Source of the DNA: a virus
Lineage: Duplodnaviria > Caudoviricetes
IMG/VR virus record: IMGVR_UViG_3300034356_000821
Span: 1 to 56,635 of that record
Reading direction: 5' to 3' (one strand)
Length of the DNA: 56,635 nucleotides
This document shows positions 1 through 56,635 of the stretch, piece after piece (the stretch's first letter is position 1; each line of letters starts with the position of its first letter). Below the pieces are notes generated by a model that did no database searches, was not told where the DNA came from, and saw nothing but the letters and a program-made list of their open reading frames with translations. The position numbers were made by a program, and so were the translations under genes.

Positions 1-139
1 CTCTGACCTTCACCAATGCATCAGCAATCTTGTATGCATAGCGGCTCAGTGCCAGCGGGTCTTCCACTGTCACACCAGAGGCAAGCACACCCTTCATCAC
101 CTCAAGCGAGAAGGTGTCACGCAGGGTAGGCTCTGCCTT
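1..139. repeat. Terminal direct repeat (copy at 56497-56635); circular-assembly overlap
   Basis: 1-126 is identical to 56497-56622; the last 13 nt have 3 mismatches; the repeat lies inside an ORF. Confidence 0.9.
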
Positions 140-220
140 CTCAGCGAATGAGGGACGGCCTCGGCTACGTGTTGGTTTATCAAGACTCATTGACGTTTCA
201 TGCAAATTGTTATCGCTCAT
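1..220 (-). CDS. Small phage protein spanning the origin (RGRP AT-hook-like motif plus TLRD...AYxIADA motif)
   Basis: ATG at 220 reads MSDNN...RGRPSFAEKAEPTLRDTFSLEVMKG...YAYKIADALVKVRDE and stops just beyond the end overlap. Confidence 0.75.
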   Translation of the reverse strand, partial: MSDNNLHETSMSLDKPTRSRGRPSFAEKAEPTLRDTFSLEVMKGVLASGVTVEDPLALSRYAYKIADALVKVR

Positions 221-221
221 G

Positions 222-686
222 TTAGTTTTTCCTGTAGAAAATGTGATTGTTTATAACAGCAACCCTGTTCAAAGCCTTACGCCACACAGGGTTGACATGC
301 TTGGTGTGGTAGTGGGTAGCACCACCTGTAATGTCCTGCATAGCACCTGACATAGCCTGTGCCACAACAATGTACAACACAGATGTGTCACCTTCGATGG
401 GCTTGTTGCGTCCCTTCGCTGTGTTCGTCCAACTGAATTGCTTTCGAGCATACACTGTGTCGCAGATGGTGGTGCCTGTCTGTGCTGCCCTGTTCAGTGT
501 GACAGCAGCCACTGCTTGCATGCCAGCAACACCCTCACCACGGGCTTCATGGTAGGTGTTCTTTAACATACAGCACCACTCAGCAGCCACAGCAGGGGAT
601 GGTACAGGTTGATGCTCACACGATGCTGTCGAGAGCAGCAAAGCGCCACAGAACATAGCGATGGGGAAGTGTCTGGTGATGTTCAT
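222..686 (-). CDS. SleB-like cell wall hydrolase (Hydrolase_2), possible lipoprotein
   Basis: YHEARGE, VAAVTLNR, QFSW, GATHYH, HIFY motifs; N-terminal hydrophobic stretch ending TASC. Confidence 0.9.
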   Translation of the reverse strand: MNITRHFPIAMFCGALLLSTASCEHQPVPSPAVAAEWCCMLKNTYHEARGEGVAGMQAVAAVTLNRAAQTGTTICDTVYARKQFSWTNTAKGRNKPIEGDTSVLYIVVAQAMSGAMQDITGGATHYHTKHVNPVWRKALNRVAVINNHIFYRKN

Positions 687-687
687 G

Positions 688-1053
688 TCACACCCCTTGC
701 TCTTCAGCCATCAGCGCTGCCCATTTGAGCCACATGTAACGCATGCCTTGGACTTCGTAGTTGATCTTGTCGTACTCTTTAGGATCACCATACCTTGCAA
801 ACAGGGTTGAACTACCTGTGTTGCATCCCATGTTACACAGTCCATCAAGGACACGGCGGCGCATTGGTGCTACTTCACCATTGTAGTAAGCACCATATAG
901 ATGATAGAGGGCTTCATCAATGCTACAGCATGAGAACTTTTCTCTACGACCACCTTCACCGTATCGCTCATGAGCAACTAAGCATTTGTCAGCGGCAAGA
1001 TGTAACACATCTGCAACGGTGTGTTGTTTTTTCATAACTTTCGTTGCACTCAT
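688..1053 (-). CDS. Hypothetical early protein
   Basis: 121-aa ORF with GAGGA RBS, packed in the early operon. Confidence 0.7.
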   Translation of the reverse strand: MSATKVMKKQHTVADVLHLAADKCLVAHERYGEGGRREKFSCCSIDEALYHLYGAYYNGEVAPMRRRVLDGLCNMGCNTGSSTLFARYGDPKEYDKINYEVQGMRYMWLKWAALMAEEQGV

Positions 1054-1116
1054 AATGGTGAATCCTCATGGTTGGATGGGTTGAATGGTGGACGTTTCCG
1101 TCCATCGTCGAGCGGG

Positions 1117-1416
1117 TTAGGCCATGCTGGAAACGGCCATGCTGTCGAAGCCATATTCATACCTTTCATAGCTACGGATGCGGCTGTCTGTGTCACTACG
1201 CTTCTCAACAAACTTGACACGGGTATCTCGTTCGTTCAGTGCCATGCACAGGGTGGTCAGGTCACAGTCTTCTTCGAGGTAGGCATAGTCGCCACGTTGA
1301 TAGCTGTAGCGGCTTATCTTGTCGGCAATGCCGAGGTTGACCAGTACGTCTCGCTTGACCTTTCCCCATCCATGACCGGGGTCTGAGTACATTGTGATGG
1401 TGAATGACTTGCTCAT
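1117..1416 (-). CDS. Conserved phage protein (DPGHGW...YLEEDCD family)
   Basis: Recognisable DPGHGW and YLEEDCD motifs. Confidence 0.75.
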   Translation of the reverse strand: MSKSFTITMYSDPGHGWGKVKRDVLVNLGIADKISRYSYQRGDYAYLEEDCDLTTLCMALNERDTRVKFVEKRSDTDSRIRSYERYEYGFDSMAVSSMA

Positions 1417-1598
1417 GCTTCTTCCCTTGCAAATATTTGATCAACGCTGTGTGTCTCCCACTCATCAGAGGGAGTCCATTCGTGTTGCATACGGTCTTGT
1501 TCTACCCAAGCCAATGCTTCGGCTTCTTCTCTGCTATTGGCATCAACTGTGACGTTGACATAGCTAGACCGCACAATTTGTACGATGTATGTTTTCAT
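1413..1598 (-). CDS. Small early protein (VxAxSxEEA motif)
   Basis: ATGA overlaps with both neighbours. Confidence 0.7.
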   Translation of the reverse strand: MKTYIVQIVRSSYVNVTVDANSREEAEALAWVEQDRMQHEWTPSDEWETHSVDQIFAREEA

Positions 1599-1861
1599 GC
1601 TGTCACCATTGCATTGTTGTTGATGGTCAAGCCTTCACATGTCACCGACACAATGGTGTCTTTGTTGACACAGCGATAGCCTGTGTTGAGGGTGTCATAA
1701 ACGATGATGTATTTGTCAAGATCGACAGTGGTTGTACCGTTCTTGAGGTATTTGGTAACACCAATGCGACCATTCAGTTTACGGACAGTGCCATCTTTCT
1801 TGATGAAGTTGACGGTGATGAACTTGCCCTTGCTTTGGGCGATGAAGTCTACGATTTTCAT
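1595..1861 (-). CDS. SH3/WYL-like small phage protein
   Basis: FITVNFIKKDGTVRKL motif; AAGGA RBS before ATG at 1861. Confidence 0.7.
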   Translation of the reverse strand: MKIVDFIAQSKGKFITVNFIKKDGTVRKLNGRIGVTKYLKNGTTTVDLDKYIIVYDTLNTGYRCVNKDTIVSVTCEGLTINNNAMVTA

Positions 1862-1932
1862 TTGTTTTCCTTTGGAAGGTTGATACGATAGTGTATCGGT
1901 GATGGCCCTCATAAGACCATCACAGGACACTG

Positions 1933-2094
1933 TCAAAATATCTTCGTTGTCTTGTCACCCTCAACCGACCACACACTGACCACATCAGGGTGCATGGTCA
2001 AGCTGACTCTGTAAATGAACATATACATTTCATCTTCGTTTGTGAATGTTTGTTGCCAAACATGATCGTTCCTAAACTTCCAGTGCAGTGTCAC
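1933..2094 (-). CDS. Hypothetical 53-aa protein
   Basis: GTG start overlapping the upstream stop, GGAGG RBS; read manually. Confidence 0.55.
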   Translation of the reverse strand: MTLHWKFRNDHVWQQTFTNEDEMYMFIYRVSLTMHPDVVSVWSVEGDKTTKIF

Positions 2095-2261
2095 AGTTCA
2101 CCTCCACCCATGTAAGCCAATGTAAAGTCGGCAATTTCATCCTCGCTCAACCACTTACCAGCTTGAATGTGATCAAGGGACTGTGAGTCAATTCCGAAAG
2201 TGTGCCGCAGAAAAGCAGCAGCAAAGAAGAAGTCTTTGTGCATCTTGCGGTATGTATTCAT
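2091..2261 (-). CDS. Hypothetical protein
   Basis: MNTYRK start directly after the upstream stop. Confidence 0.6.
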   Translation of the reverse strand: MNTYRKMHKDFFFAAAFLRHTFGIDSQSLDHIQAGKWLSEDEIADFTLAYMGGGEL

Positions 2262-2262
2262 G

Positions 2263-2655
2263 TCACCACCAGCTATCATAGTACACAGCCTTGCCATAGT
2301 CCAGTGCCTCTCTTGCTTTAGCAATGAAGTCGGCAACGCTTTCGAGTTGTTCGGGGTACACCACTTGAGCACCAAAGAAGCTACCCTGAACAGGTTGCAT
2401 AGTGCCTGCTTCACGCTCAAGCCTGTCTAGGTCTTCGCTGGTCAATCGAACAGTGGTGCAGTTGAAGCTTGCTTTAGCACCACCTTTGATGCGGTATAGC
2501 TGTTCCATCCAGCCATGCAAAGCATTGAACTTGCGCCAGTAGAATAGCTCTGTCTTGTCGATCTCGTTGTCTGTGCCATAGTTGATGTCTAAGTCAACTA
2601 CGTTGTCGCCAGCATCCTTTGCTGACACGGTAAAAGCATACATGTCTAAGCCCAT
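2263..2655 (-). CDS. Conserved phage protein (MGLDMY...YWRKxNxLHGW...YxSWW family)
   Basis: Characteristic motifs; hairpin RBS. Confidence 0.8.
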   Translation of the reverse strand: MGLDMYAFTVSAKDAGDNVVDLDINYGTDNEIDKTELFYWRKFNALHGWMEQLYRIKGGAKASFNCTTVRLTSEDLDRLEREAGTMQPVQGSFFGAQVVYPEQLESVADFIAKAREALDYGKAVYYDSWW

Positions 2656-2666
2656 GATAGTTCCTT

Positions 2667-2843
2667 TCAGGAGAGTTGTTCTTGAATGATGTAAGTCGAT
2701 GCAGCCAGTGCATCTTTGATGGAGTCTACTGCCCAACCAGTGTATGTCTGCCCTTCGTTGTCAAAGAACAACTCATAGACCTGTGCTGTCTGGTCAAACT
2801 GTGCCCATATTTCGATGCCACTTTTCTTGGTGATCAATCGCAT
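2667..2843 (-). CDS. Hypothetical 58-aa protein
   Basis: MRLITKKSGIEIW...; AAGGA RBS; stop lies inside the next gene's RBS hairpin. Confidence 0.7.
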   Translation of the reverse strand: MRLITKKSGIEIWAQFDQTAQVYELFFDNEGQTYTGWAVDSIKDALAASTYIIQEQLS

Positions 2844-2854
2844 GATGTTTCCTT

Positions 2855-3046
2855 TCAGGAAATGTTGATGATTGTGAAGCCCTCAATCTCGGCAAAGAGG
2901 TTGAGCAGCCTGCTGCTCAGTTGCATGTTGCCACCGTAGACGACGACACGTTCGATGTTACCGTCTGCATGCTTTATATCGGCATAAAAAGCATCACCGA
3001 TACCATTGTCACAGCCTATGGCTCTGATGGTTGTTGCAGGTGTCAT
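2855..3046 (-). CDS. Hypothetical protein
   Basis: ATG at 3046 with AAGGA RBS. Confidence 0.7.
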   Translation of the reverse strand: MTPATTIRAIGCDNGIGDAFYADIKHADGNIERVVVYGGNMQLSSRLLNLFAEIEGFTIINIS

Positions 3047-3065
3047 GTTGTTTCCTTTCAGGAAG

Positions 3066-3422
3066 TTAAAAAACTTTACGTGAAACGATACCGAAACCAA
3101 CAGGCTTCGGGGTTTCATATCGCACAGCATCACTCAAATGATACATGTACTTCGCATCTTTGATGTAGAAAATACTGTGCTTCGCAACAAGGTGTTGGTC
3201 ATACAGATCATCGAATGCTAAAGCATCGCTGACCAGTGAGCATCCAACGACATTGACTTGACCAATTGCAAAGGCTTTGCCTTGTCCTGTTCGAACAATC
3301 GCAACGGTCTTGCCAATGTAGGGATGTAAGCTTTTACTATTCCTTGTCTCGATGGTTTTGATACCATCGACAATGAGATCAGCAAAGGCAACATCGGTGT
3401 TTCGCACATTGATGCCTATCAT
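3066..3422 (-). CDS. ASCH/PUA-like domain protein
   Basis: FADLIVDGIKTIETR matches the GxKxxExR ASCH signature. Confidence 0.85.
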   Translation of the reverse strand: MIGINVRNTDVAFADLIVDGIKTIETRNSKSLHPYIGKTVAIVRTGQGKAFAIGQVNVVGCSLVSDALAFDDLYDQHLVAKHSIFYIKDAKYMYHLSDAVRYETPKPVGFGIVSRKVF

Positions 3423-3423
3423 A

Positions 3424-3810
3424 TTAGTTCCAGACGTTGATGTGAGAACGTTTGTTCTCGCTTACAGTCAGTGCCACAAGACGACCTGTCTTGCATGGAT
3501 GCTCACCGTACAAGTGAACGAAGGTGTCGTACTTGTATGGGTTGTAGGTGATGGGTGTGCCGACTGTGGTGACACGATCAATGGTGATCAGGTCAGTGCC
3601 TGTCATGTCCCAATGACCAACAACACCAGCATGAACATTCTTCTTACGTTCACGAAGGACACGCTGTCGCCCTGCCTCAGACACCTTGAAGGTGGCATCG
3701 AACAGCAACACATCGTCACGATGTGCCACGACACGGCCCTTGTTCTTACCCTCAAGCGCTTTGATGCTGAAGCATTTGCGGTGCAGATTAAAGTATACAT
3801 AAACTCGCAT
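3424..3810 (-). CDS. Conserved phage protein (VYFNLH...RKKNVHA...YNPYK family)
   Basis: Recognisable motifs; strong RBS at ATG 3810. Confidence 0.8.
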   Translation of the reverse strand: MRVYVYFNLHRKCFSIKALEGKNKGRVVAHRDDVLLFDATFKVSEAGRQRVLRERKKNVHAGVVGHWDMTGTDLITIDRVTTVGTPITYNPYKYDTFVHLYGEHPCKTGRLVALTVSENKRSHINVWN

Positions 3811-3832
3811 GATGTTTCCTTTCAGGAATGAA

Positions 3833-3997
3833 TTAGGCAAAATCGCCCCGTTTGTCAAAACCAATTGATGCACAGAAAACATGTAATGTGTTTTCCCATT
3901 TTGTTTCTTCAATGCAAATAGACTTTGCTTCCCATGCAAAGCTTGCCTGAATGGTGTATGACGTATTGTCCCGCATTGTGACTGTGATTGTATGCAT
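3833..3997 (-). CDS. Hypothetical 54-aa protein
   Basis: ATG at 3997 with AAGGA RBS; read manually. Confidence 0.65.
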   Translation of the reverse strand: MHTITVTMRDNTSYTIQASFAWEAKSICIEETKWENTLHVFCASIGFDKRGDFA

Positions 3998-4015
3998 GTT
4001 GTTTCCTTTCAGGAA

Positions 4016-4204
4016 TTAATAATCTTCGTACCCATAATGGGGGGTTTGCAGTTGCTGACCGAAGCAATTGAAATATCGGTCACATTCACATACAATGTCA
4101 TAACCACCATCACTTGATTGCACCTCGATGATTTGGTGGCATGCACATGTCCACTTCCGAGTGTATGTGCCATCATCATGTTCAATGATTGTCATATCAG
4201 TCAT
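4016..4204 (-). CDS. Small Cys-rich protein (CxC...CxC...YFNCFGQ), possible Zn finger
   Basis: ATG at 4204 with AAGGA RBS. Confidence 0.7.
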   Translation of the reverse strand: MTDMTIIEHDDGTYTRKWTCACHQIIEVQSSDGGYDIVCECDRYFNCFGQQLQTPHYGYEDY

Positions 4205-4237
4205 TTTGTTTCCTTTAGGAAGGCTTGATATAAACTC

Positions 4238-4448
4238 TGTAACCCTGTGCCACAAAGCTTATGAAAGCCACATCATATAGCACCGACCCCGATGCCATGA
4301 TGTGTCCCCTATGCACATTATCATCCTCATGTGCTATGAGCAGTGTAGAACGTTACGTATCTACAATTACGCTGGCCTATTTCAGGCTGCAACATACTTG
4401 CTACATATGTTGCATCCATACTGACACCACGTTACATTTTTAAAGATC
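4238..4448 (-). ncRNA. Putative multibranched structured leader RNA with a boxA-like element
   Basis: Long basal stem and five internal hairpins found by inspection; lies between a promoter and the first ORF. Confidence 0.65.
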
Positions 4449-4480
4449 AATTTGTTGGTGACGATGCACTGTTGGCCTAA

Positions 4481-4510
4481 ATTATACAGGCTTTGCAAAA
4501 CCCCTGTCAA
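4481..4510 (-). promoter_or_regulatory. sigma70 early promoter TTGACA-N18-TATAAT
   Basis: Perfect consensus hexamers; -35 flanked by an inverted repeat. Confidence 0.85.
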
Positions 4511-4528
4511 CTGTAGGGACTTTGCAAA

Positions 4529-4549
4529 GCCTCCCCCGAAGGGGAAGCA
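4529..4549 (-). terminator. UUCG-capped hairpin after the GP88-like gene
   Basis: GCTTCCCC-TTCG-GGGGAGGC followed by TTT. Confidence 0.55.
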
Positions 4550-4554
4550 TTGTC

Positions 4555-5310
4555 TCATGCCGCTTGCAACATGAACACAGACTTAGGGGTGTCAACGACG
4601 AAGCCTGTCATATCAAGCTTTGCTTTGCCCTTGGCATACAGTGCCACAATGACGCCCTTATCCTCAAGGTGGCGAATGTCGCTGTTGTCACCACCGATGA
4701 CAGGCATGCCCTTGAACACAGCGGGTATCGATGCTTCGGTACGGAATACGACAGCGACTCGCATGCCATTGTCAATGGCCTTGTTGACATATGGCTGAAA
4801 GCCAACAACACCACTGTAGGAGAACGTCAGATCATAATTCAAAGGTAAACCTTTACGATTCACATCCTTGGTGTAGTCGTAGAATTGAACGTCAGGAAAT
4901 GCAGCAAATATGTTTACATATTCTGTGCCGTCAACATCAGTAAAACCTACAGTTTCCCAACGAATGTCTGACGTGCCATTCAAACGAACAAGCGGAATCA
5001 AGCTTTGCTTTGCAGCTTTTTTGACAAGCTGTCGAATGTTGACAACCAATTGCTGCATGAAAGTGGTTCGCTCAGTGAAAAACCACACTGTCTTATTGAT
5101 TCGACCCTGTGCCACTGTTGACATGGCACCACGCCCTGCACTGAACAAGCATGCAGTGCCACACTCTGCAATTTGTGCCATGCTGCATGTATTCCACTCC
5201 GTGGATTTGTAGGGTGCAAGATACATGATGCCAGTCAGAAAACCGAAGGTTTCGCCCTTCGATGTTTTCGCATCGGCATTGATTGACAAGAGAGATTTTG
5301 ACTTGAACAT
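4555..5310 (-). CDS. GP88-like (radical-SAM-related) Cys-motif protein
   Basis: Cx7CxxxC, RLNGTSDI, FYDYTK, LTFSYS motifs. Confidence 0.75.
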   Translation of the reverse strand: MFKSKSLLSINADAKTSKGETFGFLTGIMYLAPYKSTEWNTCSMAQIAECGTACLFSAGRGAMSTVAQGRINKTVWFFTERTTFMQQLVVNIRQLVKKAAKQSLIPLVRLNGTSDIRWETVGFTDVDGTEYVNIFAAFPDVQFYDYTKDVNRKGLPLNYDLTFSYSGVVGFQPYVNKAIDNGMRVAVVFRTEASIPAVFKGMPVIGGDNSDIRHLEDKGVIVALYAKGKAKLDMTGFVVDTPKSVFMLQAA

Positions 5311-5358
5311 GATGTTTACCTTCGGTAAGAGACAGCGGGATTGCCGTCGATGCTTTCA

Positions 5359-5388
5359 ATTGTACAGACCTTCGAAAAGCCCTGTCAA
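5359..5388 (-). promoter_or_regulatory. sigma70 early promoter TTGACA-N18-TACAAT
   Basis: Part of a ~90-bp cassette repeated at 5825-5913. Confidence 0.85.
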
Positions 5389-5396
5389 ATGCAGGG

Positions 5397-5624
5397 TTAT
5401 TTGAAACGTTTTGCTGCAACGAAGTTGCCACGGCGGTATACAGTCGCTGCATCATAGCATGCTGCCCATTGTGCAGCTTCGCTGTAGGTGAAAGTGTAGT
5501 GACGTTTTTTGAAGCCTTGACCGATTGTCATAAAACCGAAGGTTTTCTTCAGTTGCAAAGCGATTTCAGCTTGCATGATGTATGAAGCAATAGCGAGTGA
5601 TGCAATGGATGTGAGCAATAACAT
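5397..5624 (-). CDS. Hypothetical protein
   Basis: 75 aa; hairpin RBS. Confidence 0.7.
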   Translation of the reverse strand: MLLLTSIASLAIASYIMQAEIALQLKKTFGFMTIGQGFKKRHYTFTYSEAAQWAACYDAATVYRRGNFVAAKRFK

Positions 5625-5635
5625 GATGTTTACTT

Positions 5636-5827
5636 TCAGTAAGTGAAGCCGATGACGACGATTTTGTCTGCCTTGACGTAAACACAGCGGTTTATGTCTT
5701 CGACATCGACCAACTCAAACGACTTCGTCGTTCTGTCGTATGCACCTTTGATGTATACAGCTTTGCTGTCGCTTTTCCGTTTGACGTAGTCACCGGGTTT
5801 GACGTTTTTGATTGTGATGTTTTGCAT
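5636..5827 (-). CDS. Small SH3-like early protein; first gene of the early arm
   Basis: IKNVKPGDYVKRK motif; directly downstream of a promoter. Confidence 0.75.
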   Translation of the reverse strand: MQNITIKNVKPGDYVKRKSDSKAVYIKGAYDRTTKSFELVDVEDINRCVYVKADKIVVIGFTY

Positions 5828-5875
5828 GATGTTTACCTTCGGTAGTACGACGACCCGATGCCGTCGATGCTTTCA

Positions 5876-5905
5876 ATTGTAGCGACCTTCGAATGGCCTT
5901 GTCAA
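5876..5905 (-). promoter_or_regulatory. sigma70 early promoter TTGACA-N18-TACAAT
   Basis: Second copy of the promoter cassette. Confidence 0.85.
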
Positions 5906-5913
5906 ATGTAGGG

Positions 5914-6868
5914 CTATTCAACCACAATCGGTGAAGGGTCTTTCTCGTGTGTGCAGGCATTATGCAGCGGGTAAGGCTTCGTTGCCGATATCGTATACCG
6001 CCCCTTTTACTGACCCGTTAGTCATTAAAATCAACCGTTTTCAGGGTATCGAAGATATCGGCAACTGTTTTTGAATCAGTTTCTCATATGCGTGTAAGTC
6101 TTTGAATTCATTGAAGAATATGCATGCATGGTGTAATGCACAGCGTATGCATCACTCACCTGTGCAGCTATGTATGCCTATGCACTCATGCCTGTGCAGC
6201 GCAGCGCTATGCGGCCCGTGCGTGGGCCAGTAGGGGGTGGGGCGCTATATGTATACAACGAAGCCCACAGAACAGCTTTTTCAGACCTGTTAACCACCAC
6301 CGCCTAAAACACTCTATCCGTACACACTGTAGCCCACACAAGTGCTACACAGCCTCTACAATCGCTTAACGTCACAGGAGTGTTGCAGAGGCAACACCAC
6401 CCCCTACAGGACCAACAAAGCGTTTCAGACAACACAGCCTATGCTGCTACAGAAAACCAACCATGAATACATAGACTACTACTATCCACTTACACTATGT
6501 TGCAACAAAACAACATATGCAAATATATCGCTTGACAACATTTTACGTGTCGATATAACATAGGGGTATTGGGGCTTGGGGCTATGTAGACTATGTAGTG
6601 ATGCAGAGAGCATAGATGACATAGGGTACATAAATGTTCTTGCTCTATGTTGACAAACGATTATAGACCATCATCAACCCCTAAACACAGACTATGAAGT
6701 CTATAAAGCCGCTAACGCAATATCGACCATGAAGATAACAACTATTGATTGTTTATTGTTTTTCTTTTATTTGTTGTTTGCTTTGTTGTTGTTTAGCGAT
6801 ATACTCTCTCATCACTAGCCTACACATCTATAGATAGGCAGCTATGAAGACCTATATAGTAGAAGCAT
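5914..6868. other. ~950-bp non-coding region between the divergent arms; candidate true genome end or replication origin
   Basis: No credible ORF; short CTATG and CCTGTGCAGC repeats; T-rich tract at 6745-6795. Confidence 0.5.
6532..6559 (+). promoter_or_regulatory. Possible rightward promoter TTGACA-N16-TATAAC
   Basis: Near-consensus hexamers upstream of the late arm. Confidence 0.45.
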
Positions 6869-7123
6869 ATGAATATTTTGTTAAGTAGAGAAGCGGTAGA
6901 ATCTAAAGGGATGTTAAATAGTCCCCCTTATTCTGTTGCATCAATTGTGTTTAAAGCGATTCATCGTGACAACTTAGACAATACACATATACCGCATAGT
7001 GATGTATATTACGTCAGAGCCGCTTTAGAGAAGCATACGGGCTATTATTTCCCTTTAGATGTTGTAGAAGATGCGATGCACGAAGAAGGCTGGCGTGACC
7101 GTAAAGGTAAAGGACGATATTGA
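6869..7123 (+). CDS. Hypothetical protein
   Basis: 84 aa; first ORF of the plus arm. Confidence 0.7.
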   Translation: MNILLSREAVESKGMLNSPPYSVASIVFKAIHRDNLDNTHIPHSDVYYVRAALEKHTGYYFPLDVVEDAMHEEGWRDRKGKGRY

Positions 7124-7124
7124 T

Positions 7125-7379
7125 ATGGCAATCAAAAGAGGCAGTGAAGAGTTTAGCGGCTACAATAAGCCGAAGGCAACACCCGATCATCCGACAAAGA
7201 GCCATGCTGTGCTGGCTAAGGATGGAGCAACTGTGAAGTTGATCAGGTTTGGACAGAAGGGTGTTGAAGGAAGTCCCGATGGTAGTAAGCGTAACGAGGC
7301 TTTTAAAGCCCGTCATGCCTCTAACATTGCAAAGGGCAAGATGTCGGCTGCATACTGGGCTAACAAAACTAAGTGGTGA
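7125..7379 (+). CDS. Conserved small basic viral protein (KLIRFG...FKARH...AYWA..KW family)
   Basis: Recognisable motifs; AAGGA RBS. Confidence 0.8.
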   Translation: MAIKRGSEEFSGYNKPKATPDHPTKSHAVLAKDGATVKLIRFGQKGVEGSPDGSKRNEAFKARHASNIAKGKMSAAYWANKTKW

Positions 7380-7404
7380 ACAAGCTGTAAAAGTGCTATA
7401 ACAT

Positions 7405-7605
7405 ATGTACGTTGCTCAATATATCATCTGCATTGTTCAAGCGTGTATGATGTTTGAGTATGAGCATTACGTAATGTATAAAGACCTACAGCGCTGTCAA
7501 GCTACAGAGGCTGTGAAGGCTCAGGAGTTAATGGCATTGTTGAAAGACAAGCCTGTTAGTGCTGTGGCGTTTCGTTGTGTAAACAAAAGCGACAGTAGTG
7601 TTTGA
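7405..7605 (+). CDS. Small Cys-containing protein
   Basis: 66 aa; four Cys; hydrophobic N-terminus. Confidence 0.6.
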   Translation: MYVAQYIICIVQACMMFEYEHYVMYKDLQRCQATEAVKAQELMALLKDKPVSAVAFRCVNKSDSSV

Positions 7606-7637
7606 GGCATAGCCTCTATTTTTGTTAAAGGAAAAAC

Positions 7638-7979
7638 ATGGCTATGGATAACACAGCAGCTAAGGTTGCTAAATTGCGTGAAATGGCAAAGGACAAGAAC
7701 CTGCCACAGGACGTGCGTAACACCTATCTTGACGAAGCTGTGAAGCTGGAAGAGAAGGCGGCTATGAAGTCTGGTGTGAGGATGGCTAAGGGTGGTATGC
7801 CAATGGTTGAGAAGGCTGGCGTTAAAGTTCCAGCGTTTGCTGCTGACGGTGTTGGTAAGATGGCTAAGGGTGGCGCTGTTGTCGCCAAGGCTCCAACTAA
7901 AGACCTGCCAATGCGCGGTAGCCGTACAGCCACCAACATGGCGAAGGGTGGCTCTGCTATGAAGAAGGCTAAGAAGTAA
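7638..7979 (+). CDS. Basic protein with three MAKGG motifs
   Basis: MAKGG at 7782, 7860 and 7938; AAGGA RBS. Confidence 0.85.
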   Translation: MAMDNTAAKVAKLREMAKDKNLPQDVRNTYLDEAVKLEEKAAMKSGVRMAKGGMPMVEKAGVKVPAFAADGVGKMAKGGAVVAKAPTKDLPMRGSRTATNMAKGGSAMKKAKK

Positions 7980-7980
7980 G

Positions 7981-8418
7981 ATGGCTAAGAACAAGAACAT
8001 CGACGACGACACCCGCGCTCGTGCTCGGAAGTTTGTTGAAGAAAATAATAAAGGTGTTGACAGCGAAGGCTACGATTCACGAGAGTATCGGTCCGATCCT
8101 TATTCAGCAATGACTAAGAAGCAGCGTGATGCTCGTTTTGGCTATCCAGACGACTTCCCCCCTGCTGTTGTTTCAAAAGCTTTTGACGATGCCACTAAGA
8201 GTGTTGCTAAAGACAAACCTCGTGTTGTCAGCAAGAAAGAGTTGGAAGCGTCTGGTCTTAGCTTGCGTGACTTCCTCAACAAAGAGCGCGGCCTCACACG
8301 CCGTGAAGACAAACCTGACAGCAAAGTTGAAGCGGCTAAGAAGCAGTTGAAACTCAACAAAGGTGGCATGGCTAATTGTGGTGCATCTGTACCTGCTGCA
8401 CAGAAAGCTAAGAAGTAA
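7981..8418 (+). CDS. Charged protein with C-terminal LNKGG motif
   Basis: 145 aa; tightly packed; LNKGG at 8353. Confidence 0.8.
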   Translation: MAKNKNIDDDTRARARKFVEENNKGVDSEGYDSREYRSDPYSAMTKKQRDARFGYPDDFPPAVVSKAFDDATKSVAKDKPRVVSKKELEASGLSLRDFLNKERGLTRREDKPDSKVEAAKKQLKLNKGGMANCGASVPAAQKAKK

Positions 8419-8419
8419 T

Positions 8420-8602
8420 ATGGCTACCAAGTCTAAAGTGAACGCTGCTAACAACTACACCAAGCCTGAGTTGCGTAAGAAGATTGTGTCGCAAGTTAAG
8501 TCTGCTGCAACACAGGGCACTGGCGCTGGTGAATGGTCGGCTCGTAAGGCTCAGCTTGTTGCTAAGAAGTATAAGGCCGCTGGCGGTGGCTACAAAGACT
8601 GA
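8420..8602 (+). CDS. DUF5872-like protein, N-terminal half
   Basis: YTKPELR...WSARKAQ...YKAAGGGY. Confidence 0.75.
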   Translation: MATKSKVNAANNYTKPELRKKIVSQVKSAATQGTGAGEWSARKAQLVAKKYKAAGGGYKD

Positions 8603-8603
8603 T

Positions 8604-8837
8604 ATGAAAGCTTCACAGAAATCTCTCAAAGACTGGACAGACCAAGAGTGGACAACTAAGTCTGGAAAGCGTTCCTCTGATACGGGGGAGCGCTATCTAC
8701 CCAAAGCTGCCATCAAGAGTTTGACATCAGCAGAGTATGCTGCCACCACCAAAGCTAAGCGTGAAGGTAAAGCTGAAGGTAAACAATTTGTTGCTCAACC
8801 AAAGAGCATTGCTAAGAAGACGGCTAAGTACCGTTAA
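8604..8837 (+). CDS. DUF5872-like protein, C-terminal half
   Basis: SLKDWTDQEWTTKSG...ERYLPKAA. Confidence 0.75.
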   Translation: MKASQKSLKDWTDQEWTTKSGKRSSDTGERYLPKAAIKSLTSAEYAATTKAKREGKAEGKQFVAQPKSIAKKTAKYR

Positions 8838-8847
8838 AGGAAACATC

Positions 8848-9012
8848 ATGGCTACAAAGAAAGCGTTTAAGCCCTGCGAAGGCTGTCCCACTCCTGCTAA
8901 ATGCAAGGCTGCTGGTAAGTGTATGGCTAAAGAAGGCAAGGGTGGTAAGCCTGTTGTCGCCATCATGATTGGTGTTGGTAAGCCAATGAAGGCTAAGAAG
9001 AAAGCTACATAA
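8848..9012 (+). CDS. Lys-rich mini-protein with CxxCx5Cx5C motif
   Basis: AAGGAAACATC-ATG start; four Cys. Confidence 0.75.
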   Translation: MATKKAFKPCEGCPTPAKCKAAGKCMAKEGKGGKPVVAIMIGVGKPMKAKKKAT

Positions 9013-9524
9013 TGGAACAAAAAGAAATTGATGAAACCCGTGCTAGATTTAGTCTGCAAGGGGGAGCTAATACATTCAAAGACTCTGGTGCTCAAGGCGC
9101 TGGTGGTGGTGGACGTGTTGGAGTATCTAAAGAACTAGACTCTGGTGGTCGAGTATCTGCTGGTGTTAGTGGTATGGCATCGAAGGTTAAGGTTGATACT
9201 CCTGAAGGTGAAAAGACATTTAAGCAAAGCAGGGTCACTGGTGTTGACGCTTCTTATTCCAAAAATGATACCACCTATGGTGTTTCAGCGTCTAGGCAAC
9301 CTATGATGGACGGTAAGATGGATAAGAAACTTAACTTGTCCATTACAAAGTCGTTTGCTAAAGGTGGTGCTGTCACTAAGAAGAAGCAAACCACCAAAGT
9401 TGCTAAAGTGATGGGAGAGTTCAAAGAAGGCTCTCTGCACAGCGGCAAAGGCGGCAAAGTTGTGAAGAGTCCTAAGCAGGCTATAGCAATTGCTTTGTCT
9501 GAAGCTAAGAAGCCTAAGAAGTAA
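9012..9524 (+). CDS. Two-domain protein: beta-strand-rich N-domain, FAKGG, then DUF6496-like domain
   Basis: C-terminal KVMGEFKEGSLHSG...KQAIAIALSEA. Confidence 0.8.
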   Translation: MEQKEIDETRARFSLQGGANTFKDSGAQGAGGGGRVGVSKELDSGGRVSAGVSGMASKVKVDTPEGEKTFKQSRVTGVDASYSKNDTTYGVSASRQPMMDGKMDKKLNLSITKSFAKGGAVTKKKQTTKVAKVMGEFKEGSLHSGKGGKVVKSPKQAIAIALSEAKKPKK

Positions 9525-9874
9525 TGAACAAAGAACCAAAGATTAGAAGCCTTGGTAAGGTGTTGACAGCTAACGTTGCCAACACTATCTATACCTGCCC
9601 ACCCAATTACATTGCTAAGATGGTGTTGTTGTTTATTTCCAACCACGCAGGTAATAACAAGACTGTTCAGGTTCAATGGACTGATGTTAGTGCCAGTGGA
9701 ACCTATCACATTGTTGGTGGATACGTCTTAGCATCTAATGCATATTTAAAGCTTGATGGTAGCTACCTTGTCCTCAATCCCGGTGACACTGTCCTTGTAA
9801 CACCCGAAACTGGTTCAACTATGGATGCCACAATCACCATTGAAGAATATTTTGAACCTACACAAACAACATAA
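9524..9874 (+). CDS. Small beta-rich virion-associated protein
   Basis: TIYTCP...LVLNPGD...IEE pattern. Confidence 0.7.
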   Translation: MNKEPKIRSLGKVLTANVANTIYTCPPNYIAKMVLLFISNHAGNNKTVQVQWTDVSASGTYHIVGGYVLASNAYLKLDGSYLVLNPGDTVLVTPETGSTMDATITIEEYFEPTQTT

Positions 9875-9876
9875 CA

Positions 9877-10251
9877 ATGTCTAAAAAAGAACTAACAGAA
9901 CAACAGAAACGATTCCTTGAGGTGTTGTTTGCTGAAGCCAATGGCAACATCAACCAAGCTATGAAGATGGCGGGGTTCTCTGAAGGCTATAGCCGCAGAC
10001 AACTCACCAACTCATTGAAGGAAGAAATCATTGAAGCTACACAGCTTTACATTGCTATGGCGGCTCCAAAGGCTGCGGTGGCTATGATCAATGCCATTGA
10101 CGATCCTACAGAGCTTGGCCTCAAAGAGAAGATGTCAGCCGCCAAAGACTTGCTTGACCGTGCTGGATTGGTGAAGACCGAGAAGGTGCAAGTAGAGAGC
10201 AACACAGGCGGTGTCATGATATTGCCTGCTAAGGAACGCGAAGAAGAATGA
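9877..10251 (+). CDS. Terminase small subunit (putative)
   Basis: LTEQQKRFL...AMKMAG HTH-like N-terminus; AAKDLLDRAG; position before TerL. Confidence 0.75.
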   Translation: MSKKELTEQQKRFLEVLFAEANGNINQAMKMAGFSEGYSRRQLTNSLKEEIIEATQLYIAMAAPKAAVAMINAIDDPTELGLKEKMSAAKDLLDRAGLVKTEKVQVESNTGGVMILPAKEREEE

Positions 10252-10727
10252 CAACAGATGTTGTTACAACAGACTATGATTTTGGTCTAGGTGTCTTCAT
10301 ACTGCCACAGCCCAAAGATGCTAAAGAGTATGTTAAGATACCACGATTGGGAAGAACTATACCTTTTGGTTATGTAGTTGATGAAGCCGATGATGGCTGG
10401 CTTGTTCCTGTAGCTTTAGAGATAGAGGCGCTGGAGAAAGCTAAGAAGCATCTGAAGCAATACAGCTTGAGGCAGGTATCGGCTTGGCTCACTACTGTGA
10501 CTGGTAGAGAAATAAGTCATGTTGGTTTAATGAAGAGGATTAAGAGTGAACAGTCCCAAAGACGTAAGTCCTCTACTTATCGAGAGCTTGCCGACAGGTA
10601 CGAAAAAGCCCTTAAGAAAGCGCAAGAGTACGAAAAAAGAACAGGCACCGGACAAGACAGCTTCTTCGGTAGTGATCGATTCGTCCAACTTAGCGCCACC
10701 TTCCCCGACAGAAGCGCCGATAGCTGA
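10248..10727 (+). CDS. DNA-binding protein (PFGY recombinase-like/HTH domain)
   Basis: RTIPFGY...YSLRQVSAWL...ISHVGL. Confidence 0.7.
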   Translation: MTTDVVTTDYDFGLGVFILPQPKDAKEYVKIPRLGRTIPFGYVVDEADDGWLVPVALEIEALEKAKKHLKQYSLRQVSAWLTTVTGREISHVGLMKRIKSEQSQRRKSSTYRELADRYEKALKKAQEYEKRTGTGQDSFFGSDRFVQLSATFPDRSADS

Positions 10728-12132
10728 ACCTGTTGAGTATGAGAACATCATATTCAAACCCAACCCCGGTCCTCAGACATCCTTCCTAGCTGCTCCAGAG
10801 CGTGAAGTGTTGTATGGTGGTGCAGCAGGTGGTGGTAAGAGCTATGCCATTCTTGCTGACCCTCTGCGCTACATGGCTCATCCTCAATTTTCTGGTTTGA
10901 TTCTTCGACACACCACAGAAGAACTACGTGAACTCATTTGGAAATCGCAAGAGTTGTATCCAAAGATATATCCCGGCATCAAGTGGAGTGAGCGTAAGAT
11001 GCAATGGCAGCACCCAAGTGGTGGCAAGCTGTGGATGTCCTACCTTGACCGTGACGAAGATGTTATGCGTTATCAGGGTTTGTCGTTCTCATACATCGCT
11101 TGGGACGAGTTGACACAGTGGCCTACACCGTTTGCCTACAACTACATGCGTTCTCGTCTGCGTACAGCAGCACCTGATCTGCCTGTGTTCATGAGAGCTA
11201 CCACCAACCCCGGTGGTCCCGGCCATCAATGGGTCAGGAAGATGTTTATTGTCCCTTCACCGCCCGGTAAGAGCTTCTATGCTACCGATATTGAGACAGG
11301 ACAGACGCTAATCTATCCTAAAGGACACAGCAAAGAAGGCTTGCCTCTGTTCAAACGCAAGTTTATATCGGCTAGGTTGGCAGACAATCCCTATTTGGCT
11401 GAGTCTGGTGACTATGAAACCATGTTGTTGTCTCTACCAGAGCACCAACGTAAGCAATTGCTTGAGGGAAACTGGGATGTTGCTGAAGGTGCAGCGTTTT
11501 CGGAGTTCAATAGGGCTATTCACGTAGTAGACCCGTTCACTATTCCATCAAGTTGGCCCCGTTTTAGGTCTGCTGACTACGGATATGGTAGCTATAGCGC
11601 TGTATTGTGGTTTGCTGTAGCACCAGATGACAGCGTGGTGGTCTATAGAGAGCTTTATGTCAGCAAAGTGCTGGCAGAAGACCTTGCTATGATGATATTG
11701 AACGCAGAAGACGGTGAAAAAATACGTTATGGTGTGTTGGATAGCTCATGTTGGCACAAACGTGGTGACACTGGACCCTCTATTGCTGAAAGAATGATCA
11801 TGAAGGGGTGTAGATGGCGACCCGCTGATCGTTCTGCTGGTAGTAGGGTGGCTGGTAAGAACGAAATACACCGCCGTCTACAGGTTGATCAATATACTGA
11901 AGAGCCTCGCATGGTGTTCTTCAATACATGTACACAAATCATTGCAGACTTACCAACTTTACCAATTGATAAGACAAACAACGAAGACATTAACACCAAA
12001 GTAAGCAATGATCACACATATGATGCGTTGCGTTATGGTGTAATGAGCCGTCCACGTAGTGGATTGTTTGATTTTGATCCTGCTTCACAATCATCGGGAA
12101 TGAAGATAGCAGACCCTGTGTTTGGATATTGA
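10546..12132 (+). CDS. Terminase large subunit
   Basis: Walker A GGAAGGGKS, Walker B WDE, ATTNPGG, RNase H-like DYG and DHTYDALRY; GTG start with GAGGA RBS. Confidence 0.95.
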   Translation: MNSPKDVSPLLIESLPTGTKKPLRKRKSTKKEQAPDKTASSVVIDSSNLAPPSPTEAPIAEPVEYENIIFKPNPGPQTSFLAAPEREVLYGGAAGGGKSYAILADPLRYMAHPQFSGLILRHTTEELRELIWKSQELYPKIYPGIKWSERKMQWQHPSGGKLWMSYLDRDEDVMRYQGLSFSYIAWDELTQWPTPFAYNYMRSRLRTAAPDLPVFMRATTNPGGPGHQWVRKMFIVPSPPGKSFYATDIETGQTLIYPKGHSKEGLPLFKRKFISARLADNPYLAESGDYETMLLSLPEHQRKQLLEGNWDVAEGAAFSEFNRAIHVVDPFTIPSSWPRFRSADYGYGSYSAVLWFAVAPDDSVVVYRELYVSKVLAEDLAMMILNAEDGEKIRYGVLDSSCWHKRGDTGPSIAERMIMKGCRWRPADRSAGSRVAGKNEIHRRLQVDQYTEEPRMVFFNTCTQIIADLPTLPIDKTNNEDINTKVSNDHTYDALRYGVMSRPRSGLFDFDPASQSSGMKIADPVFGY

Positions 12133-12189
12133 AACATTTACTACTAAGAGGTTCAATGTTATACCTCTGCAACATCTTTACGGAAAACT

Positions 12190-14274
12190 ATGGCACTAAT
12201 TGACAAACCACAAAGCGACAAGAATATTGTCTTGGACGATTCCTCAAAAACTGAAGATACCTTCAAGGCTGGTGGTCTAATCGCCTTCGTTAATCAACGA
12301 TATACTCGTTCTGAAGAAAGTCGTCGAACTGATGAGACACGTTGGCTTCGTGCTTACCGCAACTATCGTGGCCTCTACGGTCCCGATATGCAATTCACAG
12401 CAACAGAGAAGTCGCGTGTGTTTGTGAAGGTGACAAAGACTAAAGTGTTAGCTGCATATGGGCAAATCATTGATGTGTTGTTTTCTAACAACAAATTTCC
12501 ATTGAGCATTGACCCGTCTGTGTTGCCTGAAGGTGTGTTGGATTCTGTTCACTTTGATCCAAAAGCTCCAGAGTCTGCACCAACCATTCCTTTCGGTGAA
12601 GAAGGTGGCGCTAATATCGGTAAAGACTTTGACCTCGACAATCTTGAAGAGATGTTGGGTGCGTTGAAGAATGACTTGAAAGATGTTCCCGGTTTGAAAA
12701 AAGGGCCGGGACAAACACCTACTTCTATAACATTTAGTCCTGCTATGGTGGCAGCTAAGAAGATGGAGAAGAAGATTCATGATCAGCTTGATGAAAGCAA
12801 TATGAATAAACATCTCCGCGCTACAAGCTTTGAAATGTCATTGTTTGGTACAGGTGTAATGAAGGGTCCATTCGCTGTCAATAAAGAATATCCAAACTGG
12901 AAAGAAGACGGTGTATATTCTCCCGTTATTAAAACAGTACCAGAAGGTTCTCACGTTTCTATCTGGAACTTCTATTGGGACCCTGATGCAAATAACACAG
13001 ACGAATGCCAATATGTTATTGAGCGACACAAGATGTCACGTACTCAACTTCGTCAACTGAAGAACCGTCCTTATTTCCGTAAGAACGTTATCGACGACAT
13101 CATTGCTGGTGGCGAAGGATACTCGAAAAAGTATTGGGAAGATACCATCAAAGATTATTCTTTAAATTATGGTGTTGATCGTTTTGAAGTGCTTGAGTAT
13201 TGGGGTAATGTTGATGTTGATATGCTCATTGAAAATGAAGTTGATATTCCTAAAGAGTTAGAAGATGTGGGTGAGTTGCAAGCAAATATCTGGTATTGCA
13301 ACGGTAAGATTCTTCGTTTAGTTTTGAATCCTTTTAAGCCTTCAAACATTCCATACTATGCCGTACCTTATGAACTCAATCCATATAGTCTTGCTGGTAT
13401 TGGTGTTGCAGAAAACATGGATGATACACAGACGCTGATGAATGGTTTCATGCGTATGGCTGTTGATAATGCTGTGTTGTCTGGTAACTTGGTGTTTGAG
13501 ATTGATGAAACCAACCTTGTACCCGGTCAAGACATGAGTGTATATCCCGGCAAAGTGTTTCGTCGTCAAGGTGGCGCTCCCGGTCAAAGCTTGTTTGGTA
13601 CAAAGTTTCCTAACGTATCGCAGGAAAACCTTCAGTTGTTCGACAAGGCTCGTCAGCTTTCCGATGAATCAACAGGTATGCCCTCGTTTGCTCACGGTCA
13701 AACTGGTGTGAGTGGTGTTGGTCGTACAGCTTCTGGTATTTCGATGTTGATGAATGCTGCCAGCGGTTCAATTAAGACTGTTATCAAAAACGTTGATGAC
13801 TACTTGCTGGCACCACTCGGTAAATCTTTCTTCAGCTTTAACATGCAATTTGATTTCGATCCAGAAATCAGAGGCGACTTGGAAGTTAATGCTCGTGGCA
13901 CAGAATCGTTGATGGCTAATGAAGTGCGTAGTCAACGCCTTATGCAGTTCTTGCAGATTGTTAGCAATCCTGCTCTTATGCCATTCGCTAAGATGCCCTA
14001 CATCATCCGTGAGATTGCTAAGTCAATGAACCTTGACGAAGACAAAGTTACAAACAATATGGATGAGGCTGCTCGTCAGGCAGCGTTGATGGCACCGCCT
14101 GCTGCACCCGCTGGCGCTCCAGCCGCTGGTGCTCCACCTATACCGGGTGCTGGCGGTCCTCCCGGTGTTGCAGACATGACAGGCGGTGGTGGTGGCAACA
14201 TCGGTATTGGTGCTGCCCCTGTACCGGGTGAGCAAGGCTTTAGCGCTGCACCTCCACAGATGCCGGGGATGTAA
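12190..14274 (+). CDS. Portal protein
   Basis: 694 aa after TerL; GTGVMKGP, GIGVAE, RTASGISML motifs; Pro/Gly tail. Confidence 0.92.
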   Translation: MALIDKPQSDKNIVLDDSSKTEDTFKAGGLIAFVNQRYTRSEESRRTDETRWLRAYRNYRGLYGPDMQFTATEKSRVFVKVTKTKVLAAYGQIIDVLFSNNKFPLSIDPSVLPEGVLDSVHFDPKAPESAPTIPFGEEGGANIGKDFDLDNLEEMLGALKNDLKDVPGLKKGPGQTPTSITFSPAMVAAKKMEKKIHDQLDESNMNKHLRATSFEMSLFGTGVMKGPFAVNKEYPNWKEDGVYSPVIKTVPEGSHVSIWNFYWDPDANNTDECQYVIERHKMSRTQLRQLKNRPYFRKNVIDDIIAGGEGYSKKYWEDTIKDYSLNYGVDRFEVLEYWGNVDVDMLIENEVDIPKELEDVGELQANIWYCNGKILRLVLNPFKPSNIPYYAVPYELNPYSLAGIGVAENMDDTQTLMNGFMRMAVDNAVLSGNLVFEIDETNLVPGQDMSVYPGKVFRRQGGAPGQSLFGTKFPNVSQENLQLFDKARQLSDESTGMPSFAHGQTGVSGVGRTASGISMLMNAASGSIKTVIKNVDDYLLAPLGKSFFSFNMQFDFDPEIRGDLEVNARGTESLMANEVRSQRLMQFLQIVSNPALMPFAKMPYIIREIAKSMNLDEDKVTNNMDEAARQAALMAPPAAPAGAPAAGAPPIPGAGGPPGVADMTGGGGGNIGIGAAPVPGEQGFSAAPPQMPGM

Positions 14275-14486
14275 TGATGGATAAGCCGTTTCTGCCAAAG
14301 CTTAAAGGTATGTTGAACAGTCCTCATTTGTGGGAAGCCTTTGTTGAGAAGCTTGATTATGATATTGAGCAACACCAACGCAAGCTGGAACAAACGACTG
14401 AGATGTCTGACGTGTTTAAAGCACAAGGTGCAATAGTTGCACTACGTCAGCTAAAGTATTTGAAGGAAGAAATCAATGCTAAATGA
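14274..14486 (+). CDS. Small portal-adjacent protein
   Basis: FKAQGAIVALRQL motif; overlapping starts and stops. Confidence 0.75.
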   Translation: MMDKPFLPKLKGMLNSPHLWEAFVEKLDYDIEQHQRKLEQTTEMSDVFKAQGAIVALRQLKYLKEEINAK

Positions 14487-15873
14487 AATGTATAAACTGT
14501 TTGCCGAGGGCGGTGTCATGCAAGAGGGTGGCACAGTCGATCCAGTTTCTGGTAACGATGTACCTCCCGGTGCTATGGCAGAAGAAGTTAGGGACGACAT
14601 TGACGCTAAACTTAGCGAAGGTGAGTTTGTCATTCCAGCCGATGTGGTGAGATACATTGGTTTGGAAAAGCTGATGATGATGCGTGACAAAGCTAAGGCT
14701 GGTCTTAAGCGTATGAACGATATTGGTCAGATGGGTAATGCTGAAGAAGTTCCTGATGCTGAAGCCCTGCATAGCGGTGGAGATGAAATGGATGATGAAT
14801 CTTTCTCGTCAGAGATTGATTCCATTATGGGTGAGGATGGGGGTCAAGAATATGCAGCAGGCGGTGATGTACGTAAGTATGCGCCGGGTGGTTATATTGG
14901 TGGCACTGCAAATCAAGAACTTTATAAAGATGCACCAATCCGTGGCTTTGAAATGGTAGAGATGGTGAATAAGGATGGTCAAGTCATTTACATCCCGTTC
15001 ATTAATGGCAGACCTCAGTTATCTATCCCTCAAGGATATACAGTTAAGTCGTCTGATATAACAACTACCACACCAACTACTCCTGCAACTGGTACAGGCA
15101 CAACCACTCCACAACCTACTGATGGTGGCGGCGCTGATGCTGGTGCTCCCGCTGCACCATCGTCACCGGGCTTTACTATTGGAGAAGACGGGGTTGCTAC
15201 TGCAAATACAACAAGCACCACTATTGGTTCTGTACTAGGTGCAGTTGTTGGTATGGTTACAGGATTATCTCCTGCCATGACATCACAGATTGGTAAGTCA
15301 GCGGTCAACCAATCAAACATTGCAAACACCCAAGCTGCGTTGTCTTTCAACACTGCTGTTGCTGATAACATGGCAATGGACAATTCACCAGCCGCTACCG
15401 CTGGTCCTACTGGTACAGGTGCGGCAGCAGCCTCTGCTGGTTCCGCTGCTGCCGCTGCTGCTACCGCTGTTGGTCATTCACCCGAAGCAGTTGCTGCTGC
15501 TGCACAGGCTGCTGCTACTGCTACAGTTGGTGGCGCTGGTCCCGCTGCTGCTGCCGCTGCTGCTGCCGATGCCGCTAACGCTGTCGCTGCCGATGCAGCC
15601 GATGCTGAAGGTGGTGGTCTTGGTACTGGTATCGGTATAGGTAGTGGTGGTACTGCCGCTGCTGATGGTGTAGGTGCTGATGGTATGGGTGTCGGTGCTG
15701 GTGTAGGTGGTGTAGGTGGTGAATCAGGTGTCAGCGCCGCTGGTGAAGCTGCTGGTGGCGCACCGTCAGGTGGTGGTGCTGACGGTGATGGTACTTATGC
15801 CAAAGGCGGCTTTGTATCCAAGAAGAAAACTACAACACCTAAATCAACATCGCTAGTATCTCGTCGTAAGTAA
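14476..15873 (+). CDS. LSEGEFV-domain protein with five tag motifs and an Ala/Gly-rich tail; candidate maturation or cargo factor
   Basis: DDIDAKLSEGEFVIPADVVRYIG; FAEGG, MQEGG, YAAGG, YAPGG, YAKGG. Confidence 0.8.
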   Translation: MLNEMYKLFAEGGVMQEGGTVDPVSGNDVPPGAMAEEVRDDIDAKLSEGEFVIPADVVRYIGLEKLMMMRDKAKAGLKRMNDIGQMGNAEEVPDAEALHSGGDEMDDESFSSEIDSIMGEDGGQEYAAGGDVRKYAPGGYIGGTANQELYKDAPIRGFEMVEMVNKDGQVIYIPFINGRPQLSIPQGYTVKSSDITTTTPTTPATGTGTTTPQPTDGGGADAGAPAAPSSPGFTIGEDGVATANTTSTTIGSVLGAVVGMVTGLSPAMTSQIGKSAVNQSNIANTQAALSFNTAVADNMAMDNSPAATAGPTGTGAAAASAGSAAAAAATAVGHSPEAVAAAAQAAATATVGGAGPAAAAAAAADAANAVAADAADAEGGGLGTGIGIGSGGTAAADGVGADGMGVGAGVGGVGGESGVSAAGEAAGGAPSGGGADGDGTYAKGGFVSKKKTTTPKSTSLVSRRK

Positions 15874-15886
15874 GCTATAATATAAA

Positions 15887-15981
15887 TGCTAAAGTCTGTG
15901 GTGGGCAGACTAGCACTTAATAACACCCACCATCATTGGCTACCTGACTCCCCGATATTATCGGCTACAGCGCGGCCCCAA
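15887..15981 (+). promoter_or_regulatory. Structured leader of the scaffold gene (pseudoknot plus double internal-loop stem)
   Basis: Pairings found by inspection; TATAAT at 15876. Confidence 0.65.
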
Positions 15982-15995
15982 CTTAAAAGGTATTT

Positions 15996-16859
15996 ATGAC
16001 TGAAATGGTAATGGAACAGAAAGCTGTTGTTGTCCCCTTTGGTAAACGCAACGCCAACCGTGAACGCATCGAACAAGAAGAAGCTGAACTTAAACAACTA
16101 AGCGAAGAAAATGTTAACGGAAAGCGCAACTCTGAAGAAAATAACGAAGACGATAGCAACTTGAGCGCTGAAGAGAAAAGCTTCAAGAAACGTTATGGTG
16201 ATCTTCGTCGCCATTCACAACAGCAATCTTTGGCTTTGCAGAAACAAATTGATGAACTGCGTAGTCAACTTACTCAGTCTACCGAGAAACAAATTAAGCT
16301 GCCAACGAATGAAGAAGACTTGGCTAAGTGGGCAGCAACATACCCTGATGTGGCAAAGATTGTAGAGACAATTGCCATTAAGAAAGCTAAAGAGCAAACT
16401 GCTTCAATGGAGCAACGCTTTGCGGCATTGGACGAACAAGAGAAACTAACAGCACGAGAAAAGGCTGAACTTGAACTTACAAGAATTCATCCAGACTTCG
16501 ACACCATCCGAGACACCGATGACTTCCATACTTGGGCAGATGAACAACCAGCTTGGGTACAACAAGCTTTGTATGAGAATGATACAGATGCTCGTTCTGC
16601 TGCTCGTGCCATTGATCTGTATAAGAGTGATCGCAACATTAGTAAGGCGAAATCGGAGAAGAAAACTTCTGGTGCAGCAGAGAGTATCAACACTCGCGGT
16701 AGCCGATCTGCTCCGTCCGGTGTAGACACTGATGGTCTAATCTACGAATCGCAAGTGAACAAAATGAGTTCTTTGCAGTACGAAAAGAACGTTGAAGCTA
16801 TTCAGAAGGCTATGCAGACTGGTAAGTTTGTGTACGATATGAGTGGCAATGCACGATAA
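15996..16859 (+). CDS. Capsid scaffolding protein
   Basis: Acidic coiled coil; FKKRYGDLRRH, HPDF motifs; precedes the capsid gene. Confidence 0.88.
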   Translation: MTEMVMEQKAVVVPFGKRNANRERIEQEEAELKQLSEENVNGKRNSEENNEDDSNLSAEEKSFKKRYGDLRRHSQQQSLALQKQIDELRSQLTQSTEKQIKLPTNEEDLAKWAATYPDVAKIVETIAIKKAKEQTASMEQRFAALDEQEKLTAREKAELELTRIHPDFDTIRDTDDFHTWADEQPAWVQQALYENDTDARSAARAIDLYKSDRNISKAKSEKKTSGAAESINTRGSRSAPSGVDTDGLIYESQVNKMSSLQYEKNVEAIQKAMQTGKFVYDMSGNAR

Positions 16860-16862
16860 CAG

Positions 16863-16892
16863 TTGACAAGTTTTGAAAAATCATAGTATAAC
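16863..16892 (+). promoter_or_regulatory. sigma70 promoter TTGACA-N18-TATAAC for the capsid gene
   Basis: Near-consensus hexamers. Confidence 0.75.
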
Positions 16893-16928
16893 TATGACAT
16901 GGTGGTGGAATGCCACCGACACTACATC

Positions 16929-17100
16929 ACTGCCGCTGCTTGCAACAGCCACCAGTCATTAGTACTTTTAGTAAAGACACTTGTTGTGTCAATCTGTAAC
17001 GCAAAACAATGAACTGTCAGAAATACCTGAAGTTTTGTTAGCCCGTTATTTTCCGTTGGGCACTTCGGAATAATAATGTACCTAGCGAAGTCAGCCTCTG
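16929..17100 (+). promoter_or_regulatory. Structured leader of the capsid gene with CC/YAC internal loops
   Basis: Same architecture as the scaffold leader. Confidence 0.6.
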
Positions 17101-17154
17101 TAGTAGTGTTAGCGTATTTAATTATATGCCAATATATCTATAGGAGATTTTAAT

Positions 17155-18225
17155 ATGGCTTTCCCATCAGCAGTCGGTAACGGCAATCTGCCCAATGGTA
17201 ACTTCAGTGCAGTTATCTATTCCAAGCAAGTACAACTTGCATTCCGTAAAGCTTCTACAGTTGAAGACATCACCAATAGCGATTACTTCGGTGAAATCGC
17301 TAACATGGGCGACAGCGTAAAAATCATCAAAGAACCTGAAGTGTCGGTGCAAGCCTACGCTCGTGGTACTCAGATCACAGCGCAAGACCTCGACGACGAA
17401 GACTTCACCTTGGTTGTTGATCAGGCTAACTACTACGCCTTCAAGATCGACGACATCGAAGCTGCTCACTCGCATGTGAACTTTATGCAGATGGCATCGG
17501 ACCGCGCTGCCTATCGTCTGCGTGACAACTACGACCAAGACGTGTTGGCGTATCTGGCTGGCTTCCAACAGTCTGCTAAGCATGCTGCTGGCGACACCAC
17601 TCGTACCACTGCTCCCGGCACCAAAGCTGTTGCCTCCGCTGGTTCTGACGAATTGTTGGCTACCATGAAACTGAGCCGTCCTAGCTTTGGCAACTTGACT
17701 AGCGCTGGTTCTACTGGTGACTCCATCCCATTGGCCCCACGCTTCCCCGGCGCTACTGCTGTTTCCACTACCACTGTGTCCCCTCTGACTGTGATTGCCC
17801 GTATGGGTCGTCTGTTGGATACACAGTTTGTGGACACTCAAGGTCGCTGGTTGGTCGTTGACCCCGTGTTCGTTGAGATGTTGAAGGACGAAGACAGCCG
17901 CCTGTTGAATGGTGACTTCGGTGGTTCTGGTCTGCAAAACGGTTTGATCTTGAACAACCTGCATGGCTTCCGTATCTATGTGTCGAACAACACTCCTAAG
18001 TTTGGTACTGGCCCCGGCACTGCTGGTGCTTCTGCTCAGGCTACCAACTTCGGTGTGATCGTTGCTGGTCATGACTCTGCTGTGGCAACTGCTCAACAGT
18101 TGACAAAGACTGAGACATATCGTGACCCCGATAGCTTCGCTGACATCGTGCGCGGTATGCACCTGTATGGTCGCAAAATCTTGCGTCCTGAAGGTATCGT
18201 GGTTGCACGTTACAACGTGGCCTGA
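17155..18225 (+). CDS. Major capsid protein
   Basis: GEIANMGDSVKI, GRWLVVDP, FADIVRGMHLYGRKILRPE; AGGAG RBS; strongly biased codon usage. Confidence 0.95.
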   Translation: MAFPSAVGNGNLPNGNFSAVIYSKQVQLAFRKASTVEDITNSDYFGEIANMGDSVKIIKEPEVSVQAYARGTQITAQDLDDEDFTLVVDQANYYAFKIDDIEAAHSHVNFMQMASDRAAYRLRDNYDQDVLAYLAGFQQSAKHAAGDTTRTTAPGTKAVASAGSDELLATMKLSRPSFGNLTSAGSTGDSIPLAPRFPGATAVSTTTVSPLTVIARMGRLLDTQFVDTQGRWLVVDPVFVEMLKDEDSRLLNGDFGGSGLQNGLILNNLHGFRIYVSNNTPKFGTGPGTAGASAQATNFGVIVAGHDSAVATAQQLTKTETYRDPDSFADIVRGMHLYGRKILRPEGIVVARYNVA

Positions 18226-18228
18226 TGA

Positions 18229-18259
18229 AACAGGGGAGGCTCACGAGGCTTCCCCGTTT
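18229..18259 (+). terminator. Hairpin/terminator after the capsid gene
   Basis: GGGGAGGCTC-AC-GAGGCTTCCCC followed by GTTT. Confidence 0.55.
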
Positions 18260-18287
18260 ATACATTTACACATAAAGGAAATTTAAA

Positions 18288-18779
18288 ATGGCTACTGTTA
18301 CTACTCTTGCTGGCGGCGCTACCGCTGGTCGCACTGCTGGCTCCGTGCCCTATCTGGTTGATAAAACTATTGACTTCGCTGCTGCTGCAACCGCTAAAGG
18401 TTCTGCGTTGGCTGCTGCTGACGTGATTGAGTGCATCTCTGTTCCCGTCAACACCCTCATCTTGAATGCTGGTATCGAAGTTATCACCGTACTTGGTGGT
18501 GAGTCGAACGATACAACTTTCGACTTGGGTGTGACCACTACTGAGCCTGACAACTTTGTTGACGGCTTTGACGCTGACGCTGCTGCCGCTGGTGCTTATG
18601 CACAGAACGCTGCTGCTTTCCAGCCTATCGTGATTGGTGCTACTGCTGACACTATCGACTTGTTGATTGCAACCGCTACTACCGCCCCCACCTCCGGTGT
18701 TGTGCGTGTGTGGGCTGTGTTGATGAACGTTGATGGTCGTATCGCTGCCGACGAAGTTGACCGCGACCAGTTGGCCTAA
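18288..18779 (+). CDS. Capsid decoration or minor capsid protein
   Basis: Beta-rich 163 aa after the capsid gene; high-expression codon bias. Confidence 0.75.
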   Translation: MATVTTLAGGATAGRTAGSVPYLVDKTIDFAAAATAKGSALAAADVIECISVPVNTLILNAGIEVITVLGGESNDTTFDLGVTTTEPDNFVDGFDADAAAAGAYAQNAAAFQPIVIGATADTIDLLIATATTAPTSGVVRVWAVLMNVDGRIAADEVDRDQLA

Positions 18780-18795
18780 TCTTTTAGGCTGACCT

Positions 18796-18836
18796 AAGAG
18801 GGAGGGTCTTCCACGAGGCTCTCCCTTTTCTTGTTT
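18796..18836 (+). terminator. Rho-independent terminator
   Basis: AGGGAGGGTC...GGCTCTCCCT followed by a T-rich tail. Confidence 0.75.
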
Positions 18837-18852
18837 ATAACTAGGAAATATT

Positions 18853-19296
18853 ATGGCTATCACCTCCGCACTTTGCACCAGCTTCAAGAAAGAATTGTTG
18901 GAGCGTAAGCACGACTTCAATACCACTAGCGGCCACACATTTAAACTTGCTTTGTTCACATCAGCAGCATCACTTGGTGCATCCACTACCAACTACACTA
19001 CCAGTAATGAGGTTGTTGGCACAGGCTATACAGCAGGTGGTGTTACGTTGACAAACATTGACCCAACAACATCAGGCACTACAGCCTTCATTGACTTTGC
19101 TGATGCAACATTCTCTAGCGCCACCATCACTGCTGCTGGCGCTGTCATCTATAACACTACCACTGACGGTGGTTCAAGTACAACCAACGCTGTTGCTGTC
19201 ATCTCCTTTGGTGGCGACAAGACATCGACCAACGGTGACTTTGTTGTGCAGTTCCCTGTTGCAGACGCTTCCAACGCCATTATCCGTATCGCTTAA
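18853..19296 (+). CDS. Virion structural protein
   Basis: FKLALFT, NEVVGTGYTAGG, FGGDKTST motifs. Confidence 0.8.
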   Translation: MAITSALCTSFKKELLERKHDFNTTSGHTFKLALFTSAASLGASTTNYTTSNEVVGTGYTAGGVTLTNIDPTTSGTTAFIDFADATFSSATITAAGAVIYNTTTDGGSSTTNAVAVISFGGDKTSTNGDFVVQFPVADASNAIIRIA

Positions 19297-19308
19297 TAGG
19301 CGGTACAA

Positions 19309-20283
19309 ATGGCAACAACTGTACGCTCTGGCGCTATATACGGTATAGGCACCTATGGTGTCGTCCGTTATGGCATTAGCAATGTAGCCTATACACCCGA
19401 TGGTGTAGCTGGTGTTGCTACATCAGACAGTGGTGTCGTCATTACAGGCGATTCCAACCACGTTGTTGTCAGCTTAGTTGGTACTGCCGCTGTAGGCAGT
19501 GTAGGTGTTGTTGGTGTAGCTGTTACAAGCGTCACAGGCGTTGAAGCTCTTGCTTCGTTGAATGACAATGTGTCGTTCAGCTTAGGTTGCAAATTCTCTG
19601 TTAATGGTGTTGATGCGACAGGTGTTGTCGGAACAACAACTGTTGTTGCCAATTCGACAACACTTCTTTCCGGTGTCAGTGCTACAGGTTTCGTTGACTC
19701 GCTTACCATAGCTGCTGATGCCAACATAGACATCACAGGTGTTGAAGCTACTTCATCGCTTGGTATAGTTGATGTTAGGTCAATTAACCGAATCCCTGTA
19801 GATGGACTAGTTGCTACAGGTGCTGTTGGTGATGTAGTTGTTGTTGCAAATGCCAACACATCCTTGTCTGGTGTTGCTGCACAGGCTTTGTTGGGTGATG
19901 TTATTATCACTGCCAATAACGTCTATGAACTCATTGGTGTAGATGCAACATCTACCTTGGGTGATGTTACCATTGCAGAGAATGCTAGGCCAACATTTGA
20001 TGGTGTCTTTGCTATTGGTGTTGTTGGTACTGTTGTTATAACTACTGTTGTTTTCAACTACAACAACATTGCTGCTCTGTACGATAGACGTAGAACTGTC
20101 AGTGTTGACAGACGTACTAGCAGCAGTGATAGAACAGTGTTTGTGGCGATGCAGGACAGAACCGTGTATGTCGATGGAGTGTCTACACCATCAACACGTT
20201 CTATACATGTGTCGAGCGAAGACAGAAAAGTGTACACGTATAGAAAACCTAGCTCATCTGACCGATCAGCATTGGTGGCTTAA
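19309..20283 (+). CDS. Repeat-rich virion protein (GVxATxxVG repeats; Arg-rich C-terminal repeats)
   Basis: About eight ~24-aa repeats followed by RTVxV repeats. Confidence 0.75.
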   Translation: MATTVRSGAIYGIGTYGVVRYGISNVAYTPDGVAGVATSDSGVVITGDSNHVVVSLVGTAAVGSVGVVGVAVTSVTGVEALASLNDNVSFSLGCKFSVNGVDATGVVGTTTVVANSTTLLSGVSATGFVDSLTIAADANIDITGVEATSSLGIVDVRSINRIPVDGLVATGAVGDVVVVANANTSLSGVAAQALLGDVIITANNVYELIGVDATSTLGDVTIAENARPTFDGVFAIGVVGTVVITTVVFNYNNIAALYDRRRTVSVDRRTSSSDRTVFVAMQDRTVYVDGVSTPSTRSIHVSSEDRKVYTYRKPSSSDRSALVA

Positions 20284-20302
20284 ATAGGAATAGAGGACAT
20301 AT

Positions 20303-20620
20303 ATGTCGTTTAAATGGCCTTCAAAGGACAAAGATGAAACACTAGACTACAGCATTGACTGGTCTAGGTTTCTTAATGGTGCGACGATTAGTTCCATCAC
20401 ATGGTATGTTGATAATTCCAGCGGTGTTGCCACTGTTATTACTGCTGGCTCCACCGTCAACGGTATTCAGAATGTTGCACAGACCATCAGCGGTGGTGTA
20501 GCCACTATCAATCTTGGATTGGGTACTAACAACTATGAGTACAAGTTCACATGCCAGATGGCTGACAGCACAGGTAGTGTTGCCGAACGTGTTGTACGTT
20601 TGAAGATAAAGGAACAATGA
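20303..20620 (+). CDS. Fibre/tail adaptor-like protein
   Basis: KDKDETLDYSIDWS motif. Confidence 0.75.
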   Translation: MSFKWPSKDKDETLDYSIDWSRFLNGATISSITWYVDNSSGVATVITAGSTVNGIQNVAQTISGGVATINLGLGTNNYEYKFTCQMADSTGSVAERVVRLKIKEQ

Positions 20621-20621
20621 T

Positions 20622-21344
20622 ATGGCATACGACTACATTGGTTTAGTGAATGAAGTGAACCGACGACTCAACGAAGTTGAACTCACCTCTGCAAACTTTA
20701 CTGCTACATCTGGTTTCTATTCACAAATCAAAGACTCCGTAAATGCTTCGTTGCGTGATGTATATGATGCTGGTCAAGACTGGGCCTTCAATCATGTTAT
20801 TGCTGAAGACACTTTGTCTGTTGGTATTAGTCGTTATGCTTTCCCGTCTGATGCATCAACTATTGACTTTGACACCTTTCGCATCAAGGCTGACAGTACA
20901 TTGGGTAACGAAACAGTCAAGTTGTCAATCATGCAATATGAAGACTATCTTGAGAGGGCTGTAGATCAAGAATACTCGACAGACACTTCCAAACTCACTG
21001 TGCCTAAGAGTATTGTTCATGCTCCTAGTTTAGAGTGGTTGGTTGTACCTGCCCCCGATCAGGTGTATGAGGTGGTGTATGAGTACTACCGAGTTCCCGT
21101 AGACCTTCTTATCTCTACAGATGTTCCTGCTGTCCCTGAGCGTTTCAGACATGTTGTCATTGATGGCGCTATGTATCATGCATATATGTTCCGCAGCAAC
21201 GAGCAATCTGCCAACTTAGCTAAGAACAAGTTTGAAGAAGGTATTAAGCGTATGCGTACTATGTTGGTTAATCGTGTTAGCTATATGCGATCCACTGCTA
21301 TTAACCAAAGCTCGTTATCTACATTCGGTGAAAGGGTTAAGTAA
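20622..21344 (+). CDS. Tail tubular protein A / adaptor
   Basis: LVNEVNRRLNEV; VPAPD..YEVVYEYY; PERFRHVV. Confidence 0.85.
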   Translation: MAYDYIGLVNEVNRRLNEVELTSANFTATSGFYSQIKDSVNASLRDVYDAGQDWAFNHVIAEDTLSVGISRYAFPSDASTIDFDTFRIKADSTLGNETVKLSIMQYEDYLERAVDQEYSTDTSKLTVPKSIVHAPSLEWLVVPAPDQVYEVVYEYYRVPVDLLISTDVPAVPERFRHVVIDGAMYHAYMFRSNEQSANLAKNKFEEGIKRMRTMLVNRVSYMRSTAINQSSLSTFGERVK

Positions 21345-23323
21345 TGGCTGACGGATGGCAGACATATCCTTTTGAGTTTCGTGGCGGGTTGGTATCAAAC
21401 CTATCCCCTCTACAACATGGCACTCAATCACCCGGTAGCGCACGACTGCTGAAGAACTTTGAGCCTTCAGTGGATGGTGGTTATCGTCGTATTGAAGGCT
21501 TTGATAAATACTCAAGCTCTTTCGTTCCAGCATATGGTGAGCCGTTAGTACAGGGTGGTAGCCAAACAGGTACAACATTGCTTGTCTCCAACTTGTTTAC
21601 CGCACCTGTAGCTGGTGACACATTCACAATTGCTGGCGTTACAGGCACCTACACAATCGCCACTGCTGGTGTCAGCTATAACAGCACCCACAAGCAAGCA
21701 ACACTGACCCTTACAACTTCGTTAGCATCTAGTCCTGCTGACAAAGCAATCATCAGCTTCACCAGCCATCAAGGACTAATTGAAGGTGTTGTTGCTTGGA
21801 ACAGCACAGTGCTGGTCTATCGAAACAGTGACATCTATTCCACCACTGGCTCAGGCTACACCAAAATCAATAAGCCTTCATACGGCACTGTGTTGGTTAA
21901 TGGTGGTAGTCAAACAGGTGCAACACTGGCTGTTGATGGTTTGACCAGTGTTCCACAGATTGGTGACACTTTCTCCATTGCTGGTGTTGCTTTGGTGTAT
22001 ACGGTGTTGGCTGTACCAACTGTTACTGCCACTGCTGCCACCATCAGTATCTATCCATCTTTAGCGTCTAGTCCCGCTAATAACGCCGTCATCACTTGGC
22101 AATCTGTTAGCCGAGCCAGTGGTGATAAATTACGCACTACTAAGTATCGCATTAATGGTGTCGATAAGGTGATAGGCGTTGATGGTTTTAACTATCCTTT
22201 TACGTGGAACGGTACAACCTTCACAGTGTTGTCGTCTGCTCCGTCTGATGTACTTGGTGCTGCATTTGTTGTCTATCACAAGAATCAAATGTTCTTTGCT
22301 AAAGGTGAAACCATTGTCTTCACCGCACCCTATACAGACTCAGACTTCTCTGTTGCTAATGGTTCTGGTGTCATCAATGTTGGTGGAGCCATCACTGCAA
22401 TCATTGTGTTTCGTGAAAACCTCATCATCTTTACTGACAAAACAATTAGTCAATTGACAGGTAACACGTTGCAAGACTTTGTGTTGCAGCCCATCACACG
22501 TAACGTAGGCTGTGTTGCCACTGACACTGTTGAAGAGATTGGTGGTGATGTCATCTTTCTTGGTCCTGAAGGGTTACGTTTGCTGAGTGCTACAGATCGT
22601 GTGGGTGACTTCAACTTGGGTGTGGTATCTAAGCCAATTCAAAATGAGATGACTTCGCTCATTTCATCTAGTTCATCCTTTGCGAGTTGTGTCATTAAGC
22701 AGAAGAGTCAATACCGCATATTCGGATATAACAGCAGCATTACGGCAACAAACTCAAAAGGTATTATCGGCACACAAACTGTAGGTAATGACACCAGCAC
22801 TATGTCGTGGGCAGAGACAGTTGGTATCAAAGCCTATGTTAGTGACAGTGACTATGTCAATCAGACAGAGACTTTGGTGTTTGCTCACAATGATGGCTAT
22901 GTGTATGAGATGGAAAGTGGTAACAATTTTGATGGTCAAAACATCATTGCTTCGTTCGCTACACCCTTTGTTTATATCAACGATCCTCGTGTCCGTAAGA
23001 CTTTCTACAAGATGGTGTTGTATACAGACCCACAGGGTGGTGTCACTACTTCCGTCAACTTGAAGCTTGACTTCGACAACTTTGGTTCCATTCAACCTGA
23101 GACAATTAACTTGTCGAATGAAACAGGTGTTGTAGGCTTCTACGGTAATAGCGGTGCTAAATATGGCACTACGATCTATGGCACCAAGTTGAAGAAGCAG
23201 TTTGAGACACAACTGATTGGTTCAGGGTTTAGTGTTTCGATTCAGTTTGTATCTGATGGACAGAATGCTCCGTTCTCTTTAGACGCTGCAACCATCGAAT
23301 ATAGTACACACGATAGACGCTAA
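21344..23323 (+). CDS. Tail tubular protein B / nozzle with two inserted domains
   Basis: FRGGL, NFEP..GGYRRI, GCVA, DVIFL motifs; duplicated GDTFxIAGV inserts. Confidence 0.85.
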   Translation: MADGWQTYPFEFRGGLVSNLSPLQHGTQSPGSARLLKNFEPSVDGGYRRIEGFDKYSSSFVPAYGEPLVQGGSQTGTTLLVSNLFTAPVAGDTFTIAGVTGTYTIATAGVSYNSTHKQATLTLTTSLASSPADKAIISFTSHQGLIEGVVAWNSTVLVYRNSDIYSTTGSGYTKINKPSYGTVLVNGGSQTGATLAVDGLTSVPQIGDTFSIAGVALVYTVLAVPTVTATAATISIYPSLASSPANNAVITWQSVSRASGDKLRTTKYRINGVDKVIGVDGFNYPFTWNGTTFTVLSSAPSDVLGAAFVVYHKNQMFFAKGETIVFTAPYTDSDFSVANGSGVINVGGAITAIIVFRENLIIFTDKTISQLTGNTLQDFVLQPITRNVGCVATDTVEEIGGDVIFLGPEGLRLLSATDRVGDFNLGVVSKPIQNEMTSLISSSSSFASCVIKQKSQYRIFGYNSSITATNSKGIIGTQTVGNDTSTMSWAETVGIKAYVSDSDYVNQTETLVFAHNDGYVYEMESGNNFDGQNIIASFATPFVYINDPRVRKTFYKMVLYTDPQGGVTTSVNLKLDFDNFGSIQPETINLSNETGVVGFYGNSGAKYGTTIYGTKLKKQFETQLIGSGFSVSIQFVSDGQNAPFSLDAATIEYSTHDRR

Positions 23324-23354
23324 TGCGTTATAACTAACTAGCTAAGGAAAACAT

Positions 23355-25463
23355 ATGGCAGGCTATACCCGTACAGACACCACTAACAACATTGCTGATG
23401 GCAACATTATTAATGCTACCGATCTCGACAATGAGTTCGATGGTATTCAAGCAGCATTCAGTAGCTCCACTGGTCACAACCATGATGGCACCACTGGTGA
23501 AGGCGCTCCCATTCTTGTGTTGGGTCCAACACAGGACGTGGTAGTTGGTGCTTCCACTGTCACTCCAAAGACCACCAACACTGTAGACATTGGCTCTAGC
23601 TCGTTGAAATACAAAGACCTGCACATGGCAGGCAATGCTCTTGTTGGTGGCACACTAGGTGTTACAGGTATTGCTACATTCACAGCACAGCCTGTGTTGT
23701 CTTCGTTGACAGCTTCTAGCGCTGTTGCCACTGACGCAAGTAAGGGTCTGGTCAGCGTGACCAACACGGGCACAGGCAACAACGTCCTTGCCACTTCTCC
23801 AACTTTGGTAACTCCTGCATTGGGCACACCAGCATCGGGTGTAGTGACAAACCTGACAGGTACAGCCTCTATCAACATCAACGGCACTGTGGGCGCTACA
23901 ACGGCCACCACAGGCGCATTCACTACGCTCGGCGCATCGTCCACGGCTACGCTAAACACGCTTGTTTCAAGCGGTGCAACACTGACAGGCGGGACAATCA
24001 ATGGGATGACTGTGGGCGCTACAACGGCCTCTACGGGTGCGTTCACATCCCTGACCGACTCTGGCAACCTAGCCTTCACAGGCACTGGCAACCGCATCAC
24101 TGGCGACTTTAGCAATGCGACTATTAACAACCGGGTAGCGTTCCAAGGGGTGAGTGGGTCAACTACGGATGTGGGTTCCATTCCTCCTTCTGCCGCATCA
24201 GCAGCAAGTTTTATTGCATTTAACTCAACAGACACTGGGAATGCTGGGTTTGCTCAACTGCGAATAGACGGTAGTGAAGCCAGAGTTGCGTCAAGTCGTA
24301 CGGGCACAGGCACATATGTACCGATGGTCTTCTACACCGGAGGCAGTGAGCGAGCTAGGATTGATACGTCTGGCAACGTGGGGATTGGGGTAAGCAGTAC
24401 AAACGGATTTTGGGGTTCATCTTCATTAAATGCAAGAACAGTTATTTCTCAGTCTTCAAGCGGGACAGCTATAGACACCGCTGATAAAGCGCTGGTATTG
24501 GTAAATTCAAATACAACTACCAGCAACACAACTTCACTTGTTTTGGGGACGGTAAATACAGGCGGTACAGGCATTGCTCAAGCGGCTGTTTATTCAATTA
24601 ACGGAACTCGTGGCGGAGCGTTTAATACTGGTCAACTTGGCTTTGCTTGCGCAAATTCTTCTGGCTCTCTTATTGAAGCTGTCCGCATCGACTCCTCCGG
24701 CAACGTAGGCATTGGGACGAGTTCGCCAAACACAAAGCTGGAAGTTTCTAACGGCGCGTTAATGGCTGGCACTTCAGGGCAAGTTCTTTTAGGGCGCGTC
24801 AGTTCTTCATTCCCCACCACAACGACCACTGGTTATTTTAGTCTTGATACAAACAACGTTGACGGCACTAACGGCGGTTTAACAATCAAAACGCTTGCGT
24901 CTAATGTTTTAACCGAACGCGCCCGTATCGACTCCAGCGGGAATTTGCTGGTGGGGGCTACGAGTCAAGTAAGTAATGAAAAACTTTCAGTAGTAACAGG
25001 AAATACTACTGGAATGGTTGTTAAAACCACTGGTGGGGCTACATATGTTCCTATTTACTCTTGGAACGCTACAACTACTGGTGACGGATATTTTGCAGGA
25101 TTCTTTACTGAAGCATCTCCAACATTAAGAGGCTCAATCTCATACAACCGTGCTGGTGGTCTTGTTGCGTACAACACTACATCAGACTACCGTGCCAAAG
25201 ACATTACTGGCTTGTTGACCAACAGCGGTGCATTGATTGACTCCGTGCCTGTTTACATGGGCAAGATGAAAGGCGCAACACAAGAGCGTCCAATGTTCAT
25301 TGCTCACGAAGTCCCTGCCTACGCACACACTGGCGAGAAAGACGCAGTGGATAAAGACGGTAAACCTGTTTACCAACAGATGGATGCTTCTGCCCTTGTG
25401 CCAGTGATGTGGGCTGAAATCCAATCCCTCCGCGCCCGTGTGCAAGCCCTCGAATCTAACTAA
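23355..25463 (+). CDS. Tail fibre with C-terminal S74 intramolecular chaperone
   Basis: N-terminal anchor GHNHDG; RIDxSGNVGIG repeats; TTSDYRAK and coiled-coil end. Confidence 0.9.
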   Translation: MAGYTRTDTTNNIADGNIINATDLDNEFDGIQAAFSSSTGHNHDGTTGEGAPILVLGPTQDVVVGASTVTPKTTNTVDIGSSSLKYKDLHMAGNALVGGTLGVTGIATFTAQPVLSSLTASSAVATDASKGLVSVTNTGTGNNVLATSPTLVTPALGTPASGVVTNLTGTASININGTVGATTATTGAFTTLGASSTATLNTLVSSGATLTGGTINGMTVGATTASTGAFTSLTDSGNLAFTGTGNRITGDFSNATINNRVAFQGVSGSTTDVGSIPPSAASAASFIAFNSTDTGNAGFAQLRIDGSEARVASSRTGTGTYVPMVFYTGGSERARIDTSGNVGIGVSSTNGFWGSSSLNARTVISQSSSGTAIDTADKALVLVNSNTTTSNTTSLVLGTVNTGGTGIAQAAVYSINGTRGGAFNTGQLGFACANSSGSLIEAVRIDSSGNVGIGTSSPNTKLEVSNGALMAGTSGQVLLGRVSSSFPTTTTTGYFSLDTNNVDGTNGGLTIKTLASNVLTERARIDSSGNLLVGATSQVSNEKLSVVTGNTTGMVVKTTGGATYVPIYSWNATTTGDGYFAGFFTEASPTLRGSISYNRAGGLVAYNTTSDYRAKDITGLLTNSGALIDSVPVYMGKMKGATQERPMFIAHEVPAYAHTGEKDAVDKDGKPVYQQMDASALVPVMWAEIQSLRARVQALESN

Positions 25464-25472
25464 GGAAACACC

Positions 25473-25775
25473 ATGACAACTTACCTCTGGACAATCTCGC
25501 AAATGGATCGCCTGACTGCTGACGGCTTTGTCGTCACAGTGCATTACAACGTGTCTGCCACTGATGGCACATACAACTCATCTGTCTACGGCACTGTGGG
25601 CTACCAAGAGCAGCCCGGTGAGACATTCATCCCCTATGCTGACCTCACTGAAGCCATTGTGGTTGGCTGGGTGCAAACAAGCCTTGGGAAAGACACTGTG
25701 GAAGCCAGCTTGCAAGATCAAATCAACGCACAGATCAACCCCGTACAACAATCAGGCACACCTTGGAGCGCATAA
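25473..25775 (+). CDS. Tail fibre-associated chaperone-like protein
   Basis: FIPYADLTEAIVVGWV...PW motif; position after the fibre. Confidence 0.75.
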   Translation: MTTYLWTISQMDRLTADGFVVTVHYNVSATDGTYNSSVYGTVGYQEQPGETFIPYADLTEAIVVGWVQTSLGKDTVEASLQDQINAQINPVQQSGTPWSA

Positions 25776-26207
25776 ATGAAACATTTAATTATCTCATTGG
25801 CTTTTGTTTTGACCGGATGCGGTGGAGGCTCAGAGCCTGAACCAGCAAAAATGCTTGTTCAGTTGTCAGCAGACACTGAATTACCCTCTCCCTTTGTCAT
25901 TGGACCAACGCCTGCTCAGCCTTCATTGGTTGGAGTTGGACCGGGTAACCTTGCTCCGTTTGTCATTGGCCCTACTAATACTCAGGTTGTGGTTGGTCCC
26001 ACTCCTGTTCAGCCTGCAATGGTTGTGGTTGGTCCCACAGTGAGCTTCGTCGCTGGTCCGGTGGTCGGTCCTGTAGCTGTAGTAACAACTCCCGTTGTTA
26101 GCACTCAACCTAATACTCCTGAGCCAAACTGGTGTACTGATGGGTTTGTAATTGGTCCGTGTGTTCAACGATGCCAGCCTAATCAAGTTGTTATTGGCCC
26201 TTGCTGA
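25776..26207 (+). CDS. Lipoprotein with repeated V-x-G-P motifs
   Basis: Signal peptide with LTGC lipobox; nine hydrophobic-GP repeats. Confidence 0.8.
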   Translation: MKHLIISLAFVLTGCGGGSEPEPAKMLVQLSADTELPSPFVIGPTPAQPSLVGVGPGNLAPFVIGPTNTQVVVGPTPVQPAMVVVGPTVSFVAGPVVGPVAVVTTPVVSTQPNTPEPNWCTDGFVIGPCVQRCQPNQVVIGPC

Positions 26208-26214
26208 GTTGGAT

Positions 26215-26421
26215 ATGCACGATATTATTAATCCGGTTGAATACGGAAAACTAATCAGCACTGTCGATAGTCTAACTAAGAAAGTCGATAGTATGGATGC
26301 TGACATCAAAGAGCTATTACAACTTGCTAATCAAAGCAAGGGTGGTTTCTGGATGGGTATGACTATCGCTTCAATCTTCGGAGGCTTCCTCACCTTTGTT
26401 GGTGAAAGGTTGCTGCGATAG
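26215..26421 (+). CDS. Small coiled-coil plus TM protein (holin/XhlA-like)
   Basis: Coiled coil followed by a C-terminal transmembrane helix. Confidence 0.65.
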   Translation: MHDIINPVEYGKLISTVDSLTKKVDSMDADIKELLQLANQSKGGFWMGMTIASIFGGFLTFVGERLLR

Positions 26422-26861
26422 TGCTTGCAGAACTGGCTGTAGCCAACGCAGCCTTTAGTGTCATTAGAGAAACAGTACAGAATGGTGGAGACATATTCTC
26501 TGCTGGCAAATCTCTATTTAGTTATTTTGATAATAAGTCTGCGATACAACGCAAGGTAAACGAAGGTGGTGAGAACGCCTTAGAAGAATTTGCAGCGCTT
26601 GAACAACTAAAGACACAAGAGGCTGAACTAAAACGTATGATGGTCTATCACGGTCGTGCTGGACTATGGGATGATTGGCTTAAGTTTCAAGCTGAAGCTG
26701 CACGTAAACGTGAGGCAGATAAAAGAGCCGAAGCATTGCTGAAGCTGAAGAAGGCTGAGAAGATTGCATCCATCTTTTGGAACACATGTTTAGCTATCGT
26801 GTTAGCTTTCTCCATTTACTTTTCAGCTATAGTTTATGCATTGTTTAGGGATAGAGGATGA
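26421..26861 (+). CDS. Membrane-anchored hypothetical protein
   Basis: GTG start; C-terminal transmembrane helix. Confidence 0.7.
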   Translation: MLAELAVANAAFSVIRETVQNGGDIFSAGKSLFSYFDNKSAIQRKVNEGGENALEEFAALEQLKTQEAELKRMMVYHGRAGLWDDWLKFQAEAARKREADKRAEALLKLKKAEKIASIFWNTCLAIVLAFSIYFSAIVYALFRDRG

Positions 26862-27253
26862 CTAAAAAACTACAAGAACATTCTGCATACAATGAATTTG
26901 ATATGAATCAAGATGGCATTGTGACAGACGAAGAGCTTGACCGCAGTGAGAAGATGTTGCAAATTGACAACATGGATAAGCTTGCAGATCAGCAACGCAT
27001 TATGGCTTGGTTGGCTTTGTTCTTACCATTTGTTCTTATTGTTTATTTAACTTCAGGATTTGTGGAACCACAAAGGGTGACAATGATAATGAGTTTGGTG
27101 GCAACATTCTCTGCATCAATGGGTACAGTTGTTGTTGCATTCATGGCTGCTACAGCATATGTTCGTGGTAAGATGACAGATATGCAAAAGATTATGACAC
27201 CTCCTCCCCCACGCCCTATGCCACGTCCTCATCAGCAGGAGTACAATCCGTGA
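26858..27253 (+). CDS. Putative holin with EF-hand-like loop
   Basis: DMNQDGIVTDEE; two transmembrane helices; within the lysis cassette. Confidence 0.65.
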   Translation: MTKKLQEHSAYNEFDMNQDGIVTDEELDRSEKMLQIDNMDKLADQQRIMAWLALFLPFVLIVYLTSGFVEPQRVTMIMSLVATFSASMGTVVVAFMAATAYVRGKMTDMQKIMTPPPPRPMPRPHQQEYNP

Positions 27254-27702
27254 ATATAATCACCATTGTTATAGCCATTGCCGCCTTCTTAGGTGGCTTT
27301 GCTGTTCAGGGATGGAGAATGAAATCAACCATTGCTGAAATTGAAGCAACTAATGTTGCTGCTGTAGTGGCTGCAACAACCGCAGTGGCTGAAGAGGCTG
27401 CTCGTTTACAAGGACAAAAAGATGATGCTCTCAAAGCTGCTCAACAACAAATTCGTAAGAACACTCTTGCTGCCGATGCTGCTCGTATTGAGCTTCACAG
27501 GGTGCGGGTCGAAGCAAACCGTGCCACCACCGCCATTGTTACAGCTACCTGCCCCGCCGTTAGAGACTACGCCACAACCTCAACGTCCGTATTCGGAGAG
27601 TGTACAGTTGCTCTTGAAGAAATGGCAAGACTCGCTGACGGACACGCAGTTGATGCAAAAGCCTTGAGAGATGCTTGGCCTACAACCAAGGAAACAAAAT
27701 GA
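27250..27702 (+). CDS. Rz: i-spanin
   Basis: N-terminal TM with VQGWR; Ala-rich coiled coil; two Cys. Confidence 0.85.
   Translation: MNIITIVIAIAAFLGGFAVQGWRMKSTIAEIEATNVAAVVAATTAVAEEAARLQGQKDDALKAAQQQIRKNTLAADAARIELHRVRVEANRATTAIVTATCPAVRDYATTSTSVFGECTVALEEMARLADGHAVDAKALRDAWPTTKETK
27422..27667 (+). CDS. Rz1: o-spanin lipoprotein embedded in Rz (+1 frame)
   Basis: FTGC lipobox; Pro-rich mature part; fully nested in Rz. Confidence 0.85.
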   Translation: MMLSKLLNNKFVRTLLLPMLLVLSFTGCGSKQTVPPPPLLQLPAPPLETTPQPQRPYSESVQLLLKKWQDSLTDTQLMQKP

Positions 27703-28169
27703 CAATGCTAACTAACAACTTCTCTTTGCACGAGATGATTAAGAGTGAGACAGCTTCGCGTAGAGATATGGACAATACACCGCATAGCGATGAAGTTGTG
27801 CAGAACTTGACAGTGTTGTGTGAACAAGTGTTGCAGCCTTTGCGTGATGCATATGGTGTTGGTATTAAAGTTAATAGTGGCTATCGTAGCCCTGACGTGA
27901 ATGCTGCTGTCGGTGGTAGTCGCACTAGCGATCACTGCAAAGGACAAGCTGCTGACATTGAGATTCCCGGTGTAGCTAATGCAGACCTTGCACAGTACAT
28001 CGCAGACAACTTTGATTTCACACAACTGATATTGGAGTTTTATACACAGGGTATTCCTGATAGTGGTTGGGTACATGTTTCATATGACAGTAACAATCTC
28101 AAACGACAAGTGATGACAGCGGTTCGCCAAAATGGTAGAACTGTTTATCTCCAAGGTTTGGTAGCTTAA
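27699..28169 (+). CDS. Endolysin, peptidase M15A
   Basis: SGYRS..VN..VGG...SDHCKGQAADI, WVHVS. Confidence 0.92.
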   Translation: MTMLTNNFSLHEMIKSETASRRDMDNTPHSDEVVQNLTVLCEQVLQPLRDAYGVGIKVNSGYRSPDVNAAVGGSRTSDHCKGQAADIEIPGVANADLAQYIADNFDFTQLILEFYTQGIPDSGWVHVSYDSNNLKRQVMTAVRQNGRTVYLQGLVA

Positions 28170-28180
28170 AAAGGTAAGAC

Positions 28181-30817
28181 ATGGCTGAAAACTTTACAGC
28201 AAAACAAAAAGAAATCGTAGCACGTAAGATGGGCTATGACGGTCCTATGCAGGGCTTTGATCAATTCCTTAATTCATCTCCGTCATTAGGCATGCGATAT
28301 TCATCCATCACTTCTAAGTTTGCTGAGCGCATGGCAAAGGGTGGTGTTGTAAAGAAGTTTAATGTTGGTGGCTCTGTCATGTCGCCTGAACAACTTCAAA
28401 GTATTAACGCATTTTTAGCAACCAATCCTTCCCCTCAAGAGTTGGCTGCTGCACAACAACAATATGGTGTGACTGAAGTAGATTTGGCCGCTGCTAGGCA
28501 GCTTAGCGATTCTAGTCAACTAGCTGCTAATCGTGCAGCCGTTCGTGCTGACATGGCTGTAACAGGTGAAGAGTTTCGTATTGCCAACCCCGGTGGTGAT
28601 GTGACAATTCAAGGCACACAACGACCTGCAATGTCTGCCATTCCACAGTCTGAAATTGATGCTGCACGGGCACGCCTGACACCAGAGCAGCAACAGTTTA
28701 TTGATTGGAAGATGAAACAGATTGATCCAATTCAGCAGGGAACAATTGGCGACCAGTTTGCCCGTAGTGGGGTCAACCCATATCTGGATGCAGCAGGAGC
28801 GCAGACACAGATTGACCGTGCCACAAGTCGTGAGGCGGCGTTTCAGCAGGCTGGTGTTACACCAGAAACTAACCTACGCCCGTGGACAACGGCATCAACT
28901 ACAACTCCAGCAGCCAACACAACAACAGCATCAAGAACAGTTGTTGGCGGTGGCAATACAACTACTACACCTTCTCCATTTGTGATTGGCGGTGGCAATC
29001 CAACACCTTCAACAACAGTTGGCCCCGGCCCTATAACACCTTCACAGGTTGGTAATACTCCCGGCTTGGGTGCAGGTGGTATCGGTGTTAACGTTGGCAC
29101 CACAGGCACTACAGGTACAACAGGCACAACAGGCACCACAGGCACCACAGGCACCACAGGCACCACAGGTACAACACCCACCACAGTCACTGCGCCCGAT
29201 GGACCAGTTATGGGTGCTACACCAACCTACACAGCAGCACAAACTGCCACTACTGGTTTGGGAGCACAGGCTACTACTATTGCTCCCATTACTACAGCCA
29301 CTGCTGCTGCTCCTGTTGAAGCGGCAGGTGTCACTGCTCCTGCTCCAATTGTTGCACCAACTGTCACTGCTGCACAATCTGCTCCCGGTGTTAGTCAAGC
29401 GGTGTCGGGTGTAACTGCTGAGCAAGGTACGTTGTCACAACAAGCGCAGGTAACAGCGGCTCAACAAGACCCACGTACAACTGCTGTTTCTACTCTCACT
29501 GCTGCACAGGGTGAAGCTGCTCAGGTTGCTGCTCCTGCTGTTCGTACAGCGCAGGCTGGTGAGATGGTGTCTGGTTCAGCCGTTGACATGGGTAGGGTTG
29601 ATACAGAACTTGCAAAGACACAGGCTGCTCAGGGTGTTGTCACTGAAGAGATGACAGTGCAGGGTCAGTTGAACAAACTCACTAAAGACTTTGACGCTGG
29701 CAATCCACCACCTTGGGCTGCTGCGTCCATGAGGGCGGCTACAGCACAGCTTGCTGCCCGTGGCCTTGGTGCTAGTAGCCTAGCTGGTCAAGCCATCATT
29801 CAAGCCACGCTAGAGGCTGCTACACCCATTGCTGCTGCTGACGCTAAAGTGTTTGAGACAATGGGGTTGCAGAACTTGTCCAACCGTCAGCAAATTGCTG
29901 TGCTTGTTGGTCAACAACGTGCTCAGTTTCTTAGTCAAGAGTTTGATCAAAACTTTCAGTCTCGTGTTATCAATGCTGCAAAGATTAGTGACATTGCTAA
30001 CAAGAACTTTGATGCTACAGTTACTATTGCTTTGGAGAACGCTAGGCTTGCCAACACAATGAACCTTGCCAATCTTTCGTCAAAGAACGCATTGATCTTG
30101 GAGGAGGCTGCTGCCATGTCTCGCTTGGAGACACAGAACCTGAACAACCGTCAACAGGCTGCTGTTCAGAATGCTCAGAACTTCTTACAGATTGATATGA
30201 AGAACTTGGAGAATCGTCAACAGACATCAATCTTCAAGGCACAGGCCATTGTTAATTCGTTAGTGAGTGATGCTGGTTTTGAGAATGCTACACGAGCAAC
30301 CAATGCCAGCAATAAACTAGAAGCTGATAAAATCTCTGCAACATTGGCACTCACGGCTCAACAGTTTTCAGCGTCTGAGAAGAACAAGCTTGCTGTTGCC
30401 AACATGGATGCAGCCAATGAGCTTATTAAATTTAATGCTCAAGAAGCTAATGACAGAGCAGACTTCAATAATAAAATGTCTGCGGAGATTAACGTAGCTA
30501 ATGCTAGAATATTAGCTGAAGTGTCTACAGCCAACACCGCTGCTGTCAACGCAGCCAATGCTCTTAATGCTAAGAACGCCACAGACTTGACAGCAGCACA
30601 GTATGCACAGCAGAGTCAGACCTATCGTGACTTGCTTGAGATGTCTTGGAAGACTGGTGAAAGTGGTAAAGATCGTATTGTTAATTTGGCAATTGCTTCT
30701 ATCGCAAGAGATGTTCAGAATATTAAAAGTGATAGTGAAAACAGTTCGGCTTGGGGTAAGTTATTCATTGAAGGTGTAAAGAACTGGGACACCCTGAAAA
30801 ACATCATTAGTGGATAA
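28181..30817 (+). CDS. Internal virion / ejection protein
   Basis: MAKGG and FNVGG near the N-terminus; Thr/Pro linker; Asn/Gln/Ala-rich helical repeats. Confidence 0.8.
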   Translation: MAENFTAKQKEIVARKMGYDGPMQGFDQFLNSSPSLGMRYSSITSKFAERMAKGGVVKKFNVGGSVMSPEQLQSINAFLATNPSPQELAAAQQQYGVTEVDLAAARQLSDSSQLAANRAAVRADMAVTGEEFRIANPGGDVTIQGTQRPAMSAIPQSEIDAARARLTPEQQQFIDWKMKQIDPIQQGTIGDQFARSGVNPYLDAAGAQTQIDRATSREAAFQQAGVTPETNLRPWTTASTTTPAANTTTASRTVVGGGNTTTTPSPFVIGGGNPTPSTTVGPGPITPSQVGNTPGLGAGGIGVNVGTTGTTGTTGTTGTTGTTGTTGTTGTTPTTVTAPDGPVMGATPTYTAAQTATTGLGAQATTIAPITTATAAAPVEAAGVTAPAPIVAPTVTAAQSAPGVSQAVSGVTAEQGTLSQQAQVTAAQQDPRTTAVSTLTAAQGEAAQVAAPAVRTAQAGEMVSGSAVDMGRVDTELAKTQAAQGVVTEEMTVQGQLNKLTKDFDAGNPPPWAAASMRAATAQLAARGLGASSLAGQAIIQATLEAATPIAAADAKVFETMGLQNLSNRQQIAVLVGQQRAQFLSQEFDQNFQSRVINAAKISDIANKNFDATVTIALENARLANTMNLANLSSKNALILEEAAAMSRLETQNLNNRQQAAVQNAQNFLQIDMKNLENRQQTSIFKAQAIVNSLVSDAGFENATRATNASNKLEADKISATLALTAQQFSASEKNKLAVANMDAANELIKFNAQEANDRADFNNKMSAEINVANARILAEVSTANTAAVNAANALNAKNATDLTAAQYAQQSQTYRDLLEMSWKTGESGKDRIVNLAIASIARDVQNIKSDSENSSAWGKLFIEGVKNWDTLKNIISG
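29096..29176 (+). repeat. 9-nt tandem repeat x9 encoding (Gly-Thr-Thr)9
   Basis: GGCACCACA-type units counted directly. Confidence 0.9.
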
Positions 30818-30826
30818 AGGAAATAT

Positions 30827-31027
30827 ATGCAACACATTAAAAATTATATGAATAAAATTGAAGATTTAATTTCTTCAAGAGAAAAAGAAGCCAAGAAAAC
30901 AAAAGAAGTTAAGGGACTTCTGACACCAGTAAAGTCTTCAACACCTTCTCAAAAAACTGAGTTGGATATTGTTGCCAGCTTTGTTCAAAGTATTCGACAA
31001 ACCCGAGAGGAAATGAATAATGGCTAA
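30827..31027 (+). CDS. Small internal virion protein
   Basis: AAGGA RBS; within the ejection cluster. Confidence 0.7.
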   Translation: MQHIKNYMNKIEDLISSREKEAKKTKEVKGLLTPVKSSTPSQKTELDIVASFVQSIRQTREEMNNG

Positions 31028-31511
31028 TCTTAGTCCCCTTGATGTTATTAAACCTGTACCACCCGGTATCTCGTGGACAGCAGAACCACGTAGTCGTCCT
31101 TGGTCTACACCACCTAAATTTGTTACAGTGAATGATGTTGCTCAAGGATACGTCAACAATCTGTCGTCTGCTAATATGGTTAACTCCACTCTCGACGCAA
31201 TTGAGACTGGTGTGCCGTTGGCCGCATTAGCTAATGGAATGATGTTGTCCGGTGTAGCTTCTGGTATTCATACGATTGATACAGGCATCTTAGTAACTCC
31301 AGTTATTATTGAAATGTTGAAGACGATTGCTGAGATTCATGGTATTAAATATCAAGTATTTGAAGAGGATGAAGATGCTGGTATTATTCCTGATCGCGTA
31401 GCGAAACAGGCAATGAAGAAAGCTTCGTCTGTTGTTGAAGAAGTTGTTGAACCTAAAGTAGAGCTTTTAGGGTTGATGGCTCGTAATCCTAAAAAGATGG
31501 AGAGTATGTAA
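31020..31511 (+). CDS. Internal virion protein
   Basis: PGISWT...PW..PP motif; C-terminal GLMAR. Confidence 0.75.
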   Translation: MANLSPLDVIKPVPPGISWTAEPRSRPWSTPPKFVTVNDVAQGYVNNLSSANMVNSTLDAIETGVPLAALANGMMLSGVASGIHTIDTGILVTPVIIEMLKTIAEIHGIKYQVFEEDEDAGIIPDRVAKQAMKKASSVVEEVVEPKVELLGLMARNPKKMESM

Positions 31512-32908
31512 TGGGATTTAAATTTAGCTCATTTGCGGCTGGTGCCGCTGAAGCTGTTGTAGATACTCTCAAAAAAGATGAAGAAGAAGCATCTAAGGTC
31601 GGAGTGTATGGTGTTAAAGCACTCAAAGAAAACTACGACAAGGTGATGGCTGATAATCGAAAGCTTGAGAACGAAGTGTCTGAAAACATCAAAGCTTTGC
31701 GAACGTTTGATAGCACAGCCACCGAAGCTGAACTGTTTGCTGCTGCTACTAACAAGACTTATATGTCTATGGCGGTTGAAGCAGCCAAGAGTAATCCTGC
31801 AACATTTAAAGTTGGTGATGTAGTTAAGATTAAAGAAGATAATGTATCTAATTTAACAGCTATGGATATGCTGAAAGCGTATACAGAAATTCCTGCGGTG
31901 TCTGAGTCTGCTCGACGGGCTGAAGGTGTTACTGTTAATAAAGACATGAACTTCTTCGATAGGATTAGAAAGGGTGCGAGTGATCGTGCAGGTACTAAAG
32001 CCGAAGAACAAACCGCAAAAGCTATGGGTGTTTCTATTGAACAGCTTCGTGGTGCTAGTGAGTTTAAACGACCTGCACTTAACACTGGTGCTGAGTTTGA
32101 TATGGCTAAGTTTCAGAAAGAGAAAGGCTACGACGAGCGTGAAAAAGACGCTAAGCTTGCTTTGTTGAAAGCTGAACAGAGTGGTGATGCTAAAGCTATT
32201 GGTGTTGCCAAAGCTGACATTATGATATTCGGTAAGATTAAAGAAACACTGACATCTGAACAACAACAGTTTGCTAACAAAACTGCTGACATTAAGAATC
32301 GTTATATGTTTGGTAGTCCTGAAGAACGTAAAGCAGCTAAGCCTGAATACGACAAACTCATGGCTGATGTCCGTGCTGAAGCATTGGCTAAGAAGGTTAC
32401 TAAAGACGGTGAGGGTGAAGGTAAGATTCCAGCATTGGGTACATTGAATACCTTTACGTCTGCTTCTGTTGCCCGTGCTGTTGCAGCTAAGCATGGTGAC
32501 TTGATTAAGACTAAGCAGCTTGCTATTGTTGAGAAGGCTGACGGTAGTGTTGGCATTGACTACATTGGTGACAATGAAACTCTTCGTCGTCAAATCTTGG
32601 AGACACAGGCCACCGCAGCGAAGAACGCCTTGTCGTTGTATACAGACGCTAAGGGTCAACCATTTAACCGCGATGTTGCATCTGTGTTGAACTCCTACAC
32701 ATCTATTGTTCCTTCTGTTGTTAGAACAGATGGTAGTGCTACACCTGCTGCTGCTGGACCACAACCTACTGCAAAGCCTACAGCGTCTACACCTGCTGCA
32801 AAATCCACATCGACAATACCTGCTCCTAAGACCAAAGCAGAGTATGATGCTCTGCCACCGGGTACACGTTACATCGATATAGATGGTAAGACAAAAGACA
32901 AAAGCTAA
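31511..32908 (+). CDS. Internal virion / ejection protein
   Basis: Amphipathic N-terminus; C-terminal EYDALPPGTRYID..G mini-domain. Confidence 0.75.
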   Translation: MGFKFSSFAAGAAEAVVDTLKKDEEEASKVGVYGVKALKENYDKVMADNRKLENEVSENIKALRTFDSTATEAELFAAATNKTYMSMAVEAAKSNPATFKVGDVVKIKEDNVSNLTAMDMLKAYTEIPAVSESARRAEGVTVNKDMNFFDRIRKGASDRAGTKAEEQTAKAMGVSIEQLRGASEFKRPALNTGAEFDMAKFQKEKGYDEREKDAKLALLKAEQSGDAKAIGVAKADIMIFGKIKETLTSEQQQFANKTADIKNRYMFGSPEERKAAKPEYDKLMADVRAEALAKKVTKDGEGEGKIPALGTLNTFTSASVARAVAAKHGDLIKTKQLAIVEKADGSVGIDYIGDNETLRRQILETQATAAKNALSLYTDAKGQPFNRDVASVLNSYTSIVPSVVRTDGSATPAAAGPQPTAKPTASTPAAKSTSTIPAPKTKAEYDALPPGTRYIDIDGKTKDKS

Positions 32909-32918
32909 AGGATAAATA

Positions 32919-35900
32919 ATGGCGTTTGGTATTAACGACAAAGAAGTTTCTACAGGCTTTGGGGCCAATGATAAAGTTGTGAGTGGTGGTTTTGGTGCAA
33001 ACGATGCTGTTGTTTCTAAGCCAACACCACAGTCTGAAGTAGACCTGACTAAGCCTGCCTTTGCTGCACCACGTCAACGTGCTACAGAGTTAAAGAAGGC
33101 TCAAGCTGTTGCCATCTCAGGTCGAGATGAAAAGAATGAAGGTCTTACTTGGAACGACCTCACAACCAATCCTAGCCTTCAAGACATTCAGAAACAGTTT
33201 CTGGAGATTCGTACAGGCAAGAAAGCTGAAGGTATTAGCGGCGTAGAGTTGTCAAATCAATTCATGTCTAGTGCTCGTGCTGATGAATGGAACACCTTCA
33301 GTAACATTGCATATTTGAATCAACTTCGTAACTCTCCGTTGCCTGACAAAGAGAAGTTGGCATTGGGTAAGCTTGTGTTTGAACGAACAAAGAGTGCATT
33401 GGAAGAAGGTGGTCAACCCGGTGCTCGTCCATATGTTGATGCAGTGACATCAGCCTTCACAGACTTGTCCAACTATGTTGGTCTTGGTGTTGGTGCTGGT
33501 TTGAAGAAGGGTGTTGCTAAAGAAGTAACCAAAGCTGCCACTCGCGCAGCATTGGGTGAGGTGGCTGAGACAGGTGTCAAAGCTAAGCTTGCTCAAGCTA
33601 TGACCGTTACACCCCTGAAGGCTGGTCTTGGTGTTGTAGGCACCGAAGCTGTCATTGGTGGTGGTCAAGCTGCTGTCGAACAGAAGGCGCAGGTTGCTAC
33701 ATCAAAGGTATTGGCTGAACAACGTCCCGATCTTGGTGTTGCTCCTAAAGAGTTTGACGACACTGCTGTTGCTGTTGCTGCATTGTTCTCTGCTGCCTTC
33801 GGTGGTGTTGAGGCCGTTGGTATTATGAAAGCTAAAGGCGGTAAGTCTGGTGCTGAACAACTCAATGATGTTCTCAAAGACAAGATTAAAACTTCAACAG
33901 ACCCTAACGCACCACCCACAAAGGTTGAACGTGTACTGACCGATCCTGTTGCACAAAATATGGACAAGGTTGTTGAAGAGTTCATGAATATTCAAGGTCG
34001 TCAGGTTTTGAATGAGGTCAATCCAGCAACAGCATTAACTGATGCAAAGATTCAGAAAGACTTGTCTGCTCGTGCTGTACGTGTAGCGTTGCACGTCATT
34101 GAACAAGACCCCACATTCCGTCTGCGTCCTAACCAGAAGACAAGCACAGCCATTGCTGAAGTGTTCTCTCAACTGGATACCATTGACGATGCGTTGCTTG
34201 AACAGGCCATTCGCAAGGAAGGGTTGACTCCTGATCAATTCGCTGCTGCTAACAAGCTGACAGTTACAGAGGCTGCTCAGGTGATGCAGCAATACTCTGC
34301 TGCTTCAAAGGTGTTGAAGCGCATGTCAGAGATTGATCCAGAATTCAAGAAGCAAGTTGATGCTTTGTTTGAAAAGCCTGATGAATATGTATCAGCACTT
34401 GGTCGCTTGGGTCAGGGTATTCAGACACTTGAGCGTGAATCAAAGGCTTGGATTGTTTCAGGCATTGGCACCACTGTCCGTAACGTCATTGGCACATCTA
34501 TTGGTCTGACATACAACTCTGCTGCTTCATTGATTGAAGGCGCTTTGTACACTGTCGGTAGAACACTGGATGGTGCTGCCAGCGGTAAGCGTATTGAAAC
34601 TGCAAAGAACAGTTTGGGCGACACCATGCGTGATGCATTCGGTGTGTATGGCTACATGGCTAAGGGTGGTTTGTCTACAGAGGTCACTGACACTTTGTTG
34701 CAACACAACCCCGCCATTCGTAACAACATATTGAGCGCAACACAGGAAAGTTCCACTAAGGAAATCTCTAAAGCTGCACAGGTCTTCAACAGCTTGAACG
34801 TAGCACAGGATGCTTTCTTCCGTAAAGCCATATTTAACGCTTCGGTTGAGAAGCATATGCGCCGTGCTGGTCTTGATATGTATGAGGTCATTGCTGAAGG
34901 TAAGACAATTCCCGCATCGGTCTTGAAAGAAGCTGCTGATGAAACGTTGAAGGCTACGTTCTCCTACACACCAAAGGCACAGAAGAAGGGTATTCAAACC
35001 TTTGAGGCTGGTGCTGAAGCTGCTGGTAACTTGTTCGTTAAAGCTGCTGAGTTCCCCGGTGGTAGCTTGCTTGCTACATTCCCACGCTTCATGTCGAACG
35101 CCATTGCTTTCCAATATCGATACAGCGTGTTCGGTGCTATATCGGGTGCTGAAGACTTGGCTCAGGGTGCATTAATGAAGGCTGCTGGTTCTTCTGGTGG
35201 TGAAGCTCTCATCCGTAAAGGACAACAGAACATTGCCAAGGGTGTTGTTGGTACTGCTGCATTGGCTGCTGCCTATGACTACCGCATGAACAACCAAGAC
35301 ACTGAATGGTACAACATGAAGAACGACGATGGTTCTACTGTTGACACTCGTGCCATCTTCCCATTGGGTCCAACACTGGCTGTTGCTGACTTCATGGCTA
35401 AGCGTAAACTTGGTCTTGAACCAAAGACTGCCGAGGCATTGGAAGCCGTTGTTGGTATGAAGATGCCTGCTGGCACACAGAACCAATTCCTTGATCAAGT
35501 GTTTGCTGCGTTCTCTTCTGAGAAAGAAGCTGATAAGTTGGAAGTGGCTGTTGGTAAAGTTCTTGGTGACTTCACTGCACGTTTTGCTCAACCGTTTGTG
35601 TTTAAGAGCGCTTACGAATTCTTAGATTTGTTCCGTGAGGAAGGCGCTATTCAGCGTGACCCTAATGTGTTGACTGCTGAAGGTGGTGGTGGTCGCTTGG
35701 TTGAAGCTGCTGTCAATCGTGTGCAGTCTAAGTTGCCTGTGCTGAAAGAAGATTTGCCTGAAGCAATCCCTCGTTTGCGTGAAGGACCAGTATATAAAGA
35801 AGGTGAATTCTTTTATAGCTTGGTTGGTGTTAGAGAAACTCCCAATAAGACTCCTGCTGAGAAAGAGATTGTTCGTCTTGGCATTGACCCTTTCAAACTG

Positions 35901-38153
35901 TATGGCCCTTCATCTGGTGACAGAATGTATGATCGTGCCTTTGTTGAGAACGCCAACCCTATGGTGGTTGCTGCCATTGATAGGACAATGGCTAACAACA
36001 GATACAAGGCTTTGTCACCCACTGAACAGAAGTTGGCATTGACCAATGTTGTTCGTGACGTTACAGGTATTGCTCGTGACAAGACAGACGGTAAGTTCAT
36101 GTCTGAAGACCTGACTCGTGTTAAGAAGATGCGCTTTGACAAACTGTCTGCTGATCAACGCAAGGTTATTAACGAACGTTATGCCAAAGACAACAAAGGT
36201 GTAACTCTCGAAGAAGCTAAAGACTACCGCGCTGTCGATAAGTATGAAGCTATGTTGGGTAACTTAGCCTTTGCCAAAGGTGGTCTTGCTGCCAAGATTG
36301 TAGGTAAGAAGGTTGCTGGTGAAGCTGTTGATTCTGTGACAAGCAAGCTTAAAAGCCTGACACCAACACCAACGCCTGCTGCTGACAACGCAGCAATCGA
36401 TGCCATCATCAACAAAGAACTTGGTGCTCCATCACCCGCCATCGATCAAACAGCTAACATGTTGATGGGTAAGAAGCCTGTGCTTCCTAAAACCACAGCA
36501 AAACAAACGCCTTCGCTTCCTGAAGAGCCAGCAACACCTGCACCAACCACACCAGAAGCGCCTGTGTTGAGCCAAACAGATGATGCCCTGCCTACCCTAC
36601 CTGCACAGACAATGGAGGCTCCTACGCTCTCTAAAGCCTTTGCTGATGAAGACTATGTCAAGGGTGAAGAGGCTATGCTTGAGTCGTACACACCTGCTCA
36701 GCTTAAGAGTTGGAAGATAGCCAACCCTGAAGACTACGAAAACACTCTTCATAGCTTTACTGGTCAAGCTAAAGGACTGAAATATTCTGAAATGCCACCA
36801 CAGCCTTTTGCTAAGAAGACTGATGAGGCTGCTGAGTCTTTGGTTGATGAAGTTGAATATGATATGGATGGTAATCCTGTTAGTGTTGGTGGTGTTGCTG
36901 TTAAGAAAGCTACACCAGTTGCTGATGAGTATGGTGTTGACCTTAAGTACTTGTCGGGTGATGCCAACTCTGTAGTTAAGAAAACCAGTGTTGCTCAACG
37001 TAACGCTGCTGTGTCTGCCATCAAAGAGACACGTGAAGACAACTTCTTCAAGCTGCGTAACAATGATAAGTTTGCTTCAGTAGATGATGATGTGTTGGGT
37101 GTGGTGTTGGGTGACTATCGCTACTCACGTGGTGCTGAACTCAACCCTAAAGACCCTGACATGCTTGCTGACGCTGTAAAGATGGCTGGTCAATATCAGA
37201 AACGTCTTGATGTTTTGCGTGAGAAGTATAAAGATGTACCACCTGTGAAGCTGTTCCACGGTCAAGGTACAACCTCTGCCATTGAACCAATTAAGAAGTC
37301 AGGCTTCACGGACCCGTCTAAGCGTGATGAGTTCTTCCATTCTGAAATGATGGTGGGTGCTCCATCGTTTACCAAAGACTTGAACCTTGGCTTTCGAGGT
37401 ACGCCATTTGGTGGAACAAGACCAGAGAACTATGTTGTCACAGAGATTCCTTATGCTGATTATGTGTTCAACAAAATCAATATGTCACCTGAGAATTATG
37501 ACAAGAAAGATATGAACACCATTCTTCGTGCCGTCACTGGCGCACCCGGTGTTGTTCGTCCTGTTGGCTTACCTCGTGCTGGCTTCTTAGAGACTGAAGA
37601 CATGATGCTGGAGGCTGAGAAGCTTCGCGTCAAAGGTAGAGATGCTAAGTTGCGTAGTGGTGAAAAGGATGTTGCTCAGGTGCTGGACACTGGTGGTAAA
37701 GGTCTGAGTCGAGCAACGATGAAGGGTGAAGAAGAAGTTGTGTCAGAGTATATGAAGCTTGCTCGTACCACTCCAGACCCTAAAGAGAAGATGAAGCTGG
37801 CATACATGTCCTACACTGGCATCAAAGACTTGATGAACAATTATCTGGATATGGCTACAGCAACGTCTACGAAGTCTGGTCTTGGTCAACAATATCAAGC
37901 TGCCATTAACAACTTTGCAGACTACTCAGGTATTCAGCGACAGATGCGTGAAGTCGCTGACATCTTGGATGCTGGTGGAGCTAAGCAGAAAGCACAGAAC
38001 CTGTATGAACTTACAGACAAGTTGAAGAAGTTTCAACAGTCTGAACCTGCAATCTCCACAGCGGTTGATGAAAGCAAACGAATTAAACCACTGGACGAGG
38101 TGAGAAAGTTTGTACCAAAGCTGGCAAAGGGTGGTCTAGCAAGTCGTCGGTAA
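32919..38153 (+). CDS. Large ejection protein (1744 aa) with C-terminal ADP-ribosyltransferase-like module
   Basis: Last gene of the virion arm; FGxND x3 at the N-terminus; LFHG...SFT...ETE; three AKGG motifs. Confidence 0.8.
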   Translation: MAFGINDKEVSTGFGANDKVVSGGFGANDAVVSKPTPQSEVDLTKPAFAAPRQRATELKKAQAVAISGRDEKNEGLTWNDLTTNPSLQDIQKQFLEIRTGKKAEGISGVELSNQFMSSARADEWNTFSNIAYLNQLRNSPLPDKEKLALGKLVFERTKSALEEGGQPGARPYVDAVTSAFTDLSNYVGLGVGAGLKKGVAKEVTKAATRAALGEVAETGVKAKLAQAMTVTPLKAGLGVVGTEAVIGGGQAAVEQKAQVATSKVLAEQRPDLGVAPKEFDDTAVAVAALFSAAFGGVEAVGIMKAKGGKSGAEQLNDVLKDKIKTSTDPNAPPTKVERVLTDPVAQNMDKVVEEFMNIQGRQVLNEVNPATALTDAKIQKDLSARAVRVALHVIEQDPTFRLRPNQKTSTAIAEVFSQLDTIDDALLEQAIRKEGLTPDQFAAANKLTVTEAAQVMQQYSAASKVLKRMSEIDPEFKKQVDALFEKPDEYVSALGRLGQGIQTLERESKAWIVSGIGTTVRNVIGTSIGLTYNSAASLIEGALYTVGRTLDGAASGKRIETAKNSLGDTMRDAFGVYGYMAKGGLSTEVTDTLLQHNPAIRNNILSATQESSTKEISKAAQVFNSLNVAQDAFFRKAIFNASVEKHMRRAGLDMYEVIAEGKTIPASVLKEAADETLKATFSYTPKAQKKGIQTFEAGAEAAGNLFVKAAEFPGGSLLATFPRFMSNAIAFQYRYSVFGAISGAEDLAQGALMKAAGSSGGEALIRKGQQNIAKGVVGTAALAAAYDYRMNNQDTEWYNMKNDDGSTVDTRAIFPLGPTLAVADFMAKRKLGLEPKTAEALEAVVGMKMPAGTQNQFLDQVFAAFSSEKEADKLEVAVGKVLGDFTARFAQPFVFKSAYEFLDLFREEGAIQRDPNVLTAEGGGGRLVEAAVNRVQSKLPVLKEDLPEAIPRLREGPVYKEGEFFYSLVGVRETPNKTPAEKEIVRLGIDPFKLYGPSSGDRMYDRAFVENANPMVVAAIDRTMANNRYKALSPTEQKLALTNVVRDVTGIARDKTDGKFMSEDLTRVKKMRFDKLSADQRKVINERYAKDNKGVTLEEAKDYRAVDKYEAMLGNLAFAKGGLAAKIVGKKVAGEAVDSVTSKLKSLTPTPTPAADNAAIDAIINKELGAPSPAIDQTANMLMGKKPVLPKTTAKQTPSLPEEPATPAPTTPEAPVLSQTDDALPTLPAQTMEAPTLSKAFADEDYVKGEEAMLESYTPAQLKSWKIANPEDYENTLHSFTGQAKGLKYSEMPPQPFAKKTDEAAESLVDEVEYDMDGNPVSVGGVAVKKATPVADEYGVDLKYLSGDANSVVKKTSVAQRNAAVSAIKETREDNFFKLRNNDKFASVDDDVLGVVLGDYRYSRGAELNPKDPDMLADAVKMAGQYQKRLDVLREKYKDVPPVKLFHGQGTTSAIEPIKKSGFTDPSKRDEFFHSEMMVGAPSFTKDLNLGFRGTPFGGTRPENYVVTEIPYADYVFNKINMSPENYDKKDMNTILRAVTGAPGVVRPVGLPRAGFLETEDMMLEAEKLRVKGRDAKLRSGEKDVAQVLDTGGKGLSRATMKGEEEVVSEYMKLARTTPDPKEKMKLAYMSYTGIKDLMNNYLDMATATSTKSGLGQQYQAAINNFADYSGIQRQMREVADILDAGGAKQKAQNLYELTDKLKKFQQSEPAISTAVDESKRIKPLDEVRKFVPKLAKGGLASRR

Positions 38154-38168
38154 TAAGCACCGACAATA

Positions 38169-38200
38169 AGAAAGGGGAGCCTATGTAGCTCCCCTTTTTG
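38169..38200. terminator. Bidirectional terminator between the converging arms
   Basis: AAAGGGGAGC-N7-GCTCCCCTTTTT. Confidence 0.85.
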
Positions 38201-38202
38201 TT

Positions 38203-38278
38203 TGGCCTACCCCGTAGGAGTCGAACCTACAACCTACGGATTTGGAGTCCGTTGCTCTGCCAGTTGAGCTAGAGATAG
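38203..38278 (-). tRNA. trnW: tRNA-Trp(CCA)
   Basis: Complete 76-nt cloverleaf; anticodon loop CTCCAAA; GTTCGA T-loop; encoded CCA end. Confidence 0.95.
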
Positions 38279-38279
38279 A

Positions 38280-38350
38280 TGGAAGCGGGGGAAGTATTCG
38301 AAACTTCTGCGTAGAGCTTATGAGACTTACGGATGCCCTGAATCCCCGCT
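38280..38350 (-). tRNA. Atypical tRNA-like RNA with CAT anticodon and reduced D-arm
   Basis: 7-bp acceptor stem, T-arm, CTCATAA loop and CCA end; 71 nt. Confidence 0.65.
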
Positions 38351-38362
38351 GTCAATGTTATA

Positions 38363-38746
38363 TCACACCTTGAACGCTTCTTTCAACTGTTCTGTTGCAG
38401 CTTCAATAAGCTTGGGATGACGGAACTTAAACATGTCAGGAATCTCCAACACATAATGTTCCATGTTGTCGATCAGTTCTTTGTGATCATAGCAAGCTGA
38501 GATGTAATTGCCATCATCAACAAACACTACAACATCAGCCCACTGTAGCTGCACCTCATCAAGCACAATCAATGCATACTCACTGGATGTACCAACAGCA
38601 CGAGTGTTGTAATTGAAGGGTTCGTTAGACAATATCCACGCCAGTGTAGGGCTACGCAGCAGTCCAGCAGAACAGACACACAGCACCTTCTTTGCATCCC
38701 CTTGATTGGGATTTTTCATGTTATGAAGTCGATTGAATGTTGTCAT
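38363..38746 (-). CDS. Low-molecular-weight phosphatase (LMW-PTP/ArsC fold)
   Basis: VLCVCSAGLLRS Cx5R P-loop; WADVV; IPD. Confidence 0.85.
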   Translation of the reverse strand: MTTFNRLHNMKNPNQGDAKKVLCVCSAGLLRSPTLAWILSNEPFNYNTRAVGTSSEYALIVLDEVQLQWADVVVFVDDGNYISACYDHKELIDNMEHYVLEIPDMFKFRHPKLIEAATEQLKEAFKV

Positions 38747-38919
38747 TTTGTAATCCGTGAAAGGTTGTCAAAGTATGCAGCGTTGAAGCCACGTTCCCAT
38801 TCCATACCAGCCAAGCTAGATGGATCGTAGCTGTTGGTCAGCCAACCACGACTGAAGGCATAGTAGCCCTTGTCAAACTGGATACGCAGCAAATGTTGTG
38901 GTCGTTTAAACTGTTGCAT
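38743..38919 (-). CDS. RMF-like small protein
   Basis: GYYAF..G...EWERGF pattern. Confidence 0.55.
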   Translation of the reverse strand: MQQFKRPQHLLRIQFDKGYYAFSRGWLTNSYDPSSLAGMEWERGFNAAYFDNLSRITK

Positions 38920-39199
38920 GATTGTCTCCATAGAGTTCGTTGCTAAGCAGATAACCTTCTAGCTCCCACATCTTGTTGATGGCATCCTCGTAAGCATACT
39001 TCTCGCCAAGGGCTGTGTTGAACTTAGCAGGGTCTACACAGGCACTCTTACCAATGATAAGAAAGCCACAATACAGATGCATGAAGCAGAGCGTTGTTGT
39101 TGTGTCAGGCACCACATAGTACTCCACCTTCTTAGTCTTCTCGGCCATGTCTGTCGTGGTGATAGAGGTGCGCTTCACGGGTTTATTCGGTTGGTTCAT
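38906..39199 (-). CDS. N4 gp49 / Sf6 gp66 family protein
   Basis: GF.IIGKSACVDPAKFNTALG..AYEDA..KMWELEGYLL. Confidence 0.85.
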   Translation of the reverse strand: MNQPNKPVKRTSITTTDMAEKTKKVEYYVVPDTTTTLCFMHLYCGFLIIGKSACVDPAKFNTALGEKYAYEDAINKMWELEGYLLSNELYGDNHATV

Positions 39200-39368
39200 C
39201 TTCATCGGCCTCATTAACTTTTTCTGTGATGTACTGATAGGCCAACACAGCAGCGATGTGTGCATTGCTTTCTTTGTTGACTGGTTCAGGGGTGAACAAG
39301 ATTTGCATTTCAAGACCTCCATCGTTGTTGTCAGTGAAGATGATGGTGGCTTTATTAACGGGTGGCAT
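39183..39368 (-). CDS. Hypothetical protein
   Basis: AGGAG RBS; 61 aa. Confidence 0.65.
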   Translation of the reverse strand: MPPVNKATIIFTDNNDGGLEMQILFTPEPVNKESNAHIAAVLAYQYITEKVNEADEDEPTE

Positions 39369-39843
39369 AAGTATGCTCCTTTAGTTGGTGGATAGGAAGG
39401 TTGTAACAATCGCTCTTAACTACATAGCCATTGTCGGGATCAATTGTACCCTTAGTCATATACTTTGAGTCAAGCATGTATTGTTGTTTTTCGTACACAC
39501 CCAAGAACCAACCCACACTGAAGTCGTTCTTGACACGAACGAAAGCATAGTAGTCACACTCTTGGGTTGTATTCAAAGCAGCGATAGAGCACTCGTAGGT
39601 TGTCAAAGGTTTAACAGAAGTCTGCTTAGTCTTCACATCCACTGTCTTGCCGTTGCACAAGATGAGATCATAGTCGTAGGTGTTAGCGAGTACACCTCCC
39701 ATAACCTGCTCAGCAATAGCTTCACCGATGAAGCCAGCTAAGTTGCCTGCCCCACTGATGATGCTATTGCGTAGCCTACCCATCTCTGCCGCCTTGTCTC
39801 GGGCAGTGACGAGCATGTCGCCTGTGATGACAATCTCAATCAC
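39355..39843 (-). CDS. PD-(D/E)xK nuclease-like protein
   Basis: GFIGE...YDYDL...VDVKT. Confidence 0.65.
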   Translation of the reverse strand: MIEIVITGDMLVTARDKAAEMGRLRNSIISGAGNLAGFIGEAIAEQVMGGVLANTYDYDLILCNGKTVDVKTKQTSVKPLTTYECSIAALNTTQECDYYAFVRVKNDFSVGWFLGVYEKQQYMLDSKYMTKGTIDPDNGYVVKSDCYNLPIHQLKEHTYATR

Positions 39844-40022
39844 TCAGTATCACCAATTAAATTCATTTCACCAATGTAGATTTTGATGAACGGTAATAGG
39901 ATGATGATACCAATGAATGCAAACAACCCATCAGTTACTTCATCAGTGTCAGCGATATGACAGATGTCTTCGTTGTATTCAATGTCAAAGCCGATGCCTT
40001 GTCGTAAGTTGATAACCATCAT
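39840..40022 (-). CDS. Hypothetical protein
   Basis: 4-nt overlaps on both sides. Confidence 0.65.
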   Translation of the reverse strand: MMVINLRQGIGFDIEYNEDICHIADTDEVTDGLFAFIGIIILLPFIKIYIGEMNLIGDTE

Positions 40023-40201
40023 AGACTTGTTCCTATTTCTGTGAATTCAAAAGAGAGTTGCCAAAGATGTGCATAGCTAGGTTGATTGCGAAGCCATATC
40101 AGAAACTTACTCTGTGCTTCAGATATGGTGGCAGCTTCAACATGCAACACACCCTTGAACACATTGTTTTGGCTGCTATAGCTGACAGTGAAGTGTCTCA
40201 T
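40019..40201 (-). CDS. Hypothetical protein
   Basis: ATGA overlap with nrdB. Confidence 0.65.
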   Translation of the reverse strand: MRHFTVSYSSQNNVFKGVLHVEAATISEAQSKFLIWLRNQPSYAHLWQLSFEFTEIGTSL

Positions 40202-41160
40202 GCTGCCTTACCCCACACATCATCCCATGTCCCTGTTTGGGCACCCTTACTGTAGTCTGTCACCTTCTGTTCAAAGAAGTTGGTGTGGGATGTACCAAGC
40301 ATACCATCAACCCAAGGCAGAGGATTCTTCTTTATCTTGTAGATTCCTTTCATGCCCATTGAGATGAGGCGACGATCAGCAATGTAACGAATGTATTGCT
40401 TCACTTCTTCTTTGGTAAGCTTCTCAACTTCCAACATACCAAAAGCAAGATCAATGAACTTGTCCTCAATATCCACCATCTCTTGAGCAATCTTCTTAAT
40501 CTGCTCAGGTGTTGTTTCATCCTGATGATGTTTAACATATTCTCTGTATACCTTTATCATTCCTTCAGCATGCATAGTCTCGTCGGTGATGGACCAGCTA
40601 ATGATCTGACCCAACCCCTTCAACTTGCCGTTACGTGCGAAGTTTAGCAGCATGACAAAGCTAGAGAACAGTTGCATGCCTTCACCAAACGCAGAGATTG
40701 TAGCGATCTTTTCAGCCATTGGCGCACCATCAATGCGCTGAACATACTCATGCTTGTCCAACATCTCTTTGTACTGCAAGAACTCGTTGTAGGTTGATTC
40801 AGGCAATCCAAGTGTCTCAATCAAATGAGCATAGGCAGCAACGTGCAAAGCTTCACGGGCAGCAAAGCCACTCAACATCATCCTGATTTCATGGTTGCGA
40901 AACGCAGGGATGTAATGGTTGTGGTAGCCACCACCAATGTCCAAGTCGCCCTGTACAAAGAAGCGCAATATCTTTGTCAGAAACTCTTGTTCATCTTTGT
41001 TGAGTTTCTTATAGTCTTTAACGTCCTCAGACATTGGCACTTCGCTGTGCAACCAATGACTCTGCTCATGCTGCAACCAAGCGTCATGTGCCCAAGGGTA
41101 GGTGAAGGGACGGAACGCTGTAGTTTCCGTATCCATTTTATATTGTTTTATCATAGTCAT
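40198..41160 (-). CDS. nrdB: Ribonucleotide reductase class I beta subunit
   Basis: REALH, EGMQLFSSF, DETMH di-iron ligands; NFFE. Confidence 0.95.
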   Translation of the reverse strand: MTMIKQYKMDTETTAFRPFTYPWAHDAWLQHEQSHWLHSEVPMSEDVKDYKKLNKDEQEFLTKILRFFVQGDLDIGGGYHNHYIPAFRNHEIRMMLSGFAAREALHVAAYAHLIETLGLPESTYNEFLQYKEMLDKHEYVQRIDGAPMAEKIATISAFGEGMQLFSSFVMLLNFARNGKLKGLGQIISWSITDETMHAEGMIKVYREYVKHHQDETTPEQIKKIAQEMVDIEDKFIDLAFGMLEVEKLTKEEVKQYIRYIADRRLISMGMKGIYKIKKNPLPWVDGMLGTSHTNFFEQKVTDYSKGAQTGTWDDVWGKAA

Positions 41161-42935
41161 CCTTCGCAAGCTAAGCAGGTGTCACCATCTGCAATTTGTT
41201 TCAAATCAATTTCGTCTTCAATGCGTTGACGCTTTATCTGAGCACCAACCTTGTCTGCCTTACGCACCTTCTCGCTGCGTAGATAGTACAGGCTCTTCAG
41301 TCCACTCTTCCAAGCTAAAAAGTGAATGCTGTGCAGATACTTCACAGACACGTTAGCCGGGAAGAACAGATTCACACTCTGTCCCTGATCAATATATTTC
41401 TGACGGTCAGCAGCAAGCTCAATCAACCAGCGCTGATCAATCTCCATCGCTGTCTTGTACACTTCCTTCAGCTTCTCAGGTACGTCCAGATGCTGGATAG
41501 AGCCATCGTTGCTGATGATGGATGCCCATGTATCGTCATCGTCCATACCAAGCTTCTCAAGCTCTGCTTTGAGGAAACGATTCTTGTACACGAACGCACC
41601 AGATAATGTATCCTGACGGAATACATTGGCGCGGTAGGGTTCGATTGATGGGCTGGTGTTGCCCATGATTAGGCTGCTGCTGGCATTGGGAGCAATAGCA
41701 GTCCAATGACTAAAACGACGACGAACACCACTGAGATGTGCATCAGGGCATTCGCCACGTGATGTAACCAAGATAGCGTCACCAATCGTGCATTGGTTGT
41801 GGATGTGTTTGAAGATTTCATTGTTGTAACTCTTAGCTATTACACCATCGATGGCAACACCTTTCTTTTGCAAGAAAGCATGGAAGCCTAATGTACCAAT
41901 ACCAATACTTCGTTCCATCATCGCACTAGAACGAGCACGGGCGATAGAGTCTGGAGCATTGTCAATAAAGTATTGAAGTACATTATCAAGCATCTCCATA
42001 ACATCAAGTATAAACTGCTTGTTCTTTTTCCATTCATCATAGTACTCCAAGTTCAATGAAGACAAGCAGCACACGGCAGTGCGTTTCTCATTTGTCGGCA
42101 AGAAGATTTCAGTGCAGAGGTTACTACCGTTGATGGTCAAGCCTTTGTCTTTCAACCAAGACGGTAAAGCTTTGTTAGCTGTGTCGATGTAGATGAGGTA
42201 GGGTTCACCAGTCTGCATACGCAACTCAAGAATCTTTTGCCACAGATACTTAGCTGACACTGTCTCAATCACTTCACCATTGGCAGGGTTGACTAGGTTG
42301 AAGCTGTCGTCAGCATTGTCATCTTTCATGCATCTTTCAATGATGTTCATGAACTCATCGGTAATGTTAATACCGTGGTGCATGTTCAATGTACGCACGT
42401 TCTGATCACCAGTGGGCTTACGCATCTCCAAGAACTGGATGATGTCGGGGTGATGGATGTCAAGATAGGCAGCATAGCTACCACGGCGTGTACGTCCTTG
42501 ACGGTAGGCCAATGAACTAGCATCATAGATTTTTAAGTGAGGCATGACACCAGTGGACTTGTCATCGCTGTTACGAATACCAACGTGAATACCAACACCA
42601 CCACCCATCATCGATAGCCAGTTTGTCTCTGAAAGGTTATCGACCAAACCTTCTGCACTATCGTCCATGTAATTAAGAAAACAGCTAATAGGAAGCCCAC
42701 GCTTAGACCTACCAAAAGATAGGACAGGAGTAGAATAGCTGAGCCAATGTTTACTAGAGTATTCATATAGTCGCTGAGCATGTTCTTGGTTGCTTGCGAA
42801 TGAGGCTGATACAAATGCAAATCTTTCTTGCGGAGATACTTCGTCATCTTTCATGTAGCTTTCTTTAAGTCGTTGCCTACCTAGTTCGTCGAAAAGATTG
42901 TCTCGTGATAGGTCAATGTCAACCTTGAATGTCAT
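41157..42935 (-). CDS. nrdA: Ribonucleotide reductase class I alpha subunit (no ATP cone)
   Basis: ISCFL, SNLCTEI, IAPNASSS, DQGQS, LYY, C-terminal CLAC. Confidence 0.95.
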   Translation of the reverse strand: MTFKVDIDLSRDNLFDELGRQRLKESYMKDDEVSPQERFAFVSASFASNQEHAQRLYEYSSKHWLSYSTPVLSFGRSKRGLPISCFLNYMDDSAEGLVDNLSETNWLSMMGGGVGIHVGIRNSDDKSTGVMPHLKIYDASSLAYRQGRTRRGSYAAYLDIHHPDIIQFLEMRKPTGDQNVRTLNMHHGINITDEFMNIIERCMKDDNADDSFNLVNPANGEVIETVSAKYLWQKILELRMQTGEPYLIYIDTANKALPSWLKDKGLTINGSNLCTEIFLPTNEKRTAVCCLSSLNLEYYDEWKKNKQFILDVMEMLDNVLQYFIDNAPDSIARARSSAMMERSIGIGTLGFHAFLQKKGVAIDGVIAKSYNNEIFKHIHNQCTIGDAILVTSRGECPDAHLSGVRRRFSHWTAIAPNASSSLIMGNTSPSIEPYRANVFRQDTLSGAFVYKNRFLKAELEKLGMDDDDTWASIISNDGSIQHLDVPEKLKEVYKTAMEIDQRWLIELAADRQKYIDQGQSVNLFFPANVSVKYLHSIHFLAWKSGLKSLYYLRSEKVRKADKVGAQIKRQRIEDEIDLKQIADGDTCLACEG

Positions 42936-43019
42936 GTAATACCTTAGTGTTATTGAAAAAGAAAGCAGCCGAAGCTGCTTAGGTGTTGGGGGATAGAAGT
43001 TATATCATCTATCGAATGT

Positions 43020-43190
43020 TCATTCTGTTTCCTTTGTTGGTGTAGCTTCTTTACCCGTTTCAATAGCATCTGTGATGCAGGCAATGAGAGCATAGCGGAG
43101 CAGAAACTCTTTAGCTGCTTCGTCCATGTAGACATTGAAGTCGGCAGAACCGTCTTCGTTTTCTCTGTAGTTTTCAAGTTCAATTTTCAT
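43020..43190 (-). CDS. Hypothetical protein
   Basis: ENEDGSA motif; GAGG RBS. Confidence 0.65.
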   Translation of the reverse strand: MKIELENYRENEDGSADFNVYMDEAAKEFLLRYALIACITDAIETGKEATPTKETE

Positions 43191-43348
43191 TTCTTCCTCA
43201 CTGCATAAATAATAAGACCAATGATTGTGCTGATCATTGTAGCCACATGAAATAGTGTTGGTGCCAGTACAAACCACCAAGACCAATCAATGAATTCTGT
43301 CAACTTCAACGTGATGAAGATGAGGGTTAATACATTTAGAAAGCCCAT
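43187..43348 (-). CDS. Small membrane protein (FITLKL...IDWSWW.V.AP)
   Basis: Read manually; two hydrophobic helices; GGAG RBS. Confidence 0.7.
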   Translation of the reverse strand: MGFLNVLTLIFITLKLTEFIDWSWWFVLAPTLFHVATMISTIIGLIIYAVRKK

Positions 43349-44247
43349 TAGAACAACTCCTTTTTCAGTTCTTTAATCTTCGCTGTCACATAGTGCGACA
43401 ACACTTTGAAGTCAACCTTTGGATTCTTAAACTCTTTGATAAAGTTCCAAGTTTCCTCAGTGACTACATCGTACCACACGGTGTTGATCAGTCGAGGAAT
43501 ATATTTCGATGACCATCCACCCATCTCGTTGACAATCTTTGCTTCCACCTTGTCAACCAAAGCTTGCGTCACGTACTTAGCAGCAATCTTCTCTTCAACG
43601 ATTTCACCACCAATGACAGGCGCACCCATCTCAAGGTGATGCTTGGCTTTGAATTCGTTAGCGACAATCTTAGCCCATGTCTGACGACCATACTTGTTCT
43701 TGTAGTCATAGTTCTTGATGACAACACCTTCACCAGCGCCCTCACCGTCCTTCACCAGATAGTGTGCCTTACTCAGACACTCAGTGAAGTGGTCGATGCT
43801 GCCGTTCTTGATGATGGCAATTGGTGCAATGATGTTGATGCCAGCAGCAACGAGTCCTTCAGAGTATTCGTCATAGCTGAGCAAGCGTTCTTTGCTACGG
43901 TCAAACACATCGAACACATAGAACTTGCGCCATGCATCGTCGTTGTAGGTCTTCAGTGTGTGCGGTACAAGCCATTCACCGTAGAGGACATGTTCGGGAT
44001 TAGAATACATGTATGGAACAACAGAATAGTCATCAACCATAGCCTTCATAAAGCCAGCATTGTCGTTATCTATGGCAAGCTCACGGTTACGACTACCACA
44101 ACTGAACGGTATGGTTTTGGTTGGGTCCATCCAAACACTACCGTTAGTACCGTCCAGCTTAGGGAACACATAGCATGTACCCACTTCAATGCCTTCAACT
44201 TCGGTGTTGCCGTAGCGTTCAAGGTGTTGATATTTAATGAAGCTCAT
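43348..44247 (-). CDS. RNA ligase, Rnl2-like
   Basis: KLDGTN, SRN, YGEW, FYVFDV, EGVVIK, AKIV nucleotidyltransferase motifs. Confidence 0.88.
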   Translation of the reverse strand: MSFIKYQHLERYGNTEVEGIEVGTCYVFPKLDGTNGSVWMDPTKTIPFSCGSRNRELAIDNDNAGFMKAMVDDYSVVPYMYSNPEHVLYGEWLVPHTLKTYNDDAWRKFYVFDVFDRSKERLLSYDEYSEGLVAAGINIIAPIAIIKNGSIDHFTECLSKAHYLVKDGEGAGEGVVIKNYDYKNKYGRQTWAKIVANEFKAKHHLEMGAPVIGGEIVEEKIAAKYVTQALVDKVEAKIVNEMGGWSSKYIPRLINTVWYDVVTEETWNFIKEFKNPKVDFKVLSHYVTAKIKELKKELF

Positions 44248-44642
44248 ACTTTCTTTTTCCTTTCAAGTTTCTCTTGATCAGTTTTGATTTTATGGCAAGG
44301 CTTACAAAGCACCTGAAGATTCTTTATCTCACAGAACACACGATCAATGAAGTTGTCCCATGTAGTGAAGCCCTTCTTAGGGTCCACCACAGGACTGATG
44401 TGGTCAACCTGAACGTCTGTAGCCACGAAATATTTAGAACACTCAGCACACTTGTAATGCATTGCCTGCTTACCCGTCTTAGCATTCACCTTCCTGCCTA
44501 CGAAAGCTTCCTTCAAAGCCTTGTACTTGGGAGGCCAACGCCTTGACGCAGCACGTAAGGCAGAGGTCACGAAGCTTCTGAATCGTGCCTCTGTCCATTC
44601 ACCACCATTGCGTTCTTTAACGGTCACGAGGGACCGCTTCAA
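44244..44642 (-). CDS. HNH endonuclease
   Basis: CAEC...VDHI...NLQVLCKPCH. Confidence 0.9.
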   Translation of the reverse strand: MKRSLVTVKERNGGEWTEARFRSFVTSALRAASRRWPPKYKALKEAFVGRKVNAKTGKQAMHYKCAECSKYFVATDVQVDHISPVVDPKKGFTTWDNFIDRVFCEIKNLQVLCKPCHKIKTDQEKLERKKKV

Positions 44643-44808
44643 ACGCTATGTTGGTCATGTCGAGTTGGTCTTTGGTATCAACCAAAATGTTCTCAATGAT
44701 GCCACACACATCAGCAACGTCGAGAGCAACGAAGTAGTAGTGCTGATCCTCTCGCTCTTCAACACCAACAACAAAGCCATTTTCTGCCGTACTAATTGTC
44801 ACCCTCAT
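44617..44808 (-). CDS. Hypothetical protein
   Basis: ISTAENGFVV motif. Confidence 0.65.
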   Translation of the reverse strand: MRVTISTAENGFVVGVEEREDQHYYFVALDVADVCGIIENILVDTKDQLDMTNIAFEAVPRDR

Positions 44809-44981
44809 GTGAGTCCTTCTACGTCTACATTCCTGTAGCAAACGTCTTCAATGTTGAGTCGAGACAGCGCATATGTTACATGCTCTTTCAAGTCTTCAAC
44901 AAGCAAGTCTTCATGGGTGTAGATGCTGTCAAGTTCTGAGTTGTCTACTTCGGCAACAAAGGTCAGTGTAATCTTAGCCAT
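44805..44981 (-). CDS. Hypothetical protein
   Basis: AAGGA RBS; tight packing. Confidence 0.6.
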   Translation of the reverse strand: MAKITLTFVAEVDNSELDSIYTHEDLLVEDLKEHVTYALSRLNIEDVCYRNVDVEGLT

Positions 44982-45399
44982 TGTTTTTTCCTTCAAGTTC
45001 AATCAGCAGATCGATGTAATGCTTTGCTTTCTCAAGGTCAGCAATACCACCTTTGTCGCGCCAACGAGTGACATACTTGATGACGTTGCCTTCAAAGTAG
45101 CCAATCTTGTTGGTGTGGATGTACTCAACAGGTTGAATACCATGCTTCTTGTAATGATCACCAGAAACCTGCACAGCCAAAGCATTGAAGGCTACATCCT
45201 TCGGGTCATACTTAGGTGGTGGAATGACTCGTTGTGCCATAGCTTCACCGTGGTTGTCAATGTTCTTGAACACATCAACGGCTACCCACTTGGTGTACAT
45301 GTCTTTACCACCCACTGAGTTTGCACAGCAACTATCACAAGGCTCAGCACCAGCAGGGTAGTCTCCATAAAAACAGTTCTCACAGTTCTTATCTATCAC
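44974..45399 (-). CDS. DUF3310 (T7 gp1.7-like nucleotide kinase) with N-terminal Cys motif
   Basis: QVSGDHY, GNVIKYVTRWRDKGG..DLEKAKHY. Confidence 0.88.
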   Translation of the reverse strand: MIDKNCENCFYGDYPAGAEPCDSCCANSVGGKDMYTKWVAVDVFKNIDNHGEAMAQRVIPPPKYDPKDVAFNALAVQVSGDHYKKHGIQPVEYIHTNKIGYFEGNVIKYVTRWRDKGGIADLEKAKHYIDLLIELEGKNNG

Positions 45400-45737
45400 T
45401 GCACACCCCCAATCGTTTTCGTATATTTAGACAATACAAACTCCGCATCCTTGACATCATCAAGTTCTTCAAAAGCAGACTGGTTGTATTGCTCTTTCAC
45501 CTTGTCGAGGAAGCGAGCAGCGAGAGCAGGGTCTTCATCAATGAGTTGAACAGATGTTGCAATCACCATAGCAATATGAACAAGACTACCGAAGTCTTCT
45601 TCACTCATCGTGACAGGACCAACACCACTAATCATCACTTGAAAATTCCCGTCCCACTTCTCACCTTCTTTGTAATGAGGACGTATCACAAGAGCTACAT
45701 CGTTTGGTTTCAGTTTGTTAAGTCTGGTGGCTTCCAT
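45396..45737 (-). CDS. Hypothetical protein
   Basis: 113 aa in the replication operon. Confidence 0.7.
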   Translation of the reverse strand: MEATRLNKLKPNDVALVIRPHYKEGEKWDGNFQVMISGVGPVTMSEEDFGSLVHIAMVIATSVQLIDEDPALAARFLDKVKEQYNQSAFEELDDVKDAEFVLSKYTKTIGGVQ

Positions 45738-46408
45738 ATTTGACCTTCATGTCTACGTAGAAAAAGTAGATGTGCGTTCTCTATGACACGTTCTTCAACA
45801 CCGTCATAGGCTTCAACACACCGCTGATACATCTCACATTCATCAATGGCATCTTCCAATATCTTCTCAGCTTTCACTGGTCCAATACCTCTTAGGCCGA
45901 TGATGTTGTCTGCACTATCCCCTGTCAAGATTTGCATGTACAGTTTATGCACAGCTTCTTCAGGTGTAATGTAGTAGGCAATTTTCTTGATGAAGTTGTA
46001 GTGCCATCCCACCACCTGATCTAAGTCTTTGTCCAAGGAAACAATGACACCCTCGTCACCAAGGGTTGTAGCATCTGTGGCAATGGCATCATCTGCCTCA
46101 ATACCATCATAGACAACAGCGCCCCACTGGTCAATCAGGTGTTGTCTCACCGCAGCTAGATGCTTAGGTTTAACCTTGTCCACTCTGTTGCCCTTGTAAG
46201 GCGCTGTCACAGCTATGTTGTATCTAAAGTTGTTCTTACCTGTGAGGTAGAGTTTCCATGAATCAACATAGCCACATTTGTCTACACCGCACATGAGAGT
46301 GTTGATGATGAGAGAGTCTACAGACCGTATAGCCTGTAGCTCATCCTCGTTCTCACATGCTGCTGCGGCTCGGTATGCATAAATGTCCGAGTCCAGAAGC
46401 GCTATCAT
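45710..46408 (-). CDS. 5'-3' exonuclease (T7 gp6-like)
   Basis: DSDIYAY, YKGNR, EADD, DKDL, GDSADNIIG..GIG. Confidence 0.92.
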   Translation of the reverse strand: MIALLDSDIYAYRAAAACENEDELQAIRSVDSLIINTLMCGVDKCGYVDSWKLYLTGKNNFRYNIAVTAPYKGNRVDKVKPKHLAAVRQHLIDQWGAVVYDGIEADDAIATDATTLGDEGVIVSLDKDLDQVVGWHYNFIKKIAYYITPEEAVHKLYMQILTGDSADNIIGLRGIGPVKAEKILEDAIDECEMYQRCVEAYDGVEERVIENAHLLFLRRHEGQIWKPPDLTN

Positions 46409-46569
46409 CAGTCTGCAACAACAGCTTCTTCAGCTTGTGCTGGAGCCTGTGCAGCTTGGAATTGCTGAACAAGTTTCTGATGCAGTGGGAATGCACCAGA
46501 TTCTGTTGGTAGTTGTCCAAGTACACGGACAATGAAAGCGGCTTCGTTTGTGTCAATTGTGAAATTCAT
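46408..46569 (-). CDS. Hypothetical 53-aa protein
   Basis: Read manually; 1-nt overlaps on both sides. Confidence 0.6.
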   Translation of the reverse strand: MNFTIDTNEAAFIVRVLGQLPTESGAFPLHQKLVQQFQAAQAPAQAEEAVVAD

Positions 46570-46982
46570 TACAGTACATCCTCATCATCAGCAGAAATAC
46601 GACCACCACCGTCTGCATAGGCTACCAAGTCAGTGACAACCAGCTTAGCCAATGAAGGGCTGACACCCTTCTTGTTCTTGTACGTCCATGCGTAGCTACC
46701 GATCATACAGACAGCCTTGCTTCCGTTGCCAATGTCTTCAACGATTTCATCGTTGTCAGTATCAAAAGCTTTGATGGGACGCTGGCTCTTGCAGGTAATG
46801 TACTTGCCCTGCTCAGGCTTCCTATCAAGGTTCTCTTGCACAGAGATGCCCATGTCTTCCAGTGCAGCCACTGCTTTGTCAGACAGGTTACACAGATCAA
46901 TTGTGTAAGCATCAGCCATTTCATTCTTACGATTTAACGAAGCCCAGTAAACTGTAGCTTTGAGTTTCAACTTGTCACTCAT
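46569..46982 (-). CDS. Single-stranded DNA-binding protein (gp2.5-like)
   Basis: IGNGS motif; acidic tail DDEDVL; strong RBS. Confidence 0.85.
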   Translation of the reverse strand: MSDKLKLKATVYWASLNRKNEMADAYTIDLCNLSDKAVAALEDMGISVQENLDRKPEQGKYITCKSQRPIKAFDTDNDEIVEDIGNGSKAVCMIGSYAWTYKNKKGVSPSLAKLVVTDLVAYADGGGRISADDEDVL

Positions 46983-47004
46983 TTGAGTTTCCTTTGATTT
47001 AAAT

Positions 47005-47036
47005 GCTGACCAATTTAACAGGGGTCAGCTTCCTGC
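47005..47036 (-). promoter_or_regulatory. H-type pseudoknot upstream of the SSB gene
   Basis: CAGG/CCTG crosses GCTGACC/GGTCAGC. Confidence 0.6.
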
Positions 47037-47042
47037 ATCTCG

Positions 47043-49109
47043 TCATTGTATCACTAGCTTTGCAGCAGCGTCAATGTAGTATTGGTAGTCAACGTCTTTC
47101 CATGTGAAGTCATTGACATCATTACATGTCCACATACCGTAGCCTTCACCAATCGATATGCGTCTAGGTTCTGCTTCTTCCTTGATTGGTGGCATCACCT
47201 TAACCAACTCACCACCAGCACTGCATGCGTAGTAGCGACACGTATTCTGTTGCTTAATATGTACATTGTCAACAATGAGAAACAGACCACTGCTACGTGG
47301 CACCTTCACTCTAAGCATAAAGTCATACTTGTTCTTGTGACCCTTGATGTATGTGTCAAGAGAGATGCCATGAAGCATTGCAGCTTCAGCAGCCTTTGGT
47401 ATCACCAACCCACCCTGATCTTGATGCCAGCCTAAGTCTTCATACTGGTACGCACCCTTACGCTTCACCTTACCGTCTGTATATACAGCGATGTAGTTGT
47501 TCACGTCACGAATAATCATCTTGGAATACTCAGCATACTCAAGCTGCAAACCAACTTGCTTCTGCCATGCGTCACAAACTCTGTCGTACTGGTCGCGCTT
47601 ACTACGTGGCAGCTTCACAGTGATACCGTCTGTATTAACCTGCACAATGGACAAACCTTCAATGTCCATTAGCTTCTCAGCCAACAGGCACAGGCTAAGC
47701 TGACCATTAATGGTGATCGCCATCGTGTACTGAGGGTCGTAGAAGGGGCTGTACTTGTTGTTGCTATCACCGTATACACCGTTCAACGCAAGCTTCAGCA
47801 TGGCGTTCTCAGCGCTGCCCTTGGGGTAGCTCTTACGCTGCTCGTACACGTCTTGATAGATGTCACAGAACTTCTCAGACAAATGCTCAGGATAGATACG
47901 GTTGGCAATGGCAATGTTGGGATACATGGATGCCACGTCAGCATCAACAATCATGCGCGTGTCGCTGTCACTGACGATGGTGCTCTCAACAGACCCGTGA
48001 ATACCACCAGTGCCGAAGTCGAAACGAAAGCCACCGATTGTCACGTTCAAGTTGGTAGCAACTTTCCAGTTCTTCCAATAGCTGTACTGCTTCTCACCCT
48101 TCTTCTTAGCTTTCAGTTCCTCTTCAGACACCCACCCCATAGGATGCAATGCTTTGAAGCCAGCAATAACATCATCGCTTGGTTTGTTGAACCACTTCTG
48201 ACGCTTCGTCACCATCTCAGCATAGGCAGCTAAGTCACCAAGGTCGTCCTCTTCAATGTCAGACAATGCACCTTTTGTTTCTGTCAAAGACTGTGCAGCA
48301 AACCACTCCAGCACTAGCTGAAACTCAGGACGCAGAAAGTCGTAGTAGTTGAACAGACAATCTTTGATGTGAATAACTTCACGCCTAGTCTGATTAATGT
48401 GACGCTCACCCTTCTTACCAATACGATAGCAACTACCGGGCATGTTCTCTTCAAGCTTCATGATGAAGTAGTCTTTGCCGATCTTTGTATCGTTGTGGTT
48501 GAGAAAGTTGCGATTGTATTTAACAGACAACTCTTCACGAAACGTTATCTGTGATAAGCATTCTTTGTAGAACAACAACGTCATCTTCACATCATGCATG
48601 TTGTATTTTAACAACACATCTATCTGGTCATCGGTTAGGTCACTGTGTGGGTCGTATGGCAGGTCAACAATGCTGTCAGCTTTCATGTTGAACTCAAGCG
48701 CCTTCAACGATGTAGCCCTTGCAGGATTGTCGAAGTGCATGATTTTGTACAGGTCAATCTGCTGCACATACTGTGACTTGTCATGGATGATGTGACCAAA
48801 CCTGTCATCGCTACCGATGATGGACTGTGCCTTCTTGTACACCCGTGTAGCCACAGCCTTACCAGATACAGTGAGGGCTTTGTCAGATACAGAGATGAGG
48901 TCATGCAACACAGGGTAGTCAAAGCCTATGTTGTTGTACCCCACCATCCTGTGCTTCTTACGCTTGAGTTCCCCGAGGAAACTAAAAAGTTGCTCAGCTT
49001 CATTCTTTCGCTGTGAACATTCAAACGCTACAGCATGCGACTCATCAACGCTAATCGCTGAGAACGTGAACGCTGTCTTGTATGTCTCTATGTCCCATAC
49101 GTAGTCCAT
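47043..49109 (-). CDS. DNA polymerase family B with 3'-5' exonuclease
   Basis: DIET and YNNIGFD exonuclease motifs; DVASMYP, KLALNGVYG, NTDG polymerase motifs. Confidence 0.9.
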   Translation of the reverse strand: MDYVWDIETYKTAFTFSAISVDESHAVAFECSQRKNEAEQLFSFLGELKRKKHRMVGYNNIGFDYPVLHDLISVSDKALTVSGKAVATRVYKKAQSIIGSDDRFGHIIHDKSQYVQQIDLYKIMHFDNPARATSLKALEFNMKADSIVDLPYDPHSDLTDDQIDVLLKYNMHDVKMTLLFYKECLSQITFREELSVKYNRNFLNHNDTKIGKDYFIMKLEENMPGSCYRIGKKGERHINQTRREVIHIKDCLFNYYDFLRPEFQLVLEWFAAQSLTETKGALSDIEEDDLGDLAAYAEMVTKRQKWFNKPSDDVIAGFKALHPMGWVSEEELKAKKKGEKQYSYWKNWKVATNLNVTIGGFRFDFGTGGIHGSVESTIVSDSDTRMIVDADVASMYPNIAIANRIYPEHLSEKFCDIYQDVYEQRKSYPKGSAENAMLKLALNGVYGDSNNKYSPFYDPQYTMAITINGQLSLCLLAEKLMDIEGLSIVQVNTDGITVKLPRSKRDQYDRVCDAWQKQVGLQLEYAEYSKMIIRDVNNYIAVYTDGKVKRKGAYQYEDLGWHQDQGGLVIPKAAEAAMLHGISLDTYIKGHKNKYDFMLRVKVPRSSGLFLIVDNVHIKQQNTCRYYACSAGGELVKVMPPIKEEAEPRRISIGEGYGMWTCNDVNDFTWKDVDYQYYIDAAAKLVIQ

Positions 49110-49512
49110 CTTTCTTTTCCTTCTTTGGTTTGGGAAACAGTCTATCACGATACGCTCTCATCAGTGATGCACTCACATTCTGAATGGCGTATGCTTCTAT
49201 CTCGTTGCCGGGGTTGTCTTCACCAATGTATCTAAAGTATTCCTGCACCACATGCACAGCCTCATGTACTAACAATGTTGCAACGTCGATACCATCAGTC
49301 TGAGGTGTAACAGGGATGCAAACAATGCTCACTCTGTTGCCCTTCGGTGTGTTGAAATAGTGCGTGGTTGCTAATGATTCATGAATAAGCCATCTGTCCC
49401 ACTCATGTATAGGAACCTTCAAATATCTCAGTGTGCGATAGTAGTCTGACTCAGTGGTACAGACTTTTAAGAAATCACCTTCGATTAGGCAACGGTTTAA
49501 CCATGTAGTCAT
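49051..49512 (-). CDS. HExxH zincin-like protein
   Basis: LLVHEAVH...EIEAY. Confidence 0.75.
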   Translation of the reverse strand: MTTWLNRCLIEGDFLKVCTTESDYYRTLRYLKVPIHEWDRWLIHESLATTHYFNTPKGNRVSIVCIPVTPQTDGIDVATLLVHEAVHVVQEYFRYIGEDNPGNEIEAYAIQNVSASLMRAYRDRLFPKPKKEKKDGLRMGHRDIQDSVHVLSD

Positions 49513-49657
49513 GTGCCGCCATACTCACGGCTAAGAATGTGTTGGTCATATACATCAAGCTCCTGTTCAACATCTGCAAGCTCAGCATAAAGCTTAGCCA
49601 GTGTTGTGTCACCTTTGATGTAGGCATCACGCTCAAGTTCTGCATAGGTTTTCATGG

Positions 49658-50131
49658 TTAATCCCAAAGGCTTTGAAAGAAAATACCGAACAGCTTAGTG
49701 CCGTTGGCGATACGTTCGTGATGTTTCTGAAGACCAGCACGGTCACACAAGATAGCATCAATCTGCTCCATAAGTTCAGCTTCTTTGTTCACATTAGACA
49801 TGTCATAGAACAGGTCTTCATTGTCATGATCAACGATCTGTTCCATCGCCCAAATCATTTCATCAAGTACATATTCCCATCGTTCAAAGTGGTTGTTGTC
49901 AACATCCCACTCATGCTCTTTAGGTGGTGCTGCTGTAGAGCGAAGATGTTCTGGTACATACTCGTCATCAACTAACGGAGCACCATGCTTCGTAGCCTTC
50001 AACTGCTTGAGCATAGGCACGATGAGTAGCGCTAACGTGTGGTCCATACTCCATGTGTCATGCTCTTCAATGGTGATGTCAACTTGACGTGGAGTGTCGT
50101 CTTCTACATAGGGTCCGATAATTACTTTCAT
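49658..50131 (-). CDS. Conserved phage protein (DTWSMDHTLA family)
   Basis: DTWSMD, HGAP, LDEMIWA, LWD motifs. Confidence 0.8.
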   Translation of the reverse strand: MKVIIGPYVEDDTPRQVDITIEEHDTWSMDHTLALLIVPMLKQLKATKHGAPLVDDEYVPEHLRSTAAPPKEHEWDVDNNHFERWEYVLDEMIWAMEQIVDHDNEDLFYDMSNVNKEAELMEQIDAILCDRAGLQKHHERIANGTKLFGIFFQSLWD

Positions 50132-50281
50132 GTCAGTTCCTTTCGTGGTTGTTTAAAATTTGAAGGATGATGTTGATCGACTGCATCAACATCATCTGCT
50201 CCATTGGGTCAAGCTGGTGATAGCTAGGTTGTGGCGTAGGCCACTTCTTAATGATGGCGTTCCAGTATTGTTCTACTTCGC

Positions 50282-51883
50282 TCATAAAACATCCTGTTCT
50301 ACTTCGGTCTGGAACATTCTACCTGTCTCTTTGTTGTACAGCAAGTGACAAGCTGGACCAGTGACACCACTATAGCGGTTCTTTAAAACCCTGACATGTG
50401 TGGTGTTGCGCTCAGTCAAGTCTTCAGCTTGACCATTACGCTCCAGACCAATCACCATGTCGCTAAGCTGTGCAATGGATGCTGACCCACGAAGCTGAGC
50501 CAGTGATGTAGCAGCACCTTCTTCATGGCCCTTGTCAGACGGACGCTTCAAGTGGCTGACCAAGATGAGAGCGATGTTGGTTTCTTGCACCAGCATACGC
50601 AGCTTAGTCATCACTTCGTCCAAGGCTTTGCGTTCGTCACCACTCTCTTGACTTGAGATGATGATGGACAAGTGGTCAAGGAAGATGTAATTACATGACA
50701 TACCTTTTGCCAGATAGCGAACACGGTTGACAATGTTTTCAATGCTGGTCGATCCGAAGTGGTCGAACAGGTACAATCTACCAGTGCCAAGCGTTGCATC
50801 GAAAGCGTTCTTGCGTTCTTCATCAGACACAACAGCATCGGGTAGGTGTAGTGGTGCATTGGCAGCAAGCGACATCATAGACAGTGCAGTCTTACGAACA
50901 CTTTCTTCCAAGAACATCAAGCCGATGTTGTCTGGTGTGTTCTGAATCAAATGCCACACCAACTCACGCAACACCTGAGACTTACCCAACCCTGAGCCTG
51001 CTGTGATGGTGACAAGTTCACCGAGTCGGATGCCATAGGTTAGTTCGTTCAACCCATCCCACGGATACTTGCAATCAGCAGGTGCCATTGGTGTAGATAC
51101 CATGTCCCACAAAGTGCTACCTGAAACAATACCGTCTGGAACAAACTGCTCAGCCCTCCACCAACGGTCAACAAACTGTGCTTCCTTACTTGCTGACAAC
51201 CAATCACATGCATCCTTCAACTCAGGCATGGGCTTGAATATCTTGCACTTGCTACCGAACAACTCAGCCACTTCCTTTGCAGCCTTGATGCCGGGTTCAT
51301 CACCATCAAAGCAAACAACAATGGTTTCAAAGCTGTTGATGTATTCGTAGTTGGCTTTGCAATCTTTCAATGCTGAAGCTGCACCATTCCTGATCGACAC
51401 CACAGGCCATTTCGATCCTGTCATTTGGAATGCAGCCAGTGCATCGAACTCGCCTTCAGTGATGGTTAGATATTTACCACCGGACGGGAACAGGTTCTGC
51501 CCATACAGTGTTGCAGCTTTCCAGTTGCCAATAGCGCTGAAGTCTTTGCGGTCTACAGGTCGGACCTTTGCTGCCACCAGCACAGAGTCTTTGTCGTAGT
51601 AGGGGAAATAGTATTTGCCATTGTCACGGACAGTGCCATACTTCTCCATCGTTGTTTTGGTGATGCGTCTTTCTGACACAGACACTGGCACACCTGTGTT
51701 GAAAGCTTTGATGAAGCTTGTGTCAGACACTGCTGGTGTAATGGGTTCGATCACAATTATTCCTTCTGTACCGGGGGTTAGTGTTGAACAGACAAAGCAG
51801 TAGGCACTACCGTCTGCATTGATTGATGCACCATCACTGCTACCACAAGCAGGACAGGCAACGTGAGTGCGAATGAAACTCAT
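50282..51883 (-). CDS. T7 gp4-like primase-helicase
   Basis: Zn finger CPACGSSD..CFVC; TOPRIM EGEFDA and FDGD; GSGLGKS; DHL; LRGS. Confidence 0.95.
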   Translation of the reverse strand: MSFIRTHVACPACGSSDGASINADGSAYCFVCSTLTPGTEGIIVIEPITPAVSDTSFIKAFNTGVPVSVSERRITKTTMEKYGTVRDNGKYYFPYYDKDSVLVAAKVRPVDRKDFSAIGNWKAATLYGQNLFPSGGKYLTITEGEFDALAAFQMTGSKWPVVSIRNGAASALKDCKANYEYINSFETIVVCFDGDEPGIKAAKEVAELFGSKCKIFKPMPELKDACDWLSASKEAQFVDRWWRAEQFVPDGIVSGSTLWDMVSTPMAPADCKYPWDGLNELTYGIRLGELVTITAGSGLGKSQVLRELVWHLIQNTPDNIGLMFLEESVRKTALSMMSLAANAPLHLPDAVVSDEERKNAFDATLGTGRLYLFDHFGSTSIENIVNRVRYLAKGMSCNYIFLDHLSIIISSQESGDERKALDEVMTKLRMLVQETNIALILVSHLKRPSDKGHEEGAATSLAQLRGSASIAQLSDMVIGLERNGQAEDLTERNTTHVRVLKNRYSGVTGPACHLLYNKETGRMFQTEVEQDVL

Positions 51884-52134
51884 TTAGTTCCAGCCTTACT
51901 AAACATATGGAAGCGCTTGGCATGCAGCAAAGCCTCGTCACGTTCTTTGTTGAGGCCGTAGATTGTGCCCATGTCGGTGCCTTCATCACGCTTACGCTTG
52001 ACCACCTCTGTGCTAATTTGTGATGCTGTCTTACCTGACTGCTTAGCCTTGAACGTGGAGTCTTCAGCGAACATGGACGGGCGGGGATGTTGTTGCCAAT
52101 GAAACGGTGACAAGGGGTGGCAGTTGCAGGTCAT
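51880..52134 (-). CDS. Hypothetical protein
   Basis: 4-nt overlaps on both sides. Confidence 0.65.
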   Translation of the reverse strand: MTCNCHPLSPFHWQQHPRPSMFAEDSTFKAKQSGKTASQISTEVVKRKRDEGTDMGTIYGLNKERDEALLHAKRFHMFSKAGTK

Positions 52135-52775
52135 TGTTGTTCCCTAAAGAAAGCAGACATAGTAACAGGTGCAACATCACGCAACACAGCCAGCACATCC
52201 TGTGCCACCAACCTGTGTTCCTTCTGTGTGGATGGGTCGAGTCGTGCTTGCAAGAATGTAATCCAGCTACGCATAGTGCCGTTGACGTACAGCTTAGATG
52301 GTGTCAACCCTTCAGGCAACAAAGCACGAGCTTGCTCTTTGGCAATGCCACGCTTCAATGCTTCGCTGTACAAATACTCAGCCTCACCAACCATCCTAGC
52401 CTGTGCTGCTGCCCACCATATGGTGAGGTCAAAGTCGTCTGTCTCTAAAGAGTTCTGCCGATTCTTGTTGTCTTGCATTCGGCATTCTCGAATAGCGAAT
52501 TCACCAAGCTGTGTAGCGTCAGCATATCGCTGGCTAAACTCTTGAAAGCTAAAGCTTCTGTGTCGCAATAGTTGTCGTGCAATGTCGCGGGTGGTTGACA
52601 CTTCGATACACGCACTAGCCATTTCAAACACAGACCAGTGAGCATTCTTTGCACAATAACTTAGCAGCCCTGCCACGTTGGGGTTGTCTTGGTTGCCGGG
52701 GTTGCTGACACGGGCGCAATAGCCGATGTGTTTGTCAGCATCTGGTGTTGCCCAAATAAGTTTTGCTGTTGTCAT
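52131..52775 (-). CDS. thyX: Flavin-dependent thymidylate synthase
   Basis: HWSVFE; RHRSFSFQEFSQRY signature. Confidence 0.95.
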   Translation of the reverse strand: MTTAKLIWATPDADKHIGYCARVSNPGNQDNPNVAGLLSYCAKNAHWSVFEMASACIEVSTTRDIARQLLRHRSFSFQEFSQRYADATQLGEFAIRECRMQDNKNRQNSLETDDFDLTIWWAAAQARMVGEAEYLYSEALKRGIAKEQARALLPEGLTPSKLYVNGTMRSWITFLQARLDPSTQKEHRLVAQDVLAVLRDVAPVTMSAFFREQQ

Positions 52776-52921
52776 AGTTTCATTGCCTCCATAGTTAGTC
52801 CGATGTTACCAATGGCATAGCCAACAAAGGCTAAGCCAAGTCCTGTGTTGCCTTTAAGCAACAGATCAATTGCAATGACGGTGTACACAACACCTATAGT
52901 TGCTATAAGCCAAGCGCTCAT
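52772..52921 (-). CDS. Small two-TM membrane protein
   Basis: Read manually; ATGA overlaps. Confidence 0.65.
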   Translation of the reverse strand: MSAWLIATIGVVYTVIAIDLLLKGNTGLGLAFVGYAIGNIGLTMEAMKL

Positions 52922-54006
52922 ACCATTCCTCTCATGTTCTGTGCCACTGTAGCACTCTTCAATGTGTGTTTGACATACGGTGTAAGGCTATGCACTGTGG
53001 CATGACCACTCAGAGCCATGACGTTTGTGAGAGCTACACCAACTTCAACCATCTCTGTGATAGCTGTTCTACGCAAGTCCATTAGCTGAAGTTCATCAGG
53101 CAGTCCAGCTTCCTGCATCACCACCTTACCCGCCTTGCTCAACTGCTGCAAGCTGTAGGGCTTGGGTGTGTTCTTCGTTGAAGCTGGCATTATAAATGGT
53201 TGCCATGACAGGTCAACGTGTTGTTGCTTCAGCATCTCTTGCAAATCTTTTGGTAGCGGTATAGCCACCCTTGCCCTACGTTTGCTCTGCTCCAACGACA
53301 ACACCCCTGTGTTGATGTCATAGCTGTCCCATGTCAGCATACGCATGTCACCAAGTCGTTGCGCTGCACAGTAGGCTGTGTACACAATGAGTCCAATGCT
53401 TCGCCATTCATACTTGCTAAATGCTGTAGCCATGAAAGCTTTGATGTGTTCCTTCGTCCACACTGTGCGGCGTGGTCGGTCTGTCTGTCGCTTGACGTTG
53501 GTGAAGGGATTGAATGTACAGAATCCATTACGTATAGCATAGCTAAACAACAGACGATACACAGCCAATGAATGATTGGCTAAGCTAACACTGTTGCCAG
53601 CATGAGTGTCATAGATTTGTTGGCACATCGGTGTTGTCAAACTGCCAAGCCTCGTGTGCAACAACACCTGCCCTGCTGTGCGATCTTGATACCATTGCTT
53701 GAGATAGTAGGCATAGTCTGAACGTGTCTTGATACCAAGCCTGCTATGTTCAAGACTGTTGACATAGCTCTTGGTCAAGTCGTTGACGGTTGACTTGTCT
53801 GTCAAGTGTTTGAGGTAGCGGTGATGCTGCCTCCACTCGTCCATCAACTCGTTCTGTTCGTTGCAATAGTTGATGGCTTCAACAAGGTTGGTGCCTATCT
53901 TGATGCGCTTGACAATGTTGGCTTCGACAGCATCAGCGGGTGGGTTGTATCGGTAGTAGGCAACACCATCATTGTCAACACGCTGCATGTAACGGGCTAG
54001 GTTCAT
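52918..54006 (-). CDS. Tyrosine recombinase / integrase
   Basis: QRLGD, QSK, DLRRT, SGH, PY catalytic motifs. Confidence 0.88.
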   Translation of the reverse strand: MNLARYMQRVDNDGVAYYRYNPPADAVEANIVKRIKIGTNLVEAINYCNEQNELMDEWRQHHRYLKHLTDKSTVNDLTKSYVNSLEHSRLGIKTRSDYAYYLKQWYQDRTAGQVLLHTRLGSLTTPMCQQIYDTHAGNSVSLANHSLAVYRLLFSYAIRNGFCTFNPFTNVKRQTDRPRRTVWTKEHIKAFMATAFSKYEWRSIGLIVYTAYCAAQRLGDMRMLTWDSYDINTGVLSLEQSKRRARVAIPLPKDLQEMLKQQHVDLSWQPFIMPASTKNTPKPYSLQQLSKAGKVVMQEAGLPDELQLMDLRRTAITEMVEVGVALTNVMALSGHATVHSLTPYVKHTLKSATVAQNMRGMV

Positions 54007-54206
54007 TTAGTTTCCTCTTTAGGTTTCTTAGGCAATGGTGCCCAATGTGTCCAATACTTATCGTCACTACGCAACTCACCATACACAGCAACACCATGCA
54101 CACTCAGTAGCTGCACCTTCGCAGACCTTGGGCATGTTGCAATGGGTTGCCAATAGTATTCTGTATCGACAACGGCTGTGCCATCTCTGGTTAGTCTAAC
54201 TGTCAT
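54003..54206 (-). CDS. DUF551-like small protein
   Basis: WQPIATCP...THWAPLP. Confidence 0.75.
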   Translation of the reverse strand: MTVRLTRDGTAVVDTEYYWQPIATCPRSAKVQLLSVHGVAVYGELRSDDKYWTHWAPLPKKPKEETK

Positions 54207-55051
54207 ACATCACCCATGTTGTAGAGCATGGTTGCTGTCGCCAACAACTTGTTGTGATCAACCAATGCATCAAGCCAGCGCTGAGGGATACTGTCGTAGC
54301 CATACAAACGACCAGCAATCATGCCTGTCACAGCACCAACAGTATCAGCGTCACCGCCTTTGTTGATGGCATGAACAACAGCGTCTTCAAAGGAGTGTGT
54401 TGCACACACAGACTGCCATGCCGATGCATAGCAACCCATCACTGTGCCACTGTCTTCCCTGATACCCTTGTCGAACAGGGCTTGGTTGCCTGTAGTTGCA
54501 CCATCGAACAACTCTTCAGCCAATTGTGCTGTGTATGCTACGCAATTGGCAGTGCCATGAGTGAGCAAGCCACCAGCAACAGACTCAGCAATTGCCATCG
54601 TCTTGTTCGTGTGGTTGAACAAAATGTGTGGAGCCATTCGCATAGCGCTCCCATTACCATCTGTCATGAACGCACAAGAGCCACCATAGGGACGCTTGTT
54701 GGACGATGCGCTCAGCGCTTCAGCAGTAGTAGTTCCAATATCAAAACAATAATTTCTAGTACCGAAAGTTCCATTGTTTCTCCACTGCTTGAAGTTTTGG
54801 GCAATGATGCCGGGAGCAAAGCGTTTGTAGGTGAGGTAGGCATCGGCGATGCAGTTGCTCATGGCCCCATCATCGCTGTATTCTCCAACAGATGCATCGT
54901 GTACACCGCCACCAATCATGTCACGAACAGGTGATCCTGTGTTTGGTTCGGTGAACTCAAGAGCGATACCCATAGCATCACCAATATACAGACCCATGAA
55001 CATACCGATAGCATTGTTTTGATTCATAACATTGTTTGTGCTGTCTAACAT
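54203..55051 (-). CDS. ADP-ribosylglycohydrolase (DraG/ARH family)
   Basis: GDAMG..E, SDD, GNGSAMR, LTH, GGDADTVGAVTG. Confidence 0.93.
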   Translation of the reverse strand: MLDSTNNVMNQNNAIGMFMGLYIGDAMGIALEFTEPNTGSPVRDMIGGGVHDASVGEYSDDGAMSNCIADAYLTYKRFAPGIIAQNFKQWRNNGTFGTRNYCFDIGTTTAEALSASSNKRPYGGSCAFMTDGNGSAMRMAPHILFNHTNKTMAIAESVAGGLLTHGTANCVAYTAQLAEELFDGATTGNQALFDKGIREDSGTVMGCYASAWQSVCATHSFEDAVVHAINKGGDADTVGAVTGMIAGRLYGYDSIPQRWLDALVDHNKLLATATMLYNMGDV

Positions 55052-55148
55052 GAGCTATGTTAGATGTGTTGTTGATGTTGCATGTCTCTCCATGCTGTCA
55101 CCGATTGTCGTAACCAGAAGAACCCCATAGCGGTTAAGGCCATTGACG

Positions 55149-55988
55149 TTACGCTGTAACGTATTCGTCAGCAATGTTCCACAGTTCTGTGTTGATACGC
55201 ACAGCTTCCTTGATGGAGTTGACAGGTCGAGCCTTACGCATCACACCTTGAGGATGCACATCAGTGATGGACCTGATCAATGCATTGCCACGAACTACAC
55301 CTTCTTGGATGCGGTTGAACACAGTCCAAGCATCGTAGCCTCTGTCACCATCACGGCGTACACTCATCACATCCTTGACCGTCTGTGCCACAGCATAGGC
55401 ACCCTTGGCTTGACCAGTGTAGTCGTCCCAACGGGTAGCAACACCAGCAATAGCCATGTCATGTACATCACCAGTGGACAGTGACACACCACGCATCTTG
55501 TCAATGCGGCCCATCAAGGATGGCAGGGTAGCCACTGTGTTACGCAGCATCTCTTCAAAGCCGTTCAATGCTTTGCTGTGATAGATGCGAGACTGAAAGC
55601 CATCACCAGCCACGATGCCGTTGGAGCAGATGAAACGGAATGCACCAGCGAAGAGCTTCACACTACCACTACCATCATGAGAGTTGTACAAGATGATTTC
55701 AGGACGAATGTCATCAGCGGTGGCAAGGTCAACCACCTTGCTGAATGCCAACATGTGAGCAGCATGTAACGGGCTGGCCTTACGGCTACGTTTCTGTGCA
55801 GCCTGTGTCGGTACATAACCATAGTCTGCCATGATGGGCAGCACATCGCTTGTGTTGAGGGAGATGTAACGGTCGGTCAAGCGGTCTGCCTTGGTGACGC
55901 TGAATGCAGCAGGAGCACGTTGATGGATGGCTTCGATACTCAAGGCTGAGTTGTCGGCATTACGGGAGAAGATGACATGCTTAGACAT
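55149..55988 (-). CDS. DUF932 family protein
   Basis: NSHDGSGS, FRFICSNG, W.VFNRIQE, IN.ELW. Confidence 0.9.
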   Translation of the reverse strand: MSKHVIFSRNADNSALSIEAIHQRAPAAFSVTKADRLTDRYISLNTSDVLPIMADYGYVPTQAAQKRSRKASPLHAAHMLAFSKVVDLATADDIRPEIILYNSHDGSGSVKLFAGAFRFICSNGIVAGDGFQSRIYHSKALNGFEEMLRNTVATLPSLMGRIDKMRGVSLSTGDVHDMAIAGVATRWDDYTGQAKGAYAVAQTVKDVMSVRRDGDRGYDAWTVFNRIQEGVVRGNALIRSITDVHPQGVMRKARPVNSIKEAVRINTELWNIADEYVTA

Positions 55989-56036
55989 GATTGTTTCCTT
56001 ACGAGAGTTGTGGCAACATTGCCGGGTTGGGCCTTC

Positions 56037-56066
56037 AGTGTAAAGGCTTTCCAAATGGCTTGTCAA
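56037..56066 (-). promoter_or_regulatory. sigma70 promoter TTGACA-N18-TACACT
   Basis: Same spacer family as the other early promoters. Confidence 0.75.
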
Positions 56067-56092
56067 ATAAGCCATTCAGAAAACCCTACAAC

Positions 56093-56332
56093 TTAGTCGG
56101 GTTTGTCCTTCTTCACAAGCGGTGCAACCTCTGCCCATGCTTGCAAATGTATCACTTGATTTTTCATGTTCAGGCAGTAGCTGTACATGCCATCGATGTG
56201 GTCAAAAAACAACACTTCATCAATGCCTGTGCCATCCATCCACGGTAGCTTGATGTAGCTGCGAGGCTTCACCTTGTACAACTCACGCACTGGTAACAAA
56301 TCGTAGTCTGCAACATCTATTTCGCTAATCAT
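56093..56332 (-). CDS. Conserved small phage protein (FDHIDGMYSYC)
   Basis: Recognisable motif; AAGGA RBS. Confidence 0.75.
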   Translation of the reverse strand: MISEIDVADYDLLPVRELYKVKPRSYIKLPWMDGTGIDEVLFFDHIDGMYSYCLNMKNQVIHLQAWAEVAPLVKKDKPD

Positions 56333-56496
56333 TTTGTTTCCTTTTCAATGTCATTTTCCAAAGCTACAGCACCATCGATGTAGCCTTGCCTGTATTGCTT
56401 GTCTTCCCAACATCCTGTAGGGGTGAAGAAGGGACGCATCGGTTGGTTACGCAGGCCATGCATCCTGCCTAAAATATAGGCAACACTCTCACTCAT
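56329..56496 (-). CDS. Small protein, RMF-like pattern
   Basis: Read manually: AYILG..HG...YRQGYIDG. Confidence 0.6.
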   Translation of the reverse strand: MSESVAYILGRMHGLRNQPMRPFFTPTGCWEDKQYRQGYIDGAVALENDIEKETK

Positions 56497-56635
56497 CTCT
56501 GACCTTCACCAATGCATCAGCAATCTTGTATGCATAGCGGCTCAGTGCCAGCGGGTCTTCCACTGTCACACCAGAGGCAAGCACACCCTTCATCACCTCA
56601 AGCGAGAAGGTGTCACGCAGGGATGGCTCAGCCTT

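Follow-up and report, generated by a model that had tools for sequence, protein, structure and literature searches.

The lambda-type nut site consists of a boxA followed within a few nucleotides by a boxB hairpin, to which the N protein, a protein with an arginine-rich motif, binds, and the bacterial rrn signals, which have the order hairpin, boxA and boxC and lie in the rRNA leader and in the 16S-23S spacer, load NusB/NusE, NusA, NusG, SuhB and S4. Beyond the lambdoid phages, rRNA, CRISPR arrays and a small number of cellular genes have been described as controlled by Nus factors and boxA (PMC5725501). Some RNAs that head long operons of mobile elements, namely put, conAn2 and EAR, cause processive antitermination (PMC9378689, PMC8191782). 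The put RNA of HK022 has about 70 nt in two stem-loops, works without boxA or protein factors, and by itself renders the polymerase termination-resistant (PMC9378689), and conAn2 comprises 260-600 bp in pLS20 and other Gram-positive conjugative elements (PMC8191782). In addition, a csRNA catalogue offers 8,495 candidate structured RNAs from IMG/VR; its main text does not mention boxA, and fragments of the phage RNA described here may already be listed in its alignment supplements (PMC10690425). Our literature searches brought up no non-lambdoid phage group for which a structured leader headed by a boxA had been reported. The element described here, a structured RNA of about 215 nt (minus strand, 4429-4223), has both a boxA before it and two pseudoknots within it.

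The window, that is, the whole stretch of 56,635 nucleotides that was analysed, is an entire IMG/VR virus record (IMGVR_UViG_3300034356_000821) and is rated complete by CheckV. Its large terminase shares 79% identity with that of the spring-water podovirus MW202701.1 and 60-73% with those of Puniceispirillum phage HMO-2011 and the Roseobacter CRP phages, and the virus is therefore a freshwater HMO-2011-type phage. The minus strand, which also carries the element, encodes an integrase, a T7-like primase-helicase, a DNA polymerase and RNR, and the element heads a long gene run on this strand that includes the last three functions. This operon extends from 4204 to 1; should the record be circularly permuted, it continues from 56635 to about 38200. 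On the 5' side of the element lies a GP88-family gene, which is widespread also without the RNA. Its closest cultured homologue is found in Limnohabitans phage DC31 (62.7% identity), and when 3800-5400 was compared by blastn with a named-phage collection, the single match was confined to this gene. On the 3' side, the element ends before an RBS cassette that is generic: it recurs in front of at least six further genes of this strand, located between 2661 and 5642 (17 matches observed versus 3.95 expected). The first gene 3' of the element differs among relatives and is metabolic in none of them, and this variability argues against a gene-specific regulator. One type of these first genes, whose product starts MYTTRRGGFDR, is absent from the window, and an N-like protein is not consistently encoded among them.

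An earlier sequence-only reading of this DNA had proposed a perfect early promoter followed by a boxA-like motif, and both are present on the minus strand (Table 1). The promoter, which is conserved in the 17 group-1 leaders, is the third of three tandem promoters of the same family (5905, 5388 and 4510). The near-identical palindromes CUUUGCAAAG and UUUUGCAAAG, one flanking and one overlapping the promoter, look like operators. The G+C-rich hairpin just upstream is terminator-like with a short U run, the terminator scan did not call it, and an equivalent hairpin stands at the same place in other groups. The small hairpin P0 is part of the promoter family and not of the element. Its pairs covary in group 1 (GC in 8 and AT in 9 sequences; TA in 16 and CG in 1), and similar initial-transcript hairpins follow both upstream sister promoters, which are boxA-less. 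A hairpin 5' of boxA is present in all groups, and it is the sole hairpin that adjoins boxA. A further motif, UCUAUAGGG, is seen in groups 2 and 3 and is a candidate transcript start.

Table 1 Features of the leader region in the window, listed in 5' to 3' order on the minus strand. Two-sided, pairs with changes on both sides; paired, share of alignment cells that pair.
Feature	Positions	Strand	Details
GP88-family gene	4555-5310	minus	Pfam PF17338, E 1.3e-37
G+C-rich hairpin CUUCCCC-UUCG-GGGGAGG	4547-4530	minus	just 3' of the GP88-family stop codon
Palindrome CUUUGCAAAG	4529-4520	minus	flanks the promoter
Sigma-70-type promoter	4510-4481	minus	TTGACA 4510-4505, 18-nt spacer, TATAAT 4486-4481; 12/12 matches
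Palindrome UUUUGCAAAG	4500-4491	minus	inside the 18-nt spacer; near-identical to CUUUGCAAAG
P0, small 5' hairpin GUG-CAUCGU-CAC	4469-4458	minus	promoter-family part, outside the element
boxA-like motif GAUCUUUAAAA	4448-4438	minus	core UCUUUAA.AA
Domain I	4429-4373	minus	P2, junction and P3
P2	UGGU 4429-4426 with GCCA 4376-4373	minus	5/5 two-sided; 100% paired
P2/P3 junction GUC	4425-4423	minus	
P3	AGUAUGG 4422-4416 opposite CCUGAAAU 4386-4379	minus	
Variable hairpin capping P3	4415-4387	minus	
Pseudoknot 1 (PK1)	4371-4344	minus	P4 loop ACG 4358-4356 with upstream CGU 4371-4369; 2/3 two-sided; 88.5% paired
P4	UGUAGA 4365-4360 with UCUACA 4349-4344	minus	7/7 two-sided; 93.4% paired
Pseudoknot 2 (PK2), compact H-type	4342-4313	minus	abuts pseudoknot 1
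PK2 S1	UGCUC 4342-4338 with GAGGA 4328-4324	minus	5/5 two-sided; 96.5% paired
PK2 S2	GCACAU 4334-4329 with AUGUGC 4318-4313	minus	3/6 two-sided; 100% paired
PK2 loops	L1 AUA; L3 UGAUA 4323-4319	minus	L3 conserved, with invariant positions
P5, long hairpin	4303-4270	minus	7+7 bp, after a short linker
P5 outer stem ACAUCAU/AUGAUGU			6/7 two-sided; 95.9% paired
P5 inner stem GGCAUCG/CGGUGCU			6/7 two-sided; 98.4% paired
P5 loop GGGU	4289-4286	minus	three G invariant
3' domain	4268-4223	minus	P6 encloses P7
P6	GCUU 4268-4265 with AAGC 4226-4223	minus	invariant in groups 1-2
P7	AUAAGCUUU 4262-4254 with AGAGUUUAU 4238-4230	minus	inner UGGC/GUUA, loop ACAGG
RBS cassette UUCCUAAAGGAA	4221-4210	minus	generic, outside the element
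AUG of a 62-aa Cys-rich ORF	4204-4202	minus	outside the element

The evidence for a conserved RNA comes from its homologues. A GP88-family protein search gave 172 related IMG/VR stretches, 80 of which were kept, a 20-mer of the large hairpin gave 17 additional loci, and the leader was located by nhmmer in 64 loci (51 unique). The structure was read from compensatory changes in two alignments (A1 and A2) and then counted. In a plain MAFFT alignment, 93.4% of the cells pair, compared with 29.5-46.0% when the 3' partners are slid; 32 of 40 pairs show two-sided changes, and the covariation score of 0.605, against at most 0.159 for slid partners, was reached by none of 500 shuffles. A covariance model made from A2 (R1) matches the window exactly once (4268-4450, 151.9 bits) and, among the 90 sources searched, also 59 other contigs, once each. 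A second viral scan added 24 contigs, all of them matched by the model (one as a truncated match), and the family thus extends over 83 other IMG/VR contigs of freshwater HMO-2011-type podophages, with one copy per genome. In the model alignment of 52 distinct rows, which is fitted to the nested helices and hence biased towards them, 96.5% of the cells pair (28.5-46.2% with slid partners), two-sided changes are seen in 34 of 40 pairs, and the covariation score reaches 0.673 (at most 0.157 with slid partners; 0 of 500 shuffles as high). The pseudoknot helices, which are outside the model, still pair at 88.5% and 96.5%.

The strand can be assigned as well. Mismatches had been described as mostly G-U on the minus strand, and the alignment agrees, with 244 G-U cells versus 6 A-C cells. 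Read on the opposite strand, 85.0% of the cells pair versus 96.5% in the sense orientation, and from this asymmetry and the G-U excess, the selected structure is that of the sense RNA. The leader also folds better than its dinucleotide shuffles (z -3.51 for 4238-4448, minus strand, with 2 of 200 shuffles as good; z -3.39 and 0 of 200 for 4204-4475, minus strand), the check that the sequence-only reading had named. The opposite strand reaches z -3.15, so that folding energy alone cannot separate the strands. The statement that the region has no credible ORF holds too, since no ORF is common to the 51 homologous leaders and a 2-nt indel lies inside hairpin P5 of relatives. This indel breaks small-ORF readings such as the 27-codon frame from the AUG at 4282, which were rejected.

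A match to a described family was not found. The sole gathering-level match of Rfam 15 in the window is a tRNA at 38206-38278, and 4000-4700 gives only four matches, with E-values of 1.2-4.1 and 14-18 bits, far under the cut-offs. The surmise of an undescribed noncoding RNA is therefore borne out to the extent that this is a new RNA family, not in Rfam 15. When the model was applied to the whole genomes of MW202701.1, Limnohabitans phage DC31, HMO-2011, CRP-1 and HTVC033P, no copy was detected, and the best match in these five named relatives, at 13.9 bits, lies within a CRP-1 CDS and lacks a boxA. A scan of 596 Gb of genome contigs with a 17-mer of P5 gave at least 120 stretches; in the 80 loci checked with the model, there was no real copy, only fragments of 16-27 nt (E 0.06-0.86). 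The 17-mer is too short for a collection of this size, so the scan is uninformative on prophages.

The conserved fold, as read from the alignments, is a linear row of domains: P2/P3, two H-type pseudoknots, P5 and P6/P7. This differs from the single multibranch loop, closed by a basal stem, that had been drawn for the window. The three closing stems appear in the minimum free energy fold of the 211-nt excerpt and disappear from that of the 272-nt leader. Only the window has the outer stem UGUAAC/GUUACA: over the sequences, the best 5'-3' helix averages 3.71 versus 3.65 with partners permuted among sequences, and 372 of 1000 permutations come up to the observed 3.71. The other two, GUGUCA/UGGCAC and UAUGGA/UUCAUA, are uncompensated where one side changes, and UGGCAC is missing from all 19 group-3 sequences. 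Among the five enclosed hairpins of that drawing, those at 4344-4365 (P4), 4313-4334 and 4269-4304 (P5) are conserved and covarying; the second is not free-standing and forms stem 2 of pseudoknot PK2. The hairpin at 4388-4414 exists in the window, and relatives have shorter or different hairpins at this place. The hairpin at 4375-4387, which had been compared to lambda boxB, is not conserved, and in groups 2 and 3 its formation is impossible. The greater part of its 3' half (GCC, 4376-4374) is part of the 3' arm of P2, and at the base of P3 its CUGAAAU faces AGUAUGG.

The base of P3 occurs in two exclusive forms. In the first, UCAGUA stands with UGAAAU (25/25), and in the second, GUCGGNN pairs with NNCUAU (27/27), where the NN pairs covary. 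Thus AGUA (4422-4419) faces GAAA (4383-4380) in 25 of the 52 sequences, and the other 27 have a covarying Watson-Crick helix. In the loop E or sarcin-ricin (bulged-G) motif, an AGUA strand lies opposite a GAA strand with helices on both flanks, and by its sequence the first form looks like such a motif. In the pseudoknot 1 region (P4/PK1), most pairing misses result from group 2, which is offset by one column, and the 3' bulge of P5 is enlarged by 2 inserted nt in some of the group-1 relatives. For the 3' domain, RNAalifold on groups 1-2 (29 of 32 sequences, with L028, L092 and L094 left out for long insertions) gives 17 pairs, two with two-sided and several with one-sided changes. In group 3, it gives the same topology, and 12 of 20 pairs change on both sides. 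Drawing P6 as a local hairpin (GCUU-UCAU-AAGC) was rejected, as it clashes with P7 and is uncompensated in L021 and L041. Invariant nucleotides across the fold sit in loops and junctions, namely GUC.G, the P4 loop, L3 of PK2 and the GGGU loop of P5.

The boxA is the second conserved part of the leader. Its core varies hardly or not at all over the 52 distinct sequences, 43 of which match the consensus GYTCTTTAANA, which was derived for gamma-proteobacteria (PMC5725501). The window agrees at 10 of 11 positions and has A at position 2, as do 6 other distinct sequences, and two further sequences (AUUCUUUAACA) depart at position 1. Within the 80 loci L002-L081, a perfect match stands at the 5' end of the element in 42 of the 50 model-positive loci, only 1 of the 30 model-negative loci has a match anywhere, and no locus has one on the opposite strand. 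In two close relatives, L012 and L022, both boxA and fold are missing although the GP88-family and gp82-like genes that flank them elsewhere are still present; L012 retains the promoter cassette, which leads straight into the RBS cassette. Hence boxA and fold travel together as one insertable module, and this module is dispensable in close relatives.

The form of the boxA also bears on the host. Five Burkholderiales genomes, arbitrarily available, were searched, and the raw counts of boxA matches were no higher than those of a reversed control pattern, so that only the placement of the matches counts. In three Comamonadaceae genomes (Acidovorax, Variovorax and Giesbergeria), GUUCUUUAAAAA lies in the 16S-23S spacer in sense orientation, 3' of two spacer tRNAs and about 250 nt before the 23S gene, with a hairpin upstream. 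This placement is found in 7 of the 8 Comamonadaceae loci scanned with Rfam, and the eighth (L298) is without nearby rRNA. The commonest phage boxA form with its flanks (cuGUUCUUUAAAAAuu), a 16-mer present in many leaders, is identical to this spacer motif, and Limnohabitans phage DC31 has the same 14-mer upstream of its early genes, where the fold is absent. Because of the spacer boxA identity, the DC31 homologue and the 14-mer, the host of the clade is probably a Comamonadaceae-like betaproteobacterium, as judged from these five arbitrarily available genomes. With the exact match, the host of this uncultured clade of phages can be predicted in a form open to testing.

We propose, and give the proposal an even chance, that the element is an antitermination leader that acts in cis, recruits Nus factors and brings in a new RNA domain; this function is our inference. 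The module would head the leftward early and replication operon. Host RNA polymerase would initiate early at the promoter, and an rrn-type boxA would be made about 30 nt into the transcript, where it could load host NusB-NusE (S10) and thereby other Nus factors onto the elongating polymerase. The nascent chain would keep the domain of about 215 nt tethered to the polymerase, and the domain would contribute what is specific to the phage in this complex, in the role of lambda boxB and N or of HK022 put; the modified polymerase would read through the Rho-dependent and weak intrinsic stops of the operon. An antitermination leader, which the sequence-only reading had named as one possibility, is reasonable because an early promoter stands immediately before the element and the boxA is strongly conserved; the analogy to the boxA-then-boxB order of the lambda nut site, on which the sequence-only reading had leaned, is given up. 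The tie of boxA to the element, its identity in the commonest form with a cellular spacer boxA, the sense-strand fold, the joint movement of boxA and fold, and the precedents of put, conAn2 and EAR also speak for it. Several observations count against antitermination: the module is dispensable in close relatives, terminator-like sites in the operon are no commoner than in shuffles (18 versus 14.3 +/- 3.5; 11 versus 6.7 +/- 3.0), the boxA of the window departs from the consensus at position 2, an N-like protein is not consistently encoded downstream, and 13 of 19 group-3 leaders have a short terminator-like hairpin that overlaps P6. In addition, we know of nothing in Nus-dependent antitermination that demands a 215-nt double-pseudoknot domain, and the domain may therefore do something else. 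More speculatively, the family may represent a new class of RNA-based processive antiterminator, in which an exact copy of the host rRNA boxA is fused to a self-folding double-pseudoknot RNA that binds the elongation complex directly or via a phage protein; in that case, an aquatic phage outside the lambdoid group would commandeer the ribosomal antitermination complex without N. We regard this bolder version as possible, and put it forward only tentatively.

It is rather unlikely, yet a serious competitor, that the product is a stand-alone functional RNA, such as a trans-acting sRNA, an anti-defence decoy, an RNA-protein particle or a ribozyme, with the boxA, in the way it serves rRNA, shielding this long untranslated transcript from Rho or recruiting a Nus-modified polymerase as a folding chaperone. 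The placement of the invariant bases in loops and junctions is typical of tertiary contacts or bound partners, the nucleotide conservation of the 3' half is about equal to or above the protein identity of the flanking gene, and the module moves as a unit, indifferent to the gene that follows; a chaperone role of the rrn complex has been reviewed (PMC8632103). However, groups 1-2 have neither a terminator nor a conserved 3' end after P6/P7 and run into the RBS cassette, and each genome has a single copy. In metatranscriptome contigs, the region is also continuous with the gene downstream: parts of 4205-4468 are found in X20 and X22 (only the flanks in X19), and record 19 of X22 spans 4205-4381 and extends 70 nt into that gene. 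With a likeness of 85-99%, these RNA-library contigs possibly stem from relatives or from DNA, and they are silent on ends, strand and level.

A riboswitch-like or protein-binding attenuator, whose fold would set downstream transcription or translation on sensing a ligand or a protein of the phage or the host, with the boxA as an accessory, appears improbable. Its complex pseudoknotted, aptamer-like core with invariant unpaired bases would fit such a device. So would a hairpin (GAAGC-6 nt-GCUUC, followed by a U-rich run) in 13 of 19 group-3 leaders, which overlaps the 3' strand of P6 and is therefore mutually exclusive with P6; this hairpin would suit an attenuator better than antitermination. 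In groups 1-2, however, the window included, there is no competing terminator, and the hairpin at the Shine-Dalgarno site is the generic cassette of this operon. A riboswitch combines an aptamer tied to genes of one pathway with an expression platform, whereas here the downstream genes are variable and non-metabolic and the competing hairpin is confined to those 13 group-3 leaders. The gp82-like gene (Pfam Phage_L5_gp82), for whose product neither PHROGs nor PDB gives a function, follows 1-3 genes downstream in 45 of 50 model-positive versus 2 of 30 model-negative loci, which speaks for an attenuator, but the co-occurrence largely tracks relatedness. As an obligatory partner of the RNA, the gp82-like protein was rejected, since its gene is present without the RNA in L012 and L022. 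Finally, it is very hard to believe that the region holds no RNA element and is instead a gene for a small protein, a site that acts at the DNA level (an origin or an array of protein-binding sites) or a set of hairpins that arose by chance. The opposite strand does beat shuffles, and every copy has short ORFs of 15-36 codons, but the frames and ends of these ORFs are not kept over the 51 leaders, with 2-nt and longer indels inside, and the compensatory changes, the better pairing of the sense strand and the copies in 83 other contigs all stand against it.

Independently of what it does, the element has good support as a new structured RNA; it measures about 215 nt, contains two pseudoknots and comes in 52 distinct natural variants. 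If the proposal of an antitermination leader is true, abundant HMO-2011-related lake phages hijack the rRNA antitermination complex via an RNA of their own, and the very short list of antiterminator RNAs (put, EAR and conAn2) gains a new member.

Compared with the known systems, the phage element combines several features in its own way. First, it shares with the rrn signals the commonest phage boxA form, which is the spacer boxA of three Comamonadaceae genomes, and the long, highly structured untranslated RNA that follows. A hairpin stands 5' of its boxA, as in the rrn order, but in group 1 this hairpin also follows the boxA-less sister promoters. Unlike the rrn signals, the element precedes protein-coding genes and has a double-pseudoknot domain of about 215 nt in place of rRNA. 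Second, as with the lambda nut site, it lies just 3' of an operator-flanked early promoter and has a boxA in an integrase-carrying phage, and it likely uses Nus factors. In contrast to nut, no conserved boxB-type hairpin is found 3' of its boxA (the putative boxB is about 50 nt away), no N-like gene is consistently found downstream, and the phage is an HMO-2011-type podovirus and not lambdoid. Third, it is, like put, a structured nascent RNA just behind an early promoter, but it is three times larger, with two pseudoknots, five helical domains and a boxA, and neither its sequence nor its model matches put. Fourth, conAn2 and EAR are likewise large, cis-acting leader RNA regions at the head of an operon that adjoin a small upstream gene (PMC8191782); they belong to another phylum and have no boxA and no reported pseudoknots, whereas the GP88-family gene upstream of the phage element is also widespread without the RNA. 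Nut, put, conAn2 and EAR offer no counterpart to the size and the knots of the phage RNA. In conclusion, we would place the element among the leader RNAs that reprogramme elongation, and its fold is itself new.

A gene of the Phage_L5_gp82 family (see the table) lies downstream of the boxA-led structured leader RNA, at a distance of one to three genes. It was present in 45 of the 50 loci that match the covariance model of the RNA (model-positive loci), compared with only 2 of the 30 model-negative loci, and much of this co-occurrence may reflect mere relatedness. On the upstream side, the RNA was not immediately 3' of the GP88-family gene in a divergent subgroup of four related loci (L239, L243, L240 and L033). 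In L033, about 770 nt lie between the gene and the RNA, and in the other three, a GP88-family homologue was not found within about 1.1 kb upstream of the RNA; therefore, the RNA is not strictly tied to this gene.

The minus strand carries a family of promoters, three of which are arranged in tandem. The initial transcripts of the promoters at 5905-5876 and 5388-5359 are near-identical (UGAAAGCAUCGACGGCA...) and hairpin-forming. At the third promoter, which precedes the RNA, the palindromes CUUUGCAAAG and UUUUGCAAAG are found 29 nt apart and look like operators for a repressor; CGAAGG variants occur in the copies at 5388 and 5905. The promoter segment also recurs, two to four times, in related loci. 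The successive small early genes are preceded by a palindromic RBS cassette, UUCCUGAAAGGAA(AC), for which 17 matches were found against 3.95 expected, and none of the 100 shuffles contained as many. The cassette forms a 4-5-bp hairpin with the SD in its 3' arm, and this hairpin is compensated in two related loci, L025 and L006 (UUACC/GGUAA).

Minus-strand features of the window
Feature	Coordinates	Strand	Details
128-aa protein, Pfam Phage_L5_gp82	3424-3810	-	E 2.7e-41; PHROG 586, annotated function unknown
RBS cassette, repeated	2661-2673, 2849-2861, 3052-3064, 3816-3828, 4003-4015, 4209-4221, 5630-5642	-	
Tandem promoters, one family	5905-5876, 5388-5359, 4510-4481	-	TTGACA, 18-nt spacer, TAYAAT
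Further promoter, same family	56066-56037	-	TTGACA, 18-nt spacer, TACACT as -10 form
Terminator-like hairpin, good	42980-42963	- (operon strand)	7 bp then UCUUUUU
Terminator-like hairpin, good	38197-38171	- (operon strand)	11 bp

The TTGACA/TATAAT promoter was absent from the leaders of sequence groups 2 and 3 (e.g. L015:3790-3845 and L025:3760-3820). These leaders share a conserved UCUCUAUAGGG-like motif about 45 nt upstream of boxA. An invariant GUGA-loop hairpin, YGCU-GUGA-AGCR, comes next, with compensation in its stem (U-A / C-G, and GCC..GGC). In three group-2 loci (L016:4183, L032:1126 and L035:2011), the boxA at the element is imperfect (GAUC...), and each has a second boxA match, GCUCUUUAAGA, perfect to the consensus and about 280-320 nt downstream on the same strand. 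Separately, Limnohabitans phage DC31 (PQ492658.1; L220:985-1007) carries an isolated boxA-like GUUCUUUAAAAAUU (E 0.018) that precedes an early CDS by about 65 nt and lacks the structured domain.

Of the two terminator-like hairpins, the one at 42980-42963 lies within the operon, directly upstream of the RNR large-subunit gene, and the one at 38197-38171 at the operon end, immediately beyond the tRNA gene 38206-38278. The 1744-aa ORF at 32919-38153 (+) had no above-cut-off Pfam match and no PHROG match. In 13 of the 19 group-3 leaders, P6, a helix of the RNA's 3' domain, shares its 3' strand with an overlapping hairpin, GAAGC-AAUGUC-GCUUC, after which comes UCUUUUCC (e.g. L025:4040-4062). This hairpin may represent a terminator/antiterminator switch.

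Follow-up and report, generated by a model that had tools for sequence, protein, structure and literature searches.

In phage T4, a short capsid targeting sequence brings injected proteins, including the ADP-ribosyltransferase Alt, into the prohead; this N-terminal sequence attaches to the scaffolding core and is cleaved off by the prohead protease. The adenovirus protease recognizes (M/I/L)XGG-X sites on basic core-protein precursors, including small ones with multiple sites. How podophages choose the proteins that are packed and injected is known for a few model phages only. The targeting peptides of encapsulins are described as C-terminal, with a Gly hinge between hydrophobic anchors and, at the end, Lys or Arg residues that meet an acidic patch of the HK97-fold shell (PMC7925596), and fusions of MuF with effector domains have been described (PMC5512222).

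We analyzed a stretch of 56,635 bases (the window), which is from an HMO-2011-type podophage of marine type. Its coat protein gave a P22-like family match and is expected to have the HK97 fold; the portal, coat and scaffold have net charges of −19, −8 and −9, respectively. A sequence-only reading had listed 15 copies of the pentapeptide [MFYL][ANQ]xGG, here called the tag, in six late proteins. All of these positions and pentapeptides were correct and in frame on the + strand, in the ORFs that begin at 7638, 7981, 9012, 14476, 28181 and 32919 in the following list.

7638..7979, + strand: basic protein of 113 residues, net charge +13, almost wholly made up of tags
7981..8418, + strand: basic protein of 145 residues, +10, with LNKGGMANCGAS near the C-terminus (LNKGG, nt 8353)
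8737..9012, + strand: candidate for a fourth small basic protein, listed at +21, with the variant MAKEGKGGKPVV
9012..9524, + strand: basic protein of 170 residues, +16, with FAKGGAVTKKK at residue 115 (nt 9354)
14476..15873, + strand: post-portal carrier protein of 465 residues, with an N-terminal GEFV module and a C-terminal basic tag
14533..14751, + strand: GEFV core of that module (residues 20-92), rich in invariant residues
28181..30817, + strand: first protein of the ejection-protein cluster, 878 residues, with the tandem tag MAKGGVVKKFNVGG at residues 51-64
32919..38153, + strand: last protein of the ejection cluster, 1744 residues, with three tags
36273..38150, + strand: appended C-terminal cassette of the last protein (residues 1119-1744), with a tag on either side

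The 113-residue protein carries MAKGG at residues 49, 75 and 101 (nt 7782, 7860 and 7938), an exact period of 26 residues that ends 8 residues from the C-terminus, and it has no family match in Pfam or PHROG. Similar small multi-tag proteins are present in relatives, in one of which (locus L027) the tags repeat with a 10-residue period, and the NKGG[YM]A.CGAS ending of the 145-residue protein recurs in small proteins of relatives. In the 170-residue protein the tag lies directly upstream of a DUF6496 domain (PF20106; residues 124-167, E=2.5e-10, 41 bits against a curated cut-off of 24) and outside it. The ORF at 8737..9012 probably has an internal true start, and its variant was not counted under the strict pattern.

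A six-frame scan of the window gave 17 matches: the 15 late-gene copies, one in an early gene (46619, putative SSB) and one out of frame (24944). For comparison with composition-matched shuffles, which the sequence-only reading had proposed as a check, the ORFs were divided by our own gene list into 37 late ones (10,331 residues) and 40 early ones (7,264 residues). The late set holds 15 copies versus 2.18±1.49 in whole-protein shuffles and about 2.2 when shuffling was confined to blocks of 20 or 40 residues; none of 2000 shuffles in any scheme reached 15 (maxima 10, 8 and 8). The early set holds one copy versus 0.88 expected. The pattern was fitted to this genome and defined after the fact. 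Six relatives have 9, 7, 4, 5, 5 and 10 copies versus 2.0-2.7 expected, and 1, 4, 94, 26, 62 and 1 of 500 shuffles reached these counts, an uneven replication. Across 80 related IMG/VR contigs the pooled test was clear: the density was 7.2 per 10,000 residues in coding frames versus 0.1-0.6 elsewhere, at least 12-fold above the other frames.

Pooled over the window and the six relatives, the second position after Gly-Gly is Val in 26 and Ala in 10 of 57 copies, as had been noted for the window. Lone tags are basic, with Lys at position 3 in 45% and 1.58 Lys/Arg in the next 8 residues. The pentapeptide is the core of a longer linear signal of 11 residues that reads roughly K-Φ-A-K-G-G-Φ-(V/A)-(S/T)-(K/R)-(K/R). 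The six tagged proteins had been called unrelated, and an all-against-all blastp bore this out, with no pair at E<0.1 (the best tag-related match covered 16 residues at E=0.17). Tandem pairs 9 residues apart were found in the ORF translations, and the positions of the copies agree with placement at termini and junctions beside basic tails. The argument that codons differ between copies held in part: there is some synonymous change, but the five MAKGG copies differ by just 0-2 synonymous bases, and those at 7782 and 34656 are identical 15-mers.

In the 878-residue protein the tandem tags (MAKGG, nt 28331; FNVGG, nt 28358) lie downstream of a conserved N-terminal segment, and a tag is found near residue 50 in 120 of the 120 homologues listed. 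The 1744-residue protein has MAKGG at residue 580 (nt 34656; not basic), FAKGGLAAKIVGKK at residue 1118 (FAKGG, nt 36270) and KLAKGGLASRR at the C-terminus (LAKGG, nt 38121), which split it into parts of 580, 538 and 617 residues. The last proteins of three complete relatives are several hundred residues shorter (1128-1218 residues), so that the tag at residue 1118 is close to where they end by length; a tag forms the end of one of them. In the Atlas the clusters nearest to the appended cassette are those of ART-PolyVal, which at a score of 0.80 is no more than a lead. Cassette homologues of 484-784 residues exist, some of them with a Met start and on contigs of 40-62 kb, and the shorter ones with a Met start also bear the tag. 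In 79 of 82 homologues, with identity down to about 31%, the tag forms the C-terminal end; the stretch after Gly-Gly is 5 residues long in 63 of them, 6 in 13 and 4 in 3. The tag columns from −1 to +8 have entropies of 0.0-1.07 bits versus 1.9-3.4 in the preceding 29 residues, and the low-entropy positions include ones outside the search pattern (K−1, K+2, L+5, A+6, S+7 and R+8). These alignments show that the whole decapeptide at the free C-terminus is under selection, and that the tag is portable, staying with the cargo cassette whether it is fused or stands alone.

The post-portal protein opens with acidic copies, FAEGG and MQEGG at residues 9 and 15 (nt 14500 and 14518), and its N-terminal module closes with YAAGG and YAPGG at residues 126 and 135 (nt 14851 and 14878). 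A beta mini-domain (residues 158-190), an Ala/Gly-rich region and the basic tag YAKGGFVSKKK...SRRK at residues 441-465 (nt 15796) follow. The module has a net charge of about −18 over residues 20-125. Among 146 aligned sequences G26, V29, P30, G32, E37, V38, D40, S47, G49, E50, A55, D56, V57, R59, G62, R70, A73, M80 and G84 are invariant. The acidic version of the tag flanks the core in 150 post-portal-family representatives, which agrees with the suggestion of a functional link between the LSEGEFV protein and the tag; that acidic copies flank the core is a new observation here. Copies within the module have Glu or Asp at position 3 in 52%. Outside the module the 150 representatives have 70 motifs versus 24±4.6 in shuffles, 48 of them within 30 residues of the C-terminus, and 127 of 260 collected family proteins end in ΦAKGG[FL]V.K[KR]K...GLASR(R)K. 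The tag and the GEFV core are present or absent together in the small number of lineages compared. Two AlphaFold2 runs gave pLDDT values below 50-60 for tag segments, 70-81 for the core and about 80-94 for the beta mini-domain; the tag segments are flexible in these models. As a single chain, neither the C-terminal tail nor the flanking copies were docked onto the module. In the model of the N-terminal module the core does not fold compactly, and a comparison with the PDB gave nothing at E<=0.001; Pfam gave no family at E<=0.01 for the whole protein. Two family members listed carry PF18760 (ART-PolyVal).

The tag is thus enriched, conserved, portable, predicted to be flexible and linked to the GEFV module, and the analysis supports reading it as a modular signal, selected at the protein level, on late proteins encoded in the head and ejection clusters. 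That part of the original proposal stands; the ligation that it also invoked found no support. The Pfam scan took in 60 of the 77 ORFs, all but 17 mostly short ones, and its only peptidase-type matches were an M15 endolysin (Peptidase_M15_3, 27675-28169) and a cell-wall hydrolase.

The suggestion that the system itself is novel needs correcting after comparison with tape-measure proteins: the motif is not peculiar to this phage group and appears to be one arm of a module widespread in these proteins. Besides lambda gpH (733-782) and T5 pb2 (1128-1150), carriers include Gordonia, Arthrobacter, Vibrio and Pseudomonas phages. The order is collinear, with a Φ-A-x-G-G arm, a second Gly-Gly, an [H/S]-x-x-E-Φ-V-Φ core, a helix and a Φ-A-x-G-G-Φ-V arm. 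Full arm-core-arm order was found in residues 9-140 of the window protein, lambda gpH, Gordonia phage SteveFrench, Maja, Cassita, Pel and T5, and the module lacks the second arm in Kopi and LPAB65. In lambda it reads FATGG733...HRGE752-755...YATGG778, and no Pfam family covers this region. A tblastn search with the core matched Gordonia phage tape-measure proteins (42% identity over 66 residues, E=4e-3), the tape-measure family phrog_5448 was matched at E=2.6e-4, and hhalign against gpH 700-820 gave E=7.5e-4 but a probability of 25%. The tape-measure module has His in the core where Ser is invariant in the post-portal family, which also has an insertion of about 20 residues ahead of the core. 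It sits in a tail protein there and in a post-portal head protein here, and only HMO-2011-type phages have extra basic arm copies on other proteins. This wide occurrence argues against a purely capsid-specific meaning of the motif.

Cleavage of two of these proteins has been described. T5 pb2 is reported to be cut after R1127, as determined by LC-ESI-TOF-MS, and its fragment pb2C is proposed to digest peptidoglycan (PMC10038345). This cut lies directly before AEGGMMYPGVSYQMGEHGTEVVTP ('AEGG'), in the same motif-plus-core layout. Lambda gpH is described as being cut within a stretch rich in Gly, which yields gpH* (about residues 1-710) plus a piece of roughly 14 kDa, with the exact site unmapped and residues about 690-817 absent from the resolved structure (PMC12617516). 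The gpH module is just downstream of the cut region, and computed cuts after residues 710, 721 and 737 give 77.7/14.6, 78.5/13.8 and 80.1/12.2 kDa. On one rather unlikely extension of these data, the arms and the [H/S]xxE-Φ-V core would be an undescribed ancient module of tail-exiting proteins that marks the start of a released C-terminal fragment, as in T5 pb2C. The gpH cut would then fall at or just before 733-737, and HMO-2011-type phages would have copied one arm, with the acidic post-portal core as a single reader that gathers or processes injected cargo. The link to tape-measure proteins itself offers a testable candidate for the unmapped gpH cleavage region, and it points to a conserved element outside every family database.

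Our preferred reading, which we advance tentatively, is that the tag is a portable docking peptide, for encapsulation or tethering, of internal, ejected proteins. We infer the virion location, the docking itself and the receptor, the first from gene positions. The tag lies in flexible termini and junctions of proteins that, to judge by their gene positions, would ride inside the capsid and be ejected: the post-portal carrier, the first and last ejection-cluster proteins and the small basic proteins, of which there are three or four. A pair of hydrophobic anchors on either side of the Gly-Gly hinge would, with the basic tail, contact a conserved acidic site while the procapsid assembles, which would co-assemble the carriers and any appended effector cassette into the head, and the small multi-tag proteins would be multivalent cross-linkers. 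The receptor could be the P22-like coat on its inner surface, the portal or the scaffold, or else the GEFV module with its strong negative charge. Charge complementarity between basic lone tags and these partners speaks for docking, as do the selected decapeptide, the portability and flexibility of the tag, the same C-terminal ending in the unrelated cassette and post-portal families and the tandem tag kept near residue 50 in the listed 878-residue homologues. Phage phiM6 bears on it from both sides: its coat and portal proteins are 56% and 52% identical to those of the window yet it has no GG tag, but its three small basic proteins share another C-terminal ending, DF[PK]FFKH..K, which fits the expectation of lineage-specific tags. 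Against docking, tape-measure proteins too have Φ-A-x-G-G-Φ-V next to their GE-Φ-V core; they belong to tails and not heads, so a capsid-interior receptor cannot explain every copy. The basic tails could bind DNA equally well, the mapped T5 cut is at the motif edge, and the AlphaFold2 models leave tail and flanking copies undocked. If docking holds, sequence would directly tell which proteins are injected by a phage group that is abundant in the sea and in fresh water, recently gained effector cassettes like the ART-like one of the window would be revealed, and foreign proteins could be loaded into capsids.

The main rival, which we regard as doubtful, is a processing site: polyproteins or precursors would be cut, either at Φ|A-x-G-G or close beside it, or else behind Gly-Gly, in assembly or after ejection, freeing cargo domains and short basic peptides, with the GE-Φ-V core as the enzyme or a cut-directing element. 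The T5 and lambda cleavages favor it, although the T5 cut follows Arg rather than a hydrophobic residue and the lambda sizes are better matched by a cut placed 12-23 residues ahead of the motif. The division of the 1744-residue protein by its tags and the resemblance of the small multi-tag proteins to precursors of basic peptides are also consistent with it, and processing of polyvalent phage proteins has been proposed (PMC5512222). However, cleavage at terminal tags would free no more than 4-6 residues, a stretch that is nonetheless conserved; besides the endolysin and cell-wall hydrolase the scanned ORFs hold no peptidase family; the module model has no compact core or PDB match; and the tape-measure His (HxxE) is an invariant Ser in the post-portal family, so no shared catalytic center is evident.

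It is improbable that the tag is a DNA hook that binds the minor groove or backbone and ties internal proteins to the packaged genome or neutralizes its charge. Small proteins of +10 to +21 do carry 1-4 regularly spaced tags and Lys/Arg clusters follow lone tags, a layout that may resemble the three AT-hooks of HMGA. The conserved positions are nevertheless hydrophobic and Gly, Lys at position 3 occurs in fewer than half of the copies, in-module copies are acidic, tape-measure copies are shown without a basic tail (lambda FATGGFTG and YATGGYVG), and a precise distance to a free C-terminus would be unexpected. Quite improbable too is a function after ejection, in the host envelope, by self-association or insertion of a conduit or by peptidoglycan binding. 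This would explain the sharing with tape-measure proteins, as both they and podophage internal proteins are extruded through the tail, and it draws on the role proposed for T5 pb2C. In Maja and a Gordonia phage the module directly precedes cell-wall hydrolase-like sequence (HxH-type, His-rich, as read by eye); Pfam gave no family for the Gordonia stretch. The tags have no hydrophobic stretch, and the basic tail and free C-terminus are left unexplained. Chance, by which low-complexity regions rich in Gly, Ala and Lys would give the pattern without selection, is barely credible: the post hoc pattern and the three relatives that are individually non-significant speak for it, but shuffles within 20-residue blocks, the coding-frame density over 80 loci and position-specific conservation in three families all speak against it.

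Each known system shares part of this arrangement. The adenovirus sites likewise have a hydrophobic residue before Gly-Gly on basic internal proteins; an adenovirus-type site was rejected, the hydrophobic residue being at P5 with Ala, Asn or Gln at P4 in 15 of 15 copies versus P4 in adenovirus, and the 60 ORFs scanned gave no CE-clan or other cognate cysteine protease. The T4 targeting sequence is N-terminal, whereas the tags are mostly C-terminal or internal, and the same scan gave no prohead protease family. Like MuF and SPP1 gp7, the post-portal gene directly follows the portal gene and joins a conserved module to variable effector domains; membership in Phage_Mu_F was rejected, with no Pfam family for 14476-15873, gene position alone being alike and the conserved module being the GEFV module. 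Encapsulin peptides differ in sequence, K-L-A-K-G-G-L-A-S-R-R here versus a GSL-type consensus (DGSLGIGSLKG, LTVGSLRR), so that the layout alone is alike. Tags here also come in tandem, close to N-termini and on proteins made of tags alone, their genes are scattered rather than adjoining the shell gene, and apparently homologous copies occur in tail proteins. Both signals are nonetheless short, mostly C-terminal and portable between cargo proteins, with anchors around a Gly hinge and terminal Lys/Arg; the cassette homologues match the extreme C-terminal position, while the 878-residue family has its tag near residue 50. By analogy, the encapsulin peptides would offer docking a precedent of the same style.

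All 15 copies of the [MFYL][ANQ]xGG tag that the sequence-only reading had listed on six late proteins were recovered at their positions and in frame, out of 17 occurrences of the pattern over the six frames of the window; of the other two, one belongs to an early gene and one is not in a coding frame. When each late protein was shuffled whole or in blocks of 20 or 40 residues, about 2.2±1.5 copies were expected, and none of the 2000 shuffles per scheme reached 15. The proposed contrast with the early proteins was also borne out, as these hold 1 copy with 0.9 expected, and blastp of all pairs of the six tagged proteins returned none at E<0.1, in agreement with their description as otherwise unrelated. 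The statement that codons differ between copies has to be weakened, because five MAKGG copies are only 0-2 synonymous bases apart. The pattern sits in the same kinds of protein in six relatives, with counts of 9, 7, 4, 5, 5 and 10 against 2.0-2.7 expected; taken one by one, three relatives are convincing and the other three are not. Across 80 IMG/VR loci chosen around portal genes 67-84% identical to that of the window, long + strand ORFs contain 220 copies (7.24 per 10,000 aa), compared with 0.14-0.59 per 10,000 aa in the other frame and strand classes. These loci are all close relatives; they replicate the observation, and a phyletic contrast among them does not separate candidate receptors. 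The tag observation is confirmed and extended.

Coat proteins from Puniceispirillum phage HMO-2011, the Roseobacter CRP phages and one uncultured podophage from freshwater share 69-78% identity with that of the window, and relatives of the 465-aa post-portal protein were found in 14 phage records, every one from the HMO-2011-type group. The genes are arranged as follows.

Late genes, first block, + strand: small genes, followed by both terminase subunits (small, large)
Late genes, portal block, + strand: SU10-type portal, 70-aa ORF, 465-aa post-portal protein (14476-15873)
Late genes, head block, + strand: 287-aa probable scaffold, P22-like coat protein (17155-18225)
Late genes, tail block, + strand: adaptor, nozzle and fibres, then M15 endolysin
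Late genes, last cluster, + strand: 878-aa (28181-30817), 66-, 163-, 465- and 1744-aa (32919-38153) proteins, in the usual podophage ejection-protein position
Early genes, - strand: replication and nucleotide-metabolism enzymes, integrase, ADP-ribosylglycohydrolase

Three small ORFs (7071-7379, 8484-8837 and 10248-10727) are kept in HMO-2011-type relatives at 46-82% identity, with no counterparts in the portion of phage phiM6 examined; the first weakly matches the PHROG family 'minor head protein and DNA pilot' (E=1e-3). The C-terminal cassette of the 1744-aa giant protein (36273-38150, +) has ART-PolyVal as its nearest Atlas clusters (score 0.80, a lead only), and together with the early ADP-ribosylglycohydrolase (54203-55051, -; PF03747, E=8e-44) it may form a writer-eraser pair.

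The signal extends beyond five residues. Pooled copies have Lys ahead of the hydrophobic (Φ) residue and, after GG, a Φ residue, then Val or Ala, then Lys or Arg. Among homologues of the cassette, at identities down to ~31%, 79 of 82 terminate in K-[LF]-A-K-G-G-[LF]-[AV]-[ST]-[RK]-[RK], with five residues after GG in 63, six in 13 and four in 3; entropy is 0-1.07 bits in the tag versus 1.9-3.4 bits across the 29 preceding residues. The tag lies near residue 50 in all 120 listed homologues of the 878-aa protein, 90 of which carry a second Φ-x-x-GG 9-11 residues downstream. Extra Pfam domains (PF10975, PF17782, PF27070, PF01381, PF03020, PF20432) occur in members P0348, P0366, P0378, P0396, P0399, P0421 and P0441 of this family; this protein, like others here, carries variable domains. 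In the post-portal family the C-terminal ΦAKGG[FL]V.K[KR]K...GLASR(R)K is kept in 127 of 260 proteins compared, and 150 representatives have 70 motifs outside the module described below versus 24±4.6 in shuffles, 48 of them at most 30 aa from the end. The FAKGG at residue 1118 of the giant protein falls near the end length of the last proteins of three complete relatives (1128-1218 aa; only that of MW202701 is tag-terminated), and the extra cassette beyond it has its own terminal tag, so that, at least in the cassette family, the tag acts as a portable unit travelling with its cargo.

Small proteins show further variants. One ending in NKGG[YM]A.CGAS, in which the tag precedes a conserved Cys-Gly-Ala-Ser, is found at window 8353-8418 and in six related loci (L004 3046, L005 1774, L006 2790, L020 3107, L036 3350, L038 1767), and others end in KKGC or KKGKC. 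Tag-only proteins of 76 and 73 aa (L027 2661-2799, L028 515-653) have four tags each, three of the four at a 10-aa period (GYAAGGMAKK repeats).

The acidic N-terminal module of the post-portal protein consists of a core, ...GN[DE]VPPG..EEVRDDI.A.LSEGEFV.PADVVRY.G... (19 invariant positions in 146 sequences), flanked by acidic tags as arms, FAEGG and MQEGG ahead of it and YAAGG and YAPGG behind. This GEFV module is found in 2,882 cluster representatives, N-terminally or internally, in proteins as long as 1,571 aa; two listed post-portal family members contain an ART-PolyVal domain. A collinear arrangement occurs in tape-measure proteins: YATGG...LSRGEHVITAAEV...FARGG in Gordonia phage SteveFrench, FATGG733...HRGEFVF752-758...YATGG778 in lambda gpH (module residues 733-782) and AEGGMM...GEHGTEVVTP in T5 pb2. 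It is complete in Arthrobacter, Microbacterium and Vibrio phages and without the second arm in Pseudomonas and Acinetobacter phages. A 60-residue lambda segment matched 1,227 phage records; among the 40 matches listed, annotated features are nearly all tape-measure proteins, and one match, from an Arthrobacter phage, reaches 69% identity. No Pfam family covers the lambda module region. Statistical support for joining the post-portal and tape-measure subtypes is modest, and the collinear layout is the main basis of the case. The tape-measure context means that a capsid-only explanation cannot cover every tag copy. The extreme C-termini of lambda gpH (aa 842-853, MRDGGLFSGGGR) and of the Vibrio phage Pel tape-measure protein (LMPGGLIWRAQNGR) have a tag-like layout of hydrophobic residue, GG, hydrophobic residue and terminal Arg; in cryo-EM, gpI is seen bound to gpH residues 818-849.

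The sequence-only reading proposed a sorting or processing system, and the portable signal is the part that is supported; cleavage at the motif stays a serious rival. T5 pb2 is cut after R1127 according to mass spectrometry (PMC10038345), directly before AEGG in the sequence, so that the released fragment pb2C starts with the module. For lambda, cleavage of gpH within its Gly-rich region yields gpH* (~residues 1-710) and a ~14 kDa fragment, and PMC12617516 gives the site and catalyst as unknown and residues ~690-817 as not resolved. The fragments computed for cuts after residues 710, 721 and 737 are 77.7/14.6, 78.5/13.8 and 80.1/12.2 kDa, so that sizes estimated on gels do not settle the site; they slightly favour a position upstream of the motif. 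Processing would also fit the even spacing of tags along the giant protein and the precursor-like small multi-tag proteins. Against it, a Pfam scan of 60 of the 77 window ORFs found no protease apart from the M15 endolysin and a cell-wall hydrolase, the His of the tape-measure type is Ser in the post-portal family, and the end pieces freed by cutting, although conserved, would be very short. The tag may also act as a DNA hook or after ejection, and all these readings, docking included, are compatible with one another.

Two other ideas were rejected. One was lysine acylation of the tag: the RTX-toxin-type lysine acyltransferase HlyC (PF02794, E=1e-15), in the ejection-protein cluster of pelagiphage HTVC115P (25861-26310), has no window counterpart, the window 163-aa protein matches another HTVC115P gene, and the third position of the tag shows no conserved Lys. 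A GNAT acyltransferase adjoining a module-bearing protein in Rhizobium phage RHph_TM3_14A (1972-2454) likewise has no window counterpart. Internal translation starts at M-type tags were dismissed because an upstream Shine-Dalgarno is not consistent. When the 465-, 878- and 1744-aa proteins were compared with PDB sequences, matches were at chance level only (nanobodies on a GG-rich stretch, E>=9e-4; remainder E>=0.17).

The tag is a real portable signal on internal and ejected proteins, and its role is most likely docking. Docking is favoured by the strict distance to a free C-terminus and the conserved residues after GG in cassette homologues, by portability, by the flexibility of tag segments in two AlphaFold2 runs, and by the opposite charges of the basic tail and the acidic head components. 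The simplest unifying idea would be that an arm packs against the GE-Φ-V core. Modelling the post-portal protein with AlphaFold2, once from 61 and once from 146 sequences, showed neither a compact core fold nor docked tags, and a Foldseek search with the second model found no PDB structure at E<=0.001. Complex prediction for the core (aa 20-125, alignment A1) and the 113-aa three-tag protein (7638-7979, +) gave ipSAE 0.00 in both runs, made without controls, and speaks neither for nor against core-tag binding. Also on the side of docking, phage phiM6 has neither tag nor core, though its coat protein is 56% identical to that of the window. Between its terminase and portal genes lie three small basic proteins (3671-3952, 3949-4296, 4569-4913) that share only a C-terminal DF[PK]FFKH..K, blastp similarity being within the last 16-41 aa. 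It may be the analogue of the GG tag in that lineage, and the difference suggests that lineages use their own tags for a common task. In the literature searched, mostly outside subscription journals, we found neither the tag nor the tape-measure module described. Docking is favoured, finally, by a likeness to a known system: the layout of the tag resembles that of encapsulin targeting peptides, as these are described in PMC7925596.

Follow-up and report, generated by a model that had tools for sequence, protein, structure and literature searches.

Does the small protein encoded shortly upstream of the terminase genes of this phage belong in the outer membrane of its host, and does the tag that follows its beta-strands serve to free a C-terminal phenylalanine? 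The question arises from a single stretch of DNA (hereafter the window, 56,635 bases at its full length), in which the product of ORF 9012–9524 had been described, from the letters alone, as a beta-barrel-like domain without signal peptide whose terminal Phe is also the first residue of an F-A-K-G-G tag. The original prediction held that processing at this tag could expose a beta-signal on a virion-delivered outer-membrane protein, acting as an ejection pore or as an exclusion factor.

The window is a complete linear virus record (CheckV 100%). The small terminase gene (TerS, 9877–10251; Pfam Terminase_2, phrog_2538) is followed by the genes for the large terminase (TerL), an SU10-type portal, the major head protein, an SU10-type adaptor and the tail; an Rz-like spanin match and then an M15 endolysin lie further along the + strand block. 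The structural block closes with proteins of 878, 465 and 1744 residues, all without family match (no PHROG or Pfam match for the 878- and 1744-residue proteins, both of which bear the tag). The opposite strand encodes an integrase, ThyX, ribonucleotide reductase, a primase-helicase and a polymerase-sized ORF. ORF 9012–9524 closes a dense series of small lysine-rich ORFs (7071–9524), in which stop and start codons adjoin or overlap. The stop codon of the upstream ORF is overlapped by the ATG of ORF 9012–9524 (TAATG), its own stop is overlapped in the same way by the next ORF, and the series continues through an ORF of 116 residues to TerS; the gene thereby lies within the operon leading into TerS, TerL and the SU10-type portal gene.

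The cluster of six ORFs preceding it is syntenic with gp68–gp71 of roseophage CRP-2, gp68 being the counterpart of two window ORFs (7638–7979 and 7981–8418), and the first ORF of the cluster (7071–7379) matches a segment of phrog_220, ‘minor head protein and DNA pilot’. CRP-2 has the same gene order as the window, including the small basic gene cluster upstream of the terminase, and is described as HMO-2011-type (PMC6918029). Deposited relatives of the 1744-residue protein occur only in the roseophages CRP-2 and CRP-345 and in one spring metagenome phage. Because of these relatives, of the gene order of CRP-2 and of its assignment to the HMO-2011 type, the window is read as a probable distant HMO-2011-type-like podophage. 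Its host would be diderm, given the Rz-like spanin match, the Roseobacter host of the syntenic CRP-2 and the single genome match, which is to a Gammaproteobacteria MAG.

ORF 9012–9524 is evidently a real gene, since a word-indexed search recovered 726 homologous proteins at E ≤ 0.001 among 1507 candidates, and since the N-terminal domain alone (residues 1–115) matched 29 proteins at E ≤ 0.001 in a full HMMER pass over 1.84 billion representatives. Three ORFs on the opposite strand (9275–9709, 9285–9539 and 9092–9238) were taken as shadows of the conserved + frame. The product consists of a beta module and a C-terminal DUF6496 domain, joined by the tag (Table 1). The latter domain, foreseen as DUF6496-like behind F-A-K-G-G, is confirmed by its Pfam match (E 2.5e-10; 41 bits against a gathering cut-off of 24). 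Residues 1–123 have no Pfam match, and PHROGs gave only a weak match, to the last 19 residues of the protein.

Table 1. Positions in the window of the two-module ORF, its parts, the ORF cluster before it and the tags found in other late proteins.
Feature	Position	Strand	Basis
Six small basic ORFs, packed (7071–7379, 7638–7979, 7981–8418, 8420–8602, 8604–8837, 8848–9012)	7071..9012	+	upstream of ORF 9012–9524
Tag M-A-K-G-G, first of three in ORF 7638–7979	7782..7796	+	motif scan
Tag M-A-K-G-G, second of three in ORF 7638–7979	7860..7874	+	motif scan
Tag M-A-K-G-G, third in ORF 7638–7979, followed by a short basic tail and the stop	7938..7952	+	motif scan
Looser tag L-N-K-G-G in ORF 7981–8418	8353..8367	+	motif scan
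Whole ORF, ATG start, 170 residues: beta module, junction tag, basic linker, DUF6496, basic tail	9012..9524	+	ORF list, homologues
Beta module, residues 9–115, six-stranded antiparallel meander ending at F115	9036..9356	+	AlphaFold2, alignment, domain HMM
Junction tag F-A-K-G-G, residues 115–119	9354..9368	+	motif scan; coil with dropping pLDDT in the full-length model
DUF6496 (PF20106), residues 124–167, two low-confidence helices	9381..9512	+	Pfam HMM, AlphaFold2
Tag Y-A-K-G-G near the C-terminus of the 465-residue protein after the portal gene (14476–15873)	15796..15810	+	motif scan
Tag M-A-K-G-G, residue 51 of the 878-residue protein (28181–30817)	28331..28345	+	motif scan
Tag M-A-K-G-G, residue 580 of the 1744-residue protein (32919–38153)	34656..34670	+	motif scan
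Tag F-A-K-G-G, residue 1118 of the 1744-residue protein	36270..36284	+	motif scan
Tag L-A-K-G-G, residue 1735 of the 1744-residue protein, followed by a five-residue tail (two final arginines) and the stop	38121..38135	+	motif scan

AlphaFold2 modelling of residues 1–115 from a 33-sequence alignment (mean pLDDT 86.7, pTM 0.67) gives six strands in up-down order, comprising residues 12–24, 27–41, 46–63, 66–84, 87–97 and 103–113, and the six strand-like stretches first picked out by eye all fall within them. The same six-stranded sheet is obtained in the full-length model (52 rows), where DUF6496 forms a separate low-confidence unit of two helices (pLDDT 55–67). F115 is at once the last residue of the module and the first residue of the tag. 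The tag region is modelled as coil and the pLDDT drops from 88 to 55 across it, which places the tag in a flexible junction between two independent units. The N-terminus is hydrophilic, with a best 12-residue Kyte-Doolittle mean of 0.13 in the first 45 residues, in agreement with the predicted absence of a signal peptide. When the signal-peptide test was extended to 80 module-bearing proteins, a 12-residue hydropathy of 1.6 was reached by two of them, so that the beta-module family as such is without signal peptide.

The two faces of the sheet were assigned by sequence parity with an assumed bulge at residues 76–77, not from coordinates. By this assignment face A (25 positions) is 82% apolar, 10% Gly and 6% charged, and face B (29 positions) is 9% apolar, 20% Gly, 27% Ser/Thr and 27% charged and holds an invariant Arg together with an invariant Asp; on the same basis, strict amphipathicity is seen across the family in the lower half of the sheet. 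In conservation, both faces stand above the upper hairpins. Both termini and two short turns lie at one end of the sheet, with Tyr and Phe residues nearby, and long polar hairpins lie at the other. Each strand has three to five apolar positions, strand 5 just three. Such features are typical of outer-membrane proteins and are equally expected for a sheet that is packed on one side.

The beta module is an unclassified, mobile protein family with a sharp C-terminal edge. In the alignment of 33 sequences G34, R35, D79 and Y82 are invariant, and G37, G51, G54, G77 and F115 nearly so (position 115 is Phe in 32 sequences and Tyr in one). The module matches no family in Pfam, PHROG or the PDB (nothing below E 0.5 in the sequence profile search of the PDB), and neither the family nor the junction motif has an entry in any of the three. 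The nearest clusters in the ESM Atlas are unnamed viral ones, with Attacin_C (0.91, 151 shared features) and Phage_OMP (0.89; in 14% of the cluster members) as leads only. A profile made from the alignment and run over the proteins collected defined a set of 76 module-bearing proteins. The module ends exactly with the protein, at F or Y, in 23 of the 76; it is directly followed by F-A-[KDNAEQ]-G-G in 51; and the remaining two are a 58-residue fragment and a truncated variant. Four more large proteins have F-A-[DSE]-G-G after the module, and no other continuation after the aromatic residue was found among the 76 and these four. Most of the 51 are 67–96% identical to the window protein, and because many are so close to it they are not independent observations; the independent lineages number about eight. 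Whether homologues end at the Phe had been named as a check. With 23 stand-alone proteins ending there and 51 continuing as F-A-x-G-G, this residue is the natural C-terminal edge of the module.

Among deposited phages the beta module was not found. Megablast of window positions 6800–10300 gave no match, and tblastn against 50,697 deposited phage records did not find the beta module, ORF 9012–9524 being matched only via DUF6496, in two records; therefore no cultured-phage proteome covers the module. A stand-alone homologue (from locus L003) was likewise without tblastn match in the deposited phage records. A locus scan with the large homologue P0128 gave no confirmed relative, and a search for longer fused forms with the module alignment, a weak one that covered proteins of 484–2000 residues and in which candidates were crowded out, scored none.

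The tag was counted over all 83 window proteins (17,778 residues). Its strict form, [FYMLIVW]AKGG, occurs nine times, whereas 1000 within-protein shuffles gave 0.20 on average and never more than 3, and all nine copies are within five late proteins of the + strand, with none in the early-strand proteins. Looser forms accompany them: the protein after the portal gene also has F-A-E-G-G and Y-A-A-G-G, and L-N-K-G-G in ORF 7981–8418 is followed by the same Cys-Gly-Ala-Ser basic tail that stands behind the beta module in two homologues (P0121 and P0127). Looser forms are also present in the cultured HMO-2011-type roseophage CRP-2, in which gp68 and gp58 bear tags. The nine tags differ in their codons, which argues for selection at the protein level. 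An origin at the DNA level, as a recombination joint or an internal ribosome-binding site, was rejected on account of these codon differences and of the D, N, S or E that distant relatives have in place of K. The KGG repeat of stress proteins (YciG type) was rejected as well, the tag-bearing ORFs having no such Pfam match at E ≤ 0.1. Literature searches on the tag spellings returned only unrelated ‘KGG motif’ papers, and those on the beta-module family, the junction motif and DUF6496 returned none. In sum, Phi-A-x-G-G is a strongly enriched junction motif in the probable head-internal proteins of this phage group. A passive linker would hardly account for a motif conserved at every junction; the motif would most simply be a site recognised in trans. 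Cleavage at this site is possible but doubtful; among the window ORFs scanned, which included some but not all of the small ones, no protease was recognised, and the sole peptidase is the M15 endolysin.

In this phage and its relatives, the tag marks junctions between interchangeable modules. Downstream of the beta module, the relatives have DUF6496, a short basic tail, a ‘LYANINAK’ module or the Cys-Gly-Ala-Ser tail, and the same downstream modules are also found behind unrelated helical modules, with one tag per junction; in one layout two tags join three modules, in another three tags join four. Where a stand-alone form ends at Phe, its tag is located upstream of the module, after a short leader. 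Leader and tag also stand ahead of other cargos (loci L011–L019), and in seven such loci these genes adjoin the portal gene; in contigs of the L003 type, the stand-alone homologue itself lies between TerL and the portal gene. Since the tag is upstream of the module in many homologues, it is a general junction motif that is not dedicated to the exposure of F115.

The beta module is also embedded in large homologues, proteins of 276 to 1311 residues. A lytic transglycosylase directly adjoins it in five of nine such proteins (P0128, P0150, P0151, P0153 and P0145), recognised as phrog_4067 or, in P0145, as Pfam SLT, and situated downstream after the tag in four and upstream in one. Another (P0146) carries LPD23, a polyvalent-protein domain; ORF 9012–9524 itself has no LPD, MuF or MPTase domain, and LPD23 was found in P0146 only. 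In phage SU10 the virion-borne transglycosylase gp20 is an ejection protein, and polyvalent proteins are proposed to travel packaged with the DNA (PMC5512222). The module is best read as cargo that would act in the periplasm or at the membrane, and the adjacency of the transglycosylase fits a virion-delivered, envelope-acting protein. The predicted delivery of an envelope protein with the virion is thus in keeping with the recurrence of the module beside lytic transglycosylases in large phage proteins, although its packaging is something that we infer. An exclusion factor, the other role that had been put forward, is unlikely for a signal-less gene in an operon that runs into the small terminase gene. 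The 878- and 1744-residue proteins may be ejection proteins, a suggestion made from their size and position only.

We favour, with moderate confidence, a reading of the protein as a packaged, envelope-acting cargo module of an HMO-2011-type-like podophage, with a tag that may serve for processing or docking. ORF 9012–9524 would then encode a late protein of the ‘beads on a string’ type, with two modules, the beta module and DUF6496, joined by Phi-A-x-G-G and a basic stretch. The carriers of the tag (the small basic proteins encoded before the terminase genes, the protein that follows the portal, and the giants that end the structural block) would be packed into the head and depart together with the DNA. 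Thereafter the beta module would reach the cell envelope and present a membrane- or lipid-facing sheet beside a peptidoglycan-cutting domain, and another component would recognise the tag in trans, either to process the protein into its separate modules or to dock with it.

A second reading, which we consider fairly unlikely, is that the protein is soluble head cargo with a cytoplasmic role (condensation of DNA in the capsid, or an early anti-defence function such as has been proposed for modules of polyvalent proteins), in which the sheet would serve for oligomerisation or binding and the tags would act as uncut, conserved hinges or as motifs for docking to the capsid. The cluster encodes lysine-rich proteins that have basic tails, DUF6496 is a small basic unit like the other modules, and the homologue with LPD23 brings in the polyvalent proteins, which are described as packaged and delivered with DNA (PMC5512222). 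In its account of virion proteomics, the report on RIO-1, from a related class of podophages, gives no processing and no protease (PMC4819975), in line with the outcome of the ORF scan. However, that the module is repeatedly fused straight to a transglycosylase speaks for the periplasm and against the cytoplasm, an apolar face of such composition extending over six strands needs a hydrophobic partner, and one tag per junction, not per protein, fits separators better than an address label.

The idea with which the analysis began, a virion-delivered outer-membrane beta-barrel subunit whose Phe beta-signal is freed by cleavage at the tag and of which several copies form a DNA-ejection conduit, appears improbable. 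The strands are even in number, antiparallel and amphipathic with both termini on the same side, and the Tyr/Phe residues near the termini and the amphipathic lower sheet speak for such a subunit; the transglycosylase in the large relatives also agrees with it. But there are six strands in one chain, where known barrels have eight or more; to our knowledge, this is fewer than in any single-chain outer-membrane barrel, and six strands alone cannot close a membrane barrel of any known type. Structure prediction of the monomer, one of the checks proposed, therefore bears out the meander but not a closed barrel of eight or more strands. A three-copy prediction of the module from the 33-sequence alignment (ipSAE 0.00 in both runs, made without controls) speaks neither for nor against self-association. 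The short apolar complement of strand 5 counts against membrane insertion as well.

The C-terminal edge bears on the same question. A canonical beta-signal has a terminal aromatic residue and hydrophobic residues at −3, −5, −7 and −9. The stand-alone homologues end at the aromatic residue, the fused forms place the tag directly after it, and positions −5, −7 and −9 are hydrophobic or aromatic in the 33 sequences. Position −3, however, is Lys in 24 and Arg in eight sequences (32 of the 33 in all), which contradicts a canonical beta-signal at the terminal Phe. Nor does the module have the Sec signal peptide that characterizes substrates of BAM. The processing itself lacks a recognised protease in the ORF scan, and the tag stands also upstream of the module and between unrelated helical modules. 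Moreover, the outer-membrane pore proteins T7 gp14, P22 gp7 and DEV gp73 are, in the descriptions given of them, not beta-barrels, a transmembrane alpha-helix being predicted for DEV gp73.

Comparisons of sequence profile and fold yield a likeness in shape. The OMP_b-brl HMM (PF13505) does not match the window module at E ≤ 10, although it gives sub-threshold matches in three of the 33 relatives (best E 0.0092), as does PorP_SprF in one, and Phage_OMP (PF24653, cut-off 27 bits) finds nothing in the six-frame window at E ≤ 10. Foldseek gave the beta module no match at E ≤ 0.001 in either the PDB or BFVD. Gasdermin pores and Ail lead the PDB rows, the latter with the highest probability among them (0.99) at a TM-score of 0.38, and the BFVD rows include ‘outer membrane protein beta-barrel’ proteins of cyanophages (probability 0.99) and uncultured phages. 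In the VIA structural pass over 48,161 chains, the best Z was 8.0, and a Z under 8 may reflect just a common arrangement. Transmembrane beta-barrels or beta-pore formers account for 33 of 50 among the VIA matches listed (counted from titles), with near-complete overlays on the walls of large barrels (109 of 115 residues at 3.1 Å for a SusC-like one). Since most long meander sheets in the PDB belong to barrel walls, any such sheet is expected to resemble one; together with the weak Z, this leads us to take the likeness as one of shape, not of homology. We take the modelled module to be an open, gently curved sheet resembling a barrel wall. Of the predicted outer-membrane barrel, then, the amphipathic, signal-less meander with its barrel-wall matches has stood, but its six strands, Z of at most 8.0 and lack of an HMM match over cut-off make insertion into the outer membrane unlikely. 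A long shot, finally, is that the module would be the first ejection component of beta-barrel type, stored in the head in unfolded or chaperoned form, freed from its neighbours by cleavage at the tag so that the aromatic residue comes to stand at the C-terminus, and assembled after expulsion into the envelope in several copies as an outer-membrane conduit or anchor beside the transglycosylase.

A non-virion late protein, such as an accessory of assembly or packaging whose linker motif is found in structural proteins by chance, would suit a gene placed ahead of the terminase genes, a frequent site of accessory genes, and the want of a structural PHROG match for the beta module, but is very unlikely in view of the same module within large proteins that have transglycosylase or polyvalent-protein domains and of a tag held in common with the giant proteins of the structural block.

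Three elements are new and solid: the unclassified, mobile six-stranded beta module with its fixed aromatic end; the Phi-A-x-G-G junction motif common to the probable head-internal proteins of this phage group; and the recurrent fusion of module and transglycosylase. The passage of DNA of short-tailed phages across the outer membrane is understood for only a few model phages, in which the pore proteins are helical. A signal-less module resembling a barrel wall, beside a peptidoglycan-cutting domain, offers a concrete hypothesis for this step, and the junction motif could be used to find cargo proteins in metagenomic phages and to ask about their processing. If the reading as a cleaved barrel were true, the motif would be a phage-wide code by which head cargo matures, within one of the most abundant groups of marine phages.

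Among known systems, the beta-pore formers (gasdermins, and the stems of MACPF/CDC proteins) share with the module long amphipathic hairpins rich in Gly, Ser and Thr that need oligomerisation, and gasdermin pores are among the top Foldseek rows. However, these matches have E values of 0.017 or worse, TM-scores of at most 0.25 and an rmsd above 19 Å, and the module is without a globular pre-pore domain. The OmpX/Ail-type small outer-membrane barrels (OMP_b-brl) are, like the module, antiparallel amphipathic meanders with an even number of strands, with the termini and short turns at one end and long hairpins at the other, a terminal aromatic residue, and a polar face rich in Gly, Ser and Thr that includes conserved Arg and Asp; they differ in having a signal peptide, eight or more strands and no basic residue at −3, and the module has neither an HMM match over cut-off nor more than the low TM-score to Ail given above.

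The tag resembles the maturation cleavage sites of viral core proteins cut by adenovirus-type proteases, which are motifs ending in Gly-Gly with a hydrophobic residue a few positions upstream and are repeated in basic proteins that travel with the genome. Both are short motifs of this composition in basic proteins, but in the tag the hydrophobic residue is one position further from the Gly-Gly than in the consensus of those sites, and no cysteine protease gene was recognised here. Polyvalent proteins, which are proposed to enter the particle, to accompany the DNA on delivery and to be cut into units (Iyer et al. 2017, PMC5512222), are likewise strings of small interchangeable domains that occur also as solo genes. 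The present protein combines domains in this manner, the beta module being joined to DUF6496 here and the same modules being recombined or solo elsewhere. Unlike it, polyvalent proteins have an embedded metallopeptidase, proposed for processing in the same paper, and none was found here; the main text of that paper does not contain the words ‘linker’, ‘glycine’, ‘beta-barrel’ or ‘outer membrane’.

The ejection proteins of podophages (T7 gp14–gp16, SU10 gp20–24 and DEV gp71–73) have no sequence or fold relation to the module that we could find, and those members described as outer-membrane pores are, as described, not beta-barrels. T7 gp16 carries a lytic transglycosylase. In these short-tailed phages the ejection proteins are stored in the head, as we infer for the present protein, and just as one member of the SU10 set, gp20, bears a lytic transglycosylase, the beta module adjoins such a domain in five of its large homologues.

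The ORF encoding the six-stranded beta module, the tag (the junction motif Phi-A-x-G-G) and DUF6496 is separated from the small terminase gene by a 116-aa ORF, whose position is conserved in CRP-2 (gp66), a syntenic roseophage of HMO-2011 type, and whose sole PHROG match is a weak one to phrog_1276 (E 4.7e-5). The longest large-terminase frame opens with the GTG at 10546 and overlaps the preceding 159-aa ORF by 182 bases. Because the family match within this frame starts only at residue 64–66, the true start is probably located further downstream.

In P0152 (1311 aa), a large homologue of polyvalent type, the beta module is flanked by a pair of repeats, each approximately 100 residues long, and is followed by the junction sequence F-A-S-G-G. 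In L015–L019, loci where the leader and tag carry other cargos, a 76-aa variant is encoded immediately upstream of the portal gene. This variant retains the N-terminal leader and its tag, together with a remnant of the last strand whose terminal residue is Ser, not Phe, and is devoid of the remainder of the beta module.

The 54-aa ORF of the window contains four cysteines with knuckle-like spacing and a basic tail. The region matching it in position in CRP-2 is gp68. This protein has two CxxC motifs at its start and, in addition, four looser tags (NKGG, YGG, HGG, and NKGG), the last being followed by a Cys-Gly-Ala-Ser tail that resembles the tail of another window ORF (7981–8418). Two looser tags are also present in the N-terminal region of the protein encoded after the portal gene, along with a GEFVIPADVV motif that is found at the C-terminus of homologue P0137 as well; the C-terminal half of the protein encoded after the portal gene is of low complexity and extremely rich in Ala and Gly. 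The 878-aa protein, which matched no family, has seven consecutive Gly-Thr-Thr repeats within a long Thr/Ala/Pro-rich stretch, followed by a helical-looking half rich in Ala, Asn, and Gln.

Coordinates of the features discussed (window positions unless a locus is named)
Feature	Position	Strand
54-aa ORF	8848–9012	
CRP-2 gp68	L029:2295–2609	
76-aa variant (example)	L017:6001–6231	
116-aa ORF	9524–9874	
159-aa ORF	10248–10727	
Large terminase, longest frame	10546–12132	
Protein after portal gene	14476–15873	
878-aa protein	28181–30817	
Integrase region	52918–55051	−

In the integrase region, the tyrosine integrase gene lies close to that of an ADP-ribosylglycohydrolase, with a 67-aa ORF in between. 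Together with ThyX and ribonucleotide reductase, these two enzymes correspond to a large part of the gene repertoire described for phages of HMO-2011 type.

Follow-up and report, generated by a model that had tools for sequence, protein, structure and literature searches.

A portal-adjacent protein of an HMO-2011-type podophage carries a tape-measure-like module and may be an ejected carrier

What does the gene between the portal and scaffold genes encode in an HMO-2011-type podophage? In lambda and T4, this slot holds a protease. In the complete HMO-2011-type podophage analyzed here (56,635 nt; the whole stretch is called the window), the slot is occupied by a plus-strand ORF of 465 amino acids (aa) with an ATG start (14476..15873; the target ORF). 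The original prediction held that its product contains a compact GEFV domain that stands in for a prohead protease and reads or cleaves the [FY]AxGG tags of several proteins in trans. The tags, the GEFV core and the link to tape-measure proteins (TMPs) and lambda gpH stood up to analysis; the protease and the action in trans did not. HMO-2011-type phages are described as a dominant and widely distributed marine group (PMC9038755). The slot gene lies in the conserved head block of every checkable related contig, yet its annotation in related records is only hypothetical protein. Cultured phages with a homolog include HMO-2011 itself (gp49) and a CRP roseophage.

The predicted location of the target ORF was confirmed both by the ORF call and by homologs. 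All genes of this block are on the plus strand. The portal gene (12190..14274) was identified by Pfam SU10_portal (E 3.8e-26) and by PHROG portal/adaptor families. Between it and the target ORF sits a 70-aa ORF (14274..14486) that was absent from the original prediction and that overlaps the start of the target ORF by 11 nt. A Shine-Dalgarno-like stretch, GAAGGAAG, is found about 7 nt 5′ of the target ATG. Downstream lie a gene for a charged 287-aa protein (15996..16859; phrog_13678), labelled scaffold-like solely because of its position, and the major capsid protein gene (17155..18225; phrog_267, E 3e-63). Wherever the flank was long enough, all related loci kept the order portal, 70-aa ORF, target gene, scaffold-like gene, capsid gene, and all related contigs had the conserved module described below in this one position. 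The portal gene was 5′ of the module in all 55 loci whose upstream flank exceeded 3.5 kb, and the scaffold-like gene was 3′ of it in all 20 whose downstream flank exceeded 5.5 kb. The 70-aa ORF is a conserved companion: 62 of 64 related loci have it upstream. The source phage has portal, adaptor, and fibre-adaptor proteins that match SU10 and GP4 Pfam families, and its tail genes are likewise of podophage families (SU10 adaptor, GP4 gp77, and a nozzle-like ORF). The adaptor gene is at 20622-21344 and the nozzle-like ORF at 21344-23323.

The target protein is built from distinct segments, all encoded on the plus strand. Residues 1 to 95 (14476..14760) form a conserved module that is tape-measure-like by its PHROG matches. 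The first tag, FAEGG (residues 9 to 13; 14500..14514), marks the N-terminal edge of the module, and its G12 and G13 are invariant. The core, DDIDAKLSEGEFVIPADVVRYIG (residues 40 to 62; 14593..14661), consists largely of invariant columns and aligns to lambda gpH 751-774 and to a Gordonia TMP; the extended invariant stretch of the module closes with SEGEFV-IPADVV. It runs into a long helix predicted by AlphaFold2 (residues 55 to 88; 14638..14739; pLDDT 82-88), whose invariant residues L63, M67, R70, A73, K74, L77, M80, and G84 form a single face. An acidic linker (residues 96 to 125; 14761..14850) leads to a pair of tags, YAAGG and YAPGG (residues 126 to 139; 14851..14892), in which G138 and G139 are invariant in 56 homologs. 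A beta mini-domain follows (YKDAPIRGF...IPQGY, residues 150 to 191; 14923..15048), modelled by AlphaFold2 at a pLDDT of about 90 with strands at 158-164 and 170-176. No alignment to relatives extended past about residue 192 of the target. The remainder is as originally described, an Ala/Gly-rich tail with YAKGG. It comprises an unconserved low-complexity spacer (residues 201 to 435; 15076..15780; 29% Ala, 20% Gly, and 11% Thr), whose DNA carries short imperfect repeats, and a basic C-terminal tail, YAKGGFVSKKK...LVSRRK (residues 436 to 465; 15781..15873 including the stop codon). The last 30 residues include the YAKGG and are 20% Lys. A tail motif recurs in homologs: 75 of 150 representatives have G-h-x-[SAT]-[RK] within their final 12 residues.

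The module was matched by 2889 cluster representatives at E ≤ 1e-3, and 5590 clusters of 255 to 814 aa carry module relatives. Across 41 aligned module sequences, 41 columns were invariant. The invariant core residues are D40, D41, S47, G49, E50, F51, V52, P54, A55, D56, V57, V58, R59, and G62; the S47-R59 core, G12/G13, and G138/G139 were invariant or nearly so in 41 to 56 homologs. Median identity to the window over 80 loci was 73% for the module, 71% for the portal, 78% for the capsid protein, and 57% for the scaffold-like protein. Judged by these identities, the module shows the degree of conservation of a core structural component. No Pfam family covers it. Among the 120 matches listed by a broader profile search of longer proteins, all were further HMO-2011-type proteins and none was named. 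Main-text literature searches on the structures and proteomes of HMO-2011-type phages and on tape-measure motifs turned up no description of the gene or module, nor any structure or proteome of such a phage.

Is the target a protease? In line with the original prediction, none of the 77 window ORFs scanned matched a prohead protease family in Pfam; the sole peptidase match was an M15 endolysin-like ORF (27675-28169). The target itself fared no better as a candidate. It matched no Pfam family at E ≤ 1, its only PHROG match was a tape-measure family, and two AlphaFold2 runs gave no globular fold. The proposed compact domain was not recovered as a fold from residues 1 to 100 (pLDDT 62, pTM 0.34), and the model of residues 1 to 200 was similar (pLDDT 68, pTM 0.26), although the input alignments were shallow in diversity, which may alone account for the low confidence. 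Across the two models, the confident parts were limited to helix 55-88 and the 40-aa beta mini-domain. Low confidence of this kind would fit a partner-dependent docking segment followed by a disordered, channel-passable spacer. A Foldseek search with the 1-200 model returned nothing at E ≤ 1e-3, and the ESM Atlas returned hypothetical viral clusters only, the nearest named match being a crAss cargo protein domain (0.85), which is a lead only. Two sets of PDB matches were judged to be chance: weak nanobody matches at residues 119 to 190 in the sequence search (best E 8.8e-4), and a Myb protein and ribosomal protein L31 in the search with the module profile (best E 0.22).

Compared with prohead proteases (lambda gpC, T4 gp21, and HK97 gp4), the only likeness is gene position between portal and scaffold or capsid. 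In contrast with the S78/U35, S49, and S77/U9 types, the target has neither a family match nor a catalytic fold, and only about 95 of its residues are conserved. The assembly type of a P22-like coat with a separate scaffold needs no protease. In the HMO-2011 record the capsid protein is annotated as P22-coat-like, and this annotation together with the separate scaffold-like gene argues against the need for one. From the sequence searches and structure models, the target gene is not supported as a protease.

The tags themselves are real and conserved. Motifs of the form [FYW][AS]xGG occur in the target at residues 9, 126, 135, and 441, four copies around and beyond the GEFV core against a shuffle mean of 0.116, and none of 2000 shuffles reached four. 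Action in trans on several substrates calls for tags elsewhere, and two further ORFs (9012-9524 and 32919-38153) do carry FAKGG in a matching context. However, the remaining window ORFs (17,248 aa) contain three tags against 1.18 expected, a number reached in 37 of 300 shuffles; tags are not enriched in window ORFs other than the target. The ORF at 9012-9524 is a DUF6496 gene whose tag lies in an N-terminal extension that was absent from the homologous ORF in 11/11 related loci. In tblastn, the two other tag-bearing ORFs had no match in isolate phages, and tag conservation was checkable for the DUF6496 gene only. Five loci with a separate large ORF directly 5′ of the module ORF were examined, and in 3 of them KGG[ML]I forms the exact C-terminus of that large ORF. 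The module may thus still bind tags. This ending, like the lack of any other protease family in the genome and the slot's occupant in lambda and T4, favors a module that reads or cleaves tags in trans. Given the missing protease signature and compact fold, the lack of tag enrichment outside the target, and a capsid and scaffold arrangement that calls for no protease, we consider this model very improbable.

The only named relatives of the module, in PHROG, tblastn, HMM, and hhalign searches, are tape-measure proteins. Of 56 homologs, 25 matched TMP family phrog_5448 (best E 2.3e-5), 4 matched phrog_3547, and 2 matched phrog_6090. In tblastn, 14 HMO-2011-type records came first, directly followed by TMP records from Gordonia and Rhodococcus phages (12 records, E 0.02 to 0.2). 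Scores with a module HMM were 20.1 bits for a Gordonia TMP, 27.1 for a protein of a Rhizobium phage, and 26.8 for the slot protein of pelagiphage HTVC103P; for each of these three, 0/500 shuffles matched the real score. The kinship spans only about 50 to 90 residues. For lambda gpH, the sequence similarity is weak: hhalign placed residues 8 to 69 onto gpH 732-774 with an E of 0.0055, yet a probability of only 6.6%, and the module HMM gave 0.9 bits, a score reached by 5 of 500 shuffles. The gpH region described in the original prediction exists in the NC_001416 sequence, with FATGG at 733-737, GEFV at 753-756, and YATGG at 777-781. The motif order is common to the target module, lambda gpH at about 732-785 (in gpHC), and the TMP of Gordonia phage SteveFrench: [FY]AxGG, a Gly/Pro-rich turn, a core of the form (S/D)D(S/I)IPAxLSxGE[FH]V-x-x-A-x-x-V, a helix, and a second [FY]AxGG. 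Tags and GEFV core travel jointly in cis as a single module, tape-measure proteins included. A peptidoglycan hydrolase is nearby in both groups: the Gordonia TMP has an SLT domain some 230 aa C-terminal to the module, and the target family has lysozyme or Hydrolase_2 fusions. Pfam Tape_meas_lam_C covers lambda gpH 627-701, not the module region.

The target also differs from tape-measure proteins. Its phage is short-tailed, with no tail tube to measure, and at 465 aa it lacks a long helical ruler. Its gene lies between portal and scaffold-like genes, whereas a TMP gene lies between those for tail chaperones and tip proteins. The module is N-terminal in the target and near the distal (C-terminal) end in TMPs. 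The target protein is a module relative of tape-measure proteins, not a member of that family. Finding a distal TMP module in a short-tailed phage suggests an element common to long- and short-tailed phages for placement and passage of proteins in the tail channel.

Lambda gpH is processed near its C-terminus, as the original prediction had stated; the cut is reported in a glycine-rich region there, with site and catalyst given as not known (PMC12617516). Mapped on NC_001416, this region is just upstream of FATGG. An alternative is a self-processing cassette, in which the tags would be scissile or junction sites, the GEFV module would steer cleavage in cis or recruit a host enzyme, and cargo or tail pieces would be freed, as gpH yields gpH* and gpHC in lambda. 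Tags do lie exactly at unit junctions: in fused forms, ...FAKGGIVK directly precedes the module start. In other genomes the gene is split at tag-marked junctions, and 7 of the 80 loci have an ORF that terminates directly behind the acidic linker. The KGG[ML]I end of the upstream ORF is consistent with the same idea. By their conservation, invariant S25, N27, D40, D41, S47, E50, D56, and K74 are conceivable catalytic residues. But gene fusion and fission between neighbours explains the junction positions equally, and there is neither a peptidase or autoproteolytic family match nor a predicted compact fold. Self-processing appears improbable to us.

We are similarly doubtful of a broader proposal, that the [FY]AxGG-GEFV-[FY]AxGG cassette is a shared processing and docking element of proteins travelling through phage tails, the tags acting as cut or hand-over junctions under the direction of GEFV. 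If true, it would explain the cleavage of lambda gpH into gpH* and gpHC, and marine podophages would load and release interchangeable cargo, such as ADP-ribosyltransferases and lysozymes, for injection. The module flags an uncharacterized piece of lambda gpH beside the cleavage site, and gpH cleavage becomes approachable by targeted mutagenesis.

Relatives of the target are modular. Among 150 representatives, the module was N-terminal in 82 and internal in 68; it is C-terminal in HTVC103P and RHph_TM29. In loci L017, L018, L027, L032, and L036 it is a stand-alone ORF of 122 to 125 aa, and in L017 and L036 the beta mini-domain is the C-terminal end of a separate ORF. Pfam searches of 51 longer homologs identified ART-PolyVal in 1, LPD23 in 5 (2 above the Pfam cutoff), Phage_L5_gp82 in 5, Phage_lysozyme2 with LysM in 2, and LysM alone in 1 more. 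Precomputed Pfam accessions provided further examples of cargo (PF18760, and PF01476 with PF18013). The target, with its lack of Pfam matches, has no recognizable cargo domain, and the N-terminal extensions of longer relatives had no homologs elsewhere in the window at E ≤ 1e-4. From the fusions one can list what HMO-2011-type phages may deliver to their SAR116, SAR11, and Roseobacter hosts by injection: an ADP-ribosyltransferase, cell wall hydrolases, and LPD23-type domains.

Taking the conservation, the synteny, the tape-measure kinship, the fusions and splits of cargo, and the absence of a protease signature together, we give about even credence to the target being a carrier protein that sits inside the virion, is ejected, and docks through a tape-measure-type module, without enzymatic cargo; its location in the virion, its ejection, and its docking are what we infer from these observations. 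The target ORF would be the minimal form of a modular, portal-adjacent carrier/ejection family of HMO-2011-type podophages. Its product would be incorporated into the procapsid at or near the portal, would occupy the portal-tail channel or its vicinity in an unfolded or extended state, and would exit ahead of, or together with, the DNA at infection. Module and tags would serve as docking elements that fold only on a partner or as an oligomer, and not as an enzyme. Relatives would use the same chassis with cargo (ADP-ribosyltransferase, lysozyme with LysM, LPD23, or L5-gp82-like), either fused or as abutting ORFs.

The same observations bear on an accessory of the portal or head that is not ejected, such as a portal plug, a head-completion factor, or a factor holding the DNA end, with the module binding the portal or channel and the basic tail binding DNA. 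Such a role is consistent with the strict portal adjacency (55/55 loci), with a module about as conserved as portal and capsid protein, with the basic C-terminus seen in roughly half of the homologs, and with the lack of cargo in the source-phage protein. The fusions to ADP-ribosyltransferase, lysozyme with LysM, and LPD23, however, make most sense if delivered. Tape-measure proteins, the sole named relatives, exit the virion (PMC10721106, PMC12617516), and phage phiM6, with a portal 53% identical to that of the window, lacks the module. We consider a nonejected accessory unlikely, while giving it some weight.

The carrier reading resembles two known systems. Phage polyvalent proteins have been argued to be encoded near portal or terminase genes, packaged in the head, and injected (PMC5512222). 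Like these polyvalent and MuF-linked carriers, the target is encoded next to the portal and its homologs carry disparate domains, and by analogy head packaging and injection would be common to both. In contrast with them, the target contains no MuF or other Pfam family and no enzymatic domain, and at least two disparate effector domains in one polypeptide were found only in homologs. The anchor would also differ, being a tape-measure-like module; a term search of PMC5512222 gave no occurrence of "tape measure". Podophage ejection proteins (SU10 gp20-24, T7 gp14-16, and P22 gp7/16/20) would be alike in their proposed role. Those of SU10 are described as stored in the head and released before or with the DNA, some with muralytic domains (PMC9509320). 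The target has no sequence similarity to podophage internal-virion-protein families in Pfam or PHROG, and its gene position differs. A separate cluster of large ORFs without assigned function (28181-38153) could encode the conventional ejection proteins and would then leave no need for a further one, which counts against a carrier.

An external decoration or fibre, in which the module would fix a flexible filament rich in Ala and Gly to the capsid or neck, would account for the long low-complexity region, and LysM and lysozyme fusions could also work from outside the cell. Kinship is with lumen-resident tape-measure proteins, however, a polyvalent-type ADP-ribosyltransferase needs delivery into the cell, and neither the basic tail nor the location of the gene among head-assembly genes fits an exterior role. 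We regard this alternative as extremely improbable.

Besides the large-ORF cluster, we counted against the carrier reading that phiM6 manages without the module, that the target has no cargo, that the tape-measure kinship is confined to a short stretch, and that the lambda match is weak. In its favor, the same slot in phiM6 encodes an 812-aa protein with a cell-wall-hydrolase match and a Ser/Gly-rich tail. The 70-aa ORF was considered as a module-specific partner and rejected, since module-free phiM6 has a weakly similar small ORF there (pairwise E 2e-5). Also in favor of a carrier, GGL[AF]S was found within the final 12 residues of 37 of 150 homolog representatives, and the end of lambda gpH, RDGGLFS, resembles it, a likeness spotted post hoc. 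Residues 818 to 849 of gpH, which contain RDGGLFS and do not include the module region, are the only part of gpH modelled in the lambda structures, where they lie in the tail-tip lumen (PMC10721106).

The record is that of a complete virus of 56.6 kb, and the phage is a member of the HMO-2011-type podophage group, its nearest isolate-level relatives being the 'Manatee Spring' podovirus genome, Puniceispirillum phage HMO-2011 and the CRP roseophages. The slot protein (ORF 14476-15873, + strand; 465 aa, with a plausible ribosome-binding site upstream) is encoded between the portal gene (12190-14274; Pfam SU10_portal) and a 287-aa charged ORF in the scaffold position (PHROG function unknown), beyond which lies the major capsid protein gene. 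A 70-aa ORF between the portal and slot genes overlaps the start of the latter. Among 80 IMG/VR loci, the portal was upstream in all 55 whose upstream flank exceeded 3.5 kb, the 70-aa ORF preceded the module ORF in 62 of 64, and the scaffold-like gene followed in all 20 whose downstream flank exceeded 5.5 kb. Across the 80 loci, the module (the conserved residues 1 to 95) had a median identity to the window of 73%, compared with 71% in the portal, 78% in the capsid protein and 57% in the scaffold-like protein. Given this constant setting and the portal- and capsid-like identity, the module evolves like a core structural component. The same setting would suit a portal or head accessory that is not ejected; the tape-measure kinship and domain fusions of the family point elsewhere, and we consider that role unlikely. 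HNH-type endonuclease genes interrupt the head-gene block in relatives: one lies after the portal gene and before the 70-aa ORF in locus L017 (5260-5802), and another separates the scaffold-like gene from the capsid gene in L002 (MW202701; 7916-8485). The 70-aa ORF keeps adjoining the module ORF.

All sequence features named in the original prediction were found. The core string DDIDAKLSEGEFVIPADVVRYIG occupies residues 40-62, [FY]AxGG tags occur at residues 9, 126, 135 and 441, and a low-complexity stretch of 235 aa is 29% Ala and 20% Gly, with a Lys-rich tail. The four tags compare with a shuffle mean of 0.116, and 0 of 2000 shuffles reached four. In an alignment of 41 sequences, 41 module columns were invariant, including G12, G13, S25, G26, N27, the block E37-D41 and nearly all of S47-R59; the helix after the core has one invariant face (L63, M67, R70, A73, K74, L77, M80 and G84). 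Beyond about residue 192, the protein could not be aligned even to its closest relatives. An external fibre might carry a long low-complexity region; with the gene in the head-assembly block and tape-measure proteins as relatives, this identity seems very remote. The portal itself ends in an Ala/Pro/Gly-rich low-complexity tail of roughly 70 aa (14065-14274, residues about 626-694), similar in composition to the spacer of the adjoining slot protein and also present in the portals of loci L017 and L036.

Searching 1.84 billion cluster representatives by phmmer, with residues 1-100 as the query, gave 2889 homologs at E<=1e-3, of which 2513 had E<=1e-10; the 150 matches listed of the 2889 were proteins of 126-1590 aa that shared 57-91% identity across the module. 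A word-indexed search returned 5590 clusters of 255-814 aa, and the names among the 120 matches listed were all 'hypothetical protein'. The relatives of the module that do carry names are all tape-measure proteins (TMPs). When 56 homologs were scanned singly against PHROGs, 25 matched phrog_5448 (best E 2.3e-5), 4 matched phrog_3547 and 2 matched phrog_6090, each annotated as a tail length tape measure protein; the two other families found were unnamed, each matched by a single homolog. When the module was searched by tblastn against 50,697 phage records, 14 HMO-2011-type records ranked first, followed by TMP records, 11 from Gordonia and one from Rhodococcus phages (E 0.02-0.2); four records from Rhizobium phages and two stray matches made up the remainder. 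In the Gordonia TMP, YATGG is followed by GPGTETSDSIYAKLSRGEHVITAAEV and, about 35 residues on, by FARGG, and an SLT transglycosylase domain lies about 230 residues downstream of the module. A module HMM trained on HMO-2011-type modules only scored 20.1 bits on a fragment of this Gordonia TMP, 27.1 bits on EVB31_085 of Rhizobium phage RHph_TM29 and 26.8 bits on the pelagiphage HTVC103P slot protein, and 0 of 500 shuffles reached the real score in each case.

The proposed resemblance to lambda gpH was borne out as to sequence: gpH (NC_001416) has FATGG at 733-737, HRGEFVFTKEA at 751-761 and YATGG at 777-781. hhalign placed target residues 8-69 on gpH 732-774 (E 0.0055, probability 6.6%) with a 19-residue insertion in the target. 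Taken alone the lambda link is weak, since the module HMM gave gpH 0.9 bits (at 752-780), a score reached by 5 of 500 shuffles; what makes it credible is chiefly that, in a broader alignment, Gordonia-type TMPs form a bridge between the module and gpH. The module part of gpH has no Pfam cover because Tape_meas_lam_C spans 627-701. It also lies outside the residues modelled in the lambda tail structures, which, in the available portion of the source, comprise only 818-842/849, seated on the gpI plug within the tip lumen (PMC10721106). The available text of a second source has a cleaved gpH fragment remaining in the particle and gives both cleavage site and catalyst as unknown (PMC12617516). By arithmetic on the sequence, the module would sit at the start of gpHC, one of the two cleavage products. 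A slot protein that processes itself, with the tags as cut sites, would parallel gpH cleavage; with nothing in the protein resembling an enzyme, we judge this quite improbable. GGL[AF]S occurs within the last 12 residues of 37 of 150 family members, against 12 occurrences in their other 91,285 aa. The gpH C-terminal end ...MRDGGLFSGGGR resembles this family end, a likeness noticed after the fact. The motif is short: the last 12 residues of gpH (L003, lambda, 1043-3604) read RDGGLFS..., compared with ...KRGGLASRKK in the family, and fall inside 818-849, the part modelled in the tail tip.

The GEFV domain had been proposed to be a protease or reader of the GG tags, acting in trans on several substrates. 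A Pfam search of the target returned no family even at E<=1, a PHROGs search gave one weak match, to a tape-measure family, and PDB sequence and profile searches with target or module gave chance matches only. AlphaFold2 reached pLDDT 68 and pTM 0.26 for residues 1-200 (56-sequence alignment) and pLDDT 62 and pTM 0.34 for residues 1-100 (41 sequences). Only a helix at 55-88 (pLDDT 82-88) and a small beta mini-domain at ~158-190 (about 90) were confident; the invariant stretch 12-50, which includes the first tag and the larger part of the GEFV core, stayed near 50-55. Little diversity in the alignments may partly explain the low confidence. Foldseek with the target model found no match at E<=1e-3. 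Nothing in these searches points to an enzyme, and the protease assignment gained no support. The genome does lack a recognizable prohead protease, as had been predicted (no family match among 77 window ORFs scanned). The capsid gene is, however, accompanied by a separate scaffold-like gene, and the HMO-2011 record annotates the homolog of the window capsid protein as P22-coat-like; assembly of that type works without a protease. Tags are not enriched outside the target, contrary to action on several substrates: the remaining 17,248 aa of window ORFs hold 3 versus 1.18 expected, and 37 of 300 shuffles reached 3. A trans-acting tag reader or protease is thus highly improbable. One of these tags, FAKGGAVTKKK, lies in a 170-aa ORF (9012-9524, +) between a Gly-rich low-complexity N-terminal part and DUF6496 (Pfam E 2.5e-10), and closely resembles the YAKGGFVSKKK of the target's own tail. 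In 11 of 11 related loci, DUF6496 is encoded by an independent ORF of ~53-57 aa, or by a longer one, that has neither the Gly-rich extension nor the tag, and 9012-9524 looks like a local fusion at the tag junction. Another tag, FAKGG, is at residue 1118 of a 1744-aa ORF within 28181-38153 (+).

The module is N-terminal in 82 of 150 representatives and internal in 68; it is C-terminal in the HTVC103P and RHph_TM29 proteins. The HMO-2011 ortholog has 762 aa and the Manatee Spring ortholog 994 aa, the latter with a 390-aa N-terminal extension ending in FAKGGIVK right before the module. In 7 of 80 loci the ORF ends just past the acidic linker: five have module-only ORFs of 122-125 aa (L017, L018, L027, L032 and L036), and two (L019 and L021) have about 335 aa upstream of the module in the same ORF. 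In L017 and L036, the two of these loci analysed over their whole length, the ORF that follows (502-594 aa) directly abuts the module ORF and has a low-complexity region, with the beta mini-domain at its C-terminal end. In 5 loci examined, a separate large ORF lies between the 70-aa ORF and the module ORF; KGG[ML]I forms its exact C-terminus in 3 of them but not in the other 2. A Pfam scan of 51 longer homologs found ART-PolyVal in 1, LPD23 in 5 (2 above the Pfam cutoff), Phage_L5_gp82 in 5, Phage_lysozyme2 plus LysM in 2, and LysM alone, a Hint fragment and a weak methyltransferase match in 1 each; 35 of the 51 had no family. Two of these domains, ART-PolyVal and LPD23, typify the 'polyvalent proteins' described by Iyer et al.; the accessible part of that paper argues that such proteins, encoded close to the genes for portal and terminase, are packaged into the head and co-injected with the DNA (PMC5512222). 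The window has a stand-alone cell-wall hydrolase gene (222-686, -; Hydrolase_2, E 1.8e-19) and a stand-alone Phage_L5_gp82 domain gene (3424-3939, -; E 4.3e-41), and in other phages these Pfam families are found joined to module proteins or occupying their slot; neither gene showed direct similarity to the relatives' extensions at E<=1e-4.

Our leading interpretation, about as likely as not, is that the target represents the minimal form of a family of carrier or ejection proteins that reside inside the virion and are encoded beside the portal. We infer its place in the virion, its ejection and its docking from kinship, gene position and fusions; literature searches found no HMO-2011-type particle proteome or structure. 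The module and tags may be docking elements, structured only against a partner or as an oligomer, which would account for the near-invariance of a module with no predicted fold. The disordered spacer would suit passage through a narrow channel, and the tail, basic and tagged, may either bind DNA or, like that of gpH, dock distally. Several findings count against a carrier. The target lacks a cargo domain, its resemblance to lambda gpH is weak, and Sinorhizobium phage phiM6 (portal 53% identical) manages without the module, its slot holding an 812-aa protein with a cell-wall-hydrolase match just below the Pfam cutoff (26.2 versus 27 bits) and a Ser/Gly-rich tail. The large-ORF cluster 28181-38153 could also encode the phage's ejection proteins. 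Its four ORFs (878, 163, 465 and 1744 aa), downstream of the lysis genes, are candidates for conventional ejection or internal proteins; none matched a PHROG family at E<=1e-3, three matched no Pfam family, and the 1744-aa ORF had only a sub-threshold EPL1 match (E 3.1e-4; 21.8 bits versus a cutoff of 25.4). No Pfam family covering the module was found, nor any published description in literature searches, whose scope was the text outside supplementary tables. On the carrier reading, the target is best called a head-packaged carrier or ejection protein with a tape-measure-type module replacing MuF.

An ADP-ribosylglycohydrolase gene (54203-55051, -; Pfam E 8e-44) is present in the window, and slot-protein relatives sometimes carry the ART-PolyVal ADP-ribosyltransferase; there may be an interplay between the two activities. 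The window also encodes a tyrosine integrase (52918-54006, -; Phage_integrase, E 3.9e-15), and the phage is therefore probably temperate, as reported for several HMO-2011-type subgroups.
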